Virus record (IMG/VR): IMGVR_UViG_3300047510_001118
Location: 124,001 to 188,000 of that record
DNA length: 64,000 nucleotides
Direction: 5' to 3' (one strand)
Part shown: piece by piece, positions 1 through 64,000 of the stretch
Layout of the letters: every line of letters starts with the position of its first letter
How positions within the stretch are numbered: position 1 is the stretch's first letter
The notes under the pieces: generated by a model
Told to the model about the DNA's origin: nothing
Seen by the model: the letters and a program-made list of their open reading frames with translations, nothing else
Database searches by the model: none
Translations under genes and position numbers: made by a program

Positions 1-303
1 AAAAATAAATGCTTCAAATCCTCTGTCGTTTAAACTAGTCAAAGGTAGAACTTCTAACTCGTTTCCGCACTCACTGTCCCCTACTGCTATGCTCCAATCT
101 ATAGGCATAGTTACTTCGTTGCCTCCAATGTTTAATACCATTGCTGGACTATTAAAACTTTCTAAAAAGATTAATGGAATAAAAAAGAAATCGGGATTAT
201 TTGGATCGTTGTTATCTAGAACACTAAATCTAATATCTTCCTCAACTTCATCTGGCATTTTTGATAAATCAAATGTCTTGTTGTCTATTGTTAAAATTAA
301 CAT
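1..303 (-). CDS. Hypothetical phage protein, 3' truncated by window edge (not in ORF track)
   Basis: ATG at 303 with GGAG SD, 12 nt after the uvsW stop. Reads MLILTIDNKTFDLSKMPDEVEEDIRFSVLD... with no stop to position 1. Confidence 0.8.
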   Translation of the reverse strand, partial: MLILTIDNKTFDLSKMPDEVEEDIRFSVLDNNDPNNPDFFFIPLIFLESFNSPAMVLNIGGNEVTMPIDWSIAVGDSECGNELEVLPLTSLNDRGFEAFIF

Positions 304-315
304 CTTATCTCCGAG

Positions 316-1776
316 TTACAGCCAATTTATCTTTTCAAGAGTAAAAGGATACTTGGCTTCTTTGTAAAATTTTTTTCGCTCTGTTAAGTGTCGTTTCGCG
401 TATTTGCACGTTGACGTGATGTCCCAGATTTGTACAAAGTCTTTATCTTCTGCCTTTCTAATCCCTCGCCCAATGCTTTGTATAACGCGGACAAAGCTCT
501 TTCCGGGTTCAAGAAGAACCAGATTAAAAATCCTTGGAATATTAAGACCCACAGCGGCCACACCATAAGTCGCCACAATAACCTTGCTATCAGATTCTTT
601 AACTTCATCATAATGTTCTTTTCTCTCTGTTAATTTAACTTCGCCGCTGATAAACACTGAATCTGGAATCGCTTCAACGATTTGTTTGCCTGCGTCTAGC
701 CTATCTACTAATATTAATGTATTGCCTGCATCTTTTATTGAATTACATAATTTTGCGATATATCCTATACGTTCACTGTCTGTGACAAGATATTTTAATT
801 CTTCTTGATAGGTTCTAAATTCTTTTACATCTAGCATCTGTACAATGTTAACATGACATTGTGCCAACACACCTCGCTCTTGTAGTTGATGTGCCGCTAT
901 TCTATTAACCACTGGGCCAATTGTGGCTAGGATACTATGAAAATTAATTTCTTCTTTGGGTATAGTTCCTGTAAGTCCCCAACGTATAGGAGCATGAGCC
1001 ATGTTTTGACTCAGTAGTTTCTTTAACACATCTGCCTTGGCCTGGTGAACTTCGTCTATGATTACACAGACTACACCTTCTAAGAATTCCGCCAATGACA
1101 GTGTTTCAGAATCGTAACTTTTCTTATCTAGTATGTTTAAACTTTGCCAAGTACAGATAGTATGTGTACGATTTAATTCTTTTCTATCTCCAAAATATAC
1201 CCCAACATCTAACCCAACATTGCGATAGTCTTCTTCTGTTTGAACAACTAGGCTCTTATTTGGAACAATAACTAATGTTCGACCGTAAGGTTCACACAGT
1301 GCTGATAGAGTGGCTGTGATAATTGTTTTACCTGCGCCAGTGGCTAACTCTTGTAACCCTTGCGGGTTATCCATAAAGTTATTAATCGCATCTAGTTGAT
1401 AGTCACGTAATACAATAGGTTGCCCAGCCATAGGGTGACCTTTTGGCCATGTCTTACCTTGTTCAGCCCAATATTGATCTGTGATTTTAGCAAAATCAAA
1501 TTTGTGTGTTTGGCGTAGATCTTCAATTTCTTCAACGCTGACGTCGCACTCTTCTAATATAGGAAGAATAGTTTCTAAGTGATTTAGATAACCATTGCCT
1601 CCAAGACCAAAGAACGTAGTAGTACCATCCCATCGTCCTAATTTGTATTGTGGCATGTGACGAGCATATGGAAGCTCAAATTTTAATGCGTTAGAAATTT
1701 TCCTCCGTATTTCAACTGGAAGACCTTCTATTTTAATATTGACTTCGTCTCGAATAATTATTTTACAACTGTACAA
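316..1776 (-). CDS. uvsW: SF2 DNA helicase, UvsW-like
   Basis: Walker A ATGAGKT, DExH (IIDEVH), motif VI QSIGRGIR. Sits in an operon with uvsX/uvsY/gp32. TTG start with AAGGA upstream. Confidence 0.9.
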   Translation of the reverse strand: MYSCKIIIRDEVNIKIEGLPVEIRRKISNALKFELPYARHMPQYKLGRWDGTTTFFGLGGNGYLNHLETILPILEECDVSVEEIEDLRQTHKFDFAKITDQYWAEQGKTWPKGHPMAGQPIVLRDYQLDAINNFMDNPQGLQELATGAGKTIITATLSALCEPYGRTLVIVPNKSLVVQTEEDYRNVGLDVGVYFGDRKELNRTHTICTWQSLNILDKKSYDSETLSLAEFLEGVVCVIIDEVHQAKADVLKKLLSQNMAHAPIRWGLTGTIPKEEINFHSILATIGPVVNRIAAHQLQERGVLAQCHVNIVQMLDVKEFRTYQEELKYLVTDSERIGYIAKLCNSIKDAGNTLILVDRLDAGKQIVEAIPDSVFISGEVKLTERKEHYDEVKESDSKVIVATYGVAAVGLNIPRIFNLVLLEPGKSFVRVIQSIGRGIRKAEDKDFVQIWDITSTCKYAKRHLTERKKFYKEAKYPFTLEKINWL

Positions 1777-3007
1777 TTACTGAATTTCCTTTTCTAGTGT
1801 AATTAGAACGTAAGTTATTATTATAATAGTAAACTGTTAAAAAGTCACTGATATACGCAGATGTTTTTCCATATTCATATGTGGTCGCCACAACAGCAGT
1901 GTGTGGTTTCCAATCAGCATTTAACAAAGGTTTAGGAATACGATTTTTTGTGATAAAAACCACCTTAGTATCCGGACCAATGTAACTGTTCAATTTTTGA
2001 TCTTTGACGTATTGATTAAAATCTTTGTTATCTTGAGTATCGTTTTCTAATCTAAAAAATACATTAATTTCTTCTTGGGGAATATATTTTGTAAGATGCT
2101 CAATATACGATTTTACCTGTGGAATTGTCTCTTTTTTATCGTCAACGAAGATCAAAGCAGGCCATTGTTTTAATTCGTTTATAACATCAAAGACAGTATC
2201 AATACCGTATTTGGTCGGTTCTATTCTAAATCTGGTCGATGTTTCAACCAGGATATTTTTTATGAGGAAATTGTTTGTCTTTTCGTCGATTTTTTTCAAA
2301 ATTTCGGTGTTTTTATGAAAAATTCCACAATTTTTTACCCTCTCTAAAAACACCAGAAAATCTTCGTCTCTATAGACCGGAAACTGAGATTTCAAATATT
2401 CAGTACAATTCAAACTGGCATTCTTAATTTCTATTTTTTCATTTTCAAAACTGACGTATGGCACATTTTCAGAAGGGTCTTCCAAGATGTTTTCAATATT
2501 TTGATAAATTTCATCAACTTCTTCTGTGGTTTCAAAATCTAAAGACTTAAGGGCAGTGACCACAGCATATAAATTCTTTTCATTGAATGGAATTTCTTTT
2601 TTATTCTTTTCTTCTCGAATTTGTCCGATCAACGATTTTTGTAAATCCATCCATACTCCAGCAAATTTCTTAGAAAACACAAATTTTACTGAAATTTTAG
2701 ATTTTTTGTCTTGGGTGGTTTCAAGAAAAATCGTCTGTGTGCGATCAATGTATCGAACAGGAATTTTTAAGGGTCTATTTGTTAATATATGATCAACGTC
2801 CACTGAATTCTTTTCCAACCCCTGACGGTATTTTTCAATTTTCTTCAATGAAAGGTCAATTTGACGATCAGTAAGGCCGGTTCCGCGGCCAACTTGCCGA
2901 CCAAGGCTTCGTATCAAAGATACTTCGTTAGAGTCTATTCGAATATTAACGGATCGTAGTGTACTTCCCGCTAAAATTTCAAGTGCGTCTTCAATAGTAT
3001 GATTCAT
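1763..3007 (-). CDS. Hypothetical protein (~414 aa)
   Basis: Long ORF overlapping the uvsW start. Start moved from 3025 to ATG 3007 because 3014-3041 is a sigma70-like promoter. Confidence 0.8.
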   Translation of the reverse strand: MNHTIEDALEILAGSTLRSVNIRIDSNEVSLIRSLGRQVGRGTGLTDRQIDLSLKKIEKYRQGLEKNSVDVDHILTNRPLKIPVRYIDRTQTIFLETTQDKKSKISVKFVFSKKFAGVWMDLQKSLIGQIREEKNKKEIPFNEKNLYAVVTALKSLDFETTEEVDEIYQNIENILEDPSENVPYVSFENEKIEIKNASLNCTEYLKSQFPVYRDEDFLVFLERVKNCGIFHKNTEILKKIDEKTNNFLIKNILVETSTRFRIEPTKYGIDTVFDVINELKQWPALIFVDDKKETIPQVKSYIEHLTKYIPQEEINVFFRLENDTQDNKDFNQYVKDQKLNSYIGPDTKVVFITKNRIPKPLLNADWKPHTAVVATTYEYGKTSAYISDFLTVYYYNNNLRSNYTRKGNSVIVQL

Positions 3008-3013
3008 ACTATG

Positions 3014-3041
3014 ATTATAACACAAATAAATTAAAAGTCAA
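3014..3041 (-). promoter_or_regulatory. Sigma70-type promoter with extended -10
   Basis: Minus strand TTGACT (3041-3036), 16 nt spacer, TG-T-TATAAT (3019-3014), then 6 nt and ATG 3007. Confidence 0.65.
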
Positions 3042-3045
3042 GACC

Positions 3046-3501
3046 TTATATTGTGGCATCTTCCATACCAGCAACACGTAGTTTCACAATATTAGTGATC
3101 TGCCATTGTTTTTGGTCAAGTGCTTTGGTAATGCCCAGCCACTTGTTTCTTAAAAGAGCAAATTCGTTGATAATTTTTTCATAATCTACAACATCTGCTT
3201 CGCCTTCGACGTATTTTTCAACATCTCTGCTACTTAGAGCACGAGCATAGTTTTCTAAATACTTTTTGAAATGATAACTTTTTAATCTTCTTAATTCAAT
3301 ATTAAGATATTCAAGAATTGCTTCAATTTCTTGAAGTTGGTTAAATCGATGTTCGACAACACCTGGCATACTTGCCGCGGCTTTTTCAACATTGCCTATT
3401 AATTTAACCTCTTTTCGGGCATCAATTAATTCTGTTTCAAAAAATAAAACCGCGTCGGGAATTTTCCCGATATCGCGGCTTATTTCGGTATACCAACCCA
3501 T
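3046..3501 (-). CDS. uvsY: Recombination mediator, UvsY-like
   Basis: 151-aa helical protein with KYLENY...SSRDVEKYVEGE signature, adjacent to uvsX and uvsW. Confidence 0.75.
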   Translation of the reverse strand: MGWYTEISRDIGKIPDAVLFFETELIDARKEVKLIGNVEKAAASMPGVVEHRFNQLQEIEAILEYLNIELRRLKSYHFKKYLENYARALSSRDVEKYVEGEADVVDYEKIINEFALLRNKWLGITKALDQKQWQITNIVKLRVAGMEDATI

Positions 3502-3752
3502 TAATCTTCGTCCCAGTCTGCGGAATCATAGTCAGTTTCTTCTTCACTGCTATCATCCCAATCATCTAGATAATATTCAATTGCGGCATCTAAGTCTTCA
3601 TCGCCGCCGATAGCGGCTTTGAATACATGATCTTGAACACCGTTGTCGGCCAAGATATCAACATACTTTGACGCTACAGTTTCAATTGCTTTTTTGTCAA
3701 AAAATTCTTTTAGTCCGCACCAAATATCAACGATATGATCTTCATTCAGCAT
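3501..3752 (-). CDS. Small acidic hypothetical protein
   Basis: 83 aa, D/E-rich tail, overlaps both neighbours (translational coupling). Confidence 0.8.
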   Translation of the reverse strand: MLNEDHIVDIWCGLKEFFDKKAIETVASKYVDILADNGVQDHVFKAAIGGDEDLDAAIEYYLDDWDDSSEEETDYDSADWDED

Positions 3753-4821
3753 GATTTAAGATTTCTCCAGTTTCTAAGTCAACGTCAGTAGGAGTAATTA
3801 CCTTAGGATTACTAACATAGTCTAACATAACTTTGTCTAATGATCCTTCTTCGTTACGCTCCCATTCTTTTCGATACAATTTAATTTCAGTACCGTCTGA
3901 CAATGCGTATTTAAGTCGATTGCCATCTTTTTGTAAAAAACCCTTGCCTTCAAATAAATCAACCAGACCACTGTAGGGATTCATACCTGTTTCATATGGA
4001 ATCTTGATCTGTACTGATTCAAAAGGCTTGGCATAACGAGTTTTCATGATCTTACAAGCGGCACGAATACCTTTTACTTCTGAGATCTTATTACCATCTT
4101 CGTCTTCTTTTAACTTCAATTTCTTCATGGCAACCACGATAGAACTTGCGTAAACGAAGCCTTGTCCGCCTGAGATTTTATCGTCCGGATCAAACATATC
4201 TTGGCTAGCGTATGTGTGATTTGTACAAACCAAGCCGACATTGTAACTGCCAAACATATTAACGCAATTACGAACCAACGCCGTAAGTGCCTTTGGCTTT
4301 CTACCCATATCACCTTTTAGGTCTCCTGCTTCAAATTGATTAACATCTGTAGGAGTCATTAACATACCTAAACTATCGATAACAAATAAAACTTTTGGAC
4401 GTTCCTCCATAGTCTTATATTCTTTCATGAATTCGTTGACAGTTTTTGCCACGTCATCAATCATAGCCATGTTAAGTTTAAGTAACTTTTCTTCCGATGT
4501 ATCTACACCTAATGCTTCTAACCATGCTTGATCTAGAGCATTTTCGCTGTCAATTAACACAACATAGATACCCTGTTGTTGTGCGTTACGAATTAAGTTA
4601 CCTGAACAGATAAATGATTTACCTGCGCCTGATTCACCAGCAAACACAGTAACTTTGCCCAACGGAACTCCTCTATGAAAGTCACTGCTGATCAAATAGT
4701 TTAAGGCATAGTTGCCTGTAGAGATCCAATCTGTTGGATCGTTGAATCCAACACCTAATCCGTCAATGCTCTTAGTCAGAGTCTTACGGAATTTTGATAA
4801 GTCAAATGCTTTAGAAGCCAT
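3742..4821 (-). CDS. uvsX: RecA-family recombinase, UvsX-like
   Basis: Walker A GESGAGKS, Walker B VIDSL, ISGGQG loop, KTRY motif. Start 4821 via TAATG overlap. Confidence 0.93.
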   Translation of the reverse strand: MASKAFDLSKFRKTLTKSIDGLGVGFNDPTDWISTGNYALNYLISSDFHRGVPLGKVTVFAGESGAGKSFICSGNLIRNAQQQGIYVVLIDSENALDQAWLEALGVDTSEEKLLKLNMAMIDDVAKTVNEFMKEYKTMEERPKVLFVIDSLGMLMTPTDVNQFEAGDLKGDMGRKPKALTALVRNCVNMFGSYNVGLVCTNHTYASQDMFDPDDKISGGQGFVYASSIVVAMKKLKLKEDEDGNKISEVKGIRAACKIMKTRYAKPFESVQIKIPYETGMNPYSGLVDLFEGKGFLQKDGNRLKYALSDGTEIKLYRKEWERNEEGSLDKVMLDYVSNPKVITPTDVDLETGEILNHAE

Positions 4822-5012
4822 TAGTTGTCGACCTCCATTGAATTCCATTCTTTAACCACAGCAATCATTTCTTCCTCTGAACTACAGAGAATCTTTGCTG
4901 TTTTCCATTCGCTATCTTCATCACGGCCACCTACTTCAACCATAAATCCATTGTCGTAACGGTTAAGTGTGATAGACTCATTTACTTTTGCTAGTTTCTT
5001 TAATTTTGCCAT
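4821..5012 (-). CDS. Small hypothetical protein (63 aa)
   Basis: AAGGAG SD upstream. Stop overlaps the uvsX ATG. Confidence 0.8.
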   Translation of the reverse strand: MAKLKKLAKVNESITLNRYDNGFMVEVGGRDEDSEWKTAKILCSSEEEMIAVVKEWNSMEVDN

Positions 5013-5037
5013 TGTTGTTCTCCTTGTTAGTGGCGAG

Positions 5038-5062
5038 AAGTACAGGGGGTGTCCCTGTACTT
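5038..5062. terminator. Hairpin downstream of gp32 (putative terminator or processing site)
   Basis: AAGTACAGGG-ggtgt-CCCTGTACTT perfect 10-bp inverted repeat. No clear U-tract. Confidence 0.45.
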
Positions 5063-5073
5063 ACTCTAGTCTA

Positions 5074-6039
5074 TTATTGCTTTTGACGATTGCGAATCAT
5101 CGCAAGGATATCTTCAGCACGACCACTTCCTGAAGCGTTGCTAGGAGCAGGAGTAGCAGGTTTTTGTACTGGTGCTGGAGCAGATGCCACTGCTGGCTCA
5201 TCTGGATCAACAGCACTGTCAACTGCGCCTACAGGATCACCTGTTACTTGACCCATGCCTGCTGGACGGAAATATTGACCCCATGCTTCTTTGTCAAACG
5301 GCTCACCGTCAACACTGGCTCTAAACATTTCAGAAATTACCTTTAATTCAACTTCGCCGGGTTTCTTTGGTAAAAAGTCGTTGAGGTTGAATAGACCGTG
5401 CGCCTTTGTGGCTTCAAGTTCTTGATCAGTGAGTGGACGCTCACGACGGCTCCATTTAGATGTGCTGTAATCAGCATAGCCACCTTTTGAAGTTTTTACA
5501 AGTTTGAAGTCAACGCCACGAGCAAAGTCAGTTGGCAATTCTTCTAACTCAGGATCAACCAATGCTGATTTGATCAGTTGGAAAATCTGAGGACCAATAA
5601 TAAATCTACGGATTGGATTTTCTGGTTTGTTTTCTTCGCGAAGACCATCGTCTACAACAAAGCCTTGGAAAATGTATGAACGTTTCTTCCAATACTTACG
5701 ACCCATGTCTTCAAGACTCTTGTCCTTGAACCAACCACGTACTTCGGATAGGATTGGGCAAGTTTCACCGTACATTTCCATACATGGTACTTGTACCTGT
5801 ACAGGACGGCTGTCTGTTTCACCTTTGATACCGGCGAATGGCAATTTGATCATCAATCTTTCTGCCCAGAAGAAAGTATTATCTCCATTACCATCTGGTA
5901 GGAAACGTACTGTGGATTCTTTGTTTTGCTCTAAGTTCCAGAACGGATAGATTGCGTTGTCACCAACTGGGCGGTCGCCGCCGCTTGATCTTGTTTCTTG
6001 TGCCTGTAGTTTGGCGCGAATTTCTGCTAATGTGGCCAT
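5074..6039 (-). CDS. gp32: Single-stranded DNA-binding protein, T4 gp32-like
   Basis: MATLAEIRAKL N-terminus, VRFLP, PC..MYGETCPIL, KYWKKRSYIFQG, YADYSTSKW, terminal EDILAMIRNRQ. Confidence 0.9.
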   Translation of the reverse strand: MATLAEIRAKLQAQETRSSGGDRPVGDNAIYPFWNLEQNKESTVRFLPDGNGDNTFFWAERLMIKLPFAGIKGETDSRPVQVQVPCMEMYGETCPILSEVRGWFKDKSLEDMGRKYWKKRSYIFQGFVVDDGLREENKPENPIRRFIIGPQIFQLIKSALVDPELEELPTDFARGVDFKLVKTSKGGYADYSTSKWSRRERPLTDQELEATKAHGLFNLNDFLPKKPGEVELKVISEMFRASVDGEPFDKEAWGQYFRPAGMGQVTGDPVGAVDSAVDPDEPAVASAPAPVQKPATPAPSNASGSGRAEDILAMIRNRQKQ

Positions 6040-6077
6040 AATGTTCTCCTTTTAATATGCCTTTTATTTGCCTTAGT

Positions 6078-6135
6078 TGTTTAGGACCTTCCTAAACAAA
6101 AAACGCATACTTGTTATTGTATGCGTTTTTATTTA
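6078..6135 (-). promoter_or_regulatory. gp32 leader: TAAATA motif plus two adjacent hairpins
   Basis: TAAATA at 6135-6130. Hairpin 6099-6130 (12-bp stem, 8-nt loop). Hairpin 6078-6098 (9-bp stem, 3-nt loop). Confidence 0.6.
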
Positions 6136-6182
6136 TTAAAGCAAGAGTTTTCTTGCTCTAAATGTGAATATATTTTACCGTT

Positions 6183-6875
6183 TTACGATGCTCGACCAAA
6201 CCATCTAGCATATTTGTATAACGGATCATCTTTACTAATTGTGCCGCCGTCTACAGTACTAGAATTATTACCACTAAAGTTAGTTCCAGCAACACTGTCA
6301 ATGGCTCCAGCAATAGATGATTTGACTTTTTTACCTACTTCAGTTCCGCCAACTAATGAGTCAACGGCGGCCACACCTGTTACACCACCAACTACTCCGG
6401 CACCTACTTTTTTCCAAGTACTTGGTTTGCCAGTTTTAGGATCTATTTCTGGTTTGCCAGTTTTAGGATCTATTTCTGGTTTGCCAGTTTTAGGATCTAT
6501 TTTTGTAGAGCCGCCTGCTTTGTTAGCCTTTGATTGAATTATATCTTTAACCTTTTCTCCGCCAGCCTTTTTCCAACTATCTGGTATGGCTTTGGTTATC
6601 ATACCTTTAGCGGCTTTAGGCACATATTTAAGAGCCGGAATCATAAACAATACATCAATAAAAAGAGTTTGATAATCATCTTCGGTCATACTTTCTGGAT
6701 TTTTTGCCAGTTTACTAGATAATTTATAAATTTCAACAATATCCATAACTGTCAGCACAGCAGAAACTGCTCCTAATAATCCGCCAATAGTAACACTACC
6801 TAAAAAAGGAATGGCCAAAAAAGCAACTTCGTTAACTTTTTGACGATCTTCTTTGATTATTTCTTGAATTCTCAT
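6183..6875 (-). CDS. Hypothetical, possibly internal virion or membrane-active protein
   Basis: 230 aa, MRIQEIIKE start, two hydrophobic Gly-rich segments, (PEIDPKTGK)-type repeat. Confidence 0.75.
   Translation of the reverse strand: MRIQEIIKEDRQKVNEVAFLAIPFLGSVTIGGLLGAVSAVLTVMDIVEIYKLSSKLAKNPESMTEDDYQTLFIDVLFMIPALKYVPKAAKGMITKAIPDSWKKAGGEKVKDIIQSKANKAGGSTKIDPKTGKPEIDPKTGKPEIDPKTGKPSTWKKVGAGVVGGVTGVAAVDSLVGGTEVGKKVKSSIAGAIDSVAGTNFSGNNSSTVDGGTISKDDPLYKYARWFGRAS
6424..6504. repeat. 27-bp coding tandem repeat x3
   Basis: GGTTTGCCAGTTTTAGGATCTATTTCT at 6424, 6451 and 6478 (one mismatch in the last copy). No spacers. Confidence 0.97.
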
Positions 6876-6877
6876 AA

Positions 6878-8947
6878 TTAGAAATCTGTGCTAACAACAC
6901 CTTGTTGTACTGGTGCTTGTGCCTGCGCCAAGTTTGGTGCGCCGCCACCACCTGGTCTCATTCCTTGTCTAACCTGTTGTATTTTTCCTTGTTGTGCCAT
7001 TAGAGCTTGACTTGCGGCAGCATATTCAGGATCTCCAGGATTTACTGTTTTACCATTATATTGTATAGGCCCTTCTGGCTTGCCCATTTTAATAGTTCCT
7101 GATACATTAGTCTGCGAACTAGTTTTAGTAGTTCCGGCTTGTGCAGGTGCTTTTGGATTTGCCTGAGCAGGCGGTGGAGAATACTGTCCGGTAGCACTGT
7201 CTTTGACCCAGTCTGGTGGTGGGTTCATTCCTTTTGCCCACTCTTCTGGTGTGCCAGGGTGATTTTTAAACTTTGTCTGAGCCGCTGGCGGTTGGGTTGG
7301 ACTTGTTCCGGCCGCAGGTTTCGCTGCCTGTGCTGCCTGAGTAGGTGCTGGAGTCACTGTTCCGGAAGCAGACGCAGTTTTCTCACCAGTTTCTGGATTT
7401 GTTCCATCTGGCATTGTTACATTTTGACCTTGAGCATTAACACCGGTTGCTGGTCCAGGTTTTGTTGTAGTTCCTGCTGCCTTTGCGGCTTGTAATGCTT
7501 TTTGTGTTGCCGGACCAAATTTGCCATCTACTTTAATACCAGCAGCCTGTTGAAATTTGCTAATTGCGGCTTCTAATTCTCCCGCAGTACTAGCATCGGC
7601 GGCCTCTTGTATTGCTGAGCTCATTGTGTCAAAATCTGGTTGTGATTGTTCTTTGGCACTTAATCTTTCAACTACTTGACCAGCAAATTGTCCTGCTTGA
7701 TCTCCAAATCGTTTTTCAACGGCAATCTTAACGCCTTCTTCGCCTTTGGGGAAAGTACCTTGCTGTTGGTCATACATGCTCATAATAAATTCTACAACTT
7801 CACGGGCATTAGCAGCCGGTTGTGGTTGAGGTTGTTGAATCATATCATATTCGAATGTAGATATATCATCTAAATGATTTTCGTAATCTGCTAAATGATT
7901 GTGTTCTTTAACATCGTCGTCCTCGCATTCGCAAGGATCGCAACTGCAGTCTTTACATTTAGTTTCTGCGATTAAATCTTCGTAATCTACTGCTTTTGGT
8001 TGATCAACTAGTCTATAGATATACGGAAAAATATTTTTTAATTCTTCATTAAATGTTCTAATAGTTAGAGCATCAATCCACTGATTAATAGTTTCTTCAG
8101 GAACTGGTAATGTCTGATATGGCTTGTAACCTTCTCTAAATTCTGCGTAATAATTTTGTTTTTGTAATCTAGTAATTTCGTCTTTGATTTCGGAGATACG
8201 ATCAATGACTTTTTCACTAACTTCTGACAATGCTTCAGATAGACCATTACGTTGAGTGTAGTTTTTAAATTGGCGTAACTTTGCTAATTCTTCACTTAAT
8301 CCAGAGATATGAGTTCCAATTTGATCGTAACTGGTACCGCCATTGGCGATATGTACAGCCATTGCTCTAGCACCATTTAGATGGCGATGTGGATAACGGA
8401 AACGTTCACCTGACGCACTTTCAATGTAGATGCTGTCAATGTGCATAGTTCTTCCTGCTGGAATATTGTAGTTAACAGGTTGGCTATGTTTTACTATGAT
8501 TTTAGCCTCGCCCACGTCTTGGTAACTAGTTTTACTAGTGCCCCATAGTTTACTTTCACTCATTTTCATTTCTCCGTTTTCCTGCGCTAGGTATTCGTAA
8601 TCTCTTTGGTCTAGATTTGTTTTTGTTATATCTCTAGTGTCAAAATTTAATAGATTTGACTTGGCAAACATACGTAGTTCTTTTAAAAAATCATACCAAT
8701 CTTTTCTTGCGTTTGCGTTATCGCCTTCTACCATCGAATCGCTGTAGATAATTGTTAGACTTTTTTCGTCAATTTTTATATTGACGTGTCCAAGGCTTGC
8801 GCCCTCGTGTGTGTAGTCTAAATCAAAGAATCTAGCACCTGCTGGATCAGTAATAACTTTACCTGCCTTATCTCCTAGTTTAATTTTAGAGAAACGGCTG
8901 CGAACTTTGTTAAAAAGGTCAGTGGAAATTGTGGTCAAATCTTTCAT
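6878..8947 (-). CDS. Putative virion protein with a peptidoglycan-binding (PG_binding_1-like) domain and Pro/Ala/Gln-rich tail
   Basis: AAISKFQQAAGIKVDGKFGPATQKALQ at ~7490-7580, low-complexity C-terminus, TAAATA-N5-ATG start. Confidence 0.7.
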   Translation of the reverse strand: MKDLTTISTDLFNKVRSRFSKIKLGDKAGKVITDPAGARFFDLDYTHEGASLGHVNIKIDEKSLTIIYSDSMVEGDNANARKDWYDFLKELRMFAKSNLLNFDTRDITKTNLDQRDYEYLAQENGEMKMSESKLWGTSKTSYQDVGEAKIIVKHSQPVNYNIPAGRTMHIDSIYIESASGERFRYPHRHLNGARAMAVHIANGGTSYDQIGTHISGLSEELAKLRQFKNYTQRNGLSEALSEVSEKVIDRISEIKDEITRLQKQNYYAEFREGYKPYQTLPVPEETINQWIDALTIRTFNEELKNIFPYIYRLVDQPKAVDYEDLIAETKCKDCSCDPCECEDDDVKEHNHLADYENHLDDISTFEYDMIQQPQPQPAANAREVVEFIMSMYDQQQGTFPKGEEGVKIAVEKRFGDQAGQFAGQVVERLSAKEQSQPDFDTMSSAIQEAADASTAGELEAAISKFQQAAGIKVDGKFGPATQKALQAAKAAGTTTKPGPATGVNAQGQNVTMPDGTNPETGEKTASASGTVTPAPTQAAQAAKPAAGTSPTQPPAAQTKFKNHPGTPEEWAKGMNPPPDWVKDSATGQYSPPPAQANPKAPAQAGTTKTSSQTNVSGTIKMGKPEGPIQYNGKTVNPGDPEYAAASQALMAQQGKIQQVRQGMRPGGGGAPNLAQAQAPVQQGVVSTDF

Positions 8948-8958
8948 AGTAGTATTTA

Positions 8959-10554
8959 TTAGAATCCTGTTGAAACAAATATAGGCATTGGCGGTTCAAA
9001 ATCGTCATTTTCGTCGTCTTCGCGCCCACTCATTACATCAAACACCCTAGAATCCCAGTCCGCCATAACTGAGCTCATACGAACTGATAGCAGTAGAGCT
9101 GAAACTAGATCGTCAGTTTCCCCAGTTTTTGCTTTAAAACTTATACCCGATGCTATGAATGCTTTTAGCTCAGAAATTAACGGTTTAGAATTAATCTTCA
9201 TTTTTCCAGATTCAACTAAGTGTTTAACCCTTGAGCAAGCAGTAATTTTACTGCGATGTGTAGTATTAAATCCTTTACGGAATTTACGTACATGTCCTTT
9301 TCTTATGGGTTCTGCTACAAATAACCCTGGTATATTTTCTTCGCCAATGTTTTTAATTACTATCAGTGCGGCTTCGCCTACTGTGTTATTTTCTACACTC
9401 CAGTAGATGTTTTGTCCCTGCATTTTAGGACAGCAATCTTGAATGTATCGATTAATATCCCGCAATATTCGAATCTGTCCATCTACTGCTGTTGTGTTAT
9501 GTTGCCACTCTGCTACCTGTTCCATAGTGGGTAATTCTATGACTTGTATAGCGGCATAGTTTCCGCCTGTGCCTAGAGCAGGGTCTAGTGCCACGGCATA
9601 AATGTACTCATCTGATGGTTTCTTATACCACCTTGCCTGCCCCATTTTTAATATAGGTTCTTTGCCTTCCATGCCAGCAAGACAGATACTGTTGATCAGT
9701 GTTTCGTCATAGACTAGGAATTCGCAGCCGTATTCTCGACGAAATCGTTCCTCGCCAATACGTCCTAATTCTACATCTTTCCATTCGTCATTGCGATCCG
9801 GGTGTTCCCACCATTCGGCTTTAAAAGCGTGAAAGCCATTTAACCCCACTTCAGTTTCGTTGCCAAATTCGTCAAACTTTTTATTGGCTTCTTTCCAAAT
9901 TGTAGCAAACGTATCTTCGTCTGAGTTAGGTGTTGATGTGATAATTGCTCGACCACCAGTGGCCAGTGTAGGAGATATTGAAGTCCAAAATTCTTCTGCT
10001 ATGTTTGGTTGTACAAACGCAAACTCGTCACAGTATAGTAATGATATAGACATACCGCGACCTGTGTTGCCGGTGGTTGTTGCTGAAACTATACGACTAC
10101 CGTTGTCAAATTCTATACTACCTTTATTGTAGTTTGTTACACCACAACGTATATGATCGGGGCAGTCTTCATAGGCGTATCTAATACGCTGCATAATTTC
10201 TTGTGCGCCCGTGTATTTGTGTGCGGCAACAAGAATAGTTTGATCTGGATGGAACATAGCGTACCAGAGCAAGTAACCTGCGGCACAGGTTGTTTTGCCA
10301 CTTTGTCGTGGCAACATATTGATATTAAATCTATTATCGTGATAACTGTGTAAGAGATTTATTTGATAGGTATACGGTTCAAACAACAACTTACCTTTTA
10401 CAGGATGTTGTATATAAAAAAAGTTTTTAGCAAAATAGAGGTATCCAGTTATGGGGTCAGCACACTCTATTAGATCCTGAATCTGTTGTTCAGTAAATCT
10501 TTCTTGTTTATGGGCTTTCTTTATTAAGACGCCGTCTAAGGTTTTTCCAGCCAT
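8959..10554 (-). CDS. gp17: Terminase large subunit
   Basis: Walker A PRQSGKTT, Walker B LLYCDEFAF, STPN coupling motif, RNase H-like ALDPALG and TDDLVSAL. Confidence 0.96.
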   Translation of the reverse strand: MAGKTLDGVLIKKAHKQERFTEQQIQDLIECADPITGYLYFAKNFFYIQHPVKGKLLFEPYTYQINLLHSYHDNRFNINMLPRQSGKTTCAAGYLLWYAMFHPDQTILVAAHKYTGAQEIMQRIRYAYEDCPDHIRCGVTNYNKGSIEFDNGSRIVSATTTGNTGRGMSISLLYCDEFAFVQPNIAEEFWTSISPTLATGGRAIITSTPNSDEDTFATIWKEANKKFDEFGNETEVGLNGFHAFKAEWWEHPDRNDEWKDVELGRIGEERFRREYGCEFLVYDETLINSICLAGMEGKEPILKMGQARWYKKPSDEYIYAVALDPALGTGGNYAAIQVIELPTMEQVAEWQHNTTAVDGQIRILRDINRYIQDCCPKMQGQNIYWSVENNTVGEAALIVIKNIGEENIPGLFVAEPIRKGHVRKFRKGFNTTHRSKITACSRVKHLVESGKMKINSKPLISELKAFIASGISFKAKTGETDDLVSALLLSVRMSSVMADWDSRVFDVMSGREDDENDDFEPPMPIFVSTGF

Positions 10555-10568
10555 GCTGTTATTTAACG

Positions 10569-10596
10569 AAAAAAATAGGCCCCGAAGAGCCTATTT
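10569..10596 (-). terminator. Rho-independent terminator with C(UUCG)G tetraloop
   Basis: Minus strand AAATAGGCTC-TTCG-GGGCCTATTT-TTTT. Confidence 0.85.
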
Positions 10597-10618
10597 GGTT
10601 ACTGCTGACGAAATCTTA

Positions 10619-11671
10619 TTATAGTTTTCCTGCTCTGGCTGCTTTTTCTTTAGCATACGCCCTTTCGGCATCTTCAACATCCCATGACTTCATACCCGGT
10701 ACATATTTGTCTTTTTTACCGATTCGTGCCATTCTATCTTGTAAAGATCTTTGTTCTTTTTCAGCGGAAACTTGATCTTGATGTCTTCTGTTTGAATCTG
10801 CAGCATCTATGTCTCGAACGGCTTGTGCTTGTTTTGGATCAAAGTACATTGTTTCATCAACACTATCTTCCTTAGTAGGACTTTGCTGATTAGCAAGATC
10901 GTTTGCTGTATTCATTCTAATTAGTCTTTGCTCTTGTGGAGTTAGCGGTTCTCCTTGTTCTTGTTTTTTAAGAGCCGCGTCTAAAGCAGGATTAGATTGA
11001 CTACCTTCTTTGATTTCTTTCCACATAGCATCTAATTGACGTCTAATGCTAGACTCACGCACTGCCATTGGATTATCGCCTGGATATTCTTTTTTGTATT
11101 GTTGTTTTTCTTTGTTTAATCCGCCTGACAAATCTTTAATCATTGTATGATGATCGCTAACCTGCTGATCTGGTTCATTGGCAAACTCTTCAGAAGTTGC
11201 ATTGTATGGGCTTGGATCTTTAATGCGAATGTCTGCTGGATTTTTTGGACCGTTTACGCCGCCGCCAGCATCTGTAGTAACACTGTCAACATCAGAATAT
11301 GCTTCTTCAGGTGAGTTTTCAAAAGGCTTTGGACTATCTGCTTTAGAGATCAAATCTCGAATTTGTGCCATACCGCTAGGACCGTCGGAGCCTGCTGGTT
11401 TGATTTTAGTAATGGAAATAGGCATATCCATTCCTGGACTAGGCATAGCCATTGGCTCGCTCATTCTAGTTGGAGCACTGGCCGCTTTCATAAGATCTAG
11501 CAGTTGCTTGATATTGTCAACGCCCTGAGCATTCATGCTTAAATTCATTGATACATTACCTGAAGATGGAGAACTGCTTGACATTGGCATGCCGCATTCC
11601 TCAACACTTTCATTAATTTGTTTCTTTTCAACACTGCCGTCAACAATGTTTAATAATTTTTTCATGTCCAT
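10619..11671 (-). CDS. Hypothetical, putative prohead core or internal protein
   Basis: Hydrophilic low-complexity protein with several [IV]xE motifs. Start reassigned to ATG 11671 (AAGGA SD, just after upstream TAA). Confidence 0.65.
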   Translation of the reverse strand: MDMKKLLNIVDGSVEKKQINESVEECGMPMSSSSPSSGNVSMNLSMNAQGVDNIKQLLDLMKAASAPTRMSEPMAMPSPGMDMPISITKIKPAGSDGPSGMAQIRDLISKADSPKPFENSPEEAYSDVDSVTTDAGGGVNGPKNPADIRIKDPSPYNATSEEFANEPDQQVSDHHTMIKDLSGGLNKEKQQYKKEYPGDNPMAVRESSIRRQLDAMWKEIKEGSQSNPALDAALKKQEQGEPLTPQEQRLIRMNTANDLANQQSPTKEDSVDETMYFDPKQAQAVRDIDAADSNRRHQDQVSAEKEQRSLQDRMARIGKKDKYVPGMKSWDVEDAERAYAKEKAARAGKL

Positions 11672-11672
11672 T

Positions 11673-12275
11673 TTATTTTTTTCCTTTTTGGGCTTTAGAT
11701 CCAATTGGGCTAACGCCCGCTGAGGCTTCAACTGCTGCCGCTGGTTTTTCAGCAGGTACAGATTTGGCTAGTAACGCATCGTTGACACCTTTGTATTGTT
11801 CGCCACCGTGTTTAGTTTTAGATAGATCTTTTAAGAAACTAGAAACTTTTTTCTCACCGACTAAGTCTTGATGATTGCTGTCTGGAAAATCACATTGACC
11901 AATTAAAGGCTTTTCTGCTTCTTTTCTATTTTCTGTTTCTTGAAAATCTTCAGCGGCCTGTCCGGCTGTACGTACTCTAATGAGTCCCAAAGAGCATCCG
12001 CAAACTTGACTGATGTAATTTTCTAAAACTTGTGTGGTAGTGGGATAGTTAATTTCTACATCAAAATTTGTAACAGAAACATTTTTTAATTCTGGAAAAT
12101 CTAAAGGAGTTTCAGTAATAGGTGTACGTTTGCCTTTAGATAGTTTTACCACAGAAAAACGTTCCATTGCTGTTTTTAGTTTTTCCGCAAAACCTTCTTC
12201 AAGGTCACCCGCAACTTTAACCTTAAACTCATAGGTCTTTTTGCTTTCTGTTAAGTATTCTGTAAATGATTTCAT
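11673..12275 (-). CDS. Hypothetical, putative internal head protein
   Basis: Start ATG 12275 (GGGGA SD, TAAATA at 12298-12293). N-terminus MKSFTEYLTE resembles T4 capsid-targeting sequences. Confidence 0.7.
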   Translation of the reverse strand: MKSFTEYLTESKKTYEFKVKVAGDLEEGFAEKLKTAMERFSVVKLSKGKRTPITETPLDFPELKNVSVTNFDVEINYPTTTQVLENYISQVCGCSLGLIRVRTAGQAAEDFQETENRKEAEKPLIGQCDFPDSNHQDLVGEKKVSSFLKDLSKTKHGGEQYKGVNDALLAKSVPAEKPAAAVEASAGVSPIGSKAQKGKK

Positions 12276-12295
12276 AATATTCCCCACTACTATAT

Positions 12296-12805
12296 TTATT
12301 TTATATTCTTCAATTTTTCTAAGAGGCTATTGCGGTCAGTTATAAGGTATCCTTCGCCTTGTATAGAACCGTCATCTTCACCAGGTTTTTGTGCTTCCTG
12401 GTCTACTTTTTGCTTCTTAATTTGTAGCTCAATCATCTTAAGTTTTTTGTCAATTTTAGCAGATTTTGCGTCTATAGCGTTCTTTAATGCTGACTGTGCT
12501 ACTTCAAAAATCCTTGAACTAAATCTAGGTTCTACATTCATACCTAAATCCATCAAATCATCATAGGCATCTGTAGCACGTTTGGCTAGATCATCAAATT
12601 CTGTGTCGCTGATATCTCCTAGTCCTTTGACCTGTGGAAGGGCCGCTGAAATTTTGTCTATTTCGCTGATATCTCTAAATAGATTTTCAGCCGGAGCAGA
12701 TTCTCTGGCTTTTTGTTTTTCTGCTACACGTACTCGCTTTTCTTCTTCTTTAGCGATTTCTTTGTTTTCAGGCAGATTTAACAATTCTTCTAGTTTCTTA
12801 GTCAT
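12296..12805 (-). CDS. Probable terminase small subunit (gp16-like)
   Basis: Helical 169 aa with ...MNVEPRFSSRIFEVA... and a C-terminal DRNSLLEKLK tail, near gp17. Confidence 0.5.
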   Translation of the reverse strand: MTKKLEELLNLPENKEIAKEEEKRVRVAEKQKARESAPAENLFRDISEIDKISAALPQVKGLGDISDTEFDDLAKRATDAYDDLMDLGMNVEPRFSSRIFEVAQSALKNAIDAKSAKIDKKLKMIELQIKKQKVDQEAQKPGEDDGSIQGEGYLITDRNSLLEKLKNIK

Positions 12806-12815
12806 AGTGTTTTAC

Positions 12816-13250
12816 TTATCGCTTTCCGTAATGAAAAATATCACTTTCGGACAGCACTCTAAATTTTAATCCCTGTTGTCTACACCAAGCATTGGCTGCA
12901 GACCACTTTGCTTGATTTTTAATGTACGCGGCCTGACGTGCTTTGCTACGTCCTACCTTTTCTCGTATTGCTTGATTTGCGGGTTTAACTTCCCATACTT
13001 CGGCATGTTTACGTCCTGTTCGATCATTATAGACTACAAAAAAATCAGGTACGTAGATAGTATATTTTCCAGTTAGGGGATCTCTATATGGAACTTTGAT
13101 AACTTCACTGCCCCACTTTTCAATTGCGCCGTTATTGTCAAACATCTGCATCACTGCCCACTCCCAACTACTTCTATATGTGGGTGTTCTATTGCCCATA
13201 TATTTTTCAGGATTTTTAAGGGCAAATTTTCCTTGAGCAAACTTTGGCAT
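12816..13250 (-). CDS. gp4: Head completion nuclease, T4 gp4-like (TnsA/PD-(D/E)xK fold)
   Basis: KNPEKY.G, YRSSWE, W.SE...PY, Y.PDF, EVKP, N.AKW.AA..WC, F.VLSE motifs. Confidence 0.88.
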   Translation of the reverse strand: MPKFAQGKFALKNPEKYMGNRTPTYRSSWEWAVMQMFDNNGAIEKWGSEVIKVPYRDPLTGKYTIYVPDFFVVYNDRTGRKHAEVWEVKPANQAIREKVGRSKARQAAYIKNQAKWSAANAWCRQQGLKFRVLSESDIFHYGKR

Positions 13251-13621
13251 TATAAAACAATATTTCTTGTCTCTAGTAATTCACCGGTGGATTCTCTTCT
13301 ATATCCTAGTGTAGAAATTTTTTGTCTGTTATAGTTTAAAACTTCTGCTACAATAGCACTGAGTTGAATTTCTTGTAGACCTTCTAACGTGTCAAGCAGA
13401 TCAAAAACTTTTACACCGTCAATCTTTGCCTGTTGTAATAATACTATGGCTGTAGATTGACTGGCTAATTTATCAAATCCTCTTTTTTCAAAGAATCCAA
13501 TGGTCGCATCAATTTCAGCGGCCGGAAAACTAATAGGTTCTGTAAAGTATGTGTCAAAAAAACTCTTAACTCCTTCAGATGAGTCAGTGTTGGCTGTGCT
13601 TGGTAAATTAGAATTTATCAT
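13250..13621 (-). CDS. Hypothetical protein (123 aa)
   Basis: ORF tightly coupled between its neighbours. Confidence 0.8.
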   Translation of the reverse strand: MINSNLPSTANTDSSEGVKSFFDTYFTEPISFPAAEIDATIGFFEKRGFDKLASQSTAIVLLQQAKIDGVKVFDLLDTLEGLQEIQLSAIVAEVLNYNRQKISTLGYRRESTGELLETRNIVL

Positions 13622-13623
13622 GA

Positions 13624-15015
13624 TTATCCTGCTGTTGAAATTATTTTATCTGCTAAATCGTTGAGTTTATTATTTCGTCCGGAGTCAACTAATCTGTCAA
13701 CGGCTGCTGCCGCACCTGCTCCTGGGGGAACTACACCCGACTTGATGGCCAGCTCAACCAATGCTGTTTTAGCGGCTGGATTATTAGTTAACGCTGTCTT
13801 TCGTTGATCTGGGGTATTTTTCTTAGCAGTTTCTCTTGGCGCCGAAGCCGTGGTAGTTTTTGCTTGACCGTTGCCGGCCGATTTAGGAAAGAATACGTTA
13901 GCAACACCACTGACATCAATACCTGTACTAGCACCGATGGCGCTTTTAAGTATACCAAATCCTTCTTGACGTACTCCTTCTCTGGTTAATCGTTTTGAAT
14001 TATTATAAACATTAATACCTTTAATTACAGTGCCAAGAGTGAATCCATTACCACCAGGTCCTAGATCTGAAAGTATGCTGCCAATGCCGCCTAGGATACC
14101 ACCTTGTCCAAAAAGACTAGTTACACCACCGCCCAACAATCCCAGTGGGCTAGGTTGATTATCATAAAATTCTGTGGCAAATGTTTTAGGATTTCCTCTA
14201 CTCACTGCGCCAGCACCGTAGATTACCGCTTCATAGGCTAGGGTCATAGTATTCTGCGTACCTTCGTTAGTTGAAGAACTTAATGCGTCGTGCTGCCATC
14301 CTGTGATAATTGGATTAATCAAAGTATAACTTTGATATTGATGTCTGGCTAATTGAAATATCTGTATGCTACTAAAAAATGGCACACTAGAACCATTGTC
14401 AAGACCGTATCTAAATGTATTAAGAGTTGGACCTTTAGTTGAATTTCTTTGATAGGCTGCTGGAACCCCAGATGCCGCAGACCCTAAGAAACTTTTTACA
14501 GCACCCATTAATCCGTTAGATCCAGGAATAATTCCTGCTACTACATTACCTAGACCAGATAACAAGGCTCCGGCAGTAGACGATCCTGCACTGGCTCCGT
14601 GTTTACTGTCGCCATAATAATAGCCGTAATACATGGCCCATAAATTTGTAGTCAATCCAAAATTATCGTCGTGAAAGACAACGTTTGTATTTTCATATTC
14701 TAATTTTGTTTGTACTGCTTTTTTTCTATTATACTGTTGTGGTCTATCAACAGTAATTCTAAACTTGGGCAAATCAACACTTTTTACCAGCATATTAATT
14801 GCTGTTCCATGCTTTTGTATATCAAATTTTCCTGACGCAACTGCTGCAGGATTAAGATTAAATACCACATGATACATCCACTTGCCCTTGGGGGCAAGTC
14901 GCATAGACTGTGAATTATACAGTCTTGCTGCATGTTGAAAATCTCCCAGTGTTCCTTTAGGATTTCCTAAACCTGAGATTACATTGTTTAAAAAGCCGTT
15001 TAATAAGTTTGCCAT
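13624..15015 (-). CDS. Tail-tube-fold baseplate protein (gp48/gp54-like)
   Basis: VKSVDLPKF...QYNRK...LEY..TNVVFHDD tube-like core plus Gly-rich hydrophobic segments, directly downstream of the tail tube gene. Confidence 0.55.
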   Translation of the reverse strand: MANLLNGFLNNVISGLGNPKGTLGDFQHAARLYNSQSMRLAPKGKWMYHVVFNLNPAAVASGKFDIQKHGTAINMLVKSVDLPKFRITVDRPQQYNRKKAVQTKLEYENTNVVFHDDNFGLTTNLWAMYYGYYYGDSKHGASAGSSTAGALLSGLGNVVAGIIPGSNGLMGAVKSFLGSAASGVPAAYQRNSTKGPTLNTFRYGLDNGSSVPFFSSIQIFQLARHQYQSYTLINPIITGWQHDALSSSTNEGTQNTMTLAYEAVIYGAGAVSRGNPKTFATEFYDNQPSPLGLLGGGVTSLFGQGGILGGIGSILSDLGPGGNGFTLGTVIKGINVYNNSKRLTREGVRQEGFGILKSAIGASTGIDVSGVANVFFPKSAGNGQAKTTTASAPRETAKKNTPDQRKTALTNNPAAKTALVELAIKSGVVPPGAGAAAAVDRLVDSGRNNKLNDLADKIISTAG

Positions 15016-15050
15016 ACAAATATTTAGCGAATAATTTTAAGTGCGTAGAT

Positions 15051-15080
15051 AAAGAAAAAGGGCACCGAAGTGCCCCTTTC
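15051..15080 (-). terminator. Rho-independent terminator with C(UUCG)G tetraloop
   Basis: Minus strand GGGCAC-TTCG-GTGCCC-TTTTTCTTT after the tail tube gene. Confidence 0.85.
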
Positions 15081-15104
15081 TTTTTGACTGCTCCCGAACT
15101 TTAA

Positions 15105-15725
15105 TTATCCACCTGTAGATAGAGTTCCAAGAGCTCTTCCTACTGCTGTACCAATTCCTGTGCCTTGTGGGCTTTGGATGGCATTATCATACTGAATTGT
15201 TAAATCAATTGTTACTGGGTCATTGGTACCATAGTTAACTGTACCGTATGTTGCGTTGGTTAAGAAACAACCATACATTTCCCATGTTTCTAATACTGTT
15301 GGAACGTTTGCGCCGTTACCACCATCTAACATTTCTAAACGTAGTGTGAATTTGTAATCAATTCCTGCTGCCGCAGAACTTTGTTCAAAAAAGTCAAATT
15401 GCTTTTGTAACTGCTCGCCTACTAGTTTTTGTACTTCACCTGTGGCGTCATCACGTAATTTTACTGTTACTGCTTCCCACTTGTGTTTACCAGCCATATA
15501 AACACGGCTGTTGTACACTGGTAGTTCAATTGGATCAAATGTCACTGTTGGACGTTTTGCTTCAACAACCTGCTTGGTTAAGTTAGTTGTGGGCGAAGAC
15601 ACTCCAAAATTTTCAAATGACATTCTAAATCTGTACGATAGTTTTGGCATTAGCAAGCCTTGCGAGCTTGCTGATTGGTCACTGGCTAACGGTACTGATA
15701 ATCTGCTTAGTGTTGATATAGACAT
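15105..15725 (-). CDS. gp19: Tail tube protein
   Basis: PKLSYRFR, RPTVTF, W..VTVKLRDD, ETWEMYGCF, LTIQYDNA motifs. Follows the sheath gene. Confidence 0.88.
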   Translation of the reverse strand: MSISTLSRLSVPLASDQSASSQGLLMPKLSYRFRMSFENFGVSSPTTNLTKQVVEAKRPTVTFDPIELPVYNSRVYMAGKHKWEAVTVKLRDDATGEVQKLVGEQLQKQFDFFEQSSAAAGIDYKFTLRLEMLDGGNGANVPTVLETWEMYGCFLTNATYGTVNYGTNDPVTIDLTIQYDNAIQSPQGTGIGTAVGRALGTLSTGG

Positions 15726-15757
15726 TCTTTAGTCTCCTGTAGTCTTATTTATTAGCC

Positions 15758-18700
15758 TTATAACCCTGCAATTTCACCGGTATTCTTTAAGCGTACTGGA
15801 ATATAAATGAATTCCACTGCTTTAACTGGTTCAATCGCAATGTCAACATACAACTCGTTTCTATCGATTCTATTAGGTGTGTTGTTGCTTTCGTCACACA
15901 CCACTAGATAGTCGTATAGAGCACGTTGTCCGACTAATTCAAGCAATAGACTTTCAACCTGTTGCTTGATTTCATCTCTAGTAATCTTATCGTTTGGTTC
16001 AAAGATGTATGGTTTTGCTAGTTTGTTTAACTGACTACGTAGGTAAATTACCAAACGTGCTACATTAATACGATCTAAAGCACTGGCGTTTCTTGCGCGA
16101 GTCTTTTGACCAAAGTTAACTAGTCCAGCACCTGTGAAGAATGTGATTGGATTAACTTTTACATTGTATAGTGTATCTCTTTGACCTTCGTTAAGAGCCA
16201 CTGATACAAATTCGCCTTCGTCACTGATATAACCAACTGCTGTTGCGTTAGTAATACCGCCACGTCTTGTACCTGCTGGAGCAAACCATGGGTAACTTAC
16301 TTGATCGCTTAGAGCAATCATACGGCAAATCATATGACTTGGTGGTACCGCAACGTCTCTGCCTGCGTTGTCGCTGGTGAATCCCCATGGATAAAATATA
16401 CCCAGGTATTCATCAAAACTTACAAGACCGTTGTCGTCGTCTTGTAGGCTTAGAGCAACGTTGTTACCCCAATCGTTGATTGTTGTAGCATCTGGTGTTA
16501 AACGTGCTGGTGTATCTCCAACTATGAATGCTGTTAAACCGCGATCGTAGTTTAGATTTACCATTTCACCAATTAGTTCTGAATAACCTGGGCAAGCCAT
16601 TAGGTTAAACGATCTAACTTCTGTGTCACGAATTTCTTGATTGCTGTTTACCAATGCCTGTAGAGATTGGATAATAACCTTACGTTGTGCGTGACGTCCA
16701 AATGAACCTGAACCGTCTGCTTGGTTGCCAGACTCTGTTACCCAACGATGTGGATAGTATGTTGACATAGCAACATCTCCCATACGTCCGTTGTCTGCGG
16801 TAACATCTACATAATTTCTTACAAATTTCTTAACATTGAATCCTGAACGACGTAGATTCCATAGGATCATACCACGTGGGTATAATGCTGGATCCGGAGC
16901 ATCAAAGTCTAGGAAGTCACTGCCTGTGCCACGGTTTAGTGCGGCAATGGTTGCTGCCTCTTCGTTAGCACCACTGGTTGACCAACGAGCATCTGCGAAT
17001 AAAACTCCGTTTTCTGTAGTTTGGTCTGTCTTGTCTAGTGTTTCCCACTTTAGTAAATCACCATTCCAACGTTTGATTACAGGATAGTTTTCTAAATCGC
17101 TGGTATCGATCCAAATTTGGCCGTCGGCATCTGCGCCAATTTCTGTAGTACCGTCGCTGAGTGTAATTGGTTGGCTAGCACTTACAATAGCGCCATTTAC
17201 ATCGGTATCTGGATATACTGTGCCGTAACCTACCCAAGTTGTTCCATTGTGAACCATTAGATCAACTTCGTCAACTACAGAGCTATACCATAGTTCGCCG
17301 TCGGCTACTAAAGTTTGTGGAGCATCTGCGTCAATATAATACGTTCTTACAGTACCAGCAAATGTGCGTGGAATCCAGTTACTTGCGATGTGTGTATATG
17401 TATCGCCAGCATCACTGCCATCTGTATCAACTTCATAAACATTGGTATTAGCGGCTAGACCTAATGTCACTGCGTCTGCTGATTTAAATCTAATTTCGCC
17501 ACCTTTAGCATGACTGATTACTACTTTATTGTCGCTAGTAACAACAGCACTGATATCATTGATGTTAGCACTGTTAATTGCGCCGGCCAGTGTAGTAGCG
17601 TCGCTGGCATTGCCTGCGGCTGTATAAGAAACTGTAGCACTTAGAGCACTGCCTACACCGTAGATACCAGTTTGACCTGGTCGACTCCCGCCTAGTACTA
17701 ATGTCTTAGCACCAGCAGATAGTGTTGCGCCAATTATGCCTGTAGACACAGTAGTAGCACCACTTCTTGCTCTACGCATTACACGGAATGTTGCTAAAGG
17801 TTGTACAGTCTCATCTAAATTGTACTGTACATATACAGAATTAACTGGAAGACCAATGCCGCCACCGTTAACATCTAGCTCTGCTAGTGCTGACTGGTTA
17901 GTTGCGTATAATGGTGCTTCAACGGCATCCCATAACTGTGTAGTTTCGTTGTAAACTTTTACTCTCCAACGAGCACCTAGATTAGGTTCTGTTGTTTTAA
18001 CCCAAACAGATCCTGTTGGGCGAGGTGTATTACCTCTTGATTTCCATTGTGGCACATCAGTGTGCTTAGAAATCTGTAATTTAGGAGCATAGTATACTCC
18101 AGCAGTGATTCCTACTGCTGTTAATAACGCAGAAGTAGAAGTATTTTTTACTTCAACACTGTCAACATCATTAGTTTTGGCAAATAGTTGTAACAAACCG
18201 TTAACTACACGAGCACCTAAACCTGCGATATTAGCATCATTAATGTCATCGGCTAAACTTGCTACAGAAGTGCCGCTTGTACTGATTGTTTCATTAGCAG
18301 TTCCGTTAACAGAAACTACTAGGTCGTCACCTGCTGTATATGAACCAGTACCTGTGCCAGTTACCATTGGATGTACTGTGGCCCATTCATTGCTACCAAC
18401 CAATACCCAAGAAGCACTGCCTACATCACCGGCAGCATCAAACGGGCTCTTGTAATACAGTTCAATTTCGTGTCCTGTTGACAGATTTGAATCATTGTAA
18501 ACTAAAGCATAGGTTCCTACAGCACCTGTTGTGTCTAGTGGAACTCCTGTTGAAAAAATAGTTGGAACTTTGTTGTTAAAACTTTGACCGCCTGAACCTG
18601 CTGGTCTGTTGTCCCATTCAAAAATACCATAGTTTGTACTGGCTGAATCTAACCAGAATGTTCCATCTAATGGAGCACCGCCTGGAGCATCAGCACTGGC

Positions 18701-19060
18701 TACTAACTTGTTTAGATCAATTTCTGCTCTGACGATAAACGCAGAATTAGAAACACCTAAGTAACTGTAAGCGGCCTGTAAACCATACTCATTTAGTTCA
18801 CCAGCATGAATTGGGTTGTTGTTAGAGTCAACACGGAATGTTGGATCTCCAAATGTGTCAACTAGATCACGTTGACTTGTAATTAAATAAACCTTGCCTG
18901 CGTTTGCAGCAAGTGTACCTTGTGCTGTACCTGTGCCGCTACCATTCTCTTTATTTTGCGCAGACGCAACAATAAACAATGGGCGTGTACCTGGTTCAGC
19001 GGGTGTATAGAAACTTTCATCTATAACCGAAACTTGTACGCCTGGGGAAGTTAAAGCCAT
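15758..19060 (-). CDS. gp18: Contractile tail sheath protein (1100 aa)
   Basis: SPGVQVSVIDES N-terminus, YPWFAPAG.RRG, VNPI, GQKT, ALDRINVARL, FEPND..TR, VVCDESNN, PVKAVEFIYIP C-terminus. Confidence 0.96.
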   Translation of the reverse strand: MALTSPGVQVSVIDESFYTPAEPGTRPLFIVASAQNKENGSGTGTAQGTLAANAGKVYLITSQRDLVDTFGDPTFRVDSNNNPIHAGELNEYGLQAAYSYLGVSNSAFIVRAEIDLNKLVASADAPGGAPLDGTFWLDSASTNYGIFEWDNRPAGSGGQSFNNKVPTIFSTGVPLDTTGAVGTYALVYNDSNLSTGHEIELYYKSPFDAAGDVGSASWVLVGSNEWATVHPMVTGTGTGSYTAGDDLVVSVNGTANETISTSGTSVASLADDINDANIAGLGARVVNGLLQLFAKTNDVDSVEVKNTSTSALLTAVGITAGVYYAPKLQISKHTDVPQWKSRGNTPRPTGSVWVKTTEPNLGARWRVKVYNETTQLWDAVEAPLYATNQSALAELDVNGGGIGLPVNSVYVQYNLDETVQPLATFRVMRRARSGATTVSTGIIGATLSAGAKTLVLGGSRPGQTGIYGVGSALSATVSYTAAGNASDATTLAGAINSANINDISAVVTSDNKVVISHAKGGEIRFKSADAVTLGLAANTNVYEVDTDGSDAGDTYTHIASNWIPRTFAGTVRTYYIDADAPQTLVADGELWYSSVVDEVDLMVHNGTTWVGYGTVYPDTDVNGAIVSASQPITLSDGTTEIGADADGQIWIDTSDLENYPVIKRWNGDLLKWETLDKTDQTTENGVLFADARWSTSGANEEAATIAALNRGTGSDFLDFDAPDPALYPRGMILWNLRRSGFNVKKFVRNYVDVTADNGRMGDVAMSTYYPHRWVTESGNQADGSGSFGRHAQRKVIIQSLQALVNSNQEIRDTEVRSFNLMACPGYSELIGEMVNLNYDRGLTAFIVGDTPARLTPDATTINDWGNNVALSLQDDDNGLVSFDEYLGIFYPWGFTSDNAGRDVAVPPSHMICRMIALSDQVSYPWFAPAGTRRGGITNATAVGYISDEGEFVSVALNEGQRDTLYNVKVNPITFFTGAGLVNFGQKTRARNASALDRINVARLVIYLRSQLNKLAKPYIFEPNDKITRDEIKQQVESLLLELVGQRALYDYLVVCDESNNTPNRIDRNELYVDIAIEPVKAVEFIYIPVRLKNTGEIAGL

Positions 19061-19180
19061 ATCCTTATCTCCTAATTAGCTCTTCTTTTTAAGCTCTAAC
19101 AATATTTAGCCCATAGGTGATAAAAATGCTGACTTATACACCAATGAAAAGGGGAGAAAAAGGGTGGTTATAAATAGTTT

Positions 19181-19516
19181 ATGCGCCCTTTATGTCAAAC
19201 CTGTCAGAAAAAACCCTGTGCTGTAAACTATTACAAGCATGGTCGTGCTTATTATAGATCTAAGTGTGATAGTTGTGTAACCGGTGCTACATCAGGTGTA
19301 CCTAGATGGTATCAACTAGGTTACAGACAAAAAGACTTCTGTGAAAAATGCGGCCACAAGAGCAAATTCAAAGAAATCTTTAACGTGTTTCACATAGACG
19401 GAGATTTAAATAACTGCCGTCCTGCTAATCTTAAGACAGTGTGTGCAAACTGTCAGCGATCCCTACATAGAGAGGGCGTTCGTTGGCGTCAGGGAGACCT
19501 AACACCTGATTTTTAA
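19181..19516 (+). CDS. Small zinc-binding HNH-like protein
   Basis: Four CxxC pairs, FHIDGDLNNC...NL..VCANC, TATAAATA immediately upstream. Confidence 0.75.
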   Translation: MRPLCQTCQKKPCAVNYYKHGRAYYRSKCDSCVTGATSGVPRWYQLGYRQKDFCEKCGHKSKFKEIFNVFHIDGDLNNCRPANLKTVCANCQRSLHREGVRWRQGDLTPDF

Positions 19517-20111
19517 TCTTAGCGTAGAGCGCATCTATGCTGTCATCGTTTTCTAAGATAAAATCAAATTTAGTACCAACCCAGGCAGTTTCGCTGGCAT
19601 GTACGCCCAATCTTTTTAATTCCTGTTGTGCTACATTATGCCCTTGATTGGCAGAAAGTGCTAGATTATACCATGCGGGTAATTCACCACGCTTGACCCA
19701 AACAATGGTTCCGCCGGCACGTTTGATTGATTCAATTTCGTTAGGAAAACGGCAGTCACTGATCACAACATCATCTTTAGAGTTACGTAGTTTATTTTCT
19801 AGGCTGGCAATCCAAGTGTCGTCATGGAATCCTTTACGACATACTTCTGTGCCCCAATATTGTAGTACCCAACGTGGAGTTAAATTAGGCATGTCTAGGC
19901 GTTCTGCCCACCACGGATCTACCTGCTCACGCCATTCGCGAGCGGCCTTGGTTCTGCCTTCCAGCATAGTTCTGTCCCAACCAAAGACTGCCGCACAGGC
20001 ATCTTTTAAAGTATTGGCGAAACTTTCGCGTCTAAATTCATGGAAATTAACTAGATAGTCGGCAATAGTATCTTTGCCCGAACCAATAAAACCACACACA
20101 CCTATAATCAT
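19431..20111 (-). CDS. Deoxynucleoside monophosphate kinase (T4 gp1-like)
   Basis: P-loop GFIGSGKDT, FA..LK, TPR..LQ..GTE, VISDCRFPNE, HASE. Confidence 0.92.
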   Translation of the reverse strand: MIIGVCGFIGSGKDTIADYLVNFHEFRRESFANTLKDACAAVFGWDRTMLEGRTKAAREWREQVDPWWAERLDMPNLTPRWVLQYWGTEVCRKGFHDDTWIASLENKLRNSKDDVVISDCRFPNEIESIKRAGGTIVWVKRGELPAWYNLALSANQGHNVAQQELKRLGVHASETAWVGTKFDFILENDDSIDALYAKIKNQVLGLPDANERPLYVGIADSLHTLS

Positions 20112-20132
20112 ATAGCCTCCTAATGATGCTAT

Positions 20133-20161
20133 ATTTTATATTACAAAACTAAAAAAGTCAA
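20133..20161 (-). promoter_or_regulatory. Sigma70-type promoter for dNMP kinase
   Basis: Minus strand TTGACT (20161-20156), 17 nt, TAAAAT (20138-20133). GGAGG SD follows. Confidence 0.65.
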
Positions 20162-20168
20162 TGGCCGG

Positions 20169-20945
20169 TTAGCCAATTATGAATGTGTAGCCGCGGCCGC
20201 CAGCAACCTGTGTAGCCAAATCTTTTTCAAGGTTTTCAATTTCAGCAGTGGCTTCAGTTTTCAGTGCGGCGCCATTGAGGCTTGATCCGCCGGCTGGGCC
20301 AGCAATATTAGCAAATTTTTCACGGGCCTGGCCCAGCATTAGTTTGCAGTTAGCCAAAGTATAATCTTTGATCCACTGTTGTGCTAGATAATCGTTTAGA
20401 ATGCCAATGTCGGGGCGGTAATTGTAGCAGAGAAGCATGAGCTCCTCGTCCGAATTTCGTGGACGTTGTAGCAGTGTGAGTTTGTGTGATTGACTATGCC
20501 ATTTAAATTCAATAAAACTGCCAAACATACGACCTACCATTTCCTGGTACTGAGCAAATAGTTCATAGGTTAATATACCGCCCATATTGGAGCTCGAAAG
20601 CAAGTATGTGTTTGTGTAGGCTAGGTTAAACGGTTCAAATATTGTACCACCTTGGCCCGAACCAGTTCTTGAACCAATGCTACGGCGGAATATTTGACGT
20701 ACCTCAATAACCTCTTTGGGTAGAGTGTATGTGTTTTGATCCTGTACGGTGGTTAAGAACATATAACTTTCTTCTACTGAACTGTCGCCTCTCTGTCTGT
20801 ATTTTCCTAGAGCACGTTCTAAGGCTGTTTCATAGTGTTTAGGATCTAATTCCACATCAACCATGCCGTCGCCCAGCATGTTACGACAATAGTCATAGAC
20901 TGCTGTTTTTGCCTGTTGTAATTCGTTAATTTCTGTAGTTGGCAT
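20169..20945 (-). CDS. gp13: Neck protein (head-tail adaptor), gp13-like
   Basis: LG..MVDVELD..HYE.ALE.AL..Y, W IKDY..A..K..LG.AR.KF..I.GP.GG..LNG motifs. Confidence 0.85.
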   Translation of the reverse strand: MPTTEINELQQAKTAVYDYCRNMLGDGMVDVELDPKHYETALERALGKYRQRGDSSVEESYMFLTTVQDQNTYTLPKEVIEVRQIFRRSIGSRTGSGQGGTIFEPFNLAYTNTYLLSSSNMGGILTYELFAQYQEMVGRMFGSFIEFKWHSQSHKLTLLQRPRNSDEELMLLCYNYRPDIGILNDYLAQQWIKDYTLANCKLMLGQAREKFANIAGPAGGSSLNGAALKTEATAEIENLEKDLATQVAGGRGYTFIIG

Positions 20946-20975
20946 ACTTTATCTCTTTTGTATATTTACCGTTTA

Positions 20976-22925
20976 TTATACCGTGCCATACAATGTCTTC
21001 CAACCGTCAACGCTGGTGTATATTATTTCTGCCGGGCTAGAAAGAGCCGTGATTTGCGTATCATTGTTGACTGTTAGTGTACAGAAAGTAGAGATATTTA
21101 CAATAACTAATCTCTGTCCTGGTGTACCGTTAGGTAAGTTCACATTATGAGTATCTGACCCACTGTATCCATCTGCTACTGTACAAAATAACAGATTAAA
21201 GTCGAGATCGGTAATAGTTAAGTTTGTATTGATACCATCAAAATCGTATATGTATTCACCTTGAACAACCGGATTAGCGGCTGTGGTCTGTACAGTACCG
21301 TCTCCAAACTGTAGTGTTCCGGGTAGTTCTGTGGTTGCGTCATTTCTAAATACCCAACGGTGCTCAAACGCATTACCCGGCTCCAACATTTCAATGCTGA
21401 AATCCCTATATGTGGGATTGCCTTCTTGATACACACTACCAATGATTACTCCGCCGGGTGTTACCAGTGTACCGTTAGATGTAAACTCCCAAGGACCGGT
21501 CTGTAGGGGCGTAGTATTTCTAAATGTATAGGTAAAACCTGCAATAAATTCAAAACCTGGAACATTGATACTACAGATATCTCCAGGAACAATATCAGTT
21601 GATACAACTGGCAACCATTCTGGTGCTACTTCTGAGCCAGCATTGATTTCCCAGCCAGCACCAACTACAGTAATATCATCGTTTGCGGAAATATCTACAA
21701 CAAGAAGGTCAAGACTGCTGCCCACGATTGCTTCTGCTGATACAGTTGGATAACGACTGGTCTCTATAGTTAGGTCTTCATTCGTGGCCACAGAAATAGT
21801 TCCACCGTTGCCTGATGGAAATACGAGATTACTATATAAAAACACATCACCAGATGCAGTGATTCCGCTAGGTAGAGAAAGATTGCCGTCGGCATCAAAC
21901 ACAAACTCTATTGAAGAACCTTCCAGATTATTTAGGCCGATAGTTATATTGCCATTGGATCCTTCGTTGTAGTTAGCACTCTGTATGGTTAGAGGATAGG
22001 TACTAGCACCTAATCCAGGATTGGCTTCAGCATACTGAACACTCCAATATAGTCCACCATCAAGCACACCTGTCACAGTTCTCTGTACATCATTACCGAA
22101 TGTAATGATCCATCCTGCCTGTACTTGATCAGTGTCTGTGTTCTTAGGAATTTCTAATACGCTGGCTCCGCCCACGTAGTCTACTGTGTCTCCGGCAGCA
22201 TTTAACGGAACTTCAATAATAGTACCAGCGGCTAATACAGTAGCAGTATTTTCTATGGTAGCACTACCTGGTAGTCTTAACCTGCCTTGATCGTCAAATA
22301 TCCAAGCCTTGCTAGTTTCGGTGTTTGCGTTGGTAACTACAGCAAATCCAAGATCGCTATAGATAACTACTCCAGGTTCGCTTTCACCTATTAGACCATT
22401 GCTACTGCCCGGTAGTTGTAGGCCGCCGTTGTTGTTAAATGTCCAGGTGCGTGTTTGTCCGTCAACGCCAAAGTCTGTGGTAATGGTCACACGATCGTTG
22501 GTATCGCTGACTCTAACATTGTTCTTCTCACCGCCCAAGAATAGGTCAGCGGTACTGCTATCTATTGTGCCGCCAGCACGAATGTGTATGTGATTAGGAC
22601 TAGTAGGGTCTACAATGAGATATTGATCATTGCCGTAGTTGCCATCGTTATAGTGTAGGCCAGCATCTGGGATTAGTTTGATAGTGTCAAAGCCATAACC
22701 GTCGCCGCTGTCGGCATTTGAACCGTAGAGCACACCTGGTCCAACGACCTTGCTACGCAGATGTGTTCGCTGTCCGTCAAACATTGACAACACTAGTTTA
22801 TCGTCAGGACCACTAGTGTCTAGATAAAAACTTGTTTCACCGTAGGGGCGAATCTCGTTGTCATTCGTTGAGTTTGCGTCATTGCCATCTACCTGGCTGG
22901 TTACTATTTTTCTTATGGTTGTCAT
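20976..22925 (-). CDS. Fibre-like virion protein (649 aa)
   Basis: Gly/Thr/Asp-rich, repeated W/F-x-F-x3-G-x-L-x-LP linkers, between neck and fibre genes. Confidence 0.6.
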   Translation of the reverse strand: MTTIRKIVTSQVDGNDANSTNDNEIRPYGETSFYLDTSGPDDKLVLSMFDGQRTHLRSKVVGPGVLYGSNADSGDGYGFDTIKLIPDAGLHYNDGNYGNDQYLIVDPTSPNHIHIRAGGTIDSSTADLFLGGEKNNVRVSDTNDRVTITTDFGVDGQTRTWTFNNNGGLQLPGSSNGLIGESEPGVVIYSDLGFAVVTNANTETSKAWIFDDQGRLRLPGSATIENTATVLAAGTIIEVPLNAAGDTVDYVGGASVLEIPKNTDTDQVQAGWIITFGNDVQRTVTGVLDGGLYWSVQYAEANPGLGASTYPLTIQSANYNEGSNGNITIGLNNLEGSSIEFVFDADGNLSLPSGITASGDVFLYSNLVFPSGNGGTISVATNEDLTIETSRYPTVSAEAIVGSSLDLLVVDISANDDITVVGAGWEINAGSEVAPEWLPVVSTDIVPGDICSINVPGFEFIAGFTYTFRNTTPLQTGPWEFTSNGTLVTPGGVIIGSVYQEGNPTYRDFSIEMLEPGNAFEHRWVFRNDATTELPGTLQFGDGTVQTTAANPVVQGEYIYDFDGINTNLTITDLDFNLLFCTVADGYSGSDTHNVNLPNGTPGQRLVIVNISTFCTLTVNNDTQITALSSPAEIIYTSVDGWKTLYGTV

Positions 22926-22938
22926 TCAGTTGCCCCTA

Positions 22939-25900
22939 TTAATCCCAAAATTCTTCGCCGTAGAATACCTTGGCGGTCCAATGTATCTTCAATGTCTTTG
23001 ACTCACCGTCTAGACGGCGATAACTGATAGTACCTTCATTCTGTACTAGCCATAGATCATCGTTTTCACTGTCAGTTGATCCACTGGCTACTTCTGTGTG
23101 GCTAATGTGCTGTTCGCCGCTGTCATCAACGATGTGTATGGTTCCTATGAATGTACCCTCGCCTGTGTAAGCGTGATAGTCTATGACAGCACCACGGAAG
23201 TTTGTGGCACCACCAGGTAAATCACTCTTATCCCACCATACCTGCGGAGCACCACCACTGTCGTATCTAAAGTATATAGTGTCGCCTTGATTGTAGGTAT
23301 GTAACGCATTAGTACTAACACCTATCTCGCCTACATCGGTGGTCCATCCGCCGTTGTAAATGTGCCAAGTTATGTTGTCTAAACTGAACTGTATAGTTAG
23401 GTAGTCCTGAATACTAAAAGGACCGGGATCATTTATTATTGCCGCGATGTCTGTTGAACTATCCGACACCCAGAACTTATCGTCATTTACTACTGATCTA
23501 GATGCTGTTGTGGTGATATAGTTAGTGGTCACCGCAGTGACTGACACAGCATTGCTGCCTGATACTTCTTCTATCCTACGTCCTGCTGACGCTGTTGATT
23601 TTACACGACCAACTCCTGCCGCGGATTTCAGCACAGTACCGTCTGAGAATCTAACGCCTTCATTGATCTCGGTTAGATCTAACTCATAGCGTACATAACT
23701 AAATGTTCCTGTGCCATCATTAGCCCAGGATAGCCATTCTACAGCATAGTAAGTGTCGTTGTCAGCAACATACATCACTGCCTTCGAACCTTCAACTGTG
23801 ACACCAAAGTTTCCAGCATAGGCAGTATTAAAGTTGGTGTAGACTCTCGACTCTATGTCTGATAGATCATCCCAACCATCTAGGTTCCATTGTGTACCTG
23901 TTGGACTGACATTGCTGTCCCACACACCTTCTCTGTAGGGATTGTAGACTCCGTCATAGTTAGCATCGCGAGTGATACCAATGCCTGCTCCCTCACCATC
24001 GTCTGCTATGATGACGTCAACTTCTGATCCGCCGGCAGTTTTTGCGAAAAAGTTAGGATCTGTGATTTCTGTTCTTGTATAACTGTAAGAACCGCCGTTG
24101 TTCAACCCCCAACTGTAAAATTCAAACTTGTAATAACGGTCAGTGGTAACATCACGCATCACCAGTTCAGCACCTACGATATTGTTACCAACCTGTCCAC
24201 CTAGTGCGGCTCTAAATGTGGTAAAATCTCTGCCGCCAACACCTACTAGATTGGTCCAACCGTCTGCGTTCCATTCTGTGTTTAGAGGACTTAGGTACGT
24301 GCTATTGTCGTATTCTGTTTCAGCGACAAGGTTGTACAGCCCTTGATTTAGACTTCTGGTCAATACAACACCTGGACTGATTTCGTCACGCACTGATGAT
24401 GTTAGTTCTATGCTAACTCCATCATAGTTACCCGGAATGTTATCTCCAGTGACTCCGCTAAACTGAGGTGTGCTGGTAGATAGTATCTCTCCCAGTTCTC
24501 CTACTGTTTCTATTTCAAAAGTGATGTTTAAACTAGTGTCTGTGCTACCACCGATCTGATTAAACCATATCTTGTATCTCTGTCCTGTTACATATCCAGT
24601 ACCGGGATTGTTTATAGCAGTGAGAAGCAAGACTGGTCCCGCACCTATGATCACATCAAAAGTTGCTCCCTGCCCACTGACCGGTGCTGTGACTGATACA
24701 GGATCACCAAATGTCACAGGCTGTGTGATGAATGGGTCGTTGGTTAGTTCAATGTATGGTTGGACTGACCCAATGCTTACACCAACTAACCCAGGTTCTA
24801 TTTCTGTGACAGTACCGTTGATTAAGATCTCTGTGACATTTTCAATACTAGGTCCAATGCCAGTACCAACTGCGATAGATCCACCACCTAATACAGAGTT
24901 ACCGGTACTGTCTAGAATGTCTCCATCTGCTGGTAGTGTTAGATTACCATTGTCACCAAATGTCCAAGTTTTCTTATCAAGTTGTTCTTGTGTTATTGGA
25001 TCTAATTGTATAGTAGAAATCTTTACAGCATCATTGGTTGTTGTTATGTTTAGTGCTTGATTTAAATCAGTATTGCCCGCAGTATCTGTACCTTGATTAA
25101 AAATACGACCCATAGTACTACGATTGCCATCGGTGTGCGGGAAACTTAAAATAGCCGGTTGATCATTAGTTCCATTGGGAAACACTAATCCCGATCCAGT
25201 AACTTCATCATTAGTTTCATCTACATTTACATAAAACGCAAACCATAAACCATTATTATCTATTGACGGTTGTAAGTCGATTCGATTAGGAACATATCCT
25301 GAAGTAGAACCAACTATAGAGTTTGCTGGAGGTAAAATTAATCGGCCGTCGTCAGTAAATGTCCAAGTCTTTGTCTCTACACTATAAATCGGAATAGTAA
25401 TATCAGATAAACTACCCACATATCCTGATCCAATATTTCCACTGATTCTTCCTGATATTTCTACATAGCCATTCGACGGATCAGTTTCGCCAGTTAGGAC
25501 AAATAGTTGAGACAGAGGACCAGTGAACAAATCATTTGTATCTCCATAGGTAATAATAATATTTGTTCCTAGCTCAAGTCCTGTTAACATTGAATATACT
25601 TCGCCAGGATTGGCTACATACAATTTAACTTCGATATCGGTGGTGCCAATCTGAGTTACAGGATCAAGAGAAGTTAAAAAGTCAAGGTAATTGCTATAGT
25701 TATTGGTGATATCATCAACTAAAGTCTTACTGGTGTTAATAGTAGCATCATTGTTTATGATCTGTGTTACGGATCTTGCTGTATTAGCGATACCAACAAA
25801 CGCTGTACCCTGGAATGAACCATCAGGGAAATGTAAGTTACCATCAGCGCCAAATATAAAACTTTCATTACCAGCGGTTAGTTTAATAGCACCGTTGGCT

Positions 25901-27336
25901 GAAATATTTGAAGGATACGCTGGAAGTTGGCTTGCCCCTATACTAGCAGTCCAACCTGCTCCACCGGCTAATACAACATCGTTTAATGTTATTGTTAGTG
26001 TATAGTCTGATAAACCGTGAACCAACGTACTAAATGTAAATGCGTCTCCAGACGAATATCCAGGATTAACCAAAGTTGGCCAAATATTGTTAAGTTGTAA
26101 AACGGCTGTACCATTTTGTTCGTATTGTATTTGGCCCTCTAGTTGCCAAGGTTCGCTAGTCAATTCAAGAGATGGTTTGCTGATAGATGGTATATAATGA
26201 GTTGAGTCAAATGTCAGTGTGAATATTTGCGAAGTCGGAGTTGGCAATGTTAATCCACCCAAGTAGTCAAATAACCAATACTTGGCAACACCGTCAACGC
26301 TGGTATTTACTGTGACAGCATTTTGTGTGGCAATCACACGACCATAGTCAGTACCGTTTAAGGTTTCGTTAACACCCTCTAAGACAGCACCATTAGATGA
26401 TGTGCTGACTTGCATATAGGAACCGTTGTTAGGACCGTCTGGTTCTACATAATGTTTAATACTAGCAGTAGAGTTGTTTACAGTTAATGTAGAACCTGCT
26501 TCATCTGTAGAAGTTGTAACTGTATCATCACTTATTATTCTAGTTCGTTTTGCGATAACAATGCCAGTAGTTTCTATTTCAATCTGTGATTCTATTTCCG
26601 TTGTTTCTGAAATAGTTCCGCCTACTGTTTCTTCTGAAATAGTAGTTGAACTTGATTTGCCAATAACACCGTTGCTAACGGTTAAATCATCTGGGAATGT
26701 TATACTACCATCATTGCCAAATGACCAACTGTACTCGTCAAGTGTATCGGTGTTCCTTACATTTATATTAACGCCTGGCCCCCAAGCGGTAAGACTAATA
26801 TCTCCGCCTAAAAATTCTGTGGTCAACGGCAGCGATAGTCTTGAAGAATATATAGGACTTGGACCACTCTCATCTACAATTTCTTCAAAACCGTATTGAG
26901 TTTGACTACCGACATACAGTATACCACTAAATCCTATGTTGACGTTACCGTCAACATCTGTTGTGGCTGTGAGACCGTCGCTGGCTGTAGTTGTTGGTTT
27001 GTCTGTAATACTGTCCCAGGTTAACGCCCCGCCTGGAGTGGCTGCTACTTCTCCGTTTACTATGATAGTACCATCGTTGGTAACACTTAGAGGAATGCCA
27101 TTGAAATATACAGTACTGCCTGTGAGATACAAACTACGCCACTGTTTTGTGGGAGATCCTAGATCATACGTATCAGTTACGGCAGGTATGATATGCTGAT
27201 CAACAGCACTGAGATTTAATGCTTCGCCGGCGTATATTTCATTAAAATTTTGATTTACTTTATTAAAAGCATCGCGTACGGTATCCCCGTCTTTGGTGTT
27301 GAATCCGCTACCTAGATTAATCGTTTGTTTTGCCAT
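22939..27336 (-). CDS. Large fibre or baseplate-attached virion protein (1465 aa)
   Basis: N-terminal MAKQTINLG...DGDTVRDAF.KVN.NF.E attachment motif (gp9/gp10-like), repeated linkers, duplicated ~100-aa module. Confidence 0.7.
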   Translation of the reverse strand: MAKQTINLGSGFNTKDGDTVRDAFNKVNQNFNEIYAGEALNLSAVDQHIIPAVTDTYDLGSPTKQWRSLYLTGSTVYFNGIPLSVTNDGTIIVNGEVAATPGGALTWDSITDKPTTTASDGLTATTDVDGNVNIGFSGILYVGSQTQYGFEEIVDESGPSPIYSSRLSLPLTTEFLGGDISLTAWGPGVNINVRNTDTLDEYSWSFGNDGSITFPDDLTVSNGVIGKSSSTTISEETVGGTISETTEIESQIEIETTGIVIAKRTRIISDDTVTTSTDEAGSTLTVNNSTASIKHYVEPDGPNNGSYMQVSTSSNGAVLEGVNETLNGTDYGRVIATQNAVTVNTSVDGVAKYWLFDYLGGLTLPTPTSQIFTLTFDSTHYIPSISKPSLELTSEPWQLEGQIQYEQNGTAVLQLNNIWPTLVNPGYSSGDAFTFSTLVHGLSDYTLTITLNDVVLAGGAGWTASIGASQLPAYPSNISANGAIKLTAGNESFIFGADGNLHFPDGSFQGTAFVGIANTARSVTQIINNDATINTSKTLVDDITNNYSNYLDFLTSLDPVTQIGTTDIEVKLYVANPGEVYSMLTGLELGTNIIITYGDTNDLFTGPLSQLFVLTGETDPSNGYVEISGRISGNIGSGYVGSLSDITIPIYSVETKTWTFTDDGRLILPPANSIVGSTSGYVPNRIDLQPSIDNNGLWFAFYVNVDETNDEVTGSGLVFPNGTNDQPAILSFPHTDGNRSTMGRIFNQGTDTAGNTDLNQALNITTTNDAVKISTIQLDPITQEQLDKKTWTFGDNGNLTLPADGDILDSTGNSVLGGGSIAVGTGIGPSIENVTEILINGTVTEIEPGLVGVSIGSVQPYIELTNDPFITQPVTFGDPVSVTAPVSGQGATFDVIIGAGPVLLLTAINNPGTGYVTGQRYKIWFNQIGGSTDTSLNITFEIETVGELGEILSTSTPQFSGVTGDNIPGNYDGVSIELTSSVRDEISPGVVLTRSLNQGLYNLVAETEYDNSTYLSPLNTEWNADGWTNLVGVGGRDFTTFRAALGGQVGNNIVGAELVMRDVTTDRYYKFEFYSWGLNNGGSYSYTRTEITDPNFFAKTAGGSEVDVIIADDGEGAGIGITRDANYDGVYNPYREGVWDSNVSPTGTQWNLDGWDDLSDIESRVYTNFNTAYAGNFGVTVEGSKAVMYVADNDTYYAVEWLSWANDGTGTFSYVRYELDLTEINEGVRFSDGTVLKSAAGVGRVKSTASAGRRIEEVSGSNAVSVTAVTTNYITTTASRSVVNDDKFWVSDSSTDIAAIINDPGPFSIQDYLTIQFSLDNITWHIYNGGWTTDVGEIGVSTNALHTYNQGDTIYFRYDSGGAPQVWWDKSDLPGGATNFRGAVIDYHAYTGEGTFIGTIHIVDDSGEQHISHTEVASGSTDSENDDLWLVQNEGTISYRRLDGESKTLKIHWTAKVFYGEEFWD

Positions 27337-27365
27337 GTTTTTTGTCCCAAATCGCTCGTTGTTAG

Positions 27366-27386
27366 TATTTATCGCGTCGATAAATA
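27366..27386. promoter_or_regulatory. Back-to-back late-promoter motifs forming a palindrome
   Basis: TATTTATCG-CGT-CGATAAATA between divergent genes (27336 minus; gp14 plus). Confidence 0.7.
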
Positions 27387-27393
27387 TATGACT

Positions 27394-28965
27394 ATGCCAA
27401 GATTAAGCCTTTATCGTCCTGAAAAATCGCAAGATTACAAGTTTTTTGACCGTACCGTCTACGAGATGTTTCAAGTAGGCGGCGTTGATCTATATATACA
27501 CAAATATATAGGTACAGAAGATGCCGATGGTGTCAAAAAAAGTGCCACACAAATACAAGATTTGTTGTTTTTAGAAAATCGAGATCGCAAATATGATCAA
27601 GATATTTTTACAATTCGCGGACATTATCAAACACAAGACATCGATTTTAACCTTAGCCAATTTGGTTTATTTTTAAGCAACGATACACTTTTTGTCACAA
27701 TACACATTAATAACAGTGTAGACACTCTGGGACGTAAAATTATGCCCGGTGATGTTATAGAATTGCCTAATTTAAAAGACGAATACGCAGCCAATGACTA
27801 TTCTCAAGCATTAAAAAGATTTTATGTTGTAGAAGAGGTTAATCGAGCCGCAGAAGGATTTTCAGCAACTTGGTACCCGCACTTATATCGTGTAAAATTA
27901 AAGAGCATTGTTGACAGTCAAGAATACAAAGATATACTTGACAGGCCTGCTGATGAATCTACCTATGCTGGCGAATGGAATCCTAATACAAATTATTATC
28001 CTGGACAAACTGTCAAATATAAAGGAATTCTTTACGAAGTTACACAAGAAGTTGTAGGTAATACAGATGTTACAGAAACAACCATTGAGCCTACAGTTAC
28101 AGACGATTGGGCCACTTATTATACTCTAAGCGGAGATGATACACTTAGAGATCTAATGAGTACTTACGAAAAAGAAATAACAATTAGTAATGCTGTAATA
28201 TCTGAAGCAGAAGCAGATGCTCCCAAAAGCGGATATGACACTTCTACTTTTTACACGGTGGCAGTTGATACAGAATCTGGTGACGTTAATCTTACGCTGG
28301 TTAATTCATCTATAGAAGCAACCACTGACACATTAACTAACGATACTCCGCTGCCATTAAGAAACGGATATTCTGGTTATCTGTTAGATGACGGTATTGC
28401 TACTAATGGTCCTTTACCAGGAGATGCTCAATTTGGTTTTGGTATTCAATTTCCTATAGCGCCAGCCTTGGGTGATATGTTTTTAAGAACAGATTTTTTA
28501 CCTAATCGACTTTTTAAATTTGATGGCCGGCGATGGATCAAGCAGGAAGATGCTATGCGTATGACCATGACCAATTCTGATACCCGTCAAACACAAAAAA
28601 CCAGTTTCATTAATAATACTGCTAAATCTGGTATTAGACAACTAGCATCTGACACAATTAAAATTGATTTGACTGGTGATGAGATATGGGAAGCAGGCTC
28701 ATTCACTGTTAACTTTACAATGAGTCTAACATCTGCTACTATATTAACAAATATTAACTATGACGCAGATTATCTTGTAGAAGTGTGGTTAAATGAAACT
28801 AGCAAGGCCGTGGATGTAGCATTTACCAACGTTGCTGGAAAAATAAACATTGTAATTAATCATTCTATCTATGACGGTACTGCTATTAGATATACTGTCT
28901 ATGACAGAGTAGTAACACAACGACAAAGCCTATCAAAGGCATTAAGACCACAGGCGGATAACTAA
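27394..28965 (+). CDS. gp14: Neck / head-closure protein, gp14-like, with insertions
   Basis: MPRLSLY, DLLFLENRDRKY, FNLSQFG, GDVIELP, GFSATWYPHL. Start at 27394 (or 27388) after TAAATA. Confidence 0.8.
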   Translation: MPRLSLYRPEKSQDYKFFDRTVYEMFQVGGVDLYIHKYIGTEDADGVKKSATQIQDLLFLENRDRKYDQDIFTIRGHYQTQDIDFNLSQFGLFLSNDTLFVTIHINNSVDTLGRKIMPGDVIELPNLKDEYAANDYSQALKRFYVVEEVNRAAEGFSATWYPHLYRVKLKSIVDSQEYKDILDRPADESTYAGEWNPNTNYYPGQTVKYKGILYEVTQEVVGNTDVTETTIEPTVTDDWATYYTLSGDDTLRDLMSTYEKEITISNAVISEAEADAPKSGYDTSTFYTVAVDTESGDVNLTLVNSSIEATTDTLTNDTPLPLRNGYSGYLLDDGIATNGPLPGDAQFGFGIQFPIAPALGDMFLRTDFLPNRLFKFDGRRWIKQEDAMRMTMTNSDTRQTQKTSFINNTAKSGIRQLASDTIKIDLTGDEIWEAGSFTVNFTMSLTSATILTNINYDADYLVEVWLNETSKAVDVAFTNVAGKINIVINHSIYDGTAIRYTVYDRVVTQRQSLSKALRPQADN

Positions 28966-30398
28966 TGCAACATTTTTATGACGGTCAGATTAGACGATAC
29001 CTAGCACAGATAATCCGTATGTTAAGTGGATTCAAATATAAATCTGCTGACGGAAAAGAAACCACAGTACCAGTAATGTACGGCGACATGACTCGCCAAG
29101 TTGGTGCTATTATCAAAGATAATTCAGAAAACAAACTACCCAGTGCTCCTCGAATTGCAGTTTATATCACTGGCCTATCTATGGATAGAGCTAGACTAGG
29201 AGACTCTACTTATGTCAGTAAAGTACACATTAGAGAAAGAGAAAAAATATTTGACAATGACGGTAATTTAACTGGATACACACAAACACAGGGCGATAAT
29301 TATACCATTGAAAGATTAATGCCTACTCCTTATAAACTTACTGTTAAAGCAGATATATGGTCAACGAACACTGATCAAAAGTTACAGATAATGGAACAGA
29401 TATTAATGCTGTTTAATCCCAGTCTTGAAATACAAACCACTGATAATTTTGTAGACTGGACCAGTCTTAGCGTTGTAGAGTTAACTGAAATTACCTTTAG
29501 TAGCAGAACAATTCCGTCAGGAAATGAAACAGAAATAGACATTGGTGCTCTTACGTTTGAAACTCCCATTTGGATCAGTCCGCCAACTAAAGTTAAAAAA
29601 CTTGGAGTAGTCACAGACATCGTTATGAATGTTTTTGACGCACAGGGAAATCTTAATAATCTTGATGAGCCGACTACGCAAGAATTTGTAAATGTAGGAA
29701 ATTTTGGATTATTAGTGTATAACAACACCCTGACACTATTAAAATATACCAACACTGTTGATTCAGATGATACCAGTGACGCAGTGTTTACCAAAGGCGG
29801 TCCTGAGATTAGTTGGCAGGTTATCTTTGATCAGTATCCTGGTAAATTTCGCAATGATATAAGTCAAATTTTTCTAATACAAGAAAATGGTAATAAAGTT
29901 GTGGGAAGATTAATTTTAAATCCCAGCGATCCCGATGACACAACTAGGTTATTTGTTAATTGGGACACTGATACTTTTCCGACAGACACTCTTATCGAAA
30001 GCACGTTGTCACCCACAGGTAGAACCACTGTAGACGCTGTAATTGATCCAACTAGGTTTAATCCTAGACCTAAATTACCAAATGGTACATTAGGTTGGGC
30101 CGACGCCGGTAGACGATATCTAATACTTGAAGGTATTGGTGCTTCAATAAACACCGACGGTCCTGATGCTTGGAAAAGCATGTCGGGCGACGATTTTCTT
30201 GCCAATGCCAATGATATTATAGAATGGAATGGCACTGCTTGGGAAATAGTTTTAAGCAAGGAAGATCGTAACAGTGTAGAAGAACCTATATATGTAACTA
30301 ATTTACGTACCGGGATTCAATACAAATATTTTGACGATATGTGGACTAAATCGTTTGAGGGCGAGTATCCGAAAGGCACGTGGCGATTAGTTTTCTAA
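28965..30398 (+). CDS. gp15: Tail sheath stabiliser / tail terminator, gp15-like
   Basis: HFYD.QIRRY, VPVMYG, PRIA, PTPY.L...DIW, Q.LQIMEQIL.LFNP, LTFET motifs. Confidence 0.87.
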   Translation: MQHFYDGQIRRYLAQIIRMLSGFKYKSADGKETTVPVMYGDMTRQVGAIIKDNSENKLPSAPRIAVYITGLSMDRARLGDSTYVSKVHIREREKIFDNDGNLTGYTQTQGDNYTIERLMPTPYKLTVKADIWSTNTDQKLQIMEQILMLFNPSLEIQTTDNFVDWTSLSVVELTEITFSSRTIPSGNETEIDIGALTFETPIWISPPTKVKKLGVVTDIVMNVFDAQGNLNNLDEPTTQEFVNVGNFGLLVYNNTLTLLKYTNTVDSDDTSDAVFTKGGPEISWQVIFDQYPGKFRNDISQIFLIQENGNKVVGRLILNPSDPDDTTRLFVNWDTDTFPTDTLIESTLSPTGRTTVDAVIDPTRFNPRPKLPNGTLGWADAGRRYLILEGIGASINTDGPDAWKSMSGDDFLANANDIIEWNGTAWEIVLSKEDRNSVEEPIYVTNLRTGIQYKYFDDMWTKSFEGEYPKGTWRLVF

Positions 30399-30411
30399 AA
30401 TAAGTAAGCAT

Positions 30412-30846
30412 ATGAAAGATCAGATTGTCTGCTCCGGCGCACTTTTTTATGCTAAATCTACTAAACGTTTTCTACTGCTACAAAAAGCAGAAGGCAAGCA
30501 TGCCAACACGTGGGGACTAGTAGGCGGTACTAACAACGAAGGCGAAACTGCTTGGCAAGGTCTTCAACGAGAAATCCAAGAAGAAATTGGCGCTGTTCCA
30601 AACATTCTAAAAACTATTCCTATAGAAACATTTGTCAGCAATGATACTGTTTTTAATTTTCACACCTATCTCTGTGTAATTTCAGAAGAATTTATTCCAA
30701 CACTCAGTAATGAACACACGGGCTGGGCCTGGTCAACTGTAGACGGTGCTCCTAAACCTTTACACCAAGGTTTAAAATCTAGTTTCAGTAATAAAACTAT
30801 CAGAACTAAACTTCAAACAGTGTTTGATATTGTAGAGCTAATATAA
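30412..30846 (+). CDS. Nudix hydrolase
   Basis: Complete Nudix box G-TNNEG-E-TAWQGLQ-RE-IQ-EE-IG. Confidence 0.95.
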   Translation: MKDQIVCSGALFYAKSTKRFLLLQKAEGKHANTWGLVGGTNNEGETAWQGLQREIQEEIGAVPNILKTIPIETFVSNDTVFNFHTYLCVISEEFIPTLSNEHTGWAWSTVDGAPKPLHQGLKSSFSNKTIRTKLQTVFDIVELI

Positions 30847-31676
30847 TGTTTAATTGGTTTAAAAAGAAAAAAAGTTGGGTAAGATTCTACTCTCTAGATC
30901 AAAATGTTGCTGTAATGTATCCGGTTATAGAAACTAAACTAGTCGATCGAGACTGGAATGATCTTGCTACCACTGAAAGAAATAGGCCAGAACAAGGACG
31001 ACAGACTGTATTAAATTGTCCAGCAATTAAGCAGGCTATAAATGTCGGTTATGTTCTTTGTGCTCCGGCAGACTTTGTCATCAAGACCGGACCTTCGATT
31101 GAAAATCTAAGTTGGGAAACTCCGTTTTTATTTAAACGCGAATCACAAAAATATACATTCAGCGGCACCGATTATTATGTAAGTTGGCATAGTCCTGCTC
31201 AAACCGAACCGTTGCTACCCAAAGAAATACCTAATTCAGATCGTGCCTGTTTACACTCGGCAGTTAAGGTTGAAACTCCCTGGCGAATAAAGGCCAGCGA
31301 AGATATAGTGTTTTTACAAGTTCCGGTTTCTTATAACAGTGAATCTAGATTTACCGCTGCCATAGGTATAGTCGATCCAAGATACATGCACGCGGTCAGT
31401 GTACAATTATTTTGGCATGTTCTTGATGGAGAAACACTAATCAAAGCAGGCACACCGCTGGTTCAGTACATTCCTATCAGTAGAGAATTATTAAAGAAAA
31501 ACAGTCACGAATTTATCTGTGATTCTGCCACTGACATAGAAAAAGAAATTGAAGAAGCCTATACATTTGCCAATCACAATAGGTTTCCTCGAACTGATAC
31601 TGTATCTAATAAGATTCAAATAATCACAAAATTATTTGATTACTTCCGTAAAAAATACCCAAACTCTAAAATTTAA
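30846..31676 (+). CDS. Conserved hypothetical, possibly dUTPase-like beta fold; paralogue of 45444-46232
   Basis: Shares RFYSL, NCP.I, PADF.I.T, K.ETPWR..AS, Y N.ESRFTAA, VQLFW.VL, AGTPL.Q.IP.SR with the paralogue. Confidence 0.7.
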   Translation: MFNWFKKKKSWVRFYSLDQNVAVMYPVIETKLVDRDWNDLATTERNRPEQGRQTVLNCPAIKQAINVGYVLCAPADFVIKTGPSIENLSWETPFLFKRESQKYTFSGTDYYVSWHSPAQTEPLLPKEIPNSDRACLHSAVKVETPWRIKASEDIVFLQVPVSYNSESRFTAAIGIVDPRYMHAVSVQLFWHVLDGETLIKAGTPLVQYIPISRELLKKNSHEFICDSATDIEKEIEEAYTFANHNRFPRTDTVSNKIQIITKLFDYFRKKYPNSKI

Positions 31677-32263
31677 ATGTTTAACTTAGTTAGAGGATCG
31701 GAATTAATTTCTCCTCGAACAAAAGTATTAAACGACAGAGAGATTCTAGGTATTTCTCCTTCGTAGTAATCAACTAGATGTTCTGTATTACTGGGGAAAA
31801 CTAGCATATCGCCGGCTCTAGGGGTTATGGACCAACTTTTTGAGTTATATACGTTGGCTCCCATAACTTGAAATTCAAGAGTGTCATATTGACTAGTTAT
31901 AAATCTAATATTTCCTGTTTCGCCTTCTGATTCTAGATACAGTACACCAGATAAAATAGAATTAGGGTGCCAGTGTCTATGATGACTCTGTCCTTTTTCA
32001 GTTTTGTTCAACCAACTTTCAGTGATATAAATTTCTACTTTAGGACTAACCATCATTATGTTATAAAAATATTCTTTAACTATCTGTTGGCACTTTTCAC
32101 CGAGGTCTCTAAAGTTTTCAGATCCTAATATATCTTGGCTTTCGCTGATCCAATTTTGATAGTTTCTGGCCCATTTAACTGAGCTCAAATCTATGTTTCC
32201 GATATCAACGGGTGCTCGAAATATTGGTTTTGAAAATAAGGGCCAAACGGTTTTTTCTGTCAT
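31673..32263 (-). CDS. Fe(II)/2OG oxygenase-like (TIGR02466-type, HxH)
   Basis: ESWLN, HWHPNSILSGVLYL, FPS..EH.V, RISLSFN. Start ATG 32263. Confidence 0.85.
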   Translation of the reverse strand: MTEKTVWPLFSKPIFRAPVDIGNIDLSSVKWARNYQNWISESQDILGSENFRDLGEKCQQIVKEYFYNIMMVSPKVEIYITESWLNKTEKGQSHHRHWHPNSILSGVLYLESEGETGNIRFITSQYDTLEFQVMGANVYNSKSWSITPRAGDMLVFPSNTEHLVDYYEGEIPRISLSFNTFVRGEINSDPLTKLNI

Positions 32264-32329
32264 GATGTCTGTTTTCACTTGGTTAACTATGATATATATA
32301 GTGCTTCCCTTGACATTTTACTGACAATT

Positions 32330-32908
32330 ATGAAATTAGAAAAAGACATAGCAATATTTGATAATGTTCTAACCAAAGACGAATGCAGTCAATTAATAGA
32401 ACATTTCAATCGTTTAGAGAAATTAAATCTAAGTTTTACCCGAATAGATCTTAGGGACGCACCTGGACATAAAAAAAATGACCGTGCTACTTTTCCGCTA
32501 GAAGAAACTTCTATGAGATTTTCGTCAGACATGGCCTTTTTAAATGTTTTCTTAGATCGATTTTGGATTTGTTATAATCGGTATATGGATCATTACAGTG
32601 TCTTGATCGACGCACCGAGACAGTATGTTAGATCATTAAAGATACAAAAAACTTTGCCAGGGCAAGGTTATCATGTTTGGCATTTTGAAAATGACGGTAT
32701 TGAACGGGCATCAAGAATCTGTGCTTGGGGAATATATCTTAATACTGTAGAACAAGGTGGAGAAACTGAGTGGCTATACCAGGGCGTAAGAGTTCCAGCC
32801 ACAGAAGGAAGTTTAGTTATATGGCCTGCTGGTTTTACGCACACCCATAGAGGAAATCCTCCACTTAGCGGGGAAAAATATTTAATGACCGGATGGGTAG
32901 AGTTTTAA
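32330..32908 (+). CDS. Fe(II)/2OG oxygenase (prolyl-4-hydroxylase-like, HxE)
   Basis: GYHVWHFE, YLNTVEQGGETE, WPAGFTHTHRGNPP..GEKY..TGW. Start ATG 32330. Confidence 0.88.
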   Translation: MKLEKDIAIFDNVLTKDECSQLIEHFNRLEKLNLSFTRIDLRDAPGHKKNDRATFPLEETSMRFSSDMAFLNVFLDRFWICYNRYMDHYSVLIDAPRQYVRSLKIQKTLPGQGYHVWHFENDGIERASRICAWGIYLNTVEQGGETEWLYQGVRVPATEGSLVIWPAGFTHTHRGNPPLSGEKYLMTGWVEF

Positions 32909-33513
32909 TGGAAGTAATTAATGCTTTTCCTGTCGAATTTTTTGTTTTTAAAAATAAAGATATTGACAATCAGGAATTAATTAAAAAATTAGAACGTCTC
33001 GATAATGTTGAGATTAAAAAAACTACTACTCTTAGTATGTTAGTAGATTTACGTAATTTGCCAGAATTTTCTGATTTATTTTCTTGGTTTAAGTCTTGCC
33101 TTGAAGAAGTACGCCAAGGAATGAAGTTTGACTGCGACCGTTTAGAAATATCAAATAGTTGGTTTAATGTCGCCATGGCAGACTATAAAATGTATCAAAA
33201 CTATCATAGGCATTCTATGAGTTTTTACAGCGCAGTATATTATCTAACTGGCGGGTCATCTACAATATTCGAGGATCCTGTTCGAGATCGAAGCCAAGCA
33301 CAGATTGAAGTTCTTAGACATGACTATCAACCAACATTTGCCTCAGAAGCAGAACCGGGAAAATTAATCATCTTTCCTAGTTGGGTATATCACAATAGTC
33401 GCCCGCATCTAGAAAGTTTCAATCGATATGTAATCAGTTTTAATGTTTTTCCTGCGGGTAAAATTAATTATAATCTAGCCACCGATTCTAAACTTGAGGT
33501 TGAAATAAAATGA
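32908..33513 (+). CDS. Fe(II)/2OG oxygenase-like (TIGR02466-type, HxH)
   Basis: NSWFN, HRHSMSFYSAVYYL, FPSWVYH, RYVISFN. TAATG coupling. Confidence 0.85.
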   Translation: MEVINAFPVEFFVFKNKDIDNQELIKKLERLDNVEIKKTTTLSMLVDLRNLPEFSDLFSWFKSCLEEVRQGMKFDCDRLEISNSWFNVAMADYKMYQNYHRHSMSFYSAVYYLTGGSSTIFEDPVRDRSQAQIEVLRHDYQPTFASEAEPGKLIIFPSWVYHNSRPHLESFNRYVISFNVFPAGKINYNLATDSKLEVEIK

Positions 33514-35003
33514 TTAAAAGTCTAGTAGTTCTTGGCAGCGGCACAAGCGGCCTATTAGCAGCCTTGATGATGAAAAAAGCATTTAATGATATGTCTGTAA
33601 AAGTAGTAGCCAGCGAAAGAATAGGAATTATTGGCGTGGGAGAAGGGGCCACAGAACACTGGAAATTTCTCTGTAATTTTCTTGGCATTAACATGAATGA
33701 AGCAGTAGTTCATTGTGGTGCTACTATGAAAGTTGGTATTGTGTTTAAAGATTGGGGTGTTCCAGATTATTATCATTCGGTATTTGATAGTTACGCTTGG
33801 AAAAATGGTGAAACATATCCCTTTTATTCTAAATTAATGGGAGATCGAGTTGACTCCATACAGTTGACCGGTCGAGGATCTAGAGAGCCCATTGTTCCCC
33901 TTGGTTGGGCTACTATGAAAGAAGACCCCGAGGCTAGTCAGTTTCATTTTAATACATTTAAACTAAATGAATATCTTCACAGACTATGTAAAGAAAGAGG
34001 TATTGAAATAATTAACGACGAGATAACAGACGTAGTTATAGAAGACGGTGTAGTAAAAGAATTAATAGGATCACAAAAACATTCTGCTGATTTCTTCATC
34101 GACAGTAGTGGAATGGCTAGGGTTATCATAGGTAAACTTGGTGCCCAATGGAACAGTTACGGAAAACATTTAATCACTAATTCTGCTATAGCATTTCCCA
34201 CTGAAGATACCGACGAGTATCCAATTTATACCACAGCCACTGCTATGAAGCACGGCTGGATGTGGAACACTCCAGTCCAAGGACGATGGGGTAACGGTTA
34301 TGTATTCTGTGACAAGTATATTGACTTTGATCAGGCACAGGCCGAGGTAGAAGAAAAACTAGGTAAAAAAGTTAATATATTTAAAAAAATAAAGTTTGAT
34401 CCAGGGACACTTGATAAAAATTGGATCAGTAATTGTTGTGCTATAGGTCTTAGTTCTGGGTTTGTTGAGCCTTTAGAAAGTTCAGCAATAAGTCAAGGAC
34501 TATTACAAACATGGTTATTAATGAATGTATTTCCGTCTTGGGGGAATTCTAAAAAATCTATTACAGATCTCTATAATAGCAAGTGTCGAGCAATCAGCGA
34601 AAACATTTTAGATTTTATAGCAGTTCACTTTATTACTCCTAGGGAAGATACAGAGTTTTGGAAATATTTAAAATTAAATAGATCTAAGTGGGTTCCTAAG
34701 TCTTTAGAAAAAAATCTAAAGAGTTGGCATAAACGAACACCGCTGTCGTTTGAGTTTGACAGTCAATGGACGTTATTTAAAGCAGAAAATTGGATTTTAA
34801 CTTTGTACGGTTTAGGTCTGTTTGATCTAGATGCTATCAAAGAAGAATACGAACTACACGACCAATCAGTTAAAGATTACGTCAACGGATATTTACAAGA
34901 CGAAATAGATTTTATAAACTCTCGAACTTATGTTTCCCATAAAAAAGGTTTAGAGATGTTTGTTGAAAATTTTAATAAAATAAAAACGGAATATAAATTA
35001 TGA
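33510..35003 (+). CDS. Flavin-dependent halogenase family (PrnA/RebH-like) #1
   Basis: GSGTSG, GVGEG, ATMK (catalytic Lys position), WMWNTP, FVEPLESS. Confidence 0.9.
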   Translation: MIKSLVVLGSGTSGLLAALMMKKAFNDMSVKVVASERIGIIGVGEGATEHWKFLCNFLGINMNEAVVHCGATMKVGIVFKDWGVPDYYHSVFDSYAWKNGETYPFYSKLMGDRVDSIQLTGRGSREPIVPLGWATMKEDPEASQFHFNTFKLNEYLHRLCKERGIEIINDEITDVVIEDGVVKELIGSQKHSADFFIDSSGMARVIIGKLGAQWNSYGKHLITNSAIAFPTEDTDEYPIYTTATAMKHGWMWNTPVQGRWGNGYVFCDKYIDFDQAQAEVEEKLGKKVNIFKKIKFDPGTLDKNWISNCCAIGLSSGFVEPLESSAISQGLLQTWLLMNVFPSWGNSKKSITDLYNSKCRAISENILDFIAVHFITPREDTEFWKYLKLNRSKWVPKSLEKNLKSWHKRTPLSFEFDSQWTLFKAENWILTLYGLGLFDLDAIKEEYELHDQSVKDYVNGYLQDEIDFINSRTYVSHKKGLEMFVENFNKIKTEYKL

Positions 35004-36502
35004 TCGATTCTTTGTGTGTATTAGGTGGAGGAACTAGCGGGCTAATAGTTGCGCTTATGGCTCGAGAAGCCTATCCTAAACTAAAAATAACTATGTTAGA
35101 ATCTAGCAAGTTAGGAATTATTGGTGTTGGCGAAGGATCTACAGAACACTGGAAAAAATTTATCAATCAGATTGGAATAAATGTCCCCGAACTAGTTAGG
35201 GAAACCGGCGCAACATTTAAAATAGGTATTAAGTTTACAAACTGGCATGGAGACGGAACGCACTACTTCCATAGCCTCAGTGAACAGTTCGGCAGTCATT
35301 CTTTTAAAAACGGATTACCATTTACATGGTTTCAAATCGTAGGGGAAAATTGGGATCCGCTAGATACTGCTTGGAAATTATCAATGGACAGCCGTCATAT
35401 TGAACCTCTTCATGATATCCTAAGTCAATATCATTTTGACACATTTAAACTTAACGACTACTTACACAGGCTCTGTAAAATTAGAGGTATTGATATTGTT
35501 GACACTGAGGTCGAGGACGTCATTTTAGATGAACAGGGATTTGTTAAAGAATTAATTGATGTAAACCATACTAGACATGCCTATGATTTTTATGTCGACT
35601 GTAGCGGATTCCGACGTGTCATTGGCAGCAAACTAGGCGCAAAGTGGATTGATTGTACAGATAAACTGCCAATGAATTCGGCTATTGCTTTCCCTACAGG
35701 GTATACCGAAGATATTCCTAGTTATACTGAAGCAACAGCATTAACCAGCGGCTGGTGCTGGAGGATTCCAACACAAGAGAGATACGGAAACGGTTATGTT
35801 TTCTGTGATAATTTTATCAATGAAACACAGGCCTATGATGAAGTTTCAGAATATTATAAACAGTCAAACATCGCAGACAAAATAGAAATAGGAAGAAAAG
35901 TTAAATTTGGAGCAGGTTATGTTGACAAATTCTGGATTAAAAATTGTGCGATGATAGGTCTCAGTGGCATATTTGTAGAACCTCTCGAGGCTTCTAGTAT
36001 CGGCACTACTATACAGCAGACATTTATGCTATTGCCAAGTTTAATGTTCTTTAATCGCGACGAAGAAATAACATCTAACAAGTATAATTTTATGATGAAA
36101 AAAGTTTCCACTAACATCGTAGACTTTATACAACTTCACTATTTTACTCAAAGGTCTGATTCAGAATTTTGGCGTTGGTGTAAAAACGAACTAGTATTAA
36201 CTGATTTTAACAAAGAATACCTAGACTATTTTAAAAAGAATATGCCTAATGTATATTATTTTAATGATCCAATGATTCTGTTTAGTCATTTAAATTTTAC
36301 TCAGGTTATGCATGGTCTAAGATTATTCGACAACGATAAAATATTAAAAACTTATGAAAGTCATCTAAGTCAGTATACACTTGAAACCAATAATATTTTA
36401 AAAGATATTGACGATCAAGTAGCAAATAATGAAATATTTTCTCATCGCCAGGCTTTAGAAATTTTAAAAGAAAGATATGAAAAAACACACTATAAACTCT
36501 AA
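35000..36502 (+). CDS. Flavin-dependent halogenase family #2
   Basis: GGGTSG, GVGEG, ATFK, WCWRIP, FVEPLEAS. Confidence 0.9.
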   Translation: MIDSLCVLGGGTSGLIVALMAREAYPKLKITMLESSKLGIIGVGEGSTEHWKKFINQIGINVPELVRETGATFKIGIKFTNWHGDGTHYFHSLSEQFGSHSFKNGLPFTWFQIVGENWDPLDTAWKLSMDSRHIEPLHDILSQYHFDTFKLNDYLHRLCKIRGIDIVDTEVEDVILDEQGFVKELIDVNHTRHAYDFYVDCSGFRRVIGSKLGAKWIDCTDKLPMNSAIAFPTGYTEDIPSYTEATALTSGWCWRIPTQERYGNGYVFCDNFINETQAYDEVSEYYKQSNIADKIEIGRKVKFGAGYVDKFWIKNCAMIGLSGIFVEPLEASSIGTTIQQTFMLLPSLMFFNRDEEITSNKYNFMMKKVSTNIVDFIQLHYFTQRSDSEFWRWCKNELVLTDFNKEYLDYFKKNMPNVYYFNDPMILFSHLNFTQVMHGLRLFDNDKILKTYESHLSQYTLETNNILKDIDDQVANNEIFSHRQALEILKERYEKTHYKL

Positions 36503-38027
36503 GGCAATAATTTTAGGTGGTGGTACTGCTGGTTGGCTAACAGCAATTTTCATAAAGCGTAACTGGCCCACTGTAGATGTTTCTGTTATAGAAAATCCCA
36601 AACAACCTCCCATAATTGCTGGAGAAAGTGGCACAACAACATTCGTAAGTCTTCTGCGTCATTTAAAAATTGATGTTGAAGATTTTATTAGGAAAGTCAA
36701 TGCTACTCCTAAATTGGGAGGTAAATTTCGTAACTGGGACAGTGTTGGTTCTGAATTTATTCATAGTTTACAGACAGATTATGCTCCGTGGCTAGACGGA
36801 TGGAACGAATACGTTGATGAAAATACTGAAGTTAATTACAGTCTGACAGCAGTTCGAGGAATGTTAGGACATCAAAGTGATCCGTATCTTAAAACTCTCA
36901 TAGGAAATAATGTTCCTATTGCCGATGCGTTATTCGCAACATATTTTATTAAAGAAAATAAAGTTCCTTTTGGGGCGTCTAGTGATATTCCTTGTATTCC
37001 AATGTGGCATTTTGAAAGTCGAGGAGCCGCGGGTTATTTTAAAAATCTCGGGTTAGAGAGAGGTATAAATCTAATCGAAGGCGAATATCAAAGTTCTAAT
37101 TTAGATGACCGAGGAAATATAACATCGCTGGTTCTTGATGGTGATAGACTAGTTCAAGGAGACTGGTTTTTCGATTGTTCGGGATTCGCTAGACTATTAG
37201 TAGGCAAAGTTTACAATGAAAAGTTAGTTGACTATACAAATTACTTTCCAGCAAGAGCGGTAGTAGCATGGTGGGACGATCCTTGTTATTGTGTCACTAC
37301 TAATGCTACAGCAATGAAATATGGTTGGTCTTGGAATATTAATCTTCGCCATAGATCTGGAAACGGTTATATCTATGACCCGGATCATATAACTCTAGAT
37401 CAAGCACTAGACGAAGCCAAAGAAATGTTTGGCCAGCATATCGAACCCATTGCTAATTTTCAATTCACTCCAGGAATGTTTAGAAAGGCATGGCATAAAA
37501 ATACAGTTGCTATCGGACTTAGTTCTGGCTTTCTAGAACCTTTAGAAGCCAACGGCGTAGCAGTAATTATTGAAAGTTTATATGCTTTACAAGATTATTG
37601 GAAACCTTTTGAAAAATCAATGCGGGAAGAAGCGATAGAAAGATTTAATGATCGTGTCTGGTACATAACAGAAGATATTCGAGACTTTTTATCTCTACAT
37701 TATAGAGGTCATAGATCTGACACAAAATTTTGGCTCAGTCATAAAAATGATGATTTTCGAGTGCCCCCAAGTCTAAAAGAAAAACTAGAAAACTGGAAAT
37801 TATTTTTTGCTAATATGGGGTCGGATCCCGAATGTCACGGATATAGCCCTACGGCGTGGCTTATGGTTTTACAGGGATTAAAAATGTTTGATCATAGTCC
37901 GATAGCGGCTAGCATGAAGAACTTTCTTCCTATAGGAAATAGTGTACTAAATAAGAATGTAGCCCGTTATAAGGGACTTGTTGCTCCATTTTGGACCATA
38001 GATGAGTGGATTCAACGGACAGCATAA
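36477..38027 (+). CDS. Flavin-dependent halogenase family #3
   Basis: GGGTAG, IAGES, ATPK, WSWNIN, FLEPLEAN. Confidence 0.88.
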   Translation: MKKHTINSKAIILGGGTAGWLTAIFIKRNWPTVDVSVIENPKQPPIIAGESGTTTFVSLLRHLKIDVEDFIRKVNATPKLGGKFRNWDSVGSEFIHSLQTDYAPWLDGWNEYVDENTEVNYSLTAVRGMLGHQSDPYLKTLIGNNVPIADALFATYFIKENKVPFGASSDIPCIPMWHFESRGAAGYFKNLGLERGINLIEGEYQSSNLDDRGNITSLVLDGDRLVQGDWFFDCSGFARLLVGKVYNEKLVDYTNYFPARAVVAWWDDPCYCVTTNATAMKYGWSWNINLRHRSGNGYIYDPDHITLDQALDEAKEMFGQHIEPIANFQFTPGMFRKAWHKNTVAIGLSSGFLEPLEANGVAVIIESLYALQDYWKPFEKSMREEAIERFNDRVWYITEDIRDFLSLHYRGHRSDTKFWLSHKNDDFRVPPSLKEKLENWKLFFANMGSDPECHGYSPTAWLMVLQGLKMFDHSPIAASMKNFLPIGNSVLNKNVARYKGLVAPFWTIDEWIQRTA

Positions 38028-38052
38028 ATATACTGTTAAAGGAGAATTTACA

Positions 38053-38223
38053 ATGCCTACATATAAGATGATTTTTAGAGATGCAGAAAATCCTAATACA
38101 TCTGACCTACATATCATTGAAGATTTTTGCGAAGCAAAAACTAGAGAAGAAGCACGTCAAATTTTTGAGGATCGCCACGGAGTGAAGTATGTAGTCGCCG
38201 GTCCGATCAAAGTTGAGGAATAA
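38053..38223 (+). CDS. Small hypothetical protein (56 aa)
   Basis: TAAATA at 38025-38030, AAGGAG SD at 38039-38044, ATG 38053. Confidence 0.8.
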   Translation: MPTYKMIFRDAENPNTSDLHIIEDFCEAKTREEARQIFEDRHGVKYVVAGPIKVEE

Positions 38224-38240
38224 TCCTTAATTTTTCTTGT

Positions 38241-38864
38241 CTAGCGTTTGAGTAGATCTCGGACGCTAGATATCTTTTGTAATTCCTGTTTAATAGCATC
38301 ACTAGTCCACTCAAAGGGCAAACCTAGACAAGGCCTAGTATCCCATTTAAGCCAAGCACTGTCTCCATCAGCATCGACATATTGTAAAAATGCCTGTATT
38401 TGTCGCTCGCTGGTTAAGGGGTTGCGCCAGTGTTCGTGTCGTCTACCACTGTAAACTACCATATCACCAACTTCTAAATTAATTTCGTGCTCTGTGCCCT
38501 GTTCATTTTTAATGTATATAGGCCAATCATCGTCTTTTTCTAAACATAAACTAACCGTATACTCACTGCTAGGTCTATCGAAGTGTTTCTGTAATTCAGA
38601 ACCCTTATAGTATATCCTTGCATAAGAATATGTTGGCCATAATCGTTTACCGGTAATTTTTTCAACTTCGGGTTGTACCCAGAGACTTAATGCTTCTATC
38701 ATTAATGGGCTGTAACGAGCAAATGTATTTTCACAGAGATCCGATAACTTTGCTCTGGGATATAGATGTTTACATGCAGTTTCCATCATAGAAAATTCTA
38801 AAGCAATAAACTGACATAGTTCTTTACTTAGAATGTTTTTAGAAATAACATAATCATTATTCAT
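38241..38864 (-). CDS. Fe(II)/2OG oxygenase (HxD)
   Basis: PTYSYARIY, KHFDRPSSEY, L..GD.VVY.G..HEHWR. Confidence 0.85.
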   Translation of the reverse strand: MNNDYVISKNILSKELCQFIALEFSMMETACKHLYPRAKLSDLCENTFARYSPLMIEALSLWVQPEVEKITGKRLWPTYSYARIYYKGSELQKHFDRPSSEYTVSLCLEKDDDWPIYIKNEQGTEHEINLEVGDMVVYSGRRHEHWRNPLTSERQIQAFLQYVDADGDSAWLKWDTRPCLGLPFEWTSDAIKQELQKISSVRDLLKR

Positions 38865-39415
38865 AGTACTGGCACCAATGACATGTCCACAAAGGGACGC
38901 TCAATATAATTTCGAATATAAGGACTCTGCGGTAAAGTATGTATATCAAATCCAATAGTAGTCCTATAACCGTCAAACGGCTCTAATACTTCAACTTTAT
39001 GTTTTCTCGTTCCTGGACCAAGATAAATTTGTCCAGGTTTATTTTCTATTACATAATCCTCAAACACAGTATTTGTTTTTTTTGGATCTAATGATATGTA
39101 GCCGTGATATGCGTAACCATGTTCATGCCAATCTAATACTGTGTCTGGTCTATGATAGTTAATCCACGACTGCATCCAAAGTGGCCGACCCTGTCCTAGG
39201 TGATGTCTTATTAAAGAACATAATTCTTTATATAACCCATAAAAAGCAGTACTAGGAGCAGTTAATACAAAAATATTATACTTGGTATAGTCCCAGGTAG
39301 AATTACCTTCCGGAAATAATCTTTTAAAATTTGTATGTGCTTGTTCTATGTCGTCAAACAGTTGTTTTTGATTGTCAATGATATATTGACTTTGGTATAA
39401 TATATAGTTGTTCAT
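38861..39415 (-). CDS. Fe(II)/2OG oxygenase-like (HxH)
   Basis: QSWIN, WHEH, GPG..KHKV, RTTIGFD. Confidence 0.75.
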   Translation of the reverse strand: MNNYILYQSQYIIDNQKQLFDDIEQAHTNFKRLFPEGNSTWDYTKYNIFVLTAPSTAFYGLYKELCSLIRHHLGQGRPLWMQSWINYHRPDTVLDWHEHGYAYHGYISLDPKKTNTVFEDYVIENKPGQIYLGPGTRKHKVEVLEPFDGYRTTIGFDIHTLPQSPYIRNYIERPFVDMSLVPVL

Positions 39416-40020
39416 AATAATACCTTGCCTAGATTTATATTGATTACCATTCTATATTTTGATTCCTTGGCATATGATGAAGTGTGATAATATTTTCCTG
39501 GAAAAATAAGAATTTTACCTTTCTTAGGTGTAACTATATGTTTTATAGTAAAGTTATTTTCTTTGATAGCCTGTATATCTTTGTTTCCGCTATCGTAGTC
39601 TTCATTTACTTCATTAAAAATTACAGTGTCGCCGTCTGAATCATTGACATAATAGATAGCATTGTAATGAGGGAAATAACTGTCAATATGTGGCATGTGC
39701 CAGTTAAGACTACTGTTAGGATTAGACAATGTAAGATTTGCTCTCATTCTTATTAAACGATTAAATGGTACATTGGCTCGGCTTGTTATACTTAAAACTA
39801 AAGGATACACTAGATCAAAGTACTGACTAGTTTTTTCATTTTGTTCAAAGAAAAAATGATTAAAGCCTGCGTGATTGTCCTTGTTGTTTAAAAAACATTC
39901 ATCTCCGGAAACCATGTTAGGATTGAAGACCCAGGGAAAATTAAAACTAGTCATTAGATCTAGTAGGTGATTTTGATAATCAACAGGAATAATATTTTCT
40001 ATTTCTATAATGTCATTCAT
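39412..40020 (-). CDS. Fe(II)/2OG oxygenase (HxD)
   Basis: RMRANL, PHID, IYYVNDSDGDT, FPGKYYHTS, RMVININ. Confidence 0.85.
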   Translation of the reverse strand: MNDIIEIENIIPVDYQNHLLDLMTSFNFPWVFNPNMVSGDECFLNNKDNHAGFNHFFFEQNEKTSQYFDLVYPLVLSITSRANVPFNRLIRMRANLTLSNPNSSLNWHMPHIDSYFPHYNAIYYVNDSDGDTVIFNEVNEDYDSGNKDIQAIKENNFTIKHIVTPKKGKILIFPGKYYHTSSYAKESKYRMVININLGKVLL

Positions 40021-40636
40021 AAATTTTACCGAGGTTTCCTGAAATTGAAATCCTATAATCGTCTGAACTACTAAATGGATAAACTGTATGCTGTAAGCAC
40101 GAAGGAAACAAAAATATTGTGCCTTCGTAGGTTCGATCTACTGGAAATTCTGCTTCTCGTATTTCTCCAAATATATTAGTGTATATAAAAGAAAACATTC
40201 CTGCTCTGGGCATATTTGATTTTTTTACATGTTTCGTTGATAATTCGTCATCGATATCGTAAGGAACTTGAATCCAAATAGCAAAACTAAATGCTCCATC
40301 GTGACCGTGTATGGGATTAAACTCGTGTTTCTTTTGTAGATTAACCCAGTAATTAGTTAATTTTAAATTGTCTGCTCTTAGATCTTTAGCAGTGTTTGTA
40401 ATTCCCCAGCCAGTGTTATATGCCCTGGCTAGATCAACTAAAAATGTTTCAAGTTCTTCTTTATTTTTTTCTAGTTTATATTCTAGTTCTATGTTGCCAG
40501 CAAGGTTGCTGTTAAAATCCGCAGTTGACGAATTTCTTAATTCTTCAATTTCCGTTTTTAATTTTAAAAACAGTTCATCTGGAACTTTTGCTCTTATAAA
40601 TCCATAATTAGAAAAATTACCGTACATTAGACTCAT
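40013..40636 (-). CDS. Fe(II)/2OG oxygenase-like (HxH)
   Basis: WVNLQ, FNPIHGHDG.FSF.IW, FPSCLQH.VYPF, RISISGN. Confidence 0.85.
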   Translation of the reverse strand: MSLMYGNFSNYGFIRAKVPDELFLKLKTEIEELRNSSTADFNSNLAGNIELEYKLEKNKEELETFLVDLARAYNTGWGITNTAKDLRADNLKLTNYWVNLQKKHEFNPIHGHDGAFSFAIWIQVPYDIDDELSTKHVKKSNMPRAGMFSFIYTNIFGEIREAEFPVDRTYEGTIFLFPSCLQHTVYPFSSSDDYRISISGNLGKIYE

Positions 40637-41244
40637 TGTGCTGTTCCAAAAAATGTTATTGTTAATCTAGACGTTTCGATGGTATCACCGAAATAATTTT
40701 CTGCGCTGTGCCACTGATACGGAGCAAACATCACACACCTGTTATACACATTCTCAATATACATATTTTTCTTAAATAATTCTCTCTGTTGTTCTTTAAA
40801 TTTAAGATATTTTTTTAAATCCTGTGTTGTATTTTCTTCAAAAGATAATTTAGCATAGTTTTGATCATCATCATTGATCTTAGTGAAAAATGAAATACCA
40901 GAATCTTTTGGTGGATGTGGATTCAGAAATATGACTCCCGCTACATTATAGTTAGGCTCATCTTGGTGTATCCATCCTTTTCCATAGGTATTGTTAACCA
41001 AGGCAAAGTTAGTTTTTAGATGTAAAAAATTTTGTTTAGCGTGTATATGATTAATCAGTTTAGTAGCCAACGAATGAAAAAGATTTTCATTTAATTCGTT
41101 AATAGGTTTAGTTCTAGTACCTGGCCATGTTTTATATTCGTCAATATTGTATTCTTGTTTAAGAGCATAATGCCTCCATAGATCACCGGATTCGAAAAAG
41201 TTATCTATAACCTTTATTGGCTGTGATATAGGTATGTGCTTCAT
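40633..41244 (-). CDS. Fe(II)/2OG oxygenase (HxD); paralogue of 41241-41948
   Basis: IDNFFE, WPGTRT, GWIHQD, AGVIFL, YNRC, WHSAE, RLT..FF. Confidence 0.83.
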   Translation of the reverse strand: MKHIPISQPIKVIDNFFESGDLWRHYALKQEYNIDEYKTWPGTRTKPINELNENLFHSLATKLINHIHAKQNFLHLKTNFALVNNTYGKGWIHQDEPNYNVAGVIFLNPHPPKDSGISFFTKINDDDQNYAKLSFEENTTQDLKKYLKFKEQQRELFKKNMYIENVYNRCVMFAPYQWHSAENYFGDTIETSRLTITFFGTAQ

Positions 41245-41948
41245 ACTGCCCTCGCAAAAAATACCTGTGTAAGTCTAGCCGTAGTATGTGAATTTCCAAA
41301 GAAGTTTTCGGCACTGTGCCAGTTGCGAGGATCGAAAATAATACATCTATTATAAACGCTTTCCATCGTAACTGAAGGTGTAAAGTGAGAAATTTGTTCT
41401 TTTCTATATTTTTCGTACTGTGCTCGTTCCTCGGGACTGGCTACTAAAACATCATTCATAAAAATTTCTGTGTAAAGATCTCCGTTAAAATCGGTTTGAT
41501 CTTCGTAGATGACAGTGCCACTGCCCAGCGGGCTGTCTTGATTTAAATAGACAACACCTGCGATATTTAATTTAGGATCGTCATCGTGGACCCATCCGCG
41601 TCCATAGGATTCCTCGATAACTTGAAATCCGGTTTGTAGTTCTAAAAATTCTGTATATCCGTAGTCTTTGAGTATTATCAGTAGTTTCCTCATAAACATT
41701 TCAAAGAAATCTCGATTTACAGTATGTAACAAATCAGTTCTAAGTCCGGGCCAACTGCCGCGTTCTCCTTTAAAAAATTTCTGATCCAGAGCAAATTCTC
41801 TAACTAGATCCGGGTCTTCGTAAAAGTTATCAAAGACCATCGTGGGCAAGTATGGATAGACAAAACGATTCTTAATGCCCGATCCTTCGATGAATCTGCC
41901 ACTACTTTTATTCATTTCGATCAGTTTATTAATGTATGCCTTATCCAT
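41241..41948 (-). CDS. Fe(II)/2OG oxygenase (HxD)
   Basis: FDNFYE, WPGLRT, GWVHDD, AGVVYL, YNRC, WHSAE, RLTQVFF. Confidence 0.83.
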   Translation of the reverse strand: MDKAYINKLIEMNKSSGRFIEGSGIKNRFVYPYLPTMVFDNFYEDPDLVREFALDQKFFKGERGSWPGLRTDLLHTVNRDFFEMFMRKLLIILKDYGYTEFLELQTGFQVIEESYGRGWVHDDDPKLNIAGVVYLNQDSPLGSGTVIYEDQTDFNGDLYTEIFMNDVLVASPEERAQYEKYRKEQISHFTPSVTMESVYNRCIIFDPRNWHSAENFFGNSHTTARLTQVFFARAV

Positions 41949-42519
41949 TTTTTCTCGCCGTAAAATTCATTGTTAGGACTATTCTTTTTGTAAACATTTT
42001 AGGACACGAACTTGCGTGATAATGCCAGCCGTTAAACATTAAGATTTTTCCTTGATCGGGTGTACTACGATGCATTACTCTATACTTTTCAGACGGATCG
42101 ATTTCATGGAATATATAGGTATCTCCGTCGGTGCTGTTAACATAGTAACAAACAGTAAAGTGTTCTTGATCATAATCTCGATGAGGAAGATTATGTTTAT
42201 ATGGCATGCTTGGTAGAGCATATTTGGTATTTAATAAAAATCCCAACCGCATTCTTAGCAACGTACCTAACTCATATCCTGTTTTATTCAGCGTTTCATT
42301 TAATAATGGCATGAAAAAATCTAAGTACGGATTAGTTTCATTGTTGGGATGGAACACTAAATGTGTAAATCCTGGTGTAGAATTTTGTATATCGTTGGCT
42401 TTTTCAAACGTAGTATCTTCAACAAAGTGCCAAGGAAATTTAATATCTGTTACTAGGTCATAAATTTTATTTTGATATTCTTTATCTATAACATTTGATA
42501 TTTCTATAGGTTTAAACAT
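41941..42519 (-). CDS. Fe(II)/2OG oxygenase (HxD); paralogue of 39412-40020
   Basis: RMRLG, PHRD, YYVNSTDGDT, FNGWHYHASS, RIVLTMN. Confidence 0.85.
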   Translation of the reverse strand: MFKPIEISNVIDKEYQNKIYDLVTDIKFPWHFVEDTTFEKANDIQNSTPGFTHLVFHPNNETNPYLDFFMPLLNETLNKTGYELGTLLRMRLGFLLNTKYALPSMPYKHNLPHRDYDQEHFTVCYYVNSTDGDTYIFHEIDPSEKYRVMHRSTPDQGKILMFNGWHYHASSCPKMFTKRIVLTMNFTARKNG

Positions 42520-43234
42520 TGTGATTGATCCTATAATAATTTCTATCTACGCTGTTCGTAGGCGACTCTGTGGTAAATCTATTCCAACACGGAATACTCA
42601 TACTTAATCTTTTACTATCTGGATACGCAACGTGAAAACATCTAGCAGGAATATACAGCGCATCGCCTGGTTCTAGTTCTACGTCTAATGCTACTTCTAA
42701 ATCTTCTTCAGAGACTCTGTTATTCATAGTTCCAGTTTTATAAAGATAAGATATTCTATTTTTAAATACCTTCCATCTAGTTTTTCCTTCTACTTGGAAA
42801 ATAAAATTTGCTGGATAATCATCGTGTATTGGAAAACTTTTTGATCCAGTTAATCCGCAGTAAACATGAATAGCGGCATTAACAAAAAATAATTTTTCAA
42901 AAATAGTTAGCAAGTGATTTGTTTTTTCGTTGTAAAAACCATAATTAGTAATTACTAAACAGTTACCTTGATTTACCTTGTCAAAAATAAATTCTTTATC
43001 TTGTACTTTCCTGTTCCATATCCATGCTTTAGTATGCTCTGGTATTTCAATTTTTTGATTTGTTATATGATCTATTAATTCAAATTGAAATAATTCAGGG
43101 CGATTCATACAAGACTCTACATCTTGCCATGTAAGCAATTCATGAGGAGTTTCTAATAAACCTTTAAAAAAATGAGGCTTATCGTTGACTAAGAGATTAG
43201 TTTCATTTAATATACGTTGTCCGATAGCGTTCAT
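42512..43234 (-). CDS. JmjC/cupin oxygenase (YcfD/ROX-like core)
   Basis: SFPIHDD..NFIFQVEGK.RW, LEPGDALYIP...FHVA, RLSMSI. Confidence 0.88.
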   Translation of the reverse strand: MNAIGQRILNETNLLVNDKPHFFKGLLETPHELLTWQDVESCMNRPELFQFELIDHITNQKIEIPEHTKAWIWNRKVQDKEFIFDKVNQGNCLVITNYGFYNEKTNHLLTIFEKLFFVNAAIHVYCGLTGSKSFPIHDDYPANFIFQVEGKTRWKVFKNRISYLYKTGTMNNRVSEEDLEVALDVELEPGDALYIPARCFHVAYPDSKRLSMSIPCWNRFTTESPTNSVDRNYYRINHNV

Positions 43235-43829
43235 CGTCTGTCCTAATTAATTTAACATTAAATGCTAGAGAAATTCGATCCTCGTTAGTTGGATTGTATC
43301 CTACACCATGCGGCAAATGTCCTGGGAACATTAATAACTTACCTGATAAAGGTTCAAAACTTATTGCGCTGGCACTGGCCGGTGTATAATGATCTAAAAC
43401 TGCCTGTGAAGATATAATATAATCTAAAGCATGATTTTTATAAAATGTTATATTTCCTTGCCCGGCAGTTGCTTTGACATAAAATGTTCCTGATAAAAAA
43501 CTATTATCGTGTATATGGATCGAATTTCCGTTATTTTGATTATTGATATTAAACCAAAAATTTTCTAAATCAATAATAACTAAATCTTCTTTGTAGCCGT
43601 AATCTCTTACACATTGCTCTGCTTGTTCTAATATTTTACGTTCTAAAACTTCTAATTCTTTATATGTACCCGGACGAAAATCTTTACTTTGCCATCCGCC
43701 TTCGTTGCTTAGTTTTCTTCCCTGTGGATCTTTTTCTCTTAGAGAATAGCACAGGGATATCAAATCTGTAGGATCGATATCAGTTTGTTCCCACCAAATA
43801 GGAGTTGGAAAATAATATCCTATATTCAT
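43203..43829 (-). CDS. Fe(II)/2OG oxygenase-like (TIGR02466-type, HxH)
   Basis: NEGGWQS, WFNIN, HIHDNSFLSGTFYV, FPGHLPHGV, RISLAFN. Confidence 0.88.
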   Translation of the reverse strand: MNIGYYFPTPIWWEQTDIDPTDLISLCYSLREKDPQGRKLSNEGGWQSKDFRPGTYKELEVLERKILEQAEQCVRDYGYKEDLVIIDLENFWFNINNQNNGNSIHIHDNSFLSGTFYVKATAGQGNITFYKNHALDYIISSQAVLDHYTPASASAISFEPLSGKLLMFPGHLPHGVGYNPTNEDRISLAFNVKLIRTDDERYRTTYIK

Positions 43830-44623
43830 TTTAATATATCTCTCATAGTTGTAGGAGGTAATTCGTGACTAAAAGCAAATGTATGACTCCATCTAAAGTC
43901 TACTGAATCGCAGATGTAGGCCAAATGACATACATTGGCTGGATAAATTGTAAGAGTTTTATATTTGGACGGTGCTGTTCCTATTAGCTCAAATCCCCAT
44001 TCAGACAATTCGCCGTCGGAGATATTAAACCAACTATCGGCTCTTTTAGGAAACTCGCTAAGTTCTCTCCACTTTTTGTGATTTGGATGTGTTTTGTCAA
44101 CTTGAAAATCATATAATTCTCTAAACATCTTTCCGTGATATTGATAAATCTTTGTTCCGCTGTCGTTAAGGTTATGATCAGTAAACCACATATTTGCTAC
44201 CATTCCATAAACATAGTCAATGTGAGGTATTCTCCAACAGGTTATTGGTCGAGAATTTTTCTTGAAATAAACATTTCCCCACTCGTGTATCTGTGGATCA
44301 AATATGTCAGTTCTGATATTTTTTAAATAAAATTCTTTTATTAAGACACAGAGATCTAAACTTACCCACTCGGGTACATGTATTGTATCGAAAGGATTTG
44401 GATCAAAGTTACTAGGATGATTATTATCTTTTTGTATTGGAAATGATGCTATAAGATTTTTGAAAATTTCAAATCCATCATCTACAAACGGATCTTCTGC
44501 TATCCAGTAACCAACATCTTTGGTTAGTTTGACATATTCTGTCTGCCAGGAGTCCAGAGGTTTTAATTTTAAAACCTTGTTAAAATTATTAGCATCAGGA
44601 TAGCATACTTTAAAATCTATCAT
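43826..44623 (-). CDS. Fe(II)/2OG oxygenase-like (HxD)
   Basis: IPHID, NMWF, SGT.IY, YPANVCH, RWS..F. Confidence 0.7.
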   Translation of the reverse strand: MIDFKVCYPDANNFNKVLKLKPLDSWQTEYVKLTKDVGYWIAEDPFVDDGFEIFKNLIASFPIQKDNNHPSNFDPNPFDTIHVPEWVSLDLCVLIKEFYLKNIRTDIFDPQIHEWGNVYFKKNSRPITCWRIPHIDYVYGMVANMWFTDHNLNDSGTKIYQYHGKMFRELYDFQVDKTHPNHKKWRELSEFPKRADSWFNISDGELSEWGFELIGTAPSKYKTLTIYPANVCHLAYICDSVDFRWSHTFAFSHELPPTTMRDILK

Positions 44624-45204
44624 TTTATATTAAATGTGAGAACGATTCTTTCTTGATCGGTTTTATTTGGCTGGACTCTGTGACGCAAAAATCCAGGAAA
44701 TATTAATACGTCATTGGTTTCAGCAGGAACTGCTCTGTAAAGCGATTCTTCTGGTATTATAGGATACATTGTTTTATGATATTCAAGAGGATCTTTAAAT
44801 TCAATATATCCGGCACCCGGCGGAAGTTTTATATAGGCAGCGACAGCAAATGTAACATTGTTGTGATTGTGCTCTAAAGTTTCTCCAGAGTTTCCGTGTC
44901 TATTAAACCACGACTCTGTTACTTCACTCCACCCGTTAGTGAATCCGTATTCTCGACGAATATGTGCGATGCGTTCGCCTAGCCAATTTTGAAAATGTGC
45001 TAGTTCGTCCCAGGTGTGTGGTTGTATTTCCTTGTCAAGCGATACTGTAGATATCGCCTGTCCTTTTTCTAATCGAGAATTTTCTTCAACTTGAGAAAAC
45101 AAATTCTCAATTTTAGGGCCTAAAATGTCATAATTAAATTCGTACCTAAATTTCCAAATGTCTGGAGGAAATACGAACAAACCGCCATTATTAAGATGTA
45201 ACAC
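44620..45204 (-). CDS. Fe(II)/2OG oxygenase-like (TIGR02466-type, HxH)
   Basis: ESWFN, EHNH, FPGFLRHRV, RIVLTFN. GTG start at 45204 with GAGGA SD. Confidence 0.85.
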   Translation of the reverse strand: MLHLNNGGLFVFPPDIWKFRYEFNYDILGPKIENLFSQVEENSRLEKGQAISTVSLDKEIQPHTWDELAHFQNWLGERIAHIRREYGFTNGWSEVTESWFNRHGNSGETLEHNHNNVTFAVAAYIKLPPGAGYIEFKDPLEYHKTMYPIIPEESLYRAVPAETNDVLIFPGFLRHRVQPNKTDQERIVLTFNIK

Positions 45205-45439
45205 CCTGTGTTTCCTCGAACGTCTCAAGTGCTAGAGTAAGACCCATGAGAACACCTTCCATCTTTAAAACATCGACAGATAAATCTTGTCGACGAGTAA
45301 AATCAATAGAAGTAATTCCATATGGATTTAATTTAATGTTAGCAAAATCTTCTTCCATTTTTGATAATTCTTGTTGTGCTTTTTCTTTTTCAGAAGTTAG
45401 ATTAGCCATCGTCTGTTGAATTTTTTCTTTGAAACTCAT
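45191..45439 (-). CDS. Small coiled-coil hypothetical protein (82 aa)
   Basis: Heptad-like helix, AAGGA SD, inside the operon. Confidence 0.8.
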   Translation of the reverse strand: MSFKEKIQQTMANLTSEKEKAQQELSKMEEDFANIKLNPYGITSIDFTRRQDLSVDVLKMEGVLMGLTLALETFEETQGVTS

Positions 45440-45443
45440 AATA

Positions 45444-46232
45444 TCATCCTTTTTTATATCTAGTTAGTACTGCTATAGAACGTTTTAATCTTGAGGCTAA
45501 ACTATCATGATTTAAAATCACACAGTTTGCGGCATAATTAAAGGCTCTTTCCTTTTCTTTATCACGGTCATTGGCGTTTTCTATTTTAACATCATAACTG
45601 GATAAGGACAAGGATTTTCTTGAAACAGGTATTAATTGGCATAGAGGAGTTCCAGCTCGAACTAGAGTTTTGTCATTTAATACATTCCAAAAAAGTTGGA
45701 CATTTAATACGTGTCCGTATTTCATATCAAGGAACCCCGTGGCTGCTGTGAATCTGCTTTCGTTGTTATAGGTTACAGGCAGTTGAAGTAGCATAACATC
45801 ATCACTGGCTTCAACTCGCCACGGGGTTTCTAACTTTATTACAGTTTTTAAAGTTGTATTGGGATCATCTATCAGCGGTTCTACTTGACTACGTGTATGA
45901 CCAGAAACATAGGCATCACGTCCTTCGCTGACTTTATTGAATCGATAAGGTTCTCTCCATTCCATGCTTACACCGTCACCGTTAGTTTGAATGATGAAAT
46001 CGGCAGGTGCTGGCACTACCCAGCCTGTTGAAATAATTTTTCTAATTCCTGGACAATTTTTAGAACTCAAAGTTTCAGGAAGGTCACCGACCTGTTCCTG
46101 TTCCATAAACGGTCTAACTAACCTTGATGATGGAATAATTGGAAAAAGATCTACTACACCAGGCTCTAGACTATAAAATCTGATATAGGGCTCTTCTTTT
46201 TTACCAAATAATCTTTTACAGAGCGTAGTCAT
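45444..46232 (-). CDS. Conserved hypothetical; paralogue of 30846-31676
   Basis: See the shared motif blocks listed for the paralogue. Confidence 0.75.
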   Translation of the reverse strand: MTTLCKRLFGKKEEPYIRFYSLEPGVVDLFPIIPSSRLVRPFMEQEQVGDLPETLSSKNCPGIRKIISTGWVVPAPADFIIQTNGDGVSMEWREPYRFNKVSEGRDAYVSGHTRSQVEPLIDDPNTTLKTVIKLETPWRVEASDDVMLLQLPVTYNNESRFTAATGFLDMKYGHVLNVQLFWNVLNDKTLVRAGTPLCQLIPVSRKSLSLSSYDVKIENANDRDKEKERAFNYAANCVILNHDSLASRLKRSIAVLTRYKKG

Positions 46233-47832
46233 CTTTTCCGCCGTAGATATTATCTTTCAAATATTGATAATGCGTCGGTAGTGTTTTAATATACTCAACA
46301 ACAAAATCTCTATATTCTTCGTATCTACGTTTTGTAAATCCTATTTCTTCTTCTTTAAGTTCGCGTTCGATTCTATCACCGCCGAAGAAAATTAATTCTT
46401 TGGTCGATATTGATTTAACTCCCATGCCGGCTGCAATGAAAATATTTCCAGTATAGTCTTGAAAGTATCTTTGGTTACCGGCTATGTTGCCGACCAAATT
46501 CGGGTACTGTGCTTGATACAACATATAATCACCGTGCATATCAGGACAATATTCGTGTAGTTCAGTACACCAGCGCCAGTAAGGAGTGTCAGTCCTCATC
46601 GACAGAGCATAGTGTTGAGAAACAAAATCTCTAAACTTAGTAACTTCAAAATCTACAGCAAAATTATAGCCTTCAATTTCTGATCTAGTAACAAAGCCCT
46701 GTCTACGGTTAAGAGCATCGACTAGTTTAATAATGTTTTCGTGAGTAGTTAACAGTCCAGTAGACTCTAATGGTTCAACAAATCCATAACTTAGGCCGAC
46801 ACCAACTACATTGGCTAACCATGCTCTTCGACGCTTACCATGTCTAATTTTTACAGGAAACATTTCTGCTTCTTCTGCGATTTTAGGACTGTGTTTTACA
46901 GCCAAATGTGCTCTAAATTCTTTTTGAGCATCCTCGGGTGTTACAAATCTAGTAGAAAATACGTAGCCAGTGCCAATCCTGTTCCAGAGAGGAATATTCC
47001 ATACCCAGCCATTGTCCAAGGCGTGGCAGTCAGTGACATTGTGCATTTCGCGCTCTCTGTCGATGTATGGTAATCTACAGGCCCAAGCCATATCATTGGC
47101 TAGATATTTGTCAAATGGTTTAAATTCAGAACCCATCCAACCTTCTAATAAAATTGATTTGAACCCAGTACAATCGATCCATAGATCCGATTTTAAAATT
47201 CTACCATCATCTAACATGATATCTGTGATATCGCCTCTTGTATTTTTTTTATGCGAATGTACATCGCCTACTATATGTTCAACTCCGTGGGGTAGTGCTA
47301 TTTTTTCTTTGAGATATTTTCCAAAAAGTTGAGCATCAAGATGATATGCTGTATCCCATTTAAATTTATAATTTCTTAGTATACCTTTTTCGTCTTTGGT
47401 TTCTTTATTGTGTTTTGCTAACAGCGTATTTCCTGTAACAAAGAATTCTGCAAAACTTTCTGGCGGATATTCGTCAGGATATAATGTTGATAATTCGCTC
47501 CATGATTGTAGGCCGCCCGGCTTATCAGTATAATCTAACCCAGCACTAAATGGGTATTCAAAAGATTCCCCCTTGCCTTCTCTAAAATTAGTAAAACGAA
47601 TAGAATTTTTATATGTGGCATTACAAGCGGCCATCCAGTCTTCGTCTTTAAGATCTAATAACTGAAGAAATTTATTAATGTGACCTAAGGTGCTTTCACC
47701 AACTCCGACAGTGCCAACTTTGGAAGATTCGACAAGTGTAATCTTTAAATGTGGACACAGTTTAGATAATGCTGCCGCAGTCATCCAACCAGAACTTCCA
47801 CCACCTACTATTGTGACTGTGTTAATCTGCAT
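46216..47832 (-). CDS. Flavin-dependent halogenase family #4
   Basis: GGGSSG, GVGEST, ATYK, YHLDA, WVWNIP, FVEPLESTG. Confidence 0.92.
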   Translation of the reverse strand: MQINTVTIVGGGSSGWMTAAALSKLCPHLKITLVESSKVGTVGVGESTLGHINKFLQLLDLKDEDWMAACNATYKNSIRFTNFREGKGESFEYPFSAGLDYTDKPGGLQSWSELSTLYPDEYPPESFAEFFVTGNTLLAKHNKETKDEKGILRNYKFKWDTAYHLDAQLFGKYLKEKIALPHGVEHIVGDVHSHKKNTRGDITDIMLDDGRILKSDLWIDCTGFKSILLEGWMGSEFKPFDKYLANDMAWACRLPYIDREREMHNVTDCHALDNGWVWNIPLWNRIGTGYVFSTRFVTPEDAQKEFRAHLAVKHSPKIAEEAEMFPVKIRHGKRRRAWLANVVGVGLSYGFVEPLESTGLLTTHENIIKLVDALNRRQGFVTRSEIEGYNFAVDFEVTKFRDFVSQHYALSMRTDTPYWRWCTELHEYCPDMHGDYMLYQAQYPNLVGNIAGNQRYFQDYTGNIFIAAGMGVKSISTKELIFFGGDRIERELKEEEIGFTKRRYEEYRDFVVEYIKTLPTHYQYLKDNIYGGKDDYAL

Positions 47833-47858
47833 ATTCTTTCCTTTATAACAACGCTGAT

Positions 47859-47866
47859 TATTTATA
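47859..47866 (-). promoter_or_regulatory. T4-type late promoter TATAAATA heading the right arm of the enzyme island
   Basis: Exact TATAAATA just downstream of a terminator and upstream of an AAGGA SD. Confidence 0.65.
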
Positions 47867-47887
47867 GTAGTATTTTTTGTTGATCAA

Positions 47888-47920
47888 CAAAAAAGGCACT
47901 GTTTTAGCAGTGCCTTTTTG
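47888..47920. terminator. Rho-independent terminator ending the fibre operon
   Basis: AAAAAGGCACTG-TTTTAG-CAGTGCCTTTTT with A/T tracts on both sides. Confidence 0.85.
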
Positions 47921-47937
47921 TTCTAGATTAAAGAAAT

Positions 47938-48429
47938 TTATTCTTTATTGCCCCACCAACCGTCAAATCGCTTCCATGCTGGTAGTTCTGAACTGCTTGG
48001 ATGATTTGGTTTTTCTGAGGAAGGTTCCTCTGTGGCAGCTCGAGCCATAATGTCTTCTAAACGTTCTGGTTCTTGTGCTACAGGTTTTGGTATTAAGGAC
48101 TTAACATTAGTAACATGTTGTGCCCAAGGGCCGTTTGAGCTTAATGTTCCCGTTTCCATAAGTTCGTGATAAATCATGTCTAATTGCTGGCCAATTTGAC
48201 CATAGGCCACAGACCTTGCCACAGAATTATCTGTGAACGGACCATCCCGCTCTACCCATACCATTCTTTCCTGATTTGGACTCCATTCTAAAGTCCAGTC
48301 TAGCGTAATTTCATCAGGAGCATCGACCCACTGAATCGTAGCATCAGGTCCATTATAAATTTCATAATCTTCGCCGGGTTCGACTATCTGTGAAACCCAA
48401 CCTTGATAACTGATAAGTGCTTTTTTCAT
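47938..48429 (-). CDS. Probable tail-fibre assembly or accessory protein
   Basis: AR..AY..I.QQLDMIY...W..HV..VK..IPKP motif, downstream of the fibre genes. TATAAATA-N5-ATG start. Confidence 0.55.
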   Translation of the reverse strand: MKKALISYQGWVSQIVEPGEDYEIYNGPDATIQWVDAPDEITLDWTLEWSPNQERMVWVERDGPFTDNSVARSVAYGQIGQQLDMIYHELMETGTLSSNGPWAQHVTNVKSLIPKPVAQEPERLEDIMARAATEEPSSEKPNHPSSSELPAWKRFDGWWGNKE

Positions 48430-48452
48430 AGTGTTATTTATACTCCTAACCT

Positions 48453-49310
48453 TTATTTTTTATATTCTTCAATTACTACAATTCCTGGGCGACCGTCTGA
48501 TCCCCTGTGCCCATGGAAATATCCACCTGTGCCGCCAGTTCCTGGCGCACTGTGTCCTTGGTGATTATGACTAAAGTGGCCTCCTTGCGGATGTCCGCTA
48601 GGTGCTGGACCACCAAAGTGACTAGTGCCGCCTGGACCAAAACTATGATGATGTGCGCCACCACCACCTTGATGTATATTTAAATCTCCACCACTACCTG
48701 AGGCACTAACTCCACCCGAGTGCTGGTTTTGTCTATTAGCGCCATGTCCTCCGCCTGCTGACACATATGGACCAAATGAACTACCGTTGCCGTTACCGCC
48801 AGCGCCCGCATAGTATGTTCCGCCACCGCCGCCGCCGATAGTAATACCTACTGAACTAATACTAGTAACATCCATAATTCGTTCAGCATAACCACCTGCT
48901 CCGCCACTTTCTCCGTGACCACTGGCACCACCTCCTGCGCCCTGTACCTTAACCCGAATATATCGAACACCTGCTGGTCTATTCCAAGTACCGTTGCTAG
49001 TAAACACTGACATCCCGCTAAAACCTATTTGAGAGTATTCGTAGGCATTATTTGATGGATTAACTCTAAGAACTGAATTTGAGCCGCCAACACTAGTGAG
49101 TCCTGTGCCTCCTTTACCTACAGGCATAGTTCCGGTAGATACACTGCCAGCAAGATCAACAGAGCTTCCTGCTAATTTACCCGAAGAAACTGCCCCACCT
49201 TGAATATTAGTGGTTGTAATGGTAGTGGATGCTATCTTAGCATTAGTAATAGTGCCGTCGATAAATGATGCACTAACTAAACGTTTTAATGATTGATAAT
49301 CAAATGGCAT
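48453..49310 (-). CDS. Short fibre protein with Gly/His-rich C-terminal domain (paralogue A)
   Basis: MPFDY start, pentapeptide shaft, FTSNGTWNRPAGV...QGAGGG Gly-rich domain. Confidence 0.8.
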   Translation of the reverse strand: MPFDYQSLKRLVSASFIDGTITNAKIASTTITTTNIQGGAVSSGKLAGSSVDLAGSVSTGTMPVGKGGTGLTSVGGSNSVLRVNPSNNAYEYSQIGFSGMSVFTSNGTWNRPAGVRYIRVKVQGAGGGASGHGESGGAGGYAERIMDVTSISSVGITIGGGGGGTYYAGAGGNGNGSSFGPYVSAGGGHGANRQNQHSGGVSASGSGGDLNIHQGGGGAHHHSFGPGGTSHFGGPAPSGHPQGGHFSHNHQGHSAPGTGGTGGYFHGHRGSDGRPGIVVIEEYKK

Positions 49311-49322
49311 GCTACTATCCTA

Positions 49323-50183
49323 TTAGAAAAATTCTGTAATTACTACGATTCCAGGACGACCATCAGAACCTCGATGTCCATGGAAATATCCGGCAGTTCC
49401 GCCAGTGCCAGGAGCACTGTGTCCTTGGTGGTTATGACTAAAGTGGCCACCTTGCGGGTGACCTGCTGGTGCTGGGCCTCCCCAAAAACTGGCTCCTCCC
49501 ATTCCCGATGAACGCTGTTCGTGGCCACCGCCTGAACCAGTATGTATGTTAAAATCGCCGCCGCTGCCAACTCCACTTAGACCACCGTTGTGGTTGTTAT
49601 GTCTATTGGCGCCGTGGCCTCCACCTGCTGACACATATGGACCAAATGAACTACCGTTGCCGTTACCTCCGGCATTGTTATAGTATGTTCCGCTACCGCC
49701 ACCACCTACAGTAATACCAACGTTATTGATACTATCGACATTTAACAGTCTTTCAGCATAGCCACCTGCAGCGCCACTTTCACCGTGACCGCTGGCTCCG
49801 CCAGCACCGGCCTGTACTTGGATCCAGATATATCGTACTCTGCTATCTCCCTTACTCCAAGTTCCGTTTCCGGTAAAAACTACCATTCTATAAATGCCTG
49901 TTGGGCGGAATTCAATACTATTATTTGATGAATTAGTAGCAAGTAGATTATATGCGCCACCGGTGCTTGTACTACCTGTTCCGCCTTTGCTAAAAGGTGT
50001 AGTTCCGCTGACTACACTAGAACCAAAGTCTACTGAACCAGAACCTAATTGGGTTGCTGTAATAGTATTAGGGGCTAGTTCTGCGTTGGCTACAGCATCA
50101 GTGGCAAAGTCCGATCCAACTAGAGTTGAATTAACTAAAGCACTGTTTGATAGTTGTTTTAATGATTCATAATCAAATGGCAT
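49323..50183 (-). CDS. Short fibre protein with Gly/His-rich C-terminal domain (paralogue B)
   Basis: Same architecture as paralogue A. Confidence 0.8.
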   Translation of the reverse strand: MPFDYESLKQLSNSALVNSTLVGSDFATDAVANAELAPNTITATQLGSGSVDFGSSVVSGTTPFSKGGTGSTSTGGAYNLLATNSSNNSIEFRPTGIYRMVVFTGNGTWSKGDSRVRYIWIQVQAGAGGASGHGESGAAGGYAERLLNVDSINNVGITVGGGGSGTYYNNAGGNGNGSSFGPYVSAGGGHGANRHNNHNGGLSGVGSGGDFNIHTGSGGGHEQRSSGMGGASFWGGPAPAGHPQGGHFSHNHQGHSAPGTGGTAGYFHGHRGSDGRPGIVVITEFF

Positions 50184-50193
50184 ACTTTATCTC

Positions 50194-51045
50194 TTAATAA
50201 TAATTTGTTACTACAACAATACCCGGGCGGCCATCTGAACCTCTATGCCCGTGAAAATGTGCTCCAGCACCGCCGGTTCCTGGCGCACTGTGTCCTTGGT
50301 GGTTATGGGCAAAATGGCCGCCCTGTGGGTGGCTACTAACTGCTCCGCCGCCAAAATATGTATCTGCTGTACTTTGAGCACTATAAGCATGATGGCTAAA
50401 ACCTCCGCCCATGTGTAAGTTTAGGTTTCCTCCGGATCCCACGCCGCTAACTCCACCTGAGTGCTGGTTTTGTCTATTAGCACCGTGGCCTCCGCCTGCG
50501 GAAATGTAAGGCCCAAAACTAGTACCTCCTCCGTTACCGCCAGCATTGGCGTAATAAGTTCCGCTACCTCCGCCGCTGATAGTAATACCCACTGAACCGA
50601 TACCGGTAACATCAAGAAAACGTTCAGCATAGCCGCCGGCTCCGCCGCCTTCACCGTGTCCTGAGCCGCCGCCGGCGCCACCTTGTACTTGTACTCTTAT
50701 GTATTTTACACCTGCTGGTCTATTCCAGGTGCCACTACCAGTCCAAACTTGAATACTAGCAACTCCGTGTTGTTCCCAACTTAGACTTGAACCGTTACTT
50801 TGAAGAGCCCTATAACCACCACCAAAACTGGTAATTCCAAGACCACCTCGACCGATAGGTAACGTACCTGTGGTTGTACCTGATCCAACATCTACTGCTC
50901 CGGACGCTAACTTGGCTGCTGTTACGTTTCCGTTTACTATGTTACCGCCAGTGATAGTACCGTCTTGTATGTCACTGGCTGTAAGAGCTCCGTTAACAAC
51001 AGCATCACTTGTGATGTTTTTAAGCGTTTGATAATCAAATGGCAT
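50194..51045 (-). CDS. Short fibre protein with Gly/His-rich C-terminal domain (paralogue C)
   Basis: Same architecture as paralogue A. Confidence 0.8.
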   Translation of the reverse strand: MPFDYQTLKNITSDAVVNGALTASDIQDGTITGGNIVNGNVTAAKLASGAVDVGSGTTTGTLPIGRGGLGITSFGGGYRALQSNGSSLSWEQHGVASIQVWTGSGTWNRPAGVKYIRVQVQGGAGGGSGHGEGGGAGGYAERFLDVTGIGSVGITISGGGSGTYYANAGGNGGGTSFGPYISAGGGHGANRQNQHSGGVSGVGSGGNLNLHMGGGFSHHAYSAQSTADTYFGGGAVSSHPQGGHFAHNHQGHSAPGTGGAGAHFHGHRGSDGRPGIVVVTNYY

Positions 51046-51063
51046 ACTAGATATAACCCTCTA

Positions 51064-51891
51064 TTAAATACCAGATTCTAATAACCAACCGTATGATGAG
51101 TTGGAATAGACTAAACTAAATGCAGCACCAGCAGTTGTAACTGTCATAGTATCTAACTGACGCATGATACGCTGACCGTTGTTACCGACTGTTAATGCTC
51201 TAACGTTAAATGTTCCTGCTAGGTCGATAAACCAAACTTGATCTCCTGTTGCTGGACTTGCTGGCAATGTTAAAGTAATCGCTGTTGAGCTAGTATCAGC
51301 AAAAACTCGATCGCCTGCGGCCAGTGTTACAGAACTGTTTCTAGTAACCCACGGTTTACCGTAGGTTCTTTCTGTAAAAATCTTTGTCATCAAATGGTAA
51401 TCTGCTGACGGAGTAAATGATGAGCTGGCTGTTACAGTTGAACCGTTAAATGTAGCGGTGCCTGATACTGTTAAACTTCCACCCAAATTAGATGCGCCAG
51501 TACCTACAGTAAATGTTGATGATCCTGTTACTGATGTATTGCCGCTAAATGCAGCAGTAGTAGCAGTTAAAGGACCACCAGTGTTAACATAGGCTATGTA
51601 ATCAGTACCATTGGATGCTAGACTCACTGCCGCACCGGCTACTAAACTCCAGTTAGCACTGGCTGTTACGGCGGGATTTCTAATCACTCCTGCTGGAGTG
51701 TTTAATGTGACAGTGCCGCTGGTTGAATTATAAAATGTCTGGTGCGCACCAGCAAACAACGCCGGGGTCGGTAATGTCACAGTATAAGGCGCCGTACCGG
51801 TAAGTGTCGTAAATAGACCCTGATCTGGTGTTGTATATGTAATTGATCCGGATGTCGTCGTTACCGGAAACGAGGTATTATATCGTGCCAT
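51064..51891 (-). CDS. Tail-fibre-related protein
   Basis: Two T-x-TLP modules; DTS..A.T.TLPASP..GD.V..ID..GTF fibre repeat. Confidence 0.7.
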   Translation of the reverse strand: MARYNTSFPVTTTSGSITYTTPDQGLFTTLTGTAPYTVTLPTPALFAGAHQTFYNSTSGTVTLNTPAGVIRNPAVTASANWSLVAGAAVSLASNGTDYIAYVNTGGPLTATTAAFSGNTSVTGSSTFTVGTGASNLGGSLTVSGTATFNGSTVTASSSFTPSADYHLMTKIFTERTYGKPWVTRNSSVTLAAGDRVFADTSSTAITLTLPASPATGDQVWFIDLAGTFNVRALTVGNNGQRIMRQLDTMTVTTAGAAFSLVYSNSSYGWLLESGI

Positions 51892-51906
51892 TTGCTATCC
51901 GCCCTC

Positions 51907-52227
51907 TTATGATGTTGAAGTTTCGATACCGTAAACTGTAGATCCAACTGTGGCTGCGCTAGACCAAACAACTACGTTAATACCTGCCTGCGCTACTAGA
52001 CCTGTTCTTTCAAACACACCTTTTGGCGCAATAACTGTATCGTATTCAAGATAATCTTGATCGTTTGGTGTTGCCGACGTTGCTAATGCCAGTCTTACTG
52101 TAATCGATGTTGTGTTTCTATTAGTAATAGATACATTGAATACAGAATAGTAACCAGTTGGTACAGTATATACTACTGTATTTGTTGTGGCTGGGATTGC
52201 CTGTACTCCTAATCTTCCTGTTGCCAT
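51907..52227 (-). CDS. Small beta-rich virion protein (106 aa)
   Basis: T.VYTVP, NVSI.NR, LE.TG.V pattern. Lies in the fibre operon. Confidence 0.65.
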   Translation of the reverse strand: MATGRLGVQAIPATTNTVVYTVPTGYYSVFNVSITNRNTTSITVRLALATSATPNDQDYLEYDTVIAPKGVFERTGLVAQAGINVVVWSSAATVGSTVYGIETSTS

Positions 52228-52241
52228 GTTTTATTTCTCCA

Positions 52242-55200
52242 TTATCTTTGCATAAAGAATCCAAGTGCAACGGGAGCCCCGTCGATGCCACCTGTGAAAT
52301 TCATCTTACTTGTAACATTAAGTGCTACACCCGTTGTAGTACTAATGCTATTACCTGCTATATATACCACACCCGCGGTCAATGTATTTACGTTTAATGA
52401 GCTCTGACCACCGCCAATTTGTGCAGTGATATATGCTTTAATTGCTCGCTGTGTAGGTACCACGTTATCGCTATCCGCTGTAAAGAACGGATCTGTGCTG
52501 AACTGTGTAATGATTGCTGATCCAATACCTAGTTCCACAGAACCCAACTGCAGACTGTTCAAACCGCTTAGGTTAAACGCCGAAGCGTTCAATGTAGCAG
52601 TACCAGTTGCTTGTTGGACTCCGAACAAGTCGCCAACGTTAAAGTTACCGTCTTGGTCAGTGGCTGTAAAGAATACTCGTCCGCCGCCGCTAAACAGTTC
52701 TTGATTAGCCTGACTTGCTGTGCTAATATCCACATTTGGATAGTTAGTTTGGTTGAAGTTACCTGTACCGATGTACAAGTAATCGTGACCAGTTAATCGA
52801 ACCTGACTGTACTTAATTCTTGTGGTAATTAAATCGCCGTGTCCTGGTGCTTGTAACACAGTTAAACCTGGGTTAATTTGGAAGGTTGCTGTGTAATTTC
52901 CTAGATCACCCAGTACGTTATTTACAGTAACTAGTTTGAAATACAATCCTGGTAAACTTGCGAACTCGACGTTAGCACCCGCTGTTGGAATATCGTACAA
53001 GCCGTTTACTGAAATAAATGTGCTTGGTTGATATAGGTTAGCGTAGCCGTCACCTAGTGTTTCTGCCTGTGCTGTTGAGTTATCAGCACCTCGATTTGAG
53101 AAGCTCGGATTACCTAGAGCCCCGTCACCTAGACGAACTCTAAATGTAGCCGGTAACACCTTGTTAGGATCAGTTACTGAGAACACAGGACCTGCTCTGT
53201 ATGTCATACCAGATATAGTAGCGTCAGTTAGTTGAACTGGTGTTGTTGATCCAGCAGTAGTACTGATTTTGAAACTCGATGCTGTGATAGTTGAGCCAAT
53301 TACATAATATGTGTTTTCTTCAACTAGTCCGCCTGCTGTTGTTCCAAAGAATTCAACCGGCATGCTGTCAACTAAGTTAATAGTGTTGCTGACATTAATC
53401 ACGTCTGTTGATGCTACAGTTGAAGAAACTGTTCCTTTTGGATATCCTGAACCAGGTTCGATCATACGAACTTCTGCTACTATGCCTGATGCCACTCTCA
53501 CGCGACCCAGTGCTTGAGCTCCGGTTCTAACTGTATTTGCTATAGTTCCCGATGCGGCTGATATCAGAGCAAATATTCCAGTATTGCTTGGATTACCAAA
53601 TGCTCCGCTGATCCAACTTGAGCTAACTGTTAACGTTCTTGCTGTCCAGTTTAGACCATCTGGACTTGTAGCACAGGCTGTTGTACCAGAGGCTGTGGCT
53701 ATAAACATACCTTGTCCATAGGTTACACTAGTCCATGAAGTACTAGTTGGCAATCCTGCTGGACTTGCTACCCAAGTCTGTCCTCTATCGATACTTACTG
53801 CAGCATTTCTTCCGCCGCTGGCCACTGCTACAAATCTACCATTACCGTAGGCTAATCCTGACCAAGTAGTGTTTGCTGGCAGAGTTCCGCCTGCTGTCCA
53901 ACTTGTACCGTTGGTAGAATATGCTGTTTGATTATTGCCTGTGGATATAGCAACGAATGCCTTGGCTCCATATGCTACTGCTGAATATGTTCCTGCTCCG
54001 AGACTTGGAATAGTTCTTGTTGTGAAACTTGTACCGCTAGTACTTGATGCCGCACTTGATGCGCCACCAACAGCAACATAAATGTTATTGCCGTAAGCAA
54101 GGCTTACTAAATTGCTGGCCGGTAAAGCAGTACCTGCTGTCCACGCAGATATTGTTGAAATGCCTGTTCTAGTAGTATATGCTATATCAGTACTGCCTGT
54201 GGCTATAGCCACATATTTGGCTGTTGAATCTAATATAGTTACTGTTGGTGTTGTAGTATATCCTGCTCCTGTATTTGTAACAGCAATACTTACTACTCCG
54301 TCTGTTGTGCCTGTTGCTGAAACTCTTGAAGGAGTTAAAATCGCTGTAGTACCAATATACAATAATGAAGCAGTGCCGTTACTTACAGTACCTGACTGAT
54401 GTACTGGCCCGCCAACACCTGTTGTTCCTGCTAATGTTACACGATACCAATTTTTAATGTTAGGTGTAACTGTGGTGTTTGTATGATACAGAATAGAATC
54501 TAAACTAACTGATGTGCTGGAAGCCCACACTGATCCTGTAAATGGATCACCAATTGAAACATCTGGATTACTGTTGTATCCTCGACCCCAACTTTCCACT
54601 GTTACTTGTGTTATTCGATCTGTGGCCGCAGAAACAGTCGGTGCTACGTTATAGCCAGATCCAGGAATAGTCACTGTTACATCTGTAATTCTGCCATCTA
54701 ATACGGCACAGGTAGCAGTGGCGCCCGTTCCTCCACTTACTGCGGTAAACACAATAACTGGCGGTGTGTCATAACCTTGGCCGCCGTCTAGAATTTCAAC
54801 TCTAGCAACTTGATCTGCTGTGGCTGCGCCTGTGGTATTTGCTTCGCCTAAGATAGCCCTAAACTGTGCGCCACGACCGCTTAATCCGCCAACTACGGCA
54901 GTGGCAACTGCTCCTTCTCCACCGGCATATACTACACTAGACCAGTTTGCGCTGGAAGGTAATACACCTGCGTTGGCCCAGGTCACACCGTCTGGGGAAT
55001 AACTTGTTGAAGTACTGTTATTAGCAATAGCAACAAATTTATTATCACCGTAGCAGACATCTTTCCATGTTGTTGTTGAAGAAAGTGTTCTAGCAGTAGC
55101 ATTAAATCCTGGAGCACTGTAAGAAACTCTTGGTTCAATGATATACGCTGTTGTTAAATCTAGAGCGGCTTCTATTGGTGTTCCTGGAACAGCATGATCC

Positions 55201-58200
55201 CAGCCAGCGGCTAAGATCGTCATAGATCCTGATGCTGTTGATAATGTTACTGCTCCGCCTCCTGGAGTTGTACTCACAGTAAATTGTGTAGCAGTTAATC
55301 CTGCGCTTCTTACATAGTAAGGAATATTAGCAGTAATTCCGCCGAATGCTGTGCCTGTAAAGTATATAGGCATGTTAGCATATAGACTTGCTGTGCTAGC
55401 CACAGTAATAAGATTACTAGTTACTGTAGTATTAGTAGCAGTTAACGAAGTAAATGAATCTTTATACACCTGTGCTACTTTACTACCATTTAAGAAAGTT
55501 AAGATATTAGCATATTGACCTACACCAGTACCAGCAGTAATTTGTATTCTCATGCCGTTATAAGCATTAGTTAATGCTGTATCTGTGGCTGCGATTGTAA
55601 TTTCAATGTCAGTACCGCTTTGTGCAGCGTTTTGTGCGCTGGCATAGTTGGTGCCGCCAGACCCATTACCGTCATCTGGGTCAATAATTCTTGTTTCAAA
55701 TACTGCCCCGTCTCGATATTCGTCTGCTAGAGCCTCGATATTATAACCACTACCGCTTACTGTGTGAACTGTGTTGGAATAATCTGAGCCAGCATTACCA
55801 AATTCTAAACGTAGAACTTCCATAGTGCCGTCTGTTACTACGTTAGTGATCTGTGCTTGAGCGGCTTTATTATCTACTCTAGCATATAGCGGTGTTTCTT
55901 TACTAGATACACCTTCAGCAATAACACCATATGTACCATATGAGCTGTTACCGTTGGTAGCACGGATACGTCCGCCTTTTTCTGCTAGGTATCCAGCGTA
56001 TCCATAGTAGTTAAACACAGATACAAGTTCTGTTAATGAGTCACTACCAGTACACCATACACCTAGACCGTCTGACATAATAGTAGTAAAGTCGTTCTTA
56101 ACCATAGACTTGTTACCGCCATTGTGTAAACTTGAATCGATCTTAGCACCAGAACAGCCTGTTCCGAACATTGTTACGTTCTGGCTATAGTGAGATCTTG
56201 TTAAGATCCATACAGATTCGTCGTTTGGACCAAACCCTGGGTCAAGGGCAACATAGGCGCCAGCAGTTGGTCGTTTAGTTCCGAAATCATTTAGTGCGCT
56301 CAAGTCACCGTTTAAACCAATTAATGTACAATTTCTTAGGCCGCAGGCATTTCTTGTACGGAACATATCTGCGTATTCAGAACCTTTAACTGCGTTTAGA
56401 TACAACTGTGCCGAACGTGTTGTCTTATAGTTGCCTGGCCAACGTAAATCGTAGACTAAGGCATCCATATATTCACGCATATCTCTCTTACATGAAGTAG
56501 GATCGTAAGCATATACCACAGTCATTGAGCCTGTGCTGGTAGTTAAACTTACATCATTGCCGCCTTTGGTTAGGCTAATTGTGAATTCAGTAGCACTTGG
56601 TACTGAAGTTACGTAGTAAGTTTCTGTATTAGATACACCACCGAAAACATTAGTAAATCTTACAGGATCGTTAACTGAAAGATTATGTGCCAATGCTGTT
56701 TCTAAAATATTGGAAGGACTTGTAGTGTCTGTGACTTCTCCGCCGTATGTAGCCGCAATGTATGCGCTGGCTTCTTCTGCTAAGAAATCTAAGTTTGCTT
56801 TAATAACTAAAGAAGAATTAATCAATCCAGAATCGTTAGCATAAGACATAGTGCCGTGTATTTCTGGTTGTTCACCTACACCAAACTCTAGGATATCAAT
56901 AATAATATCCATACCATTTTTTGCTGATGTAGAAGCATCGTCGCTACTTGATATTGTATTAACTATTCTTCTACGTAATTCTCTAAATGTCTGTAGAGTA
57001 GCACGTTTTTGTTCACCAATAACTTTGCTGGCCTGTGCTTGATAGTAGGCCATACCTGCTTTTACAGCACGGAAGTTACTGCCCATGAGCATGTCATAGG
57101 TTACAGCATCAATAACGTAACCCATGTCGCGTTGACATGTAACTGAATCGTAGACTAAGTTAGGATAATTTTCACCGATCCAATCTGACACTAGGCTGAT
57201 AATTGTTGCTCGAGCAGACTGCAGTGTTGTAGCCTGAGTTAGCATATCGGCACTTACCCAAGAAATATCTGGTAAATTAGTTGTTTCTGCCAGTATTGTT
57301 AGCCCAGTTCCACTAGTGAAAGATGTTATCGCAGTACCGTTCCAAGTAGCAGATAATGTAAATTGTGTACCAGATGGAATAGTTTTAACATAATATGTTA
57401 CCCCAGAATCTAAACCGTTAGCACTGGCCTGTGGACGAATTTCGTCACCAATATCCAAACCGTGAGCCGATGCTGTGGTAAATGTTGTTCCGCCAACAAT
57501 GTCAGTAATTGTTACTCTTGGCACACCTGTTGTAAGCCCTTGGTCGATAATATTTGTAATAATATCAACTAAACTACCTACAAGTGTTGAGGATGTAGCA
57601 TCACCGGTTGTACCTGTAATTCTTGTAACGGTACCTTGCAGTGTTGAATATACTCCGCCGCTGGCAATTGCTTGTAATACGGTCTTTAATTGTGCGTAAG
57701 CGTTTAAAGTTGCTGTCTTATCTGCCGAGTCAATCTGTAAAGCATTTGTTAATCTTGAATAGTAAGCAACACCTGCTTGTTTGCTGGCAAAACTACCACC
57801 ATATGTTAGGTCGTAACGTACAGCATCAACAATATACTCGACATCTCGCATACATTTTTCTTCACTGTACACAATTGAAGGGTAATTGTCGTCAATAAAT
57901 TGTTGTACTTCTGCGGCAATAAATTTTTTGTTTTGAGTGATTAATTTTGCTGCCGCATGATTTTCAACATCATAACCAGTAAATGTTGGCCACTGGAATC
58001 GAGGCTGTTTACCATTTCTGATGTAACTAACGATAGTTTCAATACCTAGTTGTGCCTTAGCACTACCGCCACCTACCGCCAGTCCTCGAATTTTATATTT
58101 TAAGAATTTAACTAGACCTAAACTGGCTTTCTTTTGGCTTGCTAAAACTGTTAGAGCAGATTCTAAATTTCTATAATAGCTCTTACCAGCGATTATTGAA

Positions 58201-61200
58201 GCAAAGTTACTGCCAAATGCCATGTCGTAGGCAATAGCATCTACCATATAGCCAATATCTCTAGAACATGTATCCTCGTTAAATGATAGGTCTTGGAAGA
58301 ACTTATTAACCCATGCTAGACCATCTAATTGTATTTCAGATTTGCGAGATTGAATAGCCGCAAATCCTGCTTCTAAATCATCGTCTACCCATGTTAGGCT
58401 AGGAGCGAGTGTTGTTGGACTTTCACCGTCTTCGATCCAGTCGATAACATCCTGTACTCGATCTTGAGCAAACGTGGCTGCGCCGATTGATCCCCCTGTA
58501 CCGCTTAGGGATTGTGGCGTTACGTTTCCTGCCTGTGGAGTTACAGATAATCTTCTTGCTACCTCGTCAATAATACTCTTCATGTGAGTATATGCAGCCA
58601 CAGTAGCAACTTCTGTGTCTTCTGGGATGACTAGATTAATATAGGTATAGTAACTACGACCTGCAATCAATGTCTGAGTGTTACCGCCATAGGTCAAATC
58701 GTAACGAATTGCATCTAAGATATATTCAATATCGCGTTGACATTTTGCTTGCCCTGTTGCTCCTAGAGCGGTCCAAACTGCTGGATATGTGTTTTGTATA
58801 TAACGGCTTACATCTGCTTTAATGAAGGCATAGTTGTTAGCAATCTGTATTCTTGCGTTCTGATAGTCAACATCAAATCCGACAGGATCTGGCATTATTT
58901 CTACAGGAGCCGCTGTTACGCCGTCTGCTAATATATCATAGATAGTATTAGCCGCAGTTTCTACTCGCTCTGCGGCCGCATATTCTCCAACCGTTCCAAA
59001 TATATCAACGTTACTTCCGTCAAGTTTACCGACAATAGCAACAGGATCTAAAGGATTGCCAGGAGTCTTAACAATCGATAATGGAGAAGTTAAAAGATCT
59101 GGAATAATATCTTTAACTCTTCTTAGTGATGCTACAGTTTTTTCTGTATCGTTGGCCAACAATTCTATAGCAGGCTGTGGTCTAATCACAGTTGAACGTA
59201 GTTCGTCGCCAACTACCGCAGTATTCTTGGGAATAATCATCGGTAATACTTCAAAGTATGTTCCAGTTTTAACAGAAACAGTAGTATTAGATGTTACAGC
59301 AGCCTTAATAGCCAATTCTGACTGGGCAAGAAGACCGTTAATAACAATATCTAACAGGTCGCTAACTAGTGCCTTTGCCTGTGTTTCTGCGGTCAAATCA
59401 GTATCGATGATCTGTGCTACTTGATCTGCTACTAGAACACCGTTTTCTATCTGATAACTAGTTGTTGGCTCAACATTGTCTAGGACATCTTCTGCTATAG
59501 AAACTAGATATTCATATGCTGAAACAGTTTGTGTAATCTGTTCGGCAAAATTATCATTGATATAATTTCCGCCATCAGCATCGTAGTATGATCTTGCGGC
59601 CTTTGTAGACTCTTCGTTACCGCCATGGCCGATATCATAAATTAAAGCATCAACTAATAGGCCAACATCTCGCTCGCAGGTCGCTTCGTCATAGGATAAA
59701 GTACCAGTCATTGGGGCAGTTTGAGTCGTAAGAGTTCTTGTAATACCGCCCTGTGTGTTAGAGATCGTAAATTTTACCCCGTCTATAACTTGTTTAACGT
59801 AATATTTTGTTCCAGCAGTTACTCCACCGACTGTGCCGCTAAATTCAATTGGCATATTAGCAGATAGGTTGCCGGTGCTATTACATGTAAATTCGTTAGT
59901 TGCAGCAGAACTTGCTGAGATAGCAACTGTGTAAGTATATGTTACCCAGTTTGAAACCTCTTTCATTATAAATTGTTTATTTTTTCTTAGAAGATCGCAA
60001 GCGTCTCTGTTATGATATCCTTTTTCAATTTGATCTAAGGCATAACGCACACTAGCCCAAGGTTTGTCAAAACTTAAACCTTGTCCTGATTCTAAAGTAT
60101 CTGTTCCAGTAGGCCCAACATAAACTAAGTTATTAATAATACCGTAGTATTCCCATGCTGGAAATCCTTGATTTACACGTAAGATCTGGCCATCTGTTCC
60201 GATAGGCAGTCTTGCTGGACCGTTAGCACTGTAATAATATGTATCGCCCTCTGTGGTCAATACTAATGCTTCGCTACCAGCAGATAAAAGATTCCAAAAA
60301 TCACCGTCTGTGTCTTGGTCTGGACGATTTCCAGGAGGAGTAGCAGTTGATGTATGTGGTGCCAAGCAGACAAAACTACTGGCTCCCCAAAATACTACAT
60401 CACCTCTATGATATGTAACACCTGATGTCCATGTAGACCCATATCCTACATACGAAATATTACCAATTACATTTGACGCTTCGGTGCTTACCGTGATGAT
60501 AAGATCATTGGCCGGGCTAATACCGCCTAGATCTGTACCAAGAATTTTAATTTTATCGCCAACATCATAACCTGTACCACCGTCAGCCACTGTTACGATA
60601 TACGATGTTCCAACTCTTTCTACATCAAATTCTGCTCCGGTTCCGCCTCCTACTAGAGGAATTAAATTAGTTCCAGTTACAGCAAGATACTCAGCACTAG
60701 ATGTTCGCCATTTGAAGCCAGAATTTAGTTGACTCCAATACATAACTGCCGGTGGTTCTTCAGCAGTATTATCAGCGATTGCTACGAATGTGTAGGCTCC
60801 TGCTCTAACGACATCGCCCACTTTATAGTCTTCAGTGCTTAACCAGTCTCCGCGGAAATTAAATCCGGTTGTATAAAGATCCCAGTCATCTGAATTAGTT
60901 GTCGGTGTTTGACCAACGTTGTTTGTTTTAGCAATAAATGAATAACCACCATAGGTTACAATATCGCCCTCTTGATAAACTGTTGCTATATCCCACGAGT
61001 CTTCAAATTGTAAACCTTCAACAAACAATACAAATTTTACATTGTCAAAAGTTGAAGTTGATGTATGAGGAGTTACACAAATCCATGTGCTGGCTCCATA
61101 TTTTACTACATCGTTTAATTTATATCTAGTAGTTGCGGCCCAATCGCCTAGATATGTAACACCTTGATTAAAGATGTCCCATTTACCTTGATCTAATTCA

Positions 61201-61919
61201 AGCCCTAATTGACTTGGTCCTGTAACAGTTCCTGCTATGGTCTGTGGACCATATGTGCCTGCTAGAGCAAACTGAACTGATGTCGTAGTACAAGCGGTAA
61301 CTGTGAAAGTTCCGTTAAATTCTGTTGGTGTTACGTCAGCGATTGTGATTGATGCGCCAGGAGCATATGGAGCAACGACCTGTGCAGCAAATGTTATAGT
61401 GGCTGTTCCGCCAGTGGCCGAAGCGCCAGTTGTAGGTAGTTCAACTGTTGCGGCTGCTGAAGTATGATAGGCATTACATACATAGGTTGTTCCGCCGTAT
61501 CTTACAAAATCGTGTGAACGATATCTAGTATTAGCAGTCCACGTGCCGCGCCATAAAAATGACTCAGCAAATGTATCCCATTTATCGTCATCGTCTTCAA
61601 GACCTAATGCTAGTGTGGCCGCAGATGTATGTGCTTCTGTACAGAGATAAATCAAACCGCCGTATTTGACAAGATCGCCTACGTTGTAGTAGGTACTTAT
61701 TGCCCAGTCGCCTGTCCAGTTTGTTCCGCCTGATACCAGGTTCCATTTACTTGGAATTGCTGATCTGTCAGTTTCAAAAAGGGCTGCCGATGTATGGGGT
61801 ATTACGCAAATATATGTTTGACCTCCGACGCTTACTACGTCGTCTGGTACATAAGATGTGGTTGCGTCCCATTCGCCTTGCCACACAAATCTAATTCTAC
61901 CTAATTTAAATTCAGCCAT
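52242..61919 (-). CDS. Giant modular virion fibre/baseplate protein (3225 aa)
   Basis: Seven N-terminal aromatic CBM5/12-like repeats, a beta-helix-like segment interrupted by six helical CxRD repeats, Asp-box (S/T-x-D/N-G-x-T-W) propeller, conserved C-terminal TGHD domain. Confidence 0.85.
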   Translation of the reverse strand: MAEFKLGRIRFVWQGEWDATTSYVPDDVVSVGGQTYICVIPHTSAALFETDRSAIPSKWNLVSGGTNWTGDWAISTYYNVGDLVKYGGLIYLCTEAHTSAATLALGLEDDDDKWDTFAESFLWRGTWTANTRYRSHDFVRYGGTTYVCNAYHTSAAATVELPTTGASATGGTATITFAAQVVAPYAPGASITIADVTPTEFNGTFTVTACTTTSVQFALAGTYGPQTIAGTVTGPSQLGLELDQGKWDIFNQGVTYLGDWAATTRYKLNDVVKYGASTWICVTPHTSTSTFDNVKFVLFVEGLQFEDSWDIATVYQEGDIVTYGGYSFIAKTNNVGQTPTTNSDDWDLYTTGFNFRGDWLSTEDYKVGDVVRAGAYTFVAIADNTAEEPPAVMYWSQLNSGFKWRTSSAEYLAVTGTNLIPLVGGGTGAEFDVERVGTSYIVTVADGGTGYDVGDKIKILGTDLGGISPANDLIITVSTEASNVIGNISYVGYGSTWTSGVTYHRGDVVFWGASSFVCLAPHTSTATPPGNRPDQDTDGDFWNLLSAGSEALVLTTEGDTYYYSANGPARLPIGTDGQILRVNQGFPAWEYYGIINNLVYVGPTGTDTLESGQGLSFDKPWASVRYALDQIEKGYHNRDACDLLRKNKQFIMKEVSNWVTYTYTVAISASSAATNEFTCNSTGNLSANMPIEFSGTVGGVTAGTKYYVKQVIDGVKFTISNTQGGITRTLTTQTAPMTGTLSYDEATCERDVGLLVDALIYDIGHGGNEESTKAARSYYDADGGNYINDNFAEQITQTVSAYEYLVSIAEDVLDNVEPTTSYQIENGVLVADQVAQIIDTDLTAETQAKALVSDLLDIVINGLLAQSELAIKAAVTSNTTVSVKTGTYFEVLPMIIPKNTAVVGDELRSTVIRPQPAIELLANDTEKTVASLRRVKDIIPDLLTSPLSIVKTPGNPLDPVAIVGKLDGSNVDIFGTVGEYAAAERVETAANTIYDILADGVTAAPVEIMPDPVGFDVDYQNARIQIANNYAFIKADVSRYIQNTYPAVWTALGATGQAKCQRDIEYILDAIRYDLTYGGNTQTLIAGRSYYTYINLVIPEDTEVATVAAYTHMKSIIDEVARRLSVTPQAGNVTPQSLSGTGGSIGAATFAQDRVQDVIDWIEDGESPTTLAPSLTWVDDDLEAGFAAIQSRKSEIQLDGLAWVNKFFQDLSFNEDTCSRDIGYMVDAIAYDMAFGSNFASIIAGKSYYRNLESALTVLASQKKASLGLVKFLKYKIRGLAVGGGSAKAQLGIETIVSYIRNGKQPRFQWPTFTGYDVENHAAAKLITQNKKFIAAEVQQFIDDNYPSIVYSEEKCMRDVEYIVDAVRYDLTYGGSFASKQAGVAYYSRLTNALQIDSADKTATLNAYAQLKTVLQAIASGGVYSTLQGTVTRITGTTGDATSSTLVGSLVDIITNIIDQGLTTGVPRVTITDIVGGTTFTTASAHGLDIGDEIRPQASANGLDSGVTYYVKTIPSGTQFTLSATWNGTAITSFTSGTGLTILAETTNLPDISWVSADMLTQATTLQSARATIISLVSDWIGENYPNLVYDSVTCQRDMGYVIDAVTYDMLMGSNFRAVKAGMAYYQAQASKVIGEQKRATLQTFRELRRRIVNTISSSDDASTSAKNGMDIIIDILEFGVGEQPEIHGTMSYANDSGLINSSLVIKANLDFLAEEASAYIAATYGGEVTDTTSPSNILETALAHNLSVNDPVRFTNVFGGVSNTETYYVTSVPSATEFTISLTKGGNDVSLTTSTGSMTVVYAYDPTSCKRDMREYMDALVYDLRWPGNYKTTRSAQLYLNAVKGSEYADMFRTRNACGLRNCTLIGLNGDLSALNDFGTKRPTAGAYVALDPGFGPNDESVWILTRSHYSQNVTMFGTGCSGAKIDSSLHNGGNKSMVKNDFTTIMSDGLGVWCTGSDSLTELVSVFNYYGYAGYLAEKGGRIRATNGNSSYGTYGVIAEGVSSKETPLYARVDNKAAQAQITNVVTDGTMEVLRLEFGNAGSDYSNTVHTVSGSGYNIEALADEYRDGAVFETRIIDPDDGNGSGGTNYASAQNAAQSGTDIEITIAATDTALTNAYNGMRIQITAGTGVGQYANILTFLNGSKVAQVYKDSFTSLTATNTTVTSNLITVASTASLYANMPIYFTGTAFGGITANIPYYVRSAGLTATQFTVSTTPGGGAVTLSTASGSMTILAAGWDHAVPGTPIEAALDLTTAYIIEPRVSYSAPGFNATARTLSSTTTWKDVCYGDNKFVAIANNSTSTSYSPDGVTWANAGVLPSSANWSSVVYAGGEGAVATAVVGGLSGRGAQFRAILGEANTTGAATADQVARVEILDGGQGYDTPPVIVFTAVSGGTGATATCAVLDGRITDVTVTIPGSGYNVAPTVSAATDRITQVTVESWGRGYNSNPDVSIGDPFTGSVWASSTSVSLDSILYHTNTTVTPNIKNWYRVTLAGTTGVGGPVHQSGTVSNGTASLLYIGTTAILTPSRVSATGTTDGVVSIAVTNTGAGYTTTPTVTILDSTAKYVAIATGSTDIAYTTRTGISTISAWTAGTALPASNLVSLAYGNNIYVAVGGASSAASSTSGTSFTTRTIPSLGAGTYSAVAYGAKAFVAISTGNNQTAYSTNGTSWTAGGTLPANTTWSGLAYGNGRFVAVASGGRNAAVSIDRGQTWVASPAGLPTSTSWTSVTYGQGMFIATASGTTACATSPDGLNWTARTLTVSSSWISGAFGNPSNTGIFALISAASGTIANTVRTGAQALGRVRVASGIVAEVRMIEPGSGYPKGTVSSTVASTDVINVSNTINLVDSMPVEFFGTTAGGLVEENTYYVIGSTITASSFKISTTAGSTTPVQLTDATISGMTYRAGPVFSVTDPNKVLPATFRVRLGDGALGNPSFSNRGADNSTAQAETLGDGYANLYQPSTFISVNGLYDIPTAGANVEFASLPGLYFKLVTVNNVLGDLGNYTATFQINPGLTVLQAPGHGDLITTRIKYSQVRLTGHDYLYIGTGNFNQTNYPNVDISTASQANQELFSGGGRVFFTATDQDGNFNVGDLFGVQQATGTATLNASAFNLSGLNSLQLGSVELGIGSAIITQFSTDPFFTADSDNVVPTQRAIKAYITAQIGGGQSSLNVNTLTAGVVYIAGNSISTTTGVALNVTSKMNFTGGIDGAPVALGFFMQR

Positions 61920-61969
61920 TTAGTGCTCCATCCTTACTCGTTATTTATCTTACTTTATATTTCCGGTTT

Positions 61970-64000
61970 TTATAGTGCTCCGGGCCTTACCCACTGATTT
62001 ACAAAGAACTGATAGGCCATGCCGTCTCCGTCCCAGCCAGCAAATTCACCTTGTACATTGACTGTATTTGGCATATTAACTACTGATCCCGGAATTCCCG
62101 CAGGAATAGTACTTTGAATCTTATCTGGTCCACCTACTAATACTGTACCAGCAATCAACTGTCCTGTGAATGTATTTGATCCACCTTGACTTAATCTGCT
62201 GGTTAAATAGGATTTAATAGCCTTTTGAGTTGGAATTAGTTCGTTGCTGTTAGCAATAAATGTTGAATCTGTACTAAATTGTCTAATAACAACAGATGCT
62301 TGTCCAACGGCAATACCACCTAAACTCAGTGTTTCTAATCCTGATAATCCAAACTGGCTAGCACTTAAGGTAACAATACCTGTAGCCTGTTCAACACCGA
62401 ACAAGTCGCCAACTTTAAAGTTACCGTCTTGGTCTGTACTTGTATAAAACACGCGACCAAAGTTTACCTCAACTGCTTGATCCTGAGGTGCTAGAACAGT
62501 TTCTTCTGGAACATCTGGATAATTTGTTTGTTCAAAATTACCGTAACCAATATATAGATAGTCGTGTCCTGTTAATCGAGCCTGACTATATTTTGTTCTA
62601 ATTAATACTGGAGTTTCGTGATCCGGAGTTTCAGAAGATCGAATTTCCGGACCTACGGTTATATTTGCCTGTATGTTAGGAGCAACGGTACCAAATACTG
62701 CTGTTGCTCCTGTAATTTTATAAATTTGATCATTACCTTGTATAACTAAGTTATCCCCGGGTCCTGGTAATCTAGTTAAATTCTTAACAGTTAATGTAAG
62801 GCCGGTTTGATATTTGTCAGCATAACCACCGCCTCGAATAGCCACTGCTGTTGATGTAGTATTATATCCCTGGCCTCGGTTTAAAAATGTTGGATTTCCT
62901 AGTGTACCGTTACTAATTCTTGGAATTATAGAAGCATTTACAGTCACGTTTGGATCTCTAATAGTTATAGTTGGGGCCGATGCGTAATTAGAACCAGGTT
63001 CCCAAACAGCCACACCTGTGATTCTATTAGATGTAACAGTGACTCTTCCTTTTGTTTTTGCTCCGGCTTTGATTAGTGTAGCATTGTTCTGCCCCGAGAC
63101 TGTTACAAATGCTCCGTCTTTAGACGGTTCAACCCAACCGAATGTCACTGCTCCGTATGGATCGCTAGTAACTGTTCTACGTTTCCAGTTAAATCCGTCT
63201 TCGCTGGTCCAGGCAATATCTGAATTAGCATTTAATACTAAAAATACTCCTTGACCGTAACAGATTTTAGTTCCGGTAATTTCATAGGCACTCTGTTGCC
63301 ATGTTTGGCCATCAGTGCTAAACGCTGGTTTTCCTACAGTGCTAGAAATAGCAACAAACACACCGTTACCGTAGGCTACATCAGACCAATCTTCTGACGC
63401 AGGTAATGTTGTTATTGACCAAGATGTTCCGTTAGTGCTTAATGCAGCCGACGTTCCGCCCGATGCTACCGCAACAAATTTACCTGCTCCATAGCATAAA
63501 CCAGTCCACGATGCCGAAGTCGTTAACCCTGTCCCCGTGACCCATGTATTACCAAAGTCTGTCGAATAGGCTGCTGTTGCGTTCACTGCTGGGATAGGAT
63601 TCATTGGATCATCGTTATTAGCAGGTATATAAGTTGCTATGGCAACAAATTTACTGTTTCCATAAACTACTTTATTCCAACCGGATTTAGTTGGTAGTGT
63701 CGTTCTTTTCCAGCCGTCGCCGTTTGATTTTGAGACTAATGCTGTAGACTGTGTAGCAGTTGCGCCACCGCTGTAGGCAATTATTACCCAATAACTGTTT
63801 CCGTAGGCAATTCCTGACCATTGATCTCCAACTGGTAATGTAATCGGTGTCCATGTTTCACCGTCAACTGATCGTCCGATCGTCTGTTGACCGTCTGGCA
63901 CTGCCATAAAGAACCCGTTACCATATTCGATATCTATCCACTCGCTGCCTGTGGCCAGTGCGTTTGTCTGAGAATCTTCTTGAGTAAATCCCGGTGCTAA
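61970..64000 (-). CDS. Second giant virion protein, 5' truncated; paralogue of 52242-61919
   Basis: Frame open to 64000 (no stop upstream of ATG 63907). Asp-box repeats and YSQ.RLTGHDYLYIG...TDQDGNF.VGDLFGV.QATG C-terminal domain. Confidence 0.88.
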   Translation of the reverse strand, partial: LAPGFTQEDSQTNALATGSEWIDIEYGNGFFMAVPDGQQTIGRSVDGETWTPITLPVGDQWSGIAYGNSYWVIIAYSGGATATQSTALVSKSNGDGWKRTTLPTKSGWNKVVYGNSKFVAIATYIPANNDDPMNPIPAVNATAAYSTDFGNTWVTGTGLTTSASWTGLCYGAGKFVAVASGGTSAALSTNGTSWSITTLPASEDWSDVAYGNGVFVAISSTVGKPAFSTDGQTWQQSAYEITGTKICYGQGVFLVLNANSDIAWTSEDGFNWKRRTVTSDPYGAVTFGWVEPSKDGAFVTVSGQNNATLIKAGAKTKGRVTVTSNRITGVAVWEPGSNYASAPTITIRDPNVTVNASIIPRISNGTLGNPTFLNRGQGYNTTSTAVAIRGGGYADKYQTGLTLTVKNLTRLPGPGDNLVIQGNDQIYKITGATAVFGTVAPNIQANITVGPEIRSSETPDHETPVLIRTKYSQARLTGHDYLYIGYGNFEQTNYPDVPEETVLAPQDQAVEVNFGRVFYTSTDQDGNFKVGDLFGVEQATGIVTLSASQFGLSGLETLSLGGIAVGQASVVIRQFSTDSTFIANSNELIPTQKAIKSYLTSRLSQGGSNTFTGQLIAGTVLVGGPDKIQSTIPAGIPGSVVNMPNTVNVQGEFAGWDGDGMAYQFFVNQWVRPGAL

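What the first reader, a model, noticed from the sequence alone, without database searches (positions are those of the whole stretch)
30412..47866. 17-kb halogenase and oxygenase tailoring island embedded in, and apparently co-regulated with, virion genes
Seen: between gp15 and the fibre operon sit a Nudix hydrolase, 4 flavin-dependent halogenase homologues, 14 Fe(II)/2OG or JmjC oxygenases, 2 unknown paralogues and 2 small ORFs. They form two converging, translationally coupled arms meeting at 38223/38241. The left arm continues the gp14-gp15 transcript with TAAGTA-N5-ATG at Nudix; the right arm starts at TATAAATA 47866-47859. There are no NRPS/PKS, transporter or flavin reductase genes. Established: multi-copy 2OG oxygenases and Trp-halogenase-like genes occur in aquatic T4-like phages with mostly unknown substrates, and JmjC/ROX and P4H-type enzymes hydroxylate proteins. 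Inference: this may be a late-expressed post-translational modification system that hydroxylates or halogenates fibre proteins. Alternatives are modification of nucleotides or packaged DNA (Nudix nearby) or of host small molecules.
Basis: partly seen in the sequence, partly recalled or inferred. Interest (0 to 1): 0.82.

Follow-up and report, generated by a model that had tools for sequence, protein, structure and literature searches.

The report
Phage halogenase and oxygenase gene cassette
A freshwater giant phage carries an enlarged copy of an enzyme cassette already described in the marine cyanophage Syn9 (halogenases plus many oxygenases). The cassette has late-type promoter signals and is always inherited with a set of tail-fibre-tip genes, but what it modifies is still unknown.

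Summary
Between gp15 and the fibre operon lie a Nudix gene, 4 flavin-dependent halogenases, 14 dioxygenase-type genes, 2 paralogues and 2 small ORFs. All are intact and tightly packed. One oxygenase (31673-32263) lies on the opposite strand, so the left arm is not one co-directional unit.

The region is not a novel island. The right arm matches Syn9 gp40-gp54 and S-CREM1_68-80 gene for gene, a cassette described by Iyer et al. 2010. Its halogenase is the orthologue of VirX1, the Syn10 iodinase. The "unknown paralogues" have a dUTPase fold and are DUF6065-like. Nudix is a backbone gene, also found next to gp15 in PA5oct.

About 120 IMG/VR loci keep the same gene order. The right arm has a conserved terminator followed by a NATAAATA late-type promoter, the motif also found upstream of virion genes. 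In cultured phages, the VirX1-type halogenase is always adjacent to a gp40-like gene and lies in the same block as Gly/His-rich fibre-tip genes.

My best guess is a late-acting system that modifies the co-inherited fibre-tip proteins (confidence about 0.35). Small-molecule and nucleotide substrates remain possible. No expression or chemical data exist.

The parts
27379..27386 (+). GATAAATA late-promoter-like motif just before the likely true start (ATG 27388/27394) of the gp14-like gene. Probable start of the gp14-like, gp15, Nudix, paralogue A transcript.
   Evidence: motif enrichment
28965..30398 (+). gp15-type tail sheath stabiliser (477 aa), a backbone virion gene.
   Evidence: Pfam T4-gp15_tss E 1e-22; 33-35% identity to the PA5oct/Atu_ph07 group
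30412..30846 (+). Nudix hydrolase. A backbone gene rather than a cassette member.
   Evidence: Pfam NUDIX E 8e-16; 40% identical to the PA5oct Nudix, which also follows gp15
30846..31676 (+). Paralogue A: dUTPase-fold, DUF6065-like protein (276 aa).
   Evidence: 37% identical to paralogue B; phrog_7084; conserved position
31673..32263 (-). Oxy_5-type dioxygenase g03 on the minus strand, convergent with paralogue A.
   Evidence: Pfam 2OG-FeII_Oxy_5 E 6e-21; HxH...H...R invariant; strand conserved in relatives
32291..32302 (.). Conserved GATATATAT(A/T)AGT element in the divergent g03/g04 gap. A candidate non-late, possibly bidirectional, promoter.
   Evidence: Conserved in divergent relatives; the exact 9-mer is unique in the window
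32330..32908 (+). P4H-type dioxygenase g04 (2OG-FeII_Oxy_3; HxE...H...K).
32893..33513 (+). Oxy_5 dioxygenase g05.
33510..38027 (+). Three tandem flavin-dependent halogenases: g06 (33510-35003), g07 (35000-36502), g08 (36477-38027).
   Evidence: Pfam Trp_halogenase E 1e-88 to 5e-95; GxGxxG, catalytic Lys, WxWxIP-like and EPLE motifs present; closest bacterial relatives lie in TonB-receptor loci
38002..38223 (+). Small conserved ORF g09 (73 aa), unknown function.
   Evidence: Conserved position in relatives; no family hit
38238..38272 (+). 15-bp hairpin followed by a T-run where the two arms meet. Terminator-like for the + strand.
38241..45228 (-). Eleven tandem dioxygenase-type genes: g10 38241-38864; g11 38861-39415; g12 39412-40020; g13 40013-40636; g14 40633-41244 and g15 41241-41948 (DUF6445); g16 41941-42519; g17 42512-43234 (JmjC, ROX-like); g18 43203-43829 (TIGR02466); g19 43826-44623; g20 44620-45228.
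   Evidence: Pfam/NCBIfam; conserved HxD/H...H...R/K in each family; profile links; g17 nearest NO66/YcfD/MINA53; orthologous to Syn9 gp45-gp54
45191..45439 (-). Small helical ORF g21 (82 aa), the Syn9 gp44 orthologue.
   Evidence: Conserved position in all loci; no family hit
45444..46232 (-). Paralogue B: dUTPase-fold, DUF6065-like protein (Syn9 gp43 orthologue), start overlapping the halogenase stop.
   Evidence: AF2 pLDDT 83; Foldseek matches to dUTPases, TM 0.6-0.7; Atlas DUF6065; adjacent to the halogenase in 14 of 16 phage records
46216..47832 (-). VirX1-type flavin-dependent halogenase g23 (538 aa).
   Evidence: PDB 6QGM VirX1 E 1e-197; 55% identity to Syn9/Syn10, 64% to S-CREM1; Lys75 invariant in 76 orthologues
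47859..47866 (-). TATAAATA late-type promoter element 27 nt before the halogenase ATG.
   Evidence: N/CTAAATA conserved 36-52 nt before the ATG in the large majority of jumbo-lineage relatives
47889..47914 (-). Intrinsic terminator (7-bp GC-rich stem, 6-nt loop, T6) ending the fibre operon.
   Evidence: hairpin conserved with different but complementary stems in relatives
47938..48429 (-). gp40-like protein (163 aa, 5.5% Trp) with TATAAATA 5 nt upstream. Always directly upstream of the first VirX1-type halogenase. Possible fibre chaperone or substrate.
48453..51891 (-). Four paralogous fibre-tip-like proteins. Three are Gly-rich (22-26% Gly) and His-rich (about 5%).
   Evidence: Pfam Gly_rich_2; composition; 65-68% identity to Syn9 gp38 and S-CREM1_67
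52242..61949 (-). 3225-aa fibre gene with a NATAAATA motif (61942-61949) 22 nt upstream.

Best explanation
This is an enlarged, two-armed copy of the cyanophage dioxygenase-halogenase cassette first described in Syn9 (gp40-gp54). It sits in the virion-gene region of a freshwater jumbo phage.

Shown:
- All four halogenases keep the FAD motif, the catalytic lysine and the EPLE glutamate.
- All 14 dioxygenase-type proteins keep a metal triad plus a basic residue at the position where such enzymes bind 2-oxoglutarate.
- One halogenase is the orthologue of the iodinase VirX1.
- Each arm carries a dUTPase-fold, DUF6065-like partner.
- The right arm begins at its own conserved T4-late-type promoter, directly after the terminator of the fibre operon.

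Inferred:
- The cassette encodes no scaffold-building or export function, so it must act on something that already exists in the infected cell.
- The halogenases would use host-reduced FADH2, O2 and halide to halogenate electron-rich aromatic rings.
- The dioxygenases would use Fe(II), 2-oxoglutarate and O2 to hydroxylate C-H bonds.
- The VirX1-type halogenase is always adjacent to a Trp-rich gp40-like gene and in the same block as Gly/His-rich fibre-tip genes, and it carries the same promoter type as virion genes. The most likely substrates are therefore those co-inherited fibre-tip module proteins, modified late in infection before or during assembly.
For: - Gene-for-gene synteny with Syn9 gp40-54 and S-CREM1_68-80.
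- VirX1 orthology.
- Catalytic residues conserved across 13-76 orthologues per family.
- Conserved terminator plus NATAAATA before the halogenase.
- 6 of 11 NATAAATA hits fall in the 2.8% intergenic DNA (8 of 11 after correcting the start of the gp14-like gene). All lie upstream of genes, mostly virion genes.
- The gp40-like gene occurs in 20 phage records. All 20 carry a VirX1-type halogenase (at least 40% identity) directly downstream. None of the other roughly 43 halogenase-bearing records has it.
- The Gly/His-rich tip gene occurs in 19 of the same records.
- The same block order holds in about 80 IMG/VR loci and in two unrelated phage backbones.
- The JmjC member is nearest to the protein hydroxylases NO66, YcfD and MINA53.
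- VirX1 has an unusually open active site and no known native substrate (PMC8407142).
- No NRPS, PKS or transporter genes were seen in any locus.
Against: - There are no expression, proteomic or chemical data. No RNA run was listed.
- Eighteen enzymes is a large number for decorating a few proteins.
- The fibre-tip proteins are poor in Trp (0.4-1.1%).
- Co-inheritance could simply reflect co-transfer with a mobile fibre module.
- Distant members of the dUTPase-fold partner family sit in replication and nucleotide modules.
- Bacterial relatives of the halogenases and Oxy_5 enzymes lie in TonB-receptor/glycoside-hydrolase loci, which points to imported small molecules or glycans (PMC2938197).
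- The left arm has a different, non-late promoter-like element.
Confidence: 0.35

Rival explanations
1. Small-molecule tailoring (the Iyer et al. 2010 proposal). The halogenases and dioxygenases successively modify a host-derived amino acid, peptide, glycan or other metabolite into an organohalogen or hydroxylated product that benefits the phage or host.
For: - Published analogy with multi-dioxygenase antibiotic pathways, and with bacterial neighbourhoods that combine Trp halogenases, JmjC, gp52-like dioxygenases and TonB receptors (PMC2938197).
- Bacterial relatives of g07 lie next to TonB receptors and glycoside hydrolases.
- VirX1 halogenates many small aromatics in vitro.
- A different cyanophage cluster (S-SSM6a) is predicted to make a halogenated metabolite (PMC7824862).
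Against: - No scaffold-forming, ligase, carrier or export gene in the window or in about 120 related loci.
- A late promoter means expression shortly before lysis.
- Strict adjacency to gp40-like and fibre-tip genes is not explained.
Confidence: 0.25
2. Nucleotide or nucleic-acid modification. The dUTPase-fold, DUF6065-like proteins bind a pyrimidine (deoxy)nucleotide or DNA base, which the halogenases and dioxygenases halogenate or hydroxylate. This would give modified phage DNA or RNA.
For: - dUTPase fold with retained motif I-like and motif III-like signatures.
- Distant homologues (hhalign 99.5%) lie beside a clamp loader, a Mom-like protein and dCMP deaminase, or beside dUTPase, an IMPDH-like gene and adenylosuccinate synthetase.
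- Paralogue A is translationally coupled to Nudix.
- Atlas clusters show DUF6065 fused to 2OG or JmjC oxygenases.
- Some phage DNA-modifying genes, such as Mu mom, are expressed late (own knowledge).
Against: - The motif V P-loop and the motif IV arginine of true dUTPases are missing, and there is no sequence-level match to dUTPase.
- Nudix is a backbone gene, present next to gp15 in PA5oct without the cassette.
- Pool-level base replacement needs early, not late, expression.
- No flavin-dependent halogenase is known to act on nucleotides (own knowledge).
- Fourteen different dioxygenases is hard to rationalise for base modification.
Confidence: 0.12
3. Metabolic modulation. The many 2OG-dependent enzymes mainly consume or sense 2-oxoglutarate to manipulate host nitrogen-stress signalling (Sullivan et al. 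2010), or they act in DNA repair (Weigele et al. 2007).
For: Published hypotheses for cyanophage 2OG oxygenases (PMC3037559).
Against: - It does not explain at least five divergent dioxygenase families kept in fixed order with halogenases over long evolutionary distances.
- It does not explain the late-type promoter or the linkage to fibre-tip genes.
- No member reaches the threshold for AlkB-like families.
Confidence: 0.05

Closest known systems
Syn9 gp40-gp54 dioxygenase/halogenase cassette (Iyer, Abhiman, de Souza, Aravind 2010, NAR; also S-CREM1_68-80)
   Same: The gene order matches: gp40-like, VirX1-type halogenase, dUTPase-fold protein, small ORF, then about 10 divergent dioxygenases including one MINA/NO66-like JmjC. 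The cassette lies directly downstream of fibre genes. Orthologues are 33-64% identical.
   Different: - The host backbone is a PA5oct/Atu_ph07-like jumbo phage, not Kyanoviridae.
- The cassette has its own terminator and late promoter, whereas Syn9 has a 32-nt gap.
- There is an extra convergent arm with 3 halogenases of another subfamily, a second dUTPase-fold gene and 3 more dioxygenases, giving 4 + 14 enzymes against 2 + 10.
VirX1, flavin-dependent iodinase of cyanophage Syn10 (PDB 6QGM)
   Same: g23 aligns over its full length (E 1e-197, about 55% identity). It keeps GxGxxG, the catalytic Lys, WxWxIP and EPLE.
   Different: Activity and halide preference are untested here. The other three halogenases are only 25-28% identical to g23 and group with bacterial TonB-locus enzymes.
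Bacterial TonB-receptor / 'tryptophan halogenase' / SapC / cupin (JmjC) / gp52-like dioxygenase neighbourhoods
   Same: Both have multiple tandem halogenase paralogues, Oxy_5 or DUF6445 dioxygenases, and an accessory gene of about 250 aa directly after a halogenase (PMC2938197).
   Different: The phage has no receptor, transporter or glycoside hydrolase. SapC shows no detectable similarity to the phage dUTPase-fold protein. The function of the bacterial module is also unknown.
Ribosomal oxygenases (NO66, MINA53, YcfD/RoxA)
   Same: g17 matches their JmjC catalytic core and has a conserved HxD...H.
   Different: g17 has only 240 aa. It aligns only to the JmjC core of proteins that are about 370-490 aa long, so it probably lacks their other domains. 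Similarity is modest (E 2e-8). The substrate is unknown.
Trimeric dUTPases / dCTP deaminases
   Same: Same fold (Foldseek TM 0.6-0.7). A motif III-like G-x-[LI]-D-x-x-Y-G-H hairpin and an A-x-D motif I-like strand are present.
   Different: Identity is about 12% and there is no HMM-level match. Motif V is absent and a helical C-terminal extension is present. An invariant Cys-Pro-Gly is not found in dUTPases.

Membership tests
Syn9-type cyanophage dioxygenase-halogenase cassette | Tandem array of about 10 divergent 2OG/JmjC dioxygenases with Trp-halogenase-type genes and a dUTPase-fold gene | tested here: met
Syn9-type cyanophage dioxygenase-halogenase cassette | Orthology and shared gene order with Syn9 gp40-gp54 | tested here: met
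   A phmmer best-hit map gives the same order in L002 (Syn9), L001 (S-CREM1) and the window. Identities are 33-64%.
Flavin-dependent (Trp-type) halogenase | GxGxxG FAD motif, catalytic Lys (PrnA K79 equivalent), WxWxIP, conserved Glu | tested here: met
   All are present in g06, g07, g08 and g23. WxWxIP is degenerate in g06 (WMWNTP) and g08 (WSWNIN). Lys is invariant in every complete orthologue.
Flavin-dependent (Trp-type) halogenase | Halogenating activity and a partner flavin reductase | not testable with these tools
   No flavin reductase domain in the island. Only the VirX1 orthologue has published in vitro activity.
Fe(II)/2-oxoglutarate dioxygenase (DSBH) | HxD/E...H metal triad and a basic 2OG-binding residue after the distal His | tested here: met
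   HxD/E...H...R/K in g04, g10, g12, g14-g17 and g19. HxH...H...R in g03, g05, g11, g13, g18 and g20. The HxH variant is typical of the PF13759/TIGR02466 group seen here.
Fe(II)/2-oxoglutarate dioxygenase (DSBH) | Significant profile match to a DSBH family for each of the 14 genes | tested here: inconclusive
   Met for 12 genes. g10 and g19 have only sub-threshold hits (2OG-FeII_Oxy_2 at E 0.12; DUF6445 at E 0.12). Their assignment rests on the motif pattern and on Iyer et al. 2010.
JmjC ribosomal oxygenase (ROX) | JmjC core plus dimerisation and winged-helix domains; a ribosomal protein substrate | tested here: not met
   The JmjC core is met. g17 has 240 aa and aligns only to the core of chains that are 373-489 aa long. 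The substrate is untestable.
dUTPase | Five conserved motifs including the C-terminal P-loop-like motif V; HMM match | tested here: not met
   Only the fold is shared. There is no PDB or Pfam sequence match. Motif V is absent and motif IV has Pro where dUTPases have Arg.
DUF6065 (PF19541) | Pfam model match above threshold | tested here: inconclusive
   The window proteins give no hit. 3 of 33 family members hit at E of 0.007 or weaker. Atlas clusters list DUF6065 in 17-30% of members.
T4-type late promoter | TATAAATA-like element upstream of late (virion) genes, enriched in intergenic DNA and conserved in relatives | tested here: met
T4-type late promoter | Late transcription start mapped at the element; gp55/gp33-type factors | not testable with these tools
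   No RNA run was listed. The factors are not in the window.
RiPP / NRPS / PKS biosynthetic gene cluster | Precursor peptide or assembly-line synthetase plus an exporter | tested here: not met
   No such domains were found. The small ORFs g09 and g21 lack Trp and are poor in aromatic residues.

The most novel reading that the evidence does not exclude
The dUTPase-fold, DUF6065-like proteins deliver a pyrimidine nucleotide or a DNA/RNA base to the halogenases and dioxygenases. In that case these phages would enzymatically halogenate or hydroxylate nucleic acid, a modification chemistry not known in any virus. A less radical version is equally new in kind: the Trp-rich gp40-like protein or the Gly/His-rich fibre tips are enzymatically halogenated virion proteins.
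Probability: 0.12. Interest if true: 0.92.

Novelty: new member of a known kind. Interest (0 to 1): 0.5.

Why it matters
The native substrate of VirX1, and the role of the multi-copy 2OG oxygenases that are abundant in aquatic phages, have been open questions since 2007-2010.

This locus and its roughly 120 relatives add three things:
- The cassette is a stable module that spans two phage families.
- In the jumbo lineage it has its own late-type promoter.
- Its VirX1-type halogenase is inseparable from a gp40-like gene and from Gly/His-rich fibre-tip genes.

These points turn a vague 'auxiliary metabolic gene' label into specific experiments that can be done in cultured phages (Syn9, Syn10, S-CREM1). 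If the substrate proves to be a virion protein or a nucleic acid, it would be the first enzymatic halogenation of a viral macromolecule.

Tried and rejected
- Single-sequence AlphaFold of paralogue B failed (pLDDT 32). A 33-sequence alignment gave pLDDT 83.
- A profile of the paralogue family against PDB sequences gave no hit even at E 10. Only fold comparison shows the dUTPase relation.
- The PA5oct gene after its Nudix is not homologous to paralogue A.
- SapC, which follows halogenases in bacterial loci, shows no similarity to the paralogue family. Nor does the TPR-Oxy_5 fusion.
- A scan of 185,579 bacterial and archaeal genomes found only two relatives of the paralogue, both on MAG contigs that may be phage DNA (not checked). 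The scan relies on two conserved peptide patterns.
- Sequencing runs: only four DNA metagenome runs hold the locus, and no RNA run was listed. Read laying was therefore not used and expression timing is not measured.
- The Syn9 transcriptome paper (Doron 2016) and the VirX1 paper were not held in the library.
- Rfam and tRNA scans of the window were empty.
- The generic sigma-70 and terminator scan was at chance level.
- I considered the gp40-like protein as a dedicated halogenase substrate because it is 5.5% Trp with six invariant Trp. Conserved Trp is common, and Atlas leads point weakly to tail-fibre assembly chaperones, so it stays a hypothesis.
- No broken or read-through genes were seen in the region.

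Full report
**What is there**

The window is the virion-gene region of a large phage. It encodes a tail sheath (15758-19060), tail tube, large terminase, UvsX, a gp15-type sheath stabiliser (28965-30398) and a 3225-aa fibre. The same DNA occurs on a 278-kb IMG/VR contig and on a Logan contig of up to 381 kb, from freshwater metagenomes. gp15 is closest (33-35%) to the jumbo phages PA5oct and Atu_ph07, not to cyanomyoviruses.

All are intact, with 1-38-nt overlaps.

**Corrections to the observation**

- The Oxy_5 gene at 31673-32263 is on the minus strand and convergent with paralogue A. The left arm is therefore interrupted. This inversion is conserved in relatives.
- The gap before the next + strand gene carries a conserved GATATATAT(A/T)AGT element. 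The exact 9-mer is unique in the window and is not of the late type.
- The Nudix gene is 40% identical to the PA5oct Nudix, which also follows gp15 in a phage without the cassette. It belongs to the backbone.
- The gp14-like gene probably starts at ATG 27388/27394, directly after a GATAAATA motif. A late transcript covering gp14-like, gp15, Nudix and paralogue A is therefore plausible. Whether it continues into the halogenases is open.

**It is a known cassette**

The 538-aa halogenase matches VirX1, the Syn10 iodinase (PDB 6QGM), at E 1e-197. It is 55-64% identical to the Syn9, Syn10 and S-CREM1 genes.

The downstream paralogue B matches Syn9 gp43 (53%) and lies next to the halogenase in 14 of 16 phage records. 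A best-hit map shows the same order in Syn9, S-CREM1 and the window: Gly-rich genes, gp40-like, halogenase(s), gp43-like, gp44-like, then about ten dioxygenases including a JmjC.

Iyer et al. [quoted passage not shown] They proposed secondary-metabolite synthesis.

My AlphaFold model of paralogue B (pLDDT 83) confirms the dUTPase fold. The Atlas places it near DUF6065, which also occurs fused to 2OG and JmjC oxygenases.

**Enzymes look active**

Orthologue alignments from the related loci show an invariant catalytic Lys, GxGxxG, WxWxIP-like and EPLE motifs in the halogenases. Every dioxygenase family keeps an HxD/E...H or HxH...H triad plus Arg/Lys.

The fourteen dioxygenases fall into at least five divergent groups and are not recent duplicates. 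Two of them (g10, g19) lack a significant family match. The JmjC is nearest to NO66, YcfD and MINA53 but only over the catalytic core. The PHROG/RefSeq names 'ferrochelatase', 'endonuclease V' and 'minor coat protein' for these genes look like mis-annotations.

**Conservation**

- About 80 IMG/VR loci were found through paralogue B, and about 40 through paralogue A.
- They keep nearly the same order from the big fibre gene through both arms, at 50-80% protein identity.
- Variation is small: g13 or g04/g05 are absent in subclades, and there are extra halogenase copies.
- A minimal version consists of a halogenase, one Oxy_5 gene and two dUTPase-fold genes beside Nudix-gp15 (L128, L129).

**Regulation**

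In the jumbo lineage the gap between gp40-like and the halogenase always has a hairpin-plus-T-run terminator. The stem sequence differs between loci but stays complementary. In the large majority of these loci an N/CTAAATA element lies 36-52 nt before the ATG, followed by an AAGGA-type RBS. In Kyanoviridae the gap is only 32-56 nt and has neither feature.

In the window, 6 of 11 NATAAATA hits fall in the 2.8% intergenic DNA (8 of 11 after correcting the start of the gp14-like gene). All are upstream of genes, including the 3225-aa fibre. This supports a shared late-type promoter class. It is sequence inference only, because no RNA run was listed.

**Co-variation with fibre genes**

| Gene (tblastn against 50,697 phage records) | Records with a hit |
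|---|---|
| gp40-like | 20 |
| Gly/His-rich tip gene | 19 of the same 20 |
| VirX1-type halogenase (at least 40% identity) | 22 |
| Any halogenase homologue | 65 |
| JmjC | 27 (19 of them among the 20 gp40-like records) |
| Oxy_5 enzymes | 123 |

All 20 gp40-like records carry a VirX1-type halogenase directly downstream. None of the roughly 43 records with other halogenases has a gp40-like gene. The records span about ten cyanomyovirus species of several genera, plus the unrelated jumbo lineage.

The tips are 22-26% Gly and about 5% His, against 0.3-0.9% His in other fibres. The gp40-like protein is 4-5% Trp. It may be a fibre chaperone, but that lead is weak.

**Evidence pointing elsewhere**

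- Distant but clear homologues of the dUTPase-fold protein (hhalign 99.5%) lie in replication and nucleotide modules. Examples are a clamp loader, Mom-like protein and dCMP deaminase; or dUTPase, an IMPDH-like gene and adenylosuccinate synthetase. Others lie directly after Oxy_5 genes.
- Bacterial relatives of the left-arm halogenases lie beside TonB receptors and glycoside hydrolases. Some are four in tandem, some sit with SapC, and some with a TPR-Oxy_5 fusion.
- SapC is not detectably related to the phage protein.

**Verdict**

This is a real, conserved cassette of a kind already described, here in enlarged two-armed form in a new phage lineage. The substrate is unknown.

| Hypothesis | Confidence |
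|---|---|
| Late modification of the co-inherited fibre-tip module proteins | about 0.35 |
| Small-molecule or glycan tailoring | about 0.25 |
| Nucleotide or nucleic-acid modification | about 0.12 |
| 2OG or N-stress modulation, or DNA repair | about 0.05 |

The remainder is unassigned.

Noticed in passing
window 48435-48442 (-), 19169-19176 (+), 27379-27386 (+): NATAAATA lies only 1-6 nt before the start codons of the gp40-like gene, the 19181 gene and the gp14-like gene. With T4 late-promoter geometry, transcription would start at or next to the AUG, which suggests leaderless late mRNAs. Other copies (47859, 61942, 15746) lie 20-27 nt upstream and have an RBS.
   Followed up: partly
window 27337-27387: This divergent gap between the 1465-aa gene (minus strand, ATG 27336) and the gp14-like gene carries NATAAATA on both strands (27367-27374 minus, 27379-27386 plus). 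The TTG 27325 start given by the ORF listing for the gp14-like gene is probably wrong.
   Followed up: partly
window 32291-32302; L084-L121: A GATATATAT(A/T)AGT element is conserved in the divergent gap between the inverted Oxy_5 gene and the next + strand gene. The exact 9-mer is unique in the window. It could be a bidirectional promoter of another temporal class.
   Followed up: partly
window 48453-51045: Three paralogous fibre-tip-like proteins have 22-26% Gly and about 5% His, with HxH-type runs near the C-terminus. They are 65-68% identical to Syn9 gp38 and S-CREM1_67, which is more conserved than the enzymes. The fourth paralogue (51064-51891) is not His-rich.
   Followed up: partly
L002 (Syn9 RefSeq), L001; window g10, g12, g16, g15, g19: The database names 'ferrochelatase', 'DNA endonuclease V', 'minor coat protein' and 'stress response protein yorD' on orthologues of these dioxygenase-like and gp40-like genes look like propagated mis-annotations.
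   Followed up: partly
L133 7001-7783; L136 7001-7741; L141 1772-2512: Distant homologues of the dUTPase-fold paralogue sit in three kinds of neighbourhood. One is between a clamp loader and a Mom-like gene near dCMP deaminase. One is in a block with dCMP deaminase, dUTPase, an IMPDH-like gene and a 331-aa adenylosuccinate synthetase. One is directly after a 2OG-FeII_Oxy_5 gene.
   Followed up: partly
L145, L146, L147, L148 (bacterial plasmids): Bacterial 'tryptophan halogenase family' genes 30-33% identical to g07 lie in TonB-receptor/glycoside-hydrolase loci. Examples are four in tandem in Niveispirillum, one followed by SapC in Pseudoalteromonas, and one preceded by a TPR-Oxy_5 fusion in Catenovulum.
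   Followed up: partly
L128, L129: A minimal version of the module (one halogenase, one Oxy_5 gene, two dUTPase-fold genes) lies convergent with Nudix-gp15-gp14 in a more distant phage lineage.
   Followed up: no
window 44620-45228: The only start codon ORF listing offers for dioxygenase g20 is a TTG that overlaps the small ORF g21 by 38 nt. The true start is uncertain.
   Followed up: no
window 28000-48000 vs 48000-56000: G+C is 33-38% across gp15 and the cassette but 43-47% in the adjacent fibre genes. The Gly-rich coding (GGN codons) may account for part of this difference.
   Followed up: no

What the first reader, a model, noticed from the sequence alone, without database searches (positions are those of the whole stretch)
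33510..47832. Four diverged halogenases retain catalytic residues but vary the WxWxIP motif
Seen: all four keep GxGxxG, the Lys at the PrnA-K79-equivalent position (ATMK, ATFK, ATPK, ATYK) and F-x-EPLE. The WxWxIP motif is WMWNTP, WCWRIP, WSWNIN and WVWNIP. Three are tandem and coupled (33510-38027); the fourth is on the opposite arm. Established: Lys and Glu are catalytic in PrnA/RebH, WxWxIP is thought to suppress monooxygenase activity, FADH2 must come from a partner reductase, and a cyanophage halogenase (VirX1) prefers iodide. Inference: these are subfunctionalised enzymes with different substrates or halides. #1 and #3 might not be halogenases at all.
Basis: partly seen in the sequence, partly recalled or inferred. 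Interest (0 to 1): 0.62.

Follow-up and report, generated by a model that had tools for sequence, protein, structure and literature searches.

The report
Four-halogenase island in a marine jumbo phage
A roughly 370-kb uncultured marine phage carries four very different flavin-dependent halogenase genes, each with intact catalytic residues, inside a conserved block of about 14 oxygenase-like genes; they are new members of a known enzyme family whose natural substrates are still unknown.

Summary
Four intact ORFs (33510-35003+, 35000-36502+, 36477-38027+, 46216-47832-) are Trp_halogenase-family proteins (Pfam E 1e-88 to 1e-104).

H4 is an orthologue of VirX1: 55% identity, the same clade, and the same neighbouring genes as in cyanophage Syn10. 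H1-H3 are only 28-42% identical to each other. Each belongs to its own deep clade found mainly on viral contigs, with no solved or characterised member.

The odd motifs are not decay:
- WxWxIN is kept in 116 of 121 H3 relatives.
- WMW[NQ]TP is kept in about 46 of 48 H1 relatives.
- Lys, Glu and both Trp are conserved in all clades.
- dN/dS is 0.02-0.27.

The whole island keeps its gene order in 48 viral contigs. The phage backbone is Rak2/PA5oct-like, and no photosynthesis genes were found, so it is not shown to be a cyanophage. No flavin reductase gene is present.

The four are most likely active, non-redundant halogenases with different aromatic substrates, and not canonical free-tryptophan enzymes. 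The idea that #1 and #3 are not halogenases gets no support. Substrates and halide preference remain untested.

The parts
33510..35003 (+). H1, flavin-dependent halogenase, 497 aa, of the WMWNTP clade. It occupies island position 1.
   Evidence: PF04820 E 1.1e-90. Motifs. A clade of about 48 clusters at 48-80% identity nearly all reads WMW[NQ]TP. AF2 pLDDT 94.1 with an FDH fold.
35000..36502 (+). H2, flavin-dependent halogenase, 500 aa, with the canonical WCWRIP motif but EPLEA instead of EPLES.
   Evidence: PF04820 E 5.1e-95. Position-2 orthologues are 58-70% identical in 48 loci. Clade support 99*.
36477..38027 (+). H3, flavin-dependent halogenase, 516 aa, of the WxWNIN clade, with EPLEA and Lys at residue 79.
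   Evidence: PF04820 E 4.7e-88. 116 of 121 clade members end the motif in IN. AF2 pLDDT 90.8; top PDB matches are BrvH, Xcc4156, PrnA and PyrH. The best cellular relative is only 43% identical.
38053..38223 (+). Conserved small ORF of about 56 aa directly after H3; function unknown.
   Evidence: tblastn finds it in 46 of 48 related loci at about 66% identity, from residue 15 of the 73-aa frame onward.
38238..38272 (.). 15-bp-stem hairpin followed by a T-rich tail at the point where the two arms converge; terminator-like.
   Evidence: Pattern scan. It is a single consensus match and its function is not shown.
46216..47832 (-). H4, the VirX1 orthologue, 538 aa, with the canonical WVWNIP motif.
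   Evidence: 6QGM VirX1 E 9.7e-198 over residues 2-532. 54.7% identity to Syn10 and syn9, 63.8% to S-CREM1. Same clade at 100*. Same neighbouring genes as in Syn10.
45444..46232 (-). Gp43-like protein (DUF6065), 262 aa, overlapping the H4 stop by 17 nt. It is a constant neighbour of VirX1-type genes.
   Evidence: 53% identity to the gene after VirX1 in Syn10 and S-CREM1. Atlas feature hits to 'Gp43 family'/DUF6065. No Pfam hit.
38241..45439 (-). Minus-arm array of 11 genes of about 200-265 aa plus one 82-aa ORF. The families are 2OG-Fe(II) oxygenase, DUF6445, JmjC/cupin and the PHROG labelled 'ferrochelatase'.
   Evidence: Pfam and PHROG hits. Largely collinear with the genes after VirX1 in Syn10 and S-CREM1 at 33-63% identity.
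31673..33513 (.). Three further 2OG-Fe(II) oxygenase-type genes at the left edge: 31673-32278 (-), 32279-32908 (+) and 32893-33513 (+).
   Evidence: PF13759/PF13640 and PHROG 81/61 hits. Kept in related loci.
47859..47866 (-). TATAAATA (the T4-type late promoter consensus) 27 nt upstream of the H4 start. A second copy lies at 48435-48442, upstream of the 163-aa gene.
   Evidence: Pattern search. There are only 3 copies in the window against 7.6 expected by chance, so only the position is suggestive.
47938..51045 (-). Genes upstream of H4 on the same strand: a 163-aa gp40-like protein and three paralogous Gly/His-rich proteins of about 285 aa.
   Evidence: 49-61% identity to the genes that precede the halogenases in Syn10 and S-CREM1. 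Sequences. PF21722 Gly_rich_2 was called on analogous genes in L055.
28965..30846 (+). Left anchor in the phage backbone: gp15-like tail sheath stabiliser followed by a NUDIX hydrolase.
   Evidence: PF16724 and PF00293. Best hits are PA5oct-like and Atu_ph07 jumbo phages, which have the same gp15-NUDIX order.

Best explanation
All four genes encode working, non-redundant two-component flavin-dependent halogenases.

Inferred mechanism, by homology with PrnA, RebH and VirX1: FADH2 from a host flavin reductase reacts with O2 and a halide to give hypohalous acid. This is guided to the conserved Lys/Glu pair, about 10 A away, and halogenates an aromatic carbon at a defined position.

H4 is the orthologue of the cyanophage enzyme VirX1 and came with VirX1's whole gene neighbourhood. 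H1, H2 and H3 belong to three other ancient clades found mainly on viral contigs. The changes in WxWxIP (I to T in H1, P to N in H3) and in EPLES (S to A in H2 and H3) are fixed signatures of those clades, not signs of decay or of a switch to oxygenase chemistry.

The four sit in a conserved island of about 16 kb with roughly 14 double-stranded beta-helix (2OG oxygenase, JmjC, cupin) genes. The island is inserted between the gp15-NUDIX unit and the oppositely oriented fibre-like genes of a Rak2/PA5oct-type jumbo phage of about 370 kb.

Each enzyme most likely acts on a different aromatic substrate or site, and none looks like a canonical free-L-tryptophan halogenase. My preferred guess is that the island is a late-expressed oxidative tailoring kit acting on gene-encoded polypeptides, such as virion or fibre proteins or small peptides. 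This guess is weakly held, at about 0.35, and is inference only.

Shown here: family membership, residue conservation, clade structure, synteny and purifying selection. Inferred: activity, reductase source, differences in substrate and halide, and timing of expression.
For: Family and fold:
- PF04820 E 1e-88 to 1e-104.
- All four hit about 30 solved halogenases at E 1e-35 to 1e-198.
- AF2 models of H1 and H3 (pLDDT 94.1 and 90.8) match halogenase structures at TM 0.79-0.87.

Catalytic set:
- In 231 sequences from five clades, 40 columns are at least 90% conserved with the same residue in every clade. These include GxGxxG, G-E, Thr-x-Lys, both Trp of WxW and F-x-E-P-L-E.

Motif variants are fixed:
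- H3 clade: 116 of 121 end in IN.
- H1 clade: about 46 of 48 read WMW[NQ]TP.
- The I/T/S column is one of only 7 columns that are conserved within every clade but differ between clades.

Non-redundancy:
- Pairwise identity is 25-42%.
- There are four starred clades.
- Island order is kept in 48 contigs.
- dN/dS is 0.02-0.27.
- Position 1 holds a different paralogue (WHWRSP) in 43 relatives, while H1-type genes sit in other versions of the island.

VirX1 link:
-.

No reductase:
- No PF01613 hit in the 278-kb record.

Not PrnA-like binders:
- The Tyr pair of Th-Hal (PYYHG) and AbeH (PHYHG) aligns to PECHG in H3 and SQWTL in H1.

Tailoring-kit guess:
- The island holds no scaffold-building, carrier-protein or transporter genes, only JmjC, P4H-type and other DSBH genes.
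- It sits in the structural region next to Gly-rich fibre-like genes in this phage, in Syn10 and S-CREM1, and in L055.
- A T4 late-promoter consensus lies 27 nt upstream of H4.
Against: - No activity, expression or product data exist.
- H1 and H3 do not meet the strict WxWxIP motif. The effect of T254 or N289 on flavin-site shielding is unknown.
- The S-to-A change next to the catalytic Glu in H2 and H3 lies near the halide site and could alter or weaken halide handling.
- The Tyr-pair argument rests on sequence alignment in a poorly conserved region.
- VirX1 itself has only been shown to act on small molecules in vitro (PMC8407142), so a polypeptide substrate has no direct support.
- The Gly-rich neighbours are not true collagen; the longest G-X-Y run is 4.
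- TATAAATA is rarer in the window than chance predicts.
- Deep nodes of the large tree are weakly supported.
Confidence: 0.6

Rival explanations
1. The halogenases and oxygenases tailor a small molecule. This could be a host metabolite or a phage-directed secondary metabolite or capsule decoration, as proposed for large cyanophages. The product would be halogenated indoles, phenols or amino-acid derivatives that act as toxins, signals or protectants during infection. This reading shares the view that the enzymes are active halogenases; it differs only in the class of substrate.
For: VirX1 halogenates many small aromatic compounds in vitro, with I > Br > Cl (PMC8407142). Iyer et al. 2021 predicted a cyanophage cluster that makes a halogenated metabolite derived from an amino acid and a sugar; it combines a halogenase with 2OG and cupin hydroxylases (PMC7824862). 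BrvH-type relatives act on free indole, and H3's best structural match is BrvH.
Against: This island lacks the carbamoyltransferase, methylase and HAD phosphatase genes of that predicted cluster. It also has no scaffold-forming enzyme, carrier protein or exporter. Eighteen tailoring genes with no scaffold gene is odd for a pathway, unless the host supplies the scaffold.
Confidence: 0.3
2. H1 and/or H3 are not halogenases. Altering WxWxIP would open the flavin site, so they would act as flavin monooxygenases or have some other role.
For: H1 has T in place of I and H3 has N in place of P in the motif thought to keep substrate away from the flavin. H3 also reads AGES where the others read GVGE, and EPLEA in place of EPLES.
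Against: Both Trp of the motif, the Lys and the Glu are at least 90% conserved in these clades. A monooxygenase has no need for the Lys/Glu pair. The variants are under purifying selection, not drifting. The models match halogenases rather than monooxygenases at the top of the PDB search. 28 of 125 bacterial homologues also deviate at the last two motif positions. Active halogenases without the motif are known.
Confidence: 0.1
3. The copies are redundant, or are decaying leftovers of duplication or horizontal uptake in a hyperplastic region, with no separate roles.
For: The island lies in a region known to be variable in T4-like marine phages, and its content differs between versions of the island. 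Position 1 has been swapped.
Against: There are no frameshifts or stops in 161 halogenase ORFs from 48 loci. dN/dS is 0.02-0.27. Identity between paralogues is only 25-42%, while orthologues keep 55-80%. The four clades predate the divergence of the contigs.
Confidence: 0.04

Closest known systems
VirX1, the flavin-dependent halogenase of cyanophage Syn10 (PDB 6QGM)
   Same: H4 aligns over residues 2-532 at E 9.7e-198 and 55% identity. It shares the GGGSSG, ATYK, WVWNIP and EPLEST motifs and falls in the same clade at 100*. It has the same neighbours: gp40-like upstream, then gp43-like/DUF6065, a small ORF and the oxygenase array downstream.
   Different: H4 sits in a Rak2/PA5oct-type jumbo phage, not a Kyanoviridae cyanophage. 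The iodide preference and trimeric state of VirX1 are untested for H4. H1-H3 are only 25-28% identical to H4 and lie outside this clade.
BrvH and Xcc4156, 'orphan' bacterial halogenases that act on free indole and have no known natural substrate
   Same: They are the best or near-best sequence and structure matches for H3 (6frl E 2e-55; TM 0.80-0.88). As in these enzymes, the tryptophan-anchoring Tyr pair is absent. Neither they nor H1-H3 sit in a classical biosynthetic gene cluster. Bacterial homologues also often occur as tandem pairs.
   Different: Identity is only 24-27%. BrvH keeps the canonical motif ending IP and keeps EPLES. H1-H3 sit in a separate supergroup of mainly viral sequences.
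PrnA and RebH, the tryptophan 7-halogenases
   Same: Same fold, the same GxGxxG, Lys79, WxW and Glu346 set, and the same two-component dependence on a separate flavin reductase.
   Different: HMMER alignments of H1, H3 and H4 to PrnA and RebH end around PrnA residue 411-435, before the C-terminal tryptophan-binding helices. The Tyr pair is not conserved. There are no pyrrolnitrin or rebeccamycin pathway genes nearby.
The hyperplastic halogenase plus 2OG-Fe(II) oxygenase cluster of T4-like marine phages (Syn9/Syn10, S-CREM1, HTVC008M)
   Same: The window's minus arm is largely collinear with it. HTVC008M also places a halogenase and oxygenases next to gp15, gp16 and gp17. The literature already notes one or two prnA copies and multi-copy oxygenases in these phages (PMC3037559; PMC9964418).
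   Different: Here the cluster is larger, with four halogenases and about 14 oxygenase-like genes. It has a second, convergent arm (H1-H3) that the checked isolates lack. It is carried by a different phage family.
Predicted cyanophage gene cluster for a halogenated metabolite (Iyer et al. 2021; S-SSM6a and P-SSM2 type)
   Same: It combines an amino-acid halogenase with 2OG and cupin hydroxylases in a large marine phage.
   Different: No carbamoyltransferase, HemK-like methylase or HAD phosphatase gene was found in this island.
Peptide-acting flavin-dependent halogenases such as MibH and SrpI (recalled from memory, not checked here)
   Same: They are precedent that this enzyme class can halogenate Trp within ribosomal peptides. 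That is the chemistry needed for the tailoring-kit guess.
   Different: No sequence comparison was made here. No recognisable precursor-peptide or RiPP genes were identified. The conserved 56-aa and 82-aa ORFs are untested candidates only.

Membership tests
Flavin-dependent halogenase, tryptophan-halogenase family (PF04820) | Full-length match to the family profile above the curated cut-off | tested here: met
   All four score 296-349 bits against a 21-bit cut-off and cover profile positions 2-3 to 443-452 of 458.
Flavin-dependent halogenase, tryptophan-halogenase family (PF04820) | N-terminal GxGxxG dinucleotide-binding motif | tested here: met
   GSGTSG, GGGTSG, GGGTAG and GGGSSG. The three Gly are invariant across clades.
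Flavin-dependent halogenase, tryptophan-halogenase family (PF04820) | Catalytic Lys (PrnA K79) and catalytic Glu (PrnA E346, within F-x-E-P-L-E) | tested here: met
   K74, K74, K79 and K75, with the EPLE Glu present in all four. They align to the same columns in VirX1, BrvH, Th-Hal, Thal, AbeH and SttH. They are at least 90% conserved in all five clades.
Flavin-dependent halogenase, tryptophan-halogenase family (PF04820) | Strict WxWxIP motif | tested here: not met
   Met by H2 (WCWRIP) and H4 (WVWNIP). Not met by H1 (WMWNTP) or H3 (WSWNIN). Both Trp are kept in all four. The motif is not universal: 28 of 125 bacterial homologues deviate at the last two positions, and a review notes active halogenases that lack it. 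This failure therefore weakens the membership claim only slightly.
Flavin-dependent halogenase, tryptophan-halogenase family (PF04820) | Two-domain fold: FAD-binding box plus C-terminal helical substrate module | tested here: met
   Tested for H1 and H3 only. AF2 pLDDT is 94.1 and 90.8. The top Foldseek matches are all halogenases at TM 0.79-0.87, aligned over about 510-560 columns.
Flavin-dependent halogenase, tryptophan-halogenase family (PF04820) | Halide-, O2- and FADH2-dependent halogenating activity | not testable with these tools
   This needs an enzyme assay.
VirX1-type viral halogenase (tested for H4 only) | Orthology to Syn10 VirX1, shown by sequence, clade and conserved neighbours | tested here: met
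   E 9.7e-198 and 55% identity. Clade support 100*. The upstream and downstream genes match those of Syn10 and S-CREM1 at 33-64% identity.
VirX1-type viral halogenase (tested for H4 only) | Preference for iodide and a wide, open active site | not testable with these tools
   No sequence determinant of halide preference is established, and H4 was not modelled.
Free-L-tryptophan halogenases (PrnA, RebH, Thal type) | C-terminal residues that anchor the amino-acid part of tryptophan (a Tyr-Tyr pair and a nearby Glu/Phe) | tested here: inconclusive
   The Tyr pair of Th-Hal and AbeH aligns to EC in H3 and QW in H1. Local alignments of H1, H3 and H4 to PrnA and RebH stop before this region. This rests on sequence alignment in a divergent region, with no structure superposition at residue level.
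Carrier-protein-dependent ('variant B') halogenases | A neighbouring acyl or peptidyl carrier protein, or NRPS/PKS genes | tested here: not met
   Pfam and PHROG scans of the ORFs of 140 aa or more between 27325 and 48429 show none.

The most novel reading that the evidence does not exclude
The island may be a kit for modifying proteins after translation. Under this reading, the four halogenases each put Cl, Br or I on particular Trp, Tyr or His residues of virion or fibre proteins, or of the small conserved peptides encoded beside them. The roughly 14 JmjC, P4H-like and cupin oxygenases would hydroxylate the same targets. That would give the first halogenated virus particle and a new biological role for flavin-dependent halogenases. 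The swap of the position-1 enzyme between related phages would then reflect diversification of the particle surface.
Probability: 0.2. Interest if true: 0.85.

Novelty: new member of a known kind. Interest (0 to 1): 0.5.

Why it matters
VirX1 is the only viral halogenase that has been characterised, and it attracted attention for iodinating many substrates. This locus shows that VirX1 represents just one of at least four or five old halogenase lineages carried by marine phages. The other three here (H1-H3) belong to a group found mainly on viral contigs. That group has no solved structure, no assayed member and clade-fixed changes at motif positions usually treated as diagnostic.

These enzymes are ready-made candidates for new selectivities in biocatalysis. 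They also offer a natural experiment on what the I and P of WxWxIP and the Ser of EPLES actually do.

Biologically, a block of 18 tailoring enzymes is conserved across 48 viral contigs, and its minus arm is shared with T4-like cyanophages of another family. That poses a clear, testable question about what phages halogenate and hydroxylate during infection.

Tried and rejected
- Megablast of the tandem genes and of window 1-20000 against 50,697 phage records gave no match. No close isolate exists in that collection, or it is withheld.
- A flavin reductase (PF01613) search in the own record found nothing.
- psbA/psbD (PF00124) and hli (PF00504) were absent from the own record. psbA was also absent from five related records. 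Absence from fragments is not proof.
- The window contains no tRNA genes.
- The sigma-70 promoter and terminator scans were at chance level (76 vs 71.7; 10 vs 10.5). Only the convergence hairpin is worth noting.
- TATAAATA is not enriched.
- I looked for oxygenase paralogues with an HxA/HxG triad, as in 2OG-dependent halogenases. No consistent case was found. The PF13759-type copies show HxH...H instead.
- The 'collagen-like' label on the neighbouring genes was rejected. The longest G-X-Y run is 4, so they are Gly/His-rich rather than collagen.
- The gp43-like neighbour is not a reductase. It matches only DUF6065.
- The VirX1 primary paper is not held.
- A tree containing PrnA, RebH and BrvH themselves could not be built, because PDB sequences have no reference handle here and I did not type them. 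Instead I used HMMER and Foldseek scores against the PDB plus 125 bacterial homologues from genome contigs.
- The large representative-protein search was left unused.
- A single-protein scan of 185,579 species' genomes found no H3 relative. The profile scan's best hit was 43% identical, on a 20-kb MAG contig.

Full report
**1. Observation.**
The window holds four uninterrupted ORFs at the stated coordinates: H1 33510-35003 (+), H2 35000-36502 (+), H3 36477-38027 (+) and H4 46216-47832 (-).

All four match Pfam PF04820 (Trp_halogenase) almost end to end, at E 1e-88 to 1e-104.
- a GxGxxG in each;
- ATMK, ATFK, ATPK and ATYK;
- WMWNTP, WCWRIP, WSWNIN and WVWNIP;
- F-x-EPLE in each.

HMMER alignments to solved halogenases put the Lys, the WxW and the EPLE Glu in the same columns as in VirX1, BrvH, Th-Hal, Thal, AbeH and SttH.

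H1/H2 overlap by 4 nt and H2/H3 by 26 nt. The oxygenase gene before H1 also overlaps it by 4 nt, so 'tandem and coupled' is right. These are the only four PF04820 matches in the whole 278,126-bp viral record.

**2. What the four proteins are.**
H4 is an orthologue of VirX1:
- E 9.7e-198 against PDB 6QGM over residues 2-532;
- 54.7% identity to Syn10 and syn9, and 63.8% to S-CREM1;
- the same clade with 100% SH-aLRT support.

H1-H3 are far from anything solved or cultured. Their best PDB hits are E 1e-52 to 1e-56 at about 24-27% identity, spread over BrvH, AbeH, PrnA, Thal and two Pseudoalteromonas enzymes. Their best isolate-phage hits are 31-40% identical.

Among themselves, H1-H2 are 42% identical, H1/H2-H3 are 28-30%, and H4 against the rest is 25-28%.

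AlphaFold models built on deep alignments are confident: H1 pLDDT 94.1 and H3 90.8. The listed PDB matches for both are all flavin-dependent halogenases at TM 0.75-0.88 over the full length.

**3. The motif variants are fixed, not decay.**
A word-index search found at least 120 clusters related to H3 at 45-75% identity. Of 121 sequences, 116 end the motif in IN, and ATPK and F-x-EPLE are kept.

H1 has about 48 relatives at 48-80% identity, and about 46 of them read WMW[NQ]TP.

An alignment of 231 sequences from five clades has 40 columns that are at least 90% conserved with the same residue in every clade. These include:
- GxGxxG;
- the G-E of the second FAD motif;
- Thr-x-Lys;
- both Trp;
- F, E, P, L and E of the Glu motif.

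The I/T/S position of WxWxIP is one of only seven columns that are conserved within each clade but differ between clades.

For background, 125 bacterial homologues taken from 80 genome loci end the motif in IP 97 times, IG 18 times and something else 10 times. They read EPLEA 23 times. A review also notes that active halogenases lacking WxWxIP exist (PMC8407142).

A flavin monooxygenase would have no reason to keep the Lys/Glu pair.

**4. The island and its conservation.**
Between the halogenase arms lie 11 co-directional genes of about 200-265 aa. They belong to the 2OG-Fe(II) oxygenase, DUF6445 and JmjC/cupin families, plus one member of a PHROG labelled 'ferrochelatase'. Three more oxygenase genes lie left of H1.

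A scan of IMG/VR returned 48 loci with an H3 relative. All of them keep the same order at about 50-79% amino-acid identity: two oxygenases, three halogenases, then the convergent oxygenase array ending in the gp43-like gene and the VirX1-type gene. None of the 161 halogenase ORFs is broken.

NG86 dN/dS between syntenic loci is 0.02-0.27 for all four positions. For the least saturated pair it is 0.11-0.24.

Position 1 is special. In 43 relatives it holds a different paralogue (WHWRSP or WMWRAP, ATIK, GGGNAG) that is 37-40% identical to H1 and 48% to H2. H1-type genes occur in other versions of the island, which contain three or four tandem halogenases interleaved with oxygenases, always after gp15-NUDIX. 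The lineage therefore carries at least five halogenase types, and it swaps one while keeping the others.

**5. Phylogeny.**
In an 86-row IQ-TREE (quick search, SH-aLRT), the four window enzymes fall in four separately supported clades:
- the VirX1 clade (100);
- the WxWNIN clade (100, on a long stem);
- an H2 clade that also holds the position-1 WHWRSP paralogues (98);
- the WMWNTP clade (100), sister to the P-SSM2/S-H38 cyanophage type.

I then added 125 bacterial sequences and ran FastTree with a midpoint root. H1-H3, HTVC008M and an S-RIM44 copy sit in a group of 78 tips. Of these, 72 come from viral contigs or from unlabelled metagenome contigs related to H1 and H3, and 6 come from bacterial MAG contigs. 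The VirX1 clade sits among bacterial enzymes. Deep nodes are weak (58-93), so this is a lead and not a result.

In 185,579 species' genomes, the closest relative of H3 is 43% identical, on a 20-kb contig of a Crocinitomicaceae MAG that also carries a second halogenase. The next relatives are 33% identical or less.

PrnA, RebH and BrvH themselves could not be placed in the tree, because no reference handle to their sequences was available. Scores against the PDB stand in for them.

**6. Which phage.**
The record is not shown to be a cyanophage.
- Its major capsid protein (395 aa) is 65-71% identical to Rak2/PA5oct-type jumbo phages: Vibrio phage 2.275.O, Sinorhizobium Phosso, GAP32, CBB and PA5oct. 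Cyanophages score below 60%.
- The gp15-like gene that borders the island also hits PA5oct-like phages and Atu_ph07 best, and those have the same gp15-NUDIX order.
- In PA5oct, the NUDIX gene is followed by one small gene and then an oppositely oriented tail-fibre gene. Here about 16 kb of island sits at that convergence point.
- CheckV estimates for this record and five relatives imply genomes of about 370 kb. The exact H1 protein also occurs on a 381,653-bp contig.
- No psbA, psbD or hli gene was found.
- No Rak2-like isolate has a halogenase hit.

By contrast, the minus arm is largely collinear with the VirX1 neighbourhood of cyanophages Syn10 and S-CREM1, at 33-64% identity. It runs from the Gly/His-rich genes through the 163-aa gene, H4, the gp43-like gene (DUF6065), an 82-aa ORF and the oxygenase array. 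The island is thus a module shared between phage families. HTVC008M, a Pelagibacter myovirus, also keeps a halogenase with oxygenases beside gp15, gp16 and gp17.

**7. How it most likely works.**
By homology with PrnA, RebH and VirX1 (established family knowledge), each enzyme should bind FADH2 made by a separate reductase, form hypohalous acid, and use the Lys/Glu pair to halogenate an aromatic carbon.

No reductase gene is present in the record, so the host would have to supply FADH2, which VirX1, as a two-component enzyme, also needs.

The residues that anchor free tryptophan in Th-Hal and AbeH do not align to like residues in H3 or H1. Alignments of H1, H3 and H4 to PrnA and RebH end before that region. 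The enzymes therefore look more like BrvH or VirX1 than like tryptophan halogenases.

What they halogenate is unknown. The island contains no scaffold-building, carrier or export genes, only tailoring-type enzymes that include JmjC and P4H-like families. It lies in the structural region beside Gly-rich fibre-like genes in three phage lineages. A T4 late-promoter consensus sits 27 nt before H4, although the motif is not enriched overall.

I therefore lean, weakly (about 0.35), toward gene-encoded polypeptides as the targets. The small-molecule reading is about as likely (about 0.3). It is supported by VirX1's in vitro scope and by the metabolite cluster that Iyer et al. predicted in large cyanophages.

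**8. Novelty and verdict.**
Phage 'tryptophan halogenases' and multi-copy 2OG oxygenases are long known. One or two prnA copies were reported in 6 of 16 cyanomyoviruses (PMC3037559), ten oxygenases in S-CREM1, and up to three halogenase places in S-RIM44. The enzymes here are clear family members.

What is new is a matter of degree and context:
- four halogenases in one conserved island;
- three of them from uncharacterised clades found mainly on viral contigs, with fixed motif variants;
- a jumbo-phage backbone that shares the VirX1 module with cyanophages.

I rate this as new members of a known kind, of moderate interest. The main value is as a source of untested halogenase diversity and as a defined question about the natural substrates of phage halogenases.

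**Limits.**
- Only H1 and H3 were modelled.
- The deep phylogeny is weak.
- Host identity is unknown.

Noticed in passing
G000:C1 about 205.1-206.3 kb (locus L053:1432-2619, - strand); window 28965-30846: The phage backbone is of the Rak2/PA5oct jumbo type. The capsid protein is 65-71% identical to Vibrio phage 2.275.O, Phosso, GAP32 and CBB. The gp15-NUDIX order matches PA5oct. Genome size is estimated at about 370 kb. No psbA, psbD or hli gene was found. The host is unknown and the phage is not shown to be a cyanophage.
   Followed up: partly
window 38053-38223 (+): A conserved ORF of about 56 aa lies directly after H3. It is kept in 46 of 48 related loci at about 66% identity. It has no known family and could be a partner or a substrate peptide.
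   Followed up: partly
window 45191-45439 (-) and 45444-46232 (-): An 82-aa ORF (Syn10 gp44-like) and a 262-aa DUF6065/'Gp43 family' gene always follow the VirX1-type gene. The latter overlaps its stop codon. Their functions are unknown, and neither is a flavin reductase.
   Followed up: partly
window 31673-33513, 38861-40636, 41941-42519, 43203-45228: In an alignment of nine oxygenase paralogues from these stretches, six show an H-x-H ... H pattern where the usual 2OG oxygenase triad is H-x-D/E ... H. Those six include all five strong PF13759-type matches. Only the distal His is invariant across the nine aligned copies.
   Followed up: partly
window 48453-51045 (-) and 52242-61919 (-): Three paralogous Gly/His-rich proteins of about 285 aa share an N-terminal MPFDY start and an HPQGGHF...HQGHSAPGTGG tail. 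Downstream lies a 3225-aa ORF. These are probably fibre or surface proteins. They share 57-61% identity with genes that precede the halogenases in Syn10 and S-CREM1.
   Followed up: partly
loci L005-L052, position 1 of the island; L054 and L055: The first halogenase slot is swapped between relatives: WHWRSP type in 43 loci, WMWNTP type here. Other versions of the island have three or four tandem halogenases interleaved with oxygenases.
   Followed up: yes
L062 (Crocinitomicaceae MAG contig JBDNIA010000038.1, 20 kb): This contig carries an H3-like gene (WSWRIN, 43% identity) next to a second halogenase (WIWKIG). It may be a phage contig binned with a Bacteroidota genome, which would be a possible hint to the host.
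   Followed up: no
loci L062-L141 (bacterial genome contigs): Eighty bacterial loci yielded 125 halogenase ORFs, so tandem pairs of diverged halogenases are common in marine Gammaproteobacteria and Alphaproteobacteria. Their motif ends in IG in 18 cases.
   Followed up: partly
L056:6488-8011 (Syn10 CPUG_00132): Syn10 has a second halogenase just upstream of VirX1. It is 37% identical to H4 and its motif is WVWNVP, so motif variation next to VirX1 already exists in a cultured phage.
   Followed up: no
window 31673-47832: The island's GC content is 0.353, against 0.394 for the whole record and 0.43-0.47 for the adjacent structural genes. This is lower, but within the record's range of 0.33-0.48.
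   Followed up: yes

What the first reader, a model, noticed from the sequence alone, without database searches (positions are those of the whole stretch)
48453..51045. Three tandem fibre paralogues with an invariant His-rich, glycine-rich tip next to the enzyme island
Seen: divergent N-terminal shafts but near-invariant C-terminal HPQGGHF(S/A)HNHQGHSAPGTGG and FHGHRGSDGRPGIVV. Paralogue A has 15 His in its C-terminal domain and none in the first ~95 aa. Established: Gly-rich phage adhesin domains form polyglycine-II bundles, HxH motifs in trimeric T4 fibres bind Fe/Zn, and NO66/MINA-type JmjC enzymes hydroxylate His. Inference: these are metal-loaded adhesins (iron-mimicry receptor use), or the substrates of the adjacent oxygenases and halogenases, or a heterotrimeric tip.
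Basis: partly seen in the sequence, partly recalled or inferred. Interest (0 to 1): 0.62.

Follow-up and report, generated by a model that had tools for sequence, protein, structure and literature searches.

The report
Three histidine-rich phage tail-fibre paralogues
Three neighbouring genes of an uncultured freshwater jumbo phage encode short tail fibres with a known glycine-rich receptor-binding fold but an unusually histidine-rich tip, and they travel between phage families in one block with their chaperone and a cluster of halogenase and oxygenase genes whose natural targets are unknown.

Summary
Three minus-strand ORFs (285, 286 and 283 aa) are paralogues with 13-15 His each. All His but one lie in the C-terminal 190 residues.

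They are not a new kind of protein. Residues 96-285 match Pfam Gly_rich_2. The AlphaFold model matches the solved TNF-like plus glycine-rich domain of cyanophage Pam3 fibre gp24 (Z 16.7), the Bxb1 tail tip and ALK/LTK.

The next gene (163 aa) has the size, position and two-domain build of the Pam3 chaperone gp25. A conserved terminator follows it.

The His-richness is lineage-specific: Pam3 gp24 has 0 His, S-SM1 has 2, S-RIM44 and Sf-FR1 have 6-9, and this lineage has 13-15. It does not track the presence of the enzyme island.

The new point is mosaicism. The backbone is like PA5oct and Atu_ph07 (TerL 56% identical). The glycine-rich domains, chaperone, VirX1-type halogenase, gp43-like gene and the 2OG/JmjC genes are collinear with Syn9 and S-CREM1 at 42-64% identity, where TerL is 33-34%.

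That fits, but does not show, fibre modification by the island enzymes. Metal binding and a heterotrimer remain untested.

The parts
50194..51045 (-). Paralogue C (283 aa), first of the triplet. Short fibre with a C-terminal TNF-like plus glycine-rich (TG) domain.
   Evidence: ORF. PF21722 at 32.7 bits, above the cut-off. PHROG 863 at E 1e-44. It holds position 1 in 67 of 69 related triplets.
49323..50183 (-). Paralogue B (286 aa), second of the triplet. Same architecture.
   Evidence: ORF. PF21722 at 17 bits, below the cut-off of 24.3. It is 62-63% identical to A and aligns over its whole length. PHROG 863 at E 1e-40.
48453..49310 (-). Paralogue A (285 aa), third of the triplet. Conserved 12-residue N-terminus, variable repeat shaft (about 13-95), TG domain (96-285) with 15 His.
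   Evidence: AlphaFold model at pLDDT 75.6. VIA-align gives Z 16.7 to Pam3 gp24, 14.3 to the Bxb1 tail tip and 9-10 to ALK/LTK. Residues 13-97 match a fibre repeat in PDB 9eg4_H (E 0.002).
47938..48429 (-). 163-aa candidate tail-fibre chaperone (Pam3 gp25 / Tfa type).
   Evidence: Model at pLDDT 83: beta-sandwich 1-60 plus four helices. The only PDB chains with Z of 2 or more are Pam3 gp25 (Z 3.8, 54 aa, 24% identity) and TfaMu (Z 2.2). Homologues follow TG multiplets in L100 (E 1e-24), L097 (E 2e-17), Syn9 and S-CREM1 (49-53% identity).
48435..48442 (-). TATAAATA, a T4-type late-promoter-like motif in the 22-nt gap before the chaperone gene.
   Evidence: One of only 3 exact copies in 64 kb. 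Present within 60 nt upstream of the chaperone gene in 33 of 64 related loci. This is a consensus match only.
47886..47922 (-). Intrinsic terminator (GC-rich hairpin plus U run) right after the chaperone gene.
   Evidence: Fold energy -18.7 kcal/mol, z -4.9, and 0 of 200 shuffles fold as well. A hairpin plus T-run is present in 48 of 61 related loci, with different stem sequences.
47859..47866 (-). TATAAATA late-promoter-like motif about 20 nt upstream of the halogenase start.
   Evidence: Exact in 19 of 61 related loci; the printed examples of the others carry nnTAAATA variants at the same place.
46216..47832 (-). Flavin-dependent halogenase, an orthologue of VirX1.
   Evidence: PF04820 at E 4e-104. 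PDB 6qgm (VirX1) at E 1e-197 over the full length. It is 64% identical to S-CREM1 and 55% to Syn9/Syn10.
45444..46232 (-). 262-aa Syn9-gp43-like protein of unknown function. It overlaps the halogenase stop.
   Evidence: phrog_7084. Found in only 16 phage records; the 12 listed are cyanophages that hold the VirX1-type halogenase, at 31-53% identity, and in all 12 it lies next to or overlapping the halogenase gene. The Atlas cluster is named 'Gp43 family', with DUF6065 in a minority of members.
38241..45228 (-). Run of 11 ORFs of about 200 aa: 2OG-Fe(II) oxygenases, two DUF6445 proteins, a JmjC protein and unassigned ORFs.
   Evidence: Pfam hits. Gene-by-gene collinear with S-CREM1 at 42-63% identity.
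42512..43234 (-). 240-aa JmjC_2 protein of the ribosomal-oxygenase type (a protein hydroxylase).
   Evidence: PF08007 at E 2e-16. The best PDB relatives are NO66 (E 2e-8), YcfD (3e-4) and MINA53 (9e-4), over the catalytic core only, residues 108-204.
31673..38027 (.). Far side of the island: three more Trp-halogenase-family genes on the plus strand (33510-38027) and three 2OG oxygenases.
   Evidence: The held genome has four PF04820 genes and all lie here.
51064..61919 (-). Upstream fibre genes: 3225-aa giant fibre (52242-61919), a 106-aa ORF and a 275-aa fibre ORF.
   Evidence: The order 106-aa ORF, 275-aa ORF, TG x3, chaperone, halogenase is kept in all 77 related IMG/VR loci, broken only by contig ends (5 loci carry an extra 2OG gene before the halogenase). 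These genes are not part of the block shared with Syn9 and S-CREM1.

Best explanation
The three genes encode paralogous short tail fibres, or fibre-tip proteins, of an uncultured freshwater jumbo myovirus.

Build of each protein:
- a 12-residue N-terminus common to all three
- a variable repeat-type shaft (about residues 13-95)
- a C-terminal TNF-like plus glycine-rich (TG, Pfam Gly_rich_2) domain of the kind solved in cyanophage Pam3 fibre gp24

Inferred from Pam3 gp24-gp25: each protein trimerises with the help of the single 163-aa chaperone encoded just downstream. The chaperone covers the distal glycine-rich tip during folding and then leaves. The distal loops then contact the host surface.

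Inferred from loop topology: the His residues sit at or near the turning points of the glycine-rich hairpin loops. They would crowd the distal, receptor-facing end as a conserved His-rich surface. This surface is a lineage-specific addition to the fold. One loop (213-238) is specific to each paralogue and probably gives the three fibres different fine specificity.

Shown: the TG domains, the chaperone, a VirX1-type halogenase, a gp43-like gene and the 2OG/JmjC genes form one collinear block. The block is shared with T4-like cyanophages, although the rest of the genome is related to PA5oct and Atu_ph07. The block was therefore exchanged as a unit.
For: Fold and family:
- PF21722 scores above its cut-off for paralogues A and C.
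- Foldseek E 4e-6 to Pam3 fibre 7ypx_A.
- VIA-align Z 16.7 (164 residues, 26% identity) to Pam3 gp24, 14.3 to the Bxb1 tail tip and 9-10 to ALK/LTK TG domains. The next hit falls to Z 4.5.
- Pam3 gp24 is a 280-aa trimeric fibre followed by the 162-aa chaperone gp25 (PMC9608196).

Chaperone:
- Same position, length and two-domain build as gp25.
- Only gp25 and TfaMu reach Z of 2 or more among 237 chains.
- Homologues follow TG multiplets in four other lineages.

Module stability:
- The gene order is the same in 77 of 77 IMG/VR loci and in the ENA/Logan contigs L010-L015.
- The three paralogues hold stable positions.

Transcription unit:
- A conserved terminator follows the chaperone gene.

Lineage-specific His content:
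- 0 His in Pam3 gp24 and 2 in S-SM1.
- 6-9 in S-RIM44 and Sf-FR1, 11-14 in Syn9, S-CREM1 and P-TIM40.
- 0-14 across 92 cluster representatives, falling with distance from the query.

Mosaic genome:
- TerL is 55.6% identical to PA5oct but 33-34% to Syn9, S-CREM1, P-TIM40, S-RIM44 and S-SM1.
- The sheath is closest to Phosso, Atu_ph07 and PA5oct-type phages.
- The block genes are 42-64% identical to Syn9 and S-CREM1 and collinear with them.
Against: - Trimer formation and chaperone binding were not shown. The one complex prediction gave no verdict.
- Sequence-level similarity to Pam3 gp24 and gp25 is not significant (hhalign E 0.1 and 0.04).
- The chaperone fold match is weak (Z 3.8) and covers only the N-terminal domain.
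- The N-terminal part is not the long helical bundle of Pam3 gp24. It is modelled poorly (pLDDT 51-66).
- Variability is inverted relative to typical receptor-binding proteins. The shaft varies most and the tip is conserved, so the tip may not set host range.
- Placing the His at the distal end rests on loop topology, not on measured coordinates.
Confidence: 0.72

Rival explanations
1. The fibre tips are substrates of the co-transferred enzymes. The VirX1-type halogenase and/or the JmjC and 2OG oxygenases would halogenate or hydroxylate residues (His, Tyr, Arg, Trp) of the TG domain late in infection. This adds to the best explanation rather than replacing it.
For: - The TG domain, chaperone, halogenase, gp43-like gene and 2OG/JmjC genes are collinear at 42-64% identity between two myovirus backbones whose TerL is 33-34% identical.
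- The link recurs in a further lineage, L100: three LamG+TG proteins, a chaperone homologue and a halogenase of 48% identity.
- All phage records with the long VirX1-type halogenase that I tested also hold a TG protein, mostly next to it. Three of five cyanomyoviruses without that halogenase have no TG protein.
- A late-type TATAAATA motif precedes the halogenase.
- VirX1 is a trimer with a large open active site (PMC8407142); as far as I know its natural substrate has not been identified (from my own knowledge; the primary paper was not held).
- The JmjC protein is closest to the protein His/Arg hydroxylases NO66, YcfD and MINA53.
- JmjC_2 is present in the five His-richer carriers and absent in three His-poorer ones.
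Against: - His content does not track the enzymes. L100 fibres have 2-4 His beside the halogenase. S-SM1 has 2 His beside 2OG genes. S-RIM44 and Sf-FR1 have half the His with the full island.
- In S-B64 the halogenase lies 85 kb from the only TG gene, among replication genes.
- A conserved terminator separates fibres from enzymes.
- One recombination event could move a 13-gene block with no functional link.
- The published views of these enzymes are DNA repair or metabolic roles (PMC3037559, PMC10452541).
- The JmjC trend rests on 8 related genomes.
- There is no biochemical evidence.
Confidence: 0.22
2. The His-rich tip is a metal site. HxH pairs and the invariant His would bind Fe, Zn, Ni or Cu, either to stabilise the trimer as in T4 gp37 or to mimic a metal-loaded ligand for receptor binding.
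For: - Each chain has 2-3 HxH motifs.
- Nine His are 98-100% conserved over 120 homologues.
- The most conserved His-rich stretch, 237-264, is the only part of the domain the monomer model cannot place (pLDDT 33-34). That is expected if it orders only in a trimer or with a ligand.
- In P-TIM40, S-RIM44 and Sf-FR1 some of these loop positions carry Cys instead.
- HxH iron sites in T4 gp37 are established (Bartual 2010, as cited in PMC11705849).
Against: - The HNH and HGH motifs are not kept in S-RIM44 and Sf-FR1, and Pam3 gp24 folds with no His at all. The fold does not need a metal.
- T4-type sites lie in an interdigitated trimeric needle, a different architecture. In Pam3 the TG domains touch only loosely.
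- The sample is a freshwater metagenome, which weakens the marine iron-limitation argument.
- The geometry could not be measured.
Confidence: 0.3
3. The three paralogues co-assemble 1:1:1 into one heterotrimeric fibre tip rather than three homotrimers.
For: - Exactly three tandem TG genes with one chaperone recur in this lineage (77 loci), in S-RIM44 and Sf-FR1, in L097 and in L100.
- The shared 12-residue N-terminus and the strict positional orthology fit co-assembly.
Against: - S-CREM1 and S-SM1 have a single TG gene and Pam3 gp24 is a homotrimer.
- The shafts are only 37-43% identical between paralogues. That is hard to reconcile with one regular trimeric shaft.
- No complex prediction of this assembly was made.
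Confidence: 0.12
4. They are non-structural 'tail fiber assembly' proteins, or monomeric gp38-like adhesins that cap the giant fibre, as the RefSeq and PHROG labels suggest.
For: - PHROG 863 is labelled 'tail fiber assembly'.
- Syn9 gp38 and its relatives carry that label in RefSeq.
- T2/S16-type gp38 also has glycine-rich motifs (PMC9608196).
Against: - The fold match to a gp38 receptor-binding domain is weak (PP01 gp38, Z 3.1 over 64 residues), against Z 16.7 to a true fibre.
- The N-terminal region is a fibre-shaft repeat that occurs 10-32 times in giant proteins.
- A separate chaperone-like gene follows.
Confidence: 0.08

Closest known systems
Pam3 tail fibre gp24 with its chaperone gp25 (PDB 7YPX, 7YFW; Wei et al. 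2022, PMC9608196)
   Same: - About 280 aa in length.
- C-terminal TNF-like plus glycine-rich domain (Z 16.7, 164 residues aligned, 26% identity).
- The C-terminal strand ends in the same G-(I/V)-(I/V)-(I/V)-V-x-(E/Q)-Y pattern.
- The next gene is a chaperone-sized protein of about 162 aa, with an N-terminal beta-sandwich and C-terminal helices.
   Different: - Pam3 gp24 has no His, and its distal tips are the variable part.
- Here the tips are His-rich and conserved, and the shaft varies.
- The N-terminal part is a repeat shaft, not a long helical bundle.
- There are three paralogues per chaperone instead of one.
- Sequence similarity is not significant.
Syn9 gp38, Syn10 and S-CREM1 gp67 (Kyanoviridae; annotated 'tail fiber assembly' or 'collagen-like protein')
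   Same: - TG domain 65-68% identical, with the same His-rich motifs.
- Followed by the same chaperone, VirX1-type halogenase, gp43-like gene and 2OG genes in the same order.
   Different: - Single copy, with an unrelated N-terminal part.
- Carried on a T4-like cyanophage backbone, where TerL is 33-34% identical.
ALK/LTK glycine-rich (TG) ligand-binding domain
   Same: Same TNF-like plus glycine-rich lattice fold (Z 9-10, about 130 residues aligned, 22% identity).
   Different: It is an animal receptor ectodomain that binds cytokines. It has no fibre context and no His-rich loops were noted.
Mycobacteriophage Bxb1 tail-tip protein (PDB 9D93, chains Qa and Qb)
   Same: A TG-type domain on a phage tail tip (Z 14.3, 172 residues aligned).
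   Different: It belongs to a siphovirus tail tip. Its sequence and neighbouring genes were not examined here.
T4 gp37 receptor-binding tip with HxH iron sites
   Same: HxH motifs near the distal end of a fibre (background).
   Different: T4 uses an interwoven trimeric needle, not a TG domain. Here the motifs lie in glycine-rich loops and are lost in related lineages.
VirX1 (cyanophage Syn10 halogenase, PDB 6QGM)
   Same: The neighbouring gene 46216-47832 is a full-length orthologue (E 1e-197).
   Different: It is a neighbour, not part of the fibres. Any link to the fibres is inferred.

Membership tests
Pfam PF21722 Gly_rich_2 (TNF-like plus glycine-rich 'TG' domain) | Profile match above the curated cut-off (24.3 bits) | tested here: met
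   A scores 28.0 bits and C 32.7 bits, covering profile positions 4-224 of 226. B scores 17 bits, below the cut-off, but is 62-63% identical to A and C.
Pfam PF21722 Gly_rich_2 (TNF-like plus glycine-rich 'TG' domain) | Beta-sandwich whose strands are joined by long glycine-rich hairpin loops; structural match to solved members | tested here: met
   AlphaFold pLDDT is 80-97 for residues 66-230 and 265-285. Z is 16.7, 14.3 and 9-10 to Pam3 gp24, Bxb1 and ALK/LTK, then 4.5 for the next fold. The domain is 30% Gly.
Pam3 gp24-type trimeric tail fibre | Homotrimer | not testable with these tools
   No usable multimer prediction was obtained. The single complex job gave no verdict.
Pam3 gp24-type trimeric tail fibre | N-terminal long alpha-helical bundle that docks to the baseplate | tested here: not met
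   The model shows only two 5-residue helices in residues 1-65, at pLDDT 51-66. The region matches a fibre repeat instead (9eg4_H, E 0.002).
Pam3 gp24-type trimeric tail fibre | Hypervariable distal tips on a conserved glycine-rich stem | tested here: not met
   Within orthologue groups the tip regions are as conserved as the core (0.77-0.90). The shaft is the variable part (0.55-0.59).
Tfa / Pam3 gp25 tail-fibre chaperone (for the 163-aa ORF) | Gene directly downstream of the fibre gene; N-terminal beta-sandwich plus C-terminal helical domain | tested here: met
   The gap to paralogue A is 22 nt. The model has strands in residues 2-60 and helices in 68-133. This compares with the beta-sandwich 1-55 and helices 64-162 of gp25.
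Tfa / Pam3 gp25 tail-fibre chaperone (for the 163-aa ORF) | Structural or sequence similarity to solved chaperones | tested here: inconclusive
   Only gp25 (Z 3.8) and TfaMu (Z 2.2) pass Z 2 among 237 chains, and only over the N-terminal domain. Foldseek gives E 1.7 and hhalign E 0.04 over 19 columns.
Tfa / Pam3 gp25 tail-fibre chaperone (for the 163-aa ORF) | Binds the fibre's distal domain | tested here: inconclusive
   The 3:3 complex prediction scored 0.00, reported as 'no answer'.
T-even gp38 adhesin (polyglycine-II sandwich) | Structural match to the gp38 receptor-binding domain | tested here: inconclusive
   PP01 gp38 RBD gives Z 3.1 over 64 residues at 27% identity. Wei et al. report only a loose resemblance between gp24 and S16 gp38.
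T4 gp37-type HxH metal site | HxH motifs conserved across relatives | tested here: inconclusive
   Present in this lineage, Syn9 and S-CREM1. Degraded in P-TIM40 and absent in S-RIM44 and Sf-FR1.
T4 gp37-type HxH metal site | Six His from three chains around the three-fold axis; bound metal | not testable with these tools
   No trimer model and no coordinates were available. The HxH-bearing stretch has pLDDT below 50.
VirX1-type flavin-dependent halogenase (neighbouring gene) | Full-length similarity to VirX1 | tested here: met
   E 9.7e-198, residues 2-532 against 3-529 of 6qgm.
Ribosomal-oxygenase-type JmjC (NO66/MINA53/YcfD) (neighbouring gene) | JmjC_2 catalytic core | tested here: met
   PF08007 at 59.9 bits. 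NO66 at E 2e-8 over residues 108-204.
Ribosomal-oxygenase-type JmjC (NO66/MINA53/YcfD) (neighbouring gene) | Dimerisation and winged-helix domains after the core | tested here: not met
   The protein is only 240 aa, and the matches stop at residue 204-214.

The most novel reading that the evidence does not exclude
The glycine-rich fibre tips are the natural protein substrates of the co-transferred enzyme block. A trimeric VirX1-type halogenase and a minimal NO66-like JmjC hydroxylase would decorate His, Tyr or Arg residues at the receptor-binding end of a trimeric fibre. That would be enzymatic post-translational halogenation or hydroxylation of a virion protein to tune adsorption.
Probability: 0.2. 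Interest if true: 0.85.

Novelty: new variant of a known kind. Interest (0 to 1): 0.5.

Why it matters
The fold and the fibre-plus-chaperone logic are already known from Pam3, so the proteins themselves are ordinary.

Three things are worth keeping:
- **A His-rich variant of the fold.** This TG receptor-binding domain has a conserved, His-rich tip with HxH motifs, and its pattern of variability is inverted. It is widespread: 581 word-search hits and more than 6000 profile hits for the family.
- **A concrete candidate substrate.** VirX1 is a biocatalytically important viral iodinase; its natural substrate and those of the many cyanophage 2OG oxygenases have, as far as I know, not been identified. 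The enzymes and the fibre domain move between unrelated phage backbones as one block. The idea can be tested directly in cultured phages (Syn9, Syn10, S-CREM1).
- **An annotation error.** The label 'tail fiber assembly' on these proteins in RefSeq and PHROGs is probably wrong.

Tried and rejected
- **Megablast of the locus against phage records:** no match.
- **Sequence searches of A and of the 163-aa ORF against PDB:** nothing for A, and one chance-level hit (E 0.23) for the 163-aa ORF. NCBIfam gave nothing.
- **hhalign of our alignments against Pam3 gp24 and gp25:** not significant.
- **Complex prediction, 3x TG domain plus 3x chaperone:** 'no answer', score 0.00. It was folded by ESMFold2 without alignments. 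This is no evidence either way.
- **Measuring His clustering in the model:** coordinates are not exposed to the script box. Placement of the His rests on loop topology only.
- **The search for related loci with the alignment:** returned only close relatives of 57-79% identity, so it gave no independent lineages.
- **Context look-ups for distant His-rich and His-poor representatives:** contigs were mostly only about 1 kb long.
- **N-terminal repeat profile:** it does not occur in the window's own giant fibre or other large structural proteins.
- **The MPFDY start motif:** it occurs only in the three genes in the held genome.
- **Sequencing runs:** only four DNA runs of freshwater metagenomes hold the stretch, and they may be its source. 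There are no RNA runs.
- **Cyanophage marker genes:** psbA/psbD and hli families are absent from the 278-kb record, which is 75% complete. A cyanobacterial host could not be supported.
- **The VirX1 primary paper (PMC6875430):** not held.

Full report
**1. Observation**

Three minus-strand ORFs lie exactly at the stated coordinates: 50194-51045 (C, 283 aa), 49323-50183 (B, 286 aa) and 48453-49310 (A, 285 aa). The gaps between them are 10-12 nt. They align end to end at 62-63% identity.

Identity differs by region:

| Region (residues of A) | Identity between paralogues |
|---|---|
| 1-95 | 37-43% |
| 96-212 | 67-75% |
| loop 213-238 | 30-56% |
| tail 239-285 | 77-89% |

- His counts are 15, 13 and 15. 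Paralogue A has none before residue 132.
- The background His frequency is 1.7%, so the enrichment has binomial P of 1e-6 to 3e-5 per domain.
- Each chain has an HNH and an HGH pair. A also has HHH.
- In 120 metagenomic homologues of 60-84% identity, nine His positions are 98-100% conserved.
- Two refinements apply. The first 12 residues are common to all three paralogues. Loop 213-238 is specific to each paralogue and conserved within each orthologue group.

**2. What the proteins are**

- All three hit Pfam PF21722 (Gly_rich_2) over residues about 105-282. A and C score above the curated cut-off.
- All three hit PHROG 863 at E 1e-40 to 1e-52.
- An AlphaFold2 model of A, built on 88 sequences, has mean pLDDT 75.6. 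Confidence is high for residues 66-230 and 265-285, low for the N-terminal 65 residues, and below 50 for 237-264.
- Foldseek finds the fibre of cyanophage Pam3 (7ypx_A, E 4e-6), the Bxb1 tail tip (E 1e-5) and ALK/LTK glycine-rich domains.
- VIA-align gives Z 16.7 (164 residues, 26% identity), 14.3 and 9-10 respectively. The next unrelated fold scores Z 4.5.
- Residues 96-285 are therefore a TNF-like plus glycine-rich (TG) domain.
- Wei et al. (PMC9608196) describe Pam3 gp24 (280 aa) as a trimeric fibre. Its glycine-rich loops run along the fibre axis and end in distal receptor-binding tips.
- Residues 13-97 of our proteins match a fibre repeat in PDB 9eg4_H (E 0.002). The same repeat unit occurs 10-32 times in giant proteins of up to 4408 aa. 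This fits a fibrous shaft.

**3. The gene after the triplet**

- ORF 47938-48429 (163 aa) has no Pfam family. It matches PHROG 1787, of unknown function.
- Its model (pLDDT 83) has a five-stranded beta-sandwich in residues 1-60 and four helices in residues 68-133.
- That is the build of the Pam3 chaperone gp25: 162 aa, beta-sandwich 1-55 and helices 64-162.
- Of 237 PDB chains realigned, only two reach Z 2: gp25 (Z 3.8, 54 residues, 24% identity) and the Mu chaperone TfaMu (Z 2.2).
- This is weak as a score but specific as a result.
- Homologues of this protein follow TG multiplets in Syn9 and S-CREM1 (49-53% identity), P-TIM40 and S-RIM44 (35%), L100 (37%, E 1e-24) and L097 (31%, E 2e-17).
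- I take it as the fibre chaperone with moderate confidence. A 3:3 complex prediction gave no verdict.

**4. Transcription signals**

- A strong hairpin with a U run lies right after the chaperone gene (-18.7 kcal/mol, z -4.9).
- A hairpin plus T-run is found at the same place in 48 of 61 related loci, with different stem sequences. It is a real terminator.
- Only three exact TATAAATA motifs occur in the window. Two of them lie on the minus strand, in the gaps before the chaperone gene and before the halogenase gene.
- The fibre-chaperone unit and the enzyme genes are thus separate units. Both appear to carry T4-type late-promoter motifs. These are consensus matches only.

**5. Distribution and the enzyme island**

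- The neighbouring halogenase (46216-47832) is an orthologue of VirX1, the Syn10 iodinase (6qgm, E 1e-197).
- VirX1 is a trimer with an open active site (PMC8407142); that its natural substrate is unknown is from my own knowledge.
- The island holds four halogenase genes, which are all those in the held genome. It also holds at least nine 2OG/DUF6445/JmjC genes.
- The JmjC protein (42512-43234) is closest to the protein hydroxylases NO66, YcfD and MINA53, over the catalytic core only.
- The order fibre genes, TG fibres, chaperone, halogenase(s), gp43-like gene, 2OG genes is found in Syn9, S-CREM1, P-TIM40, S-RIM44 and Sf-FR1. Each of these holds one to three TG genes.
- In this lineage the order, with three TG genes, is found in all 77 IMG/VR loci and the ENA/Logan contigs.

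His content against neighbouring enzymes:

| Phage or contig | His in TG domain or protein | Neighbouring enzymes |
|---|---|---|
| This lineage | 13-15 | halogenase, 2OG, JmjC |
| S-CREM1 | 14 | halogenase, 2OG, JmjC |
| Syn9 | 11 | halogenases, 2OG |
| P-TIM40 | 11-12 | halogenases, 2OG |
| S-RIM44 | 6-9 | halogenases, 2OG |
| Sf-FR1 | 6-7 | halogenase, 2OG |
| L100 | 2-4 | halogenase of 48% identity |
| S-SM1 | 2 | 2OG genes, no halogenase |
| Pam3 gp24 | 0 | none |

- Across 92 cluster representatives with a full TG domain, His ranges from 0 to 14 and falls with distance from the query. A few other lineages are also His-rich.
- His-richness is therefore a graded, lineage-specific trait. 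It is not a correlate of the island.
- In S-B64 the halogenase lies among replication genes, 85 kb from the TG gene.
- S-PM2, P-SSM4 and Syn19 have no TG protein.
- JmjC_2 is present in the five His-richer carriers and absent in Sf-FR1, S-SM1 and Sf-CH11. This is a weak trend, confounded by relatedness.

**6. Mosaic genome**

- The window's terminase is 55.6% identical to that of Pseudomonas jumbo phage PA5oct. It is only 33-34% identical to those of the cyanomyoviruses.
- The sheath is closest to Phosso, Atu_ph07 and PA5oct-type phages.
- The held record is 278 kb and 75% complete, with related contigs of 369-381 kb. It comes from freshwater metagenomes.
- From the TG domain rightwards, at least 13 genes are collinear with S-CREM1 and Syn9 at 42-64% identity.
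- The giant fibre and the 106-aa and 275-aa ORFs have no counterpart in those loci. The N-terminal part of the TG proteins is unrelated to that of Syn9 gp38.
- The left edge of the shared block therefore lies inside the fibre genes, at about residue 95. This is the usual junction for exchange of receptor-binding domains.
- What is unusual is that the exchanged block carries the enzymes as well as the chaperone.

**7. Mechanism**

Shown: the fold, the paralogy, the conserved gene order, the terminator and the mosaicism.

Inferred from Pam3:
- trimeric fibres folded by the downstream chaperone
- distal glycine-rich loops facing the host

Inferred from loop topology:
- The His lie at or near the hairpin turns: H132 in loop 124-140, H189 and H197 in loop 186-209, H220-222 in 213-234, and H245-253 in 235-262.
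- They would therefore crowd the distal end.

The pattern of variability is inverted. The tip is conserved and the shaft is variable. This suggests the tip recognises something invariant, or has a conserved chemical role. Metal binding and enzymatic modification both fit that, and neither is shown.

**8. Novelty and verdict**

- The proteins are new members of a solved fibre family, in a His-rich variant form, with one chaperone for three paralogues.
- The most interesting residue of the finding is the fibre-enzyme block shared between phage families. It gives a testable candidate substrate for VirX1-type halogenases and for the cyanophage 2OG/JmjC oxygenases.
- Interest is 0.5.

Noticed in passing
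window 8959-10554 and 15758-19060, against 38241-51045: The genome is mosaic. The terminase is 55.6% identical to PA5oct, and the sheath is 41-43% identical to Phosso, Atu_ph07 and PA5oct-type phages. The fibre-tip and enzyme block is 42-64% identical to Syn9 and S-CREM1, whose terminases are only 33-34% identical to the window's.
   Followed up: yes
window 33510-38027 (+) and 46216-47832 (-): There are four Trp-halogenase-family genes within 15 kb, three of them in tandem on the plus strand. They are all the PF04820 genes of the held 278-kb record.
   Followed up: partly
window 45444-46232 (-): A 262-aa Syn9-gp43-like protein overlaps the halogenase stop. It is found in 16 phage records; the 12 listed are carriers of the VirX1-type halogenase, and in all 12 it lies next to or overlapping the halogenase gene. 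The Atlas names its cluster 'Gp43 family', with DUF6065 in a minority of members. It may be a partner of the halogenase.
   Followed up: partly
L001-L004 and L007 (Syn9, S-CREM1, P-TIM40, S-RIM44, Sf-FR1): RefSeq and PHROG 863 label these TG-domain fibre proteins 'tail fiber assembly', and S-CREM1 labels its copy 'collagen-like protein'. The fold evidence says they are fibres with a separate chaperone, so the labels are probably wrong.
   Followed up: partly
L003 (P-TIM40), L004 (S-RIM44), L007 (Sf-FR1); alignment: Where this lineage has His or small residues in the loop tips, other lineages carry Cys. Examples are GYCE in place of GHGE, GCGG, ANC and QHCGG. This may point to disulfides or a mixed Cys/His site.
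   Followed up: no
L008 (Sf-CH11), record positions 103168-109045: In Sf-CH11 the halogenase and 2OG genes are flanked on both sides by PF21722 proteins (353 and 415 aa), rather than preceded by a triplet.
   Followed up: partly
L001 (Syn9 gp39), record positions 31431-32412: Syn9 gp39 (392 aa) gives several partial PF21722 matches, and its C-terminus looks frame-scrambled (rich in W, R and C). It may be a decayed or frameshifted second TG paralogue.
   Followed up: no
P0020: One 90%-identity cluster of these fibre proteins lists a longest contig of 140,429,288 bases. That is far too long for a phage, so it is probably a phage sequence inside, or joined to, a large eukaryotic assembly.
   Followed up: no
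window 51064-51891 (-): The last 90 residues of the 275-aa fibre ORF match segments, many of them N-terminal, of more than a dozen tail-fibre and tailspike PHROGs. This looks like a shared adaptor module located at the C-terminus here.
   Followed up: no
G000 (whole 278-kb record): The record has no psbA/psbD and no hli family match, although its fibre-enzyme block is otherwise known only from cyanophages. The host is unknown and the DNA comes from freshwater metagenomes.
   Followed up: partly
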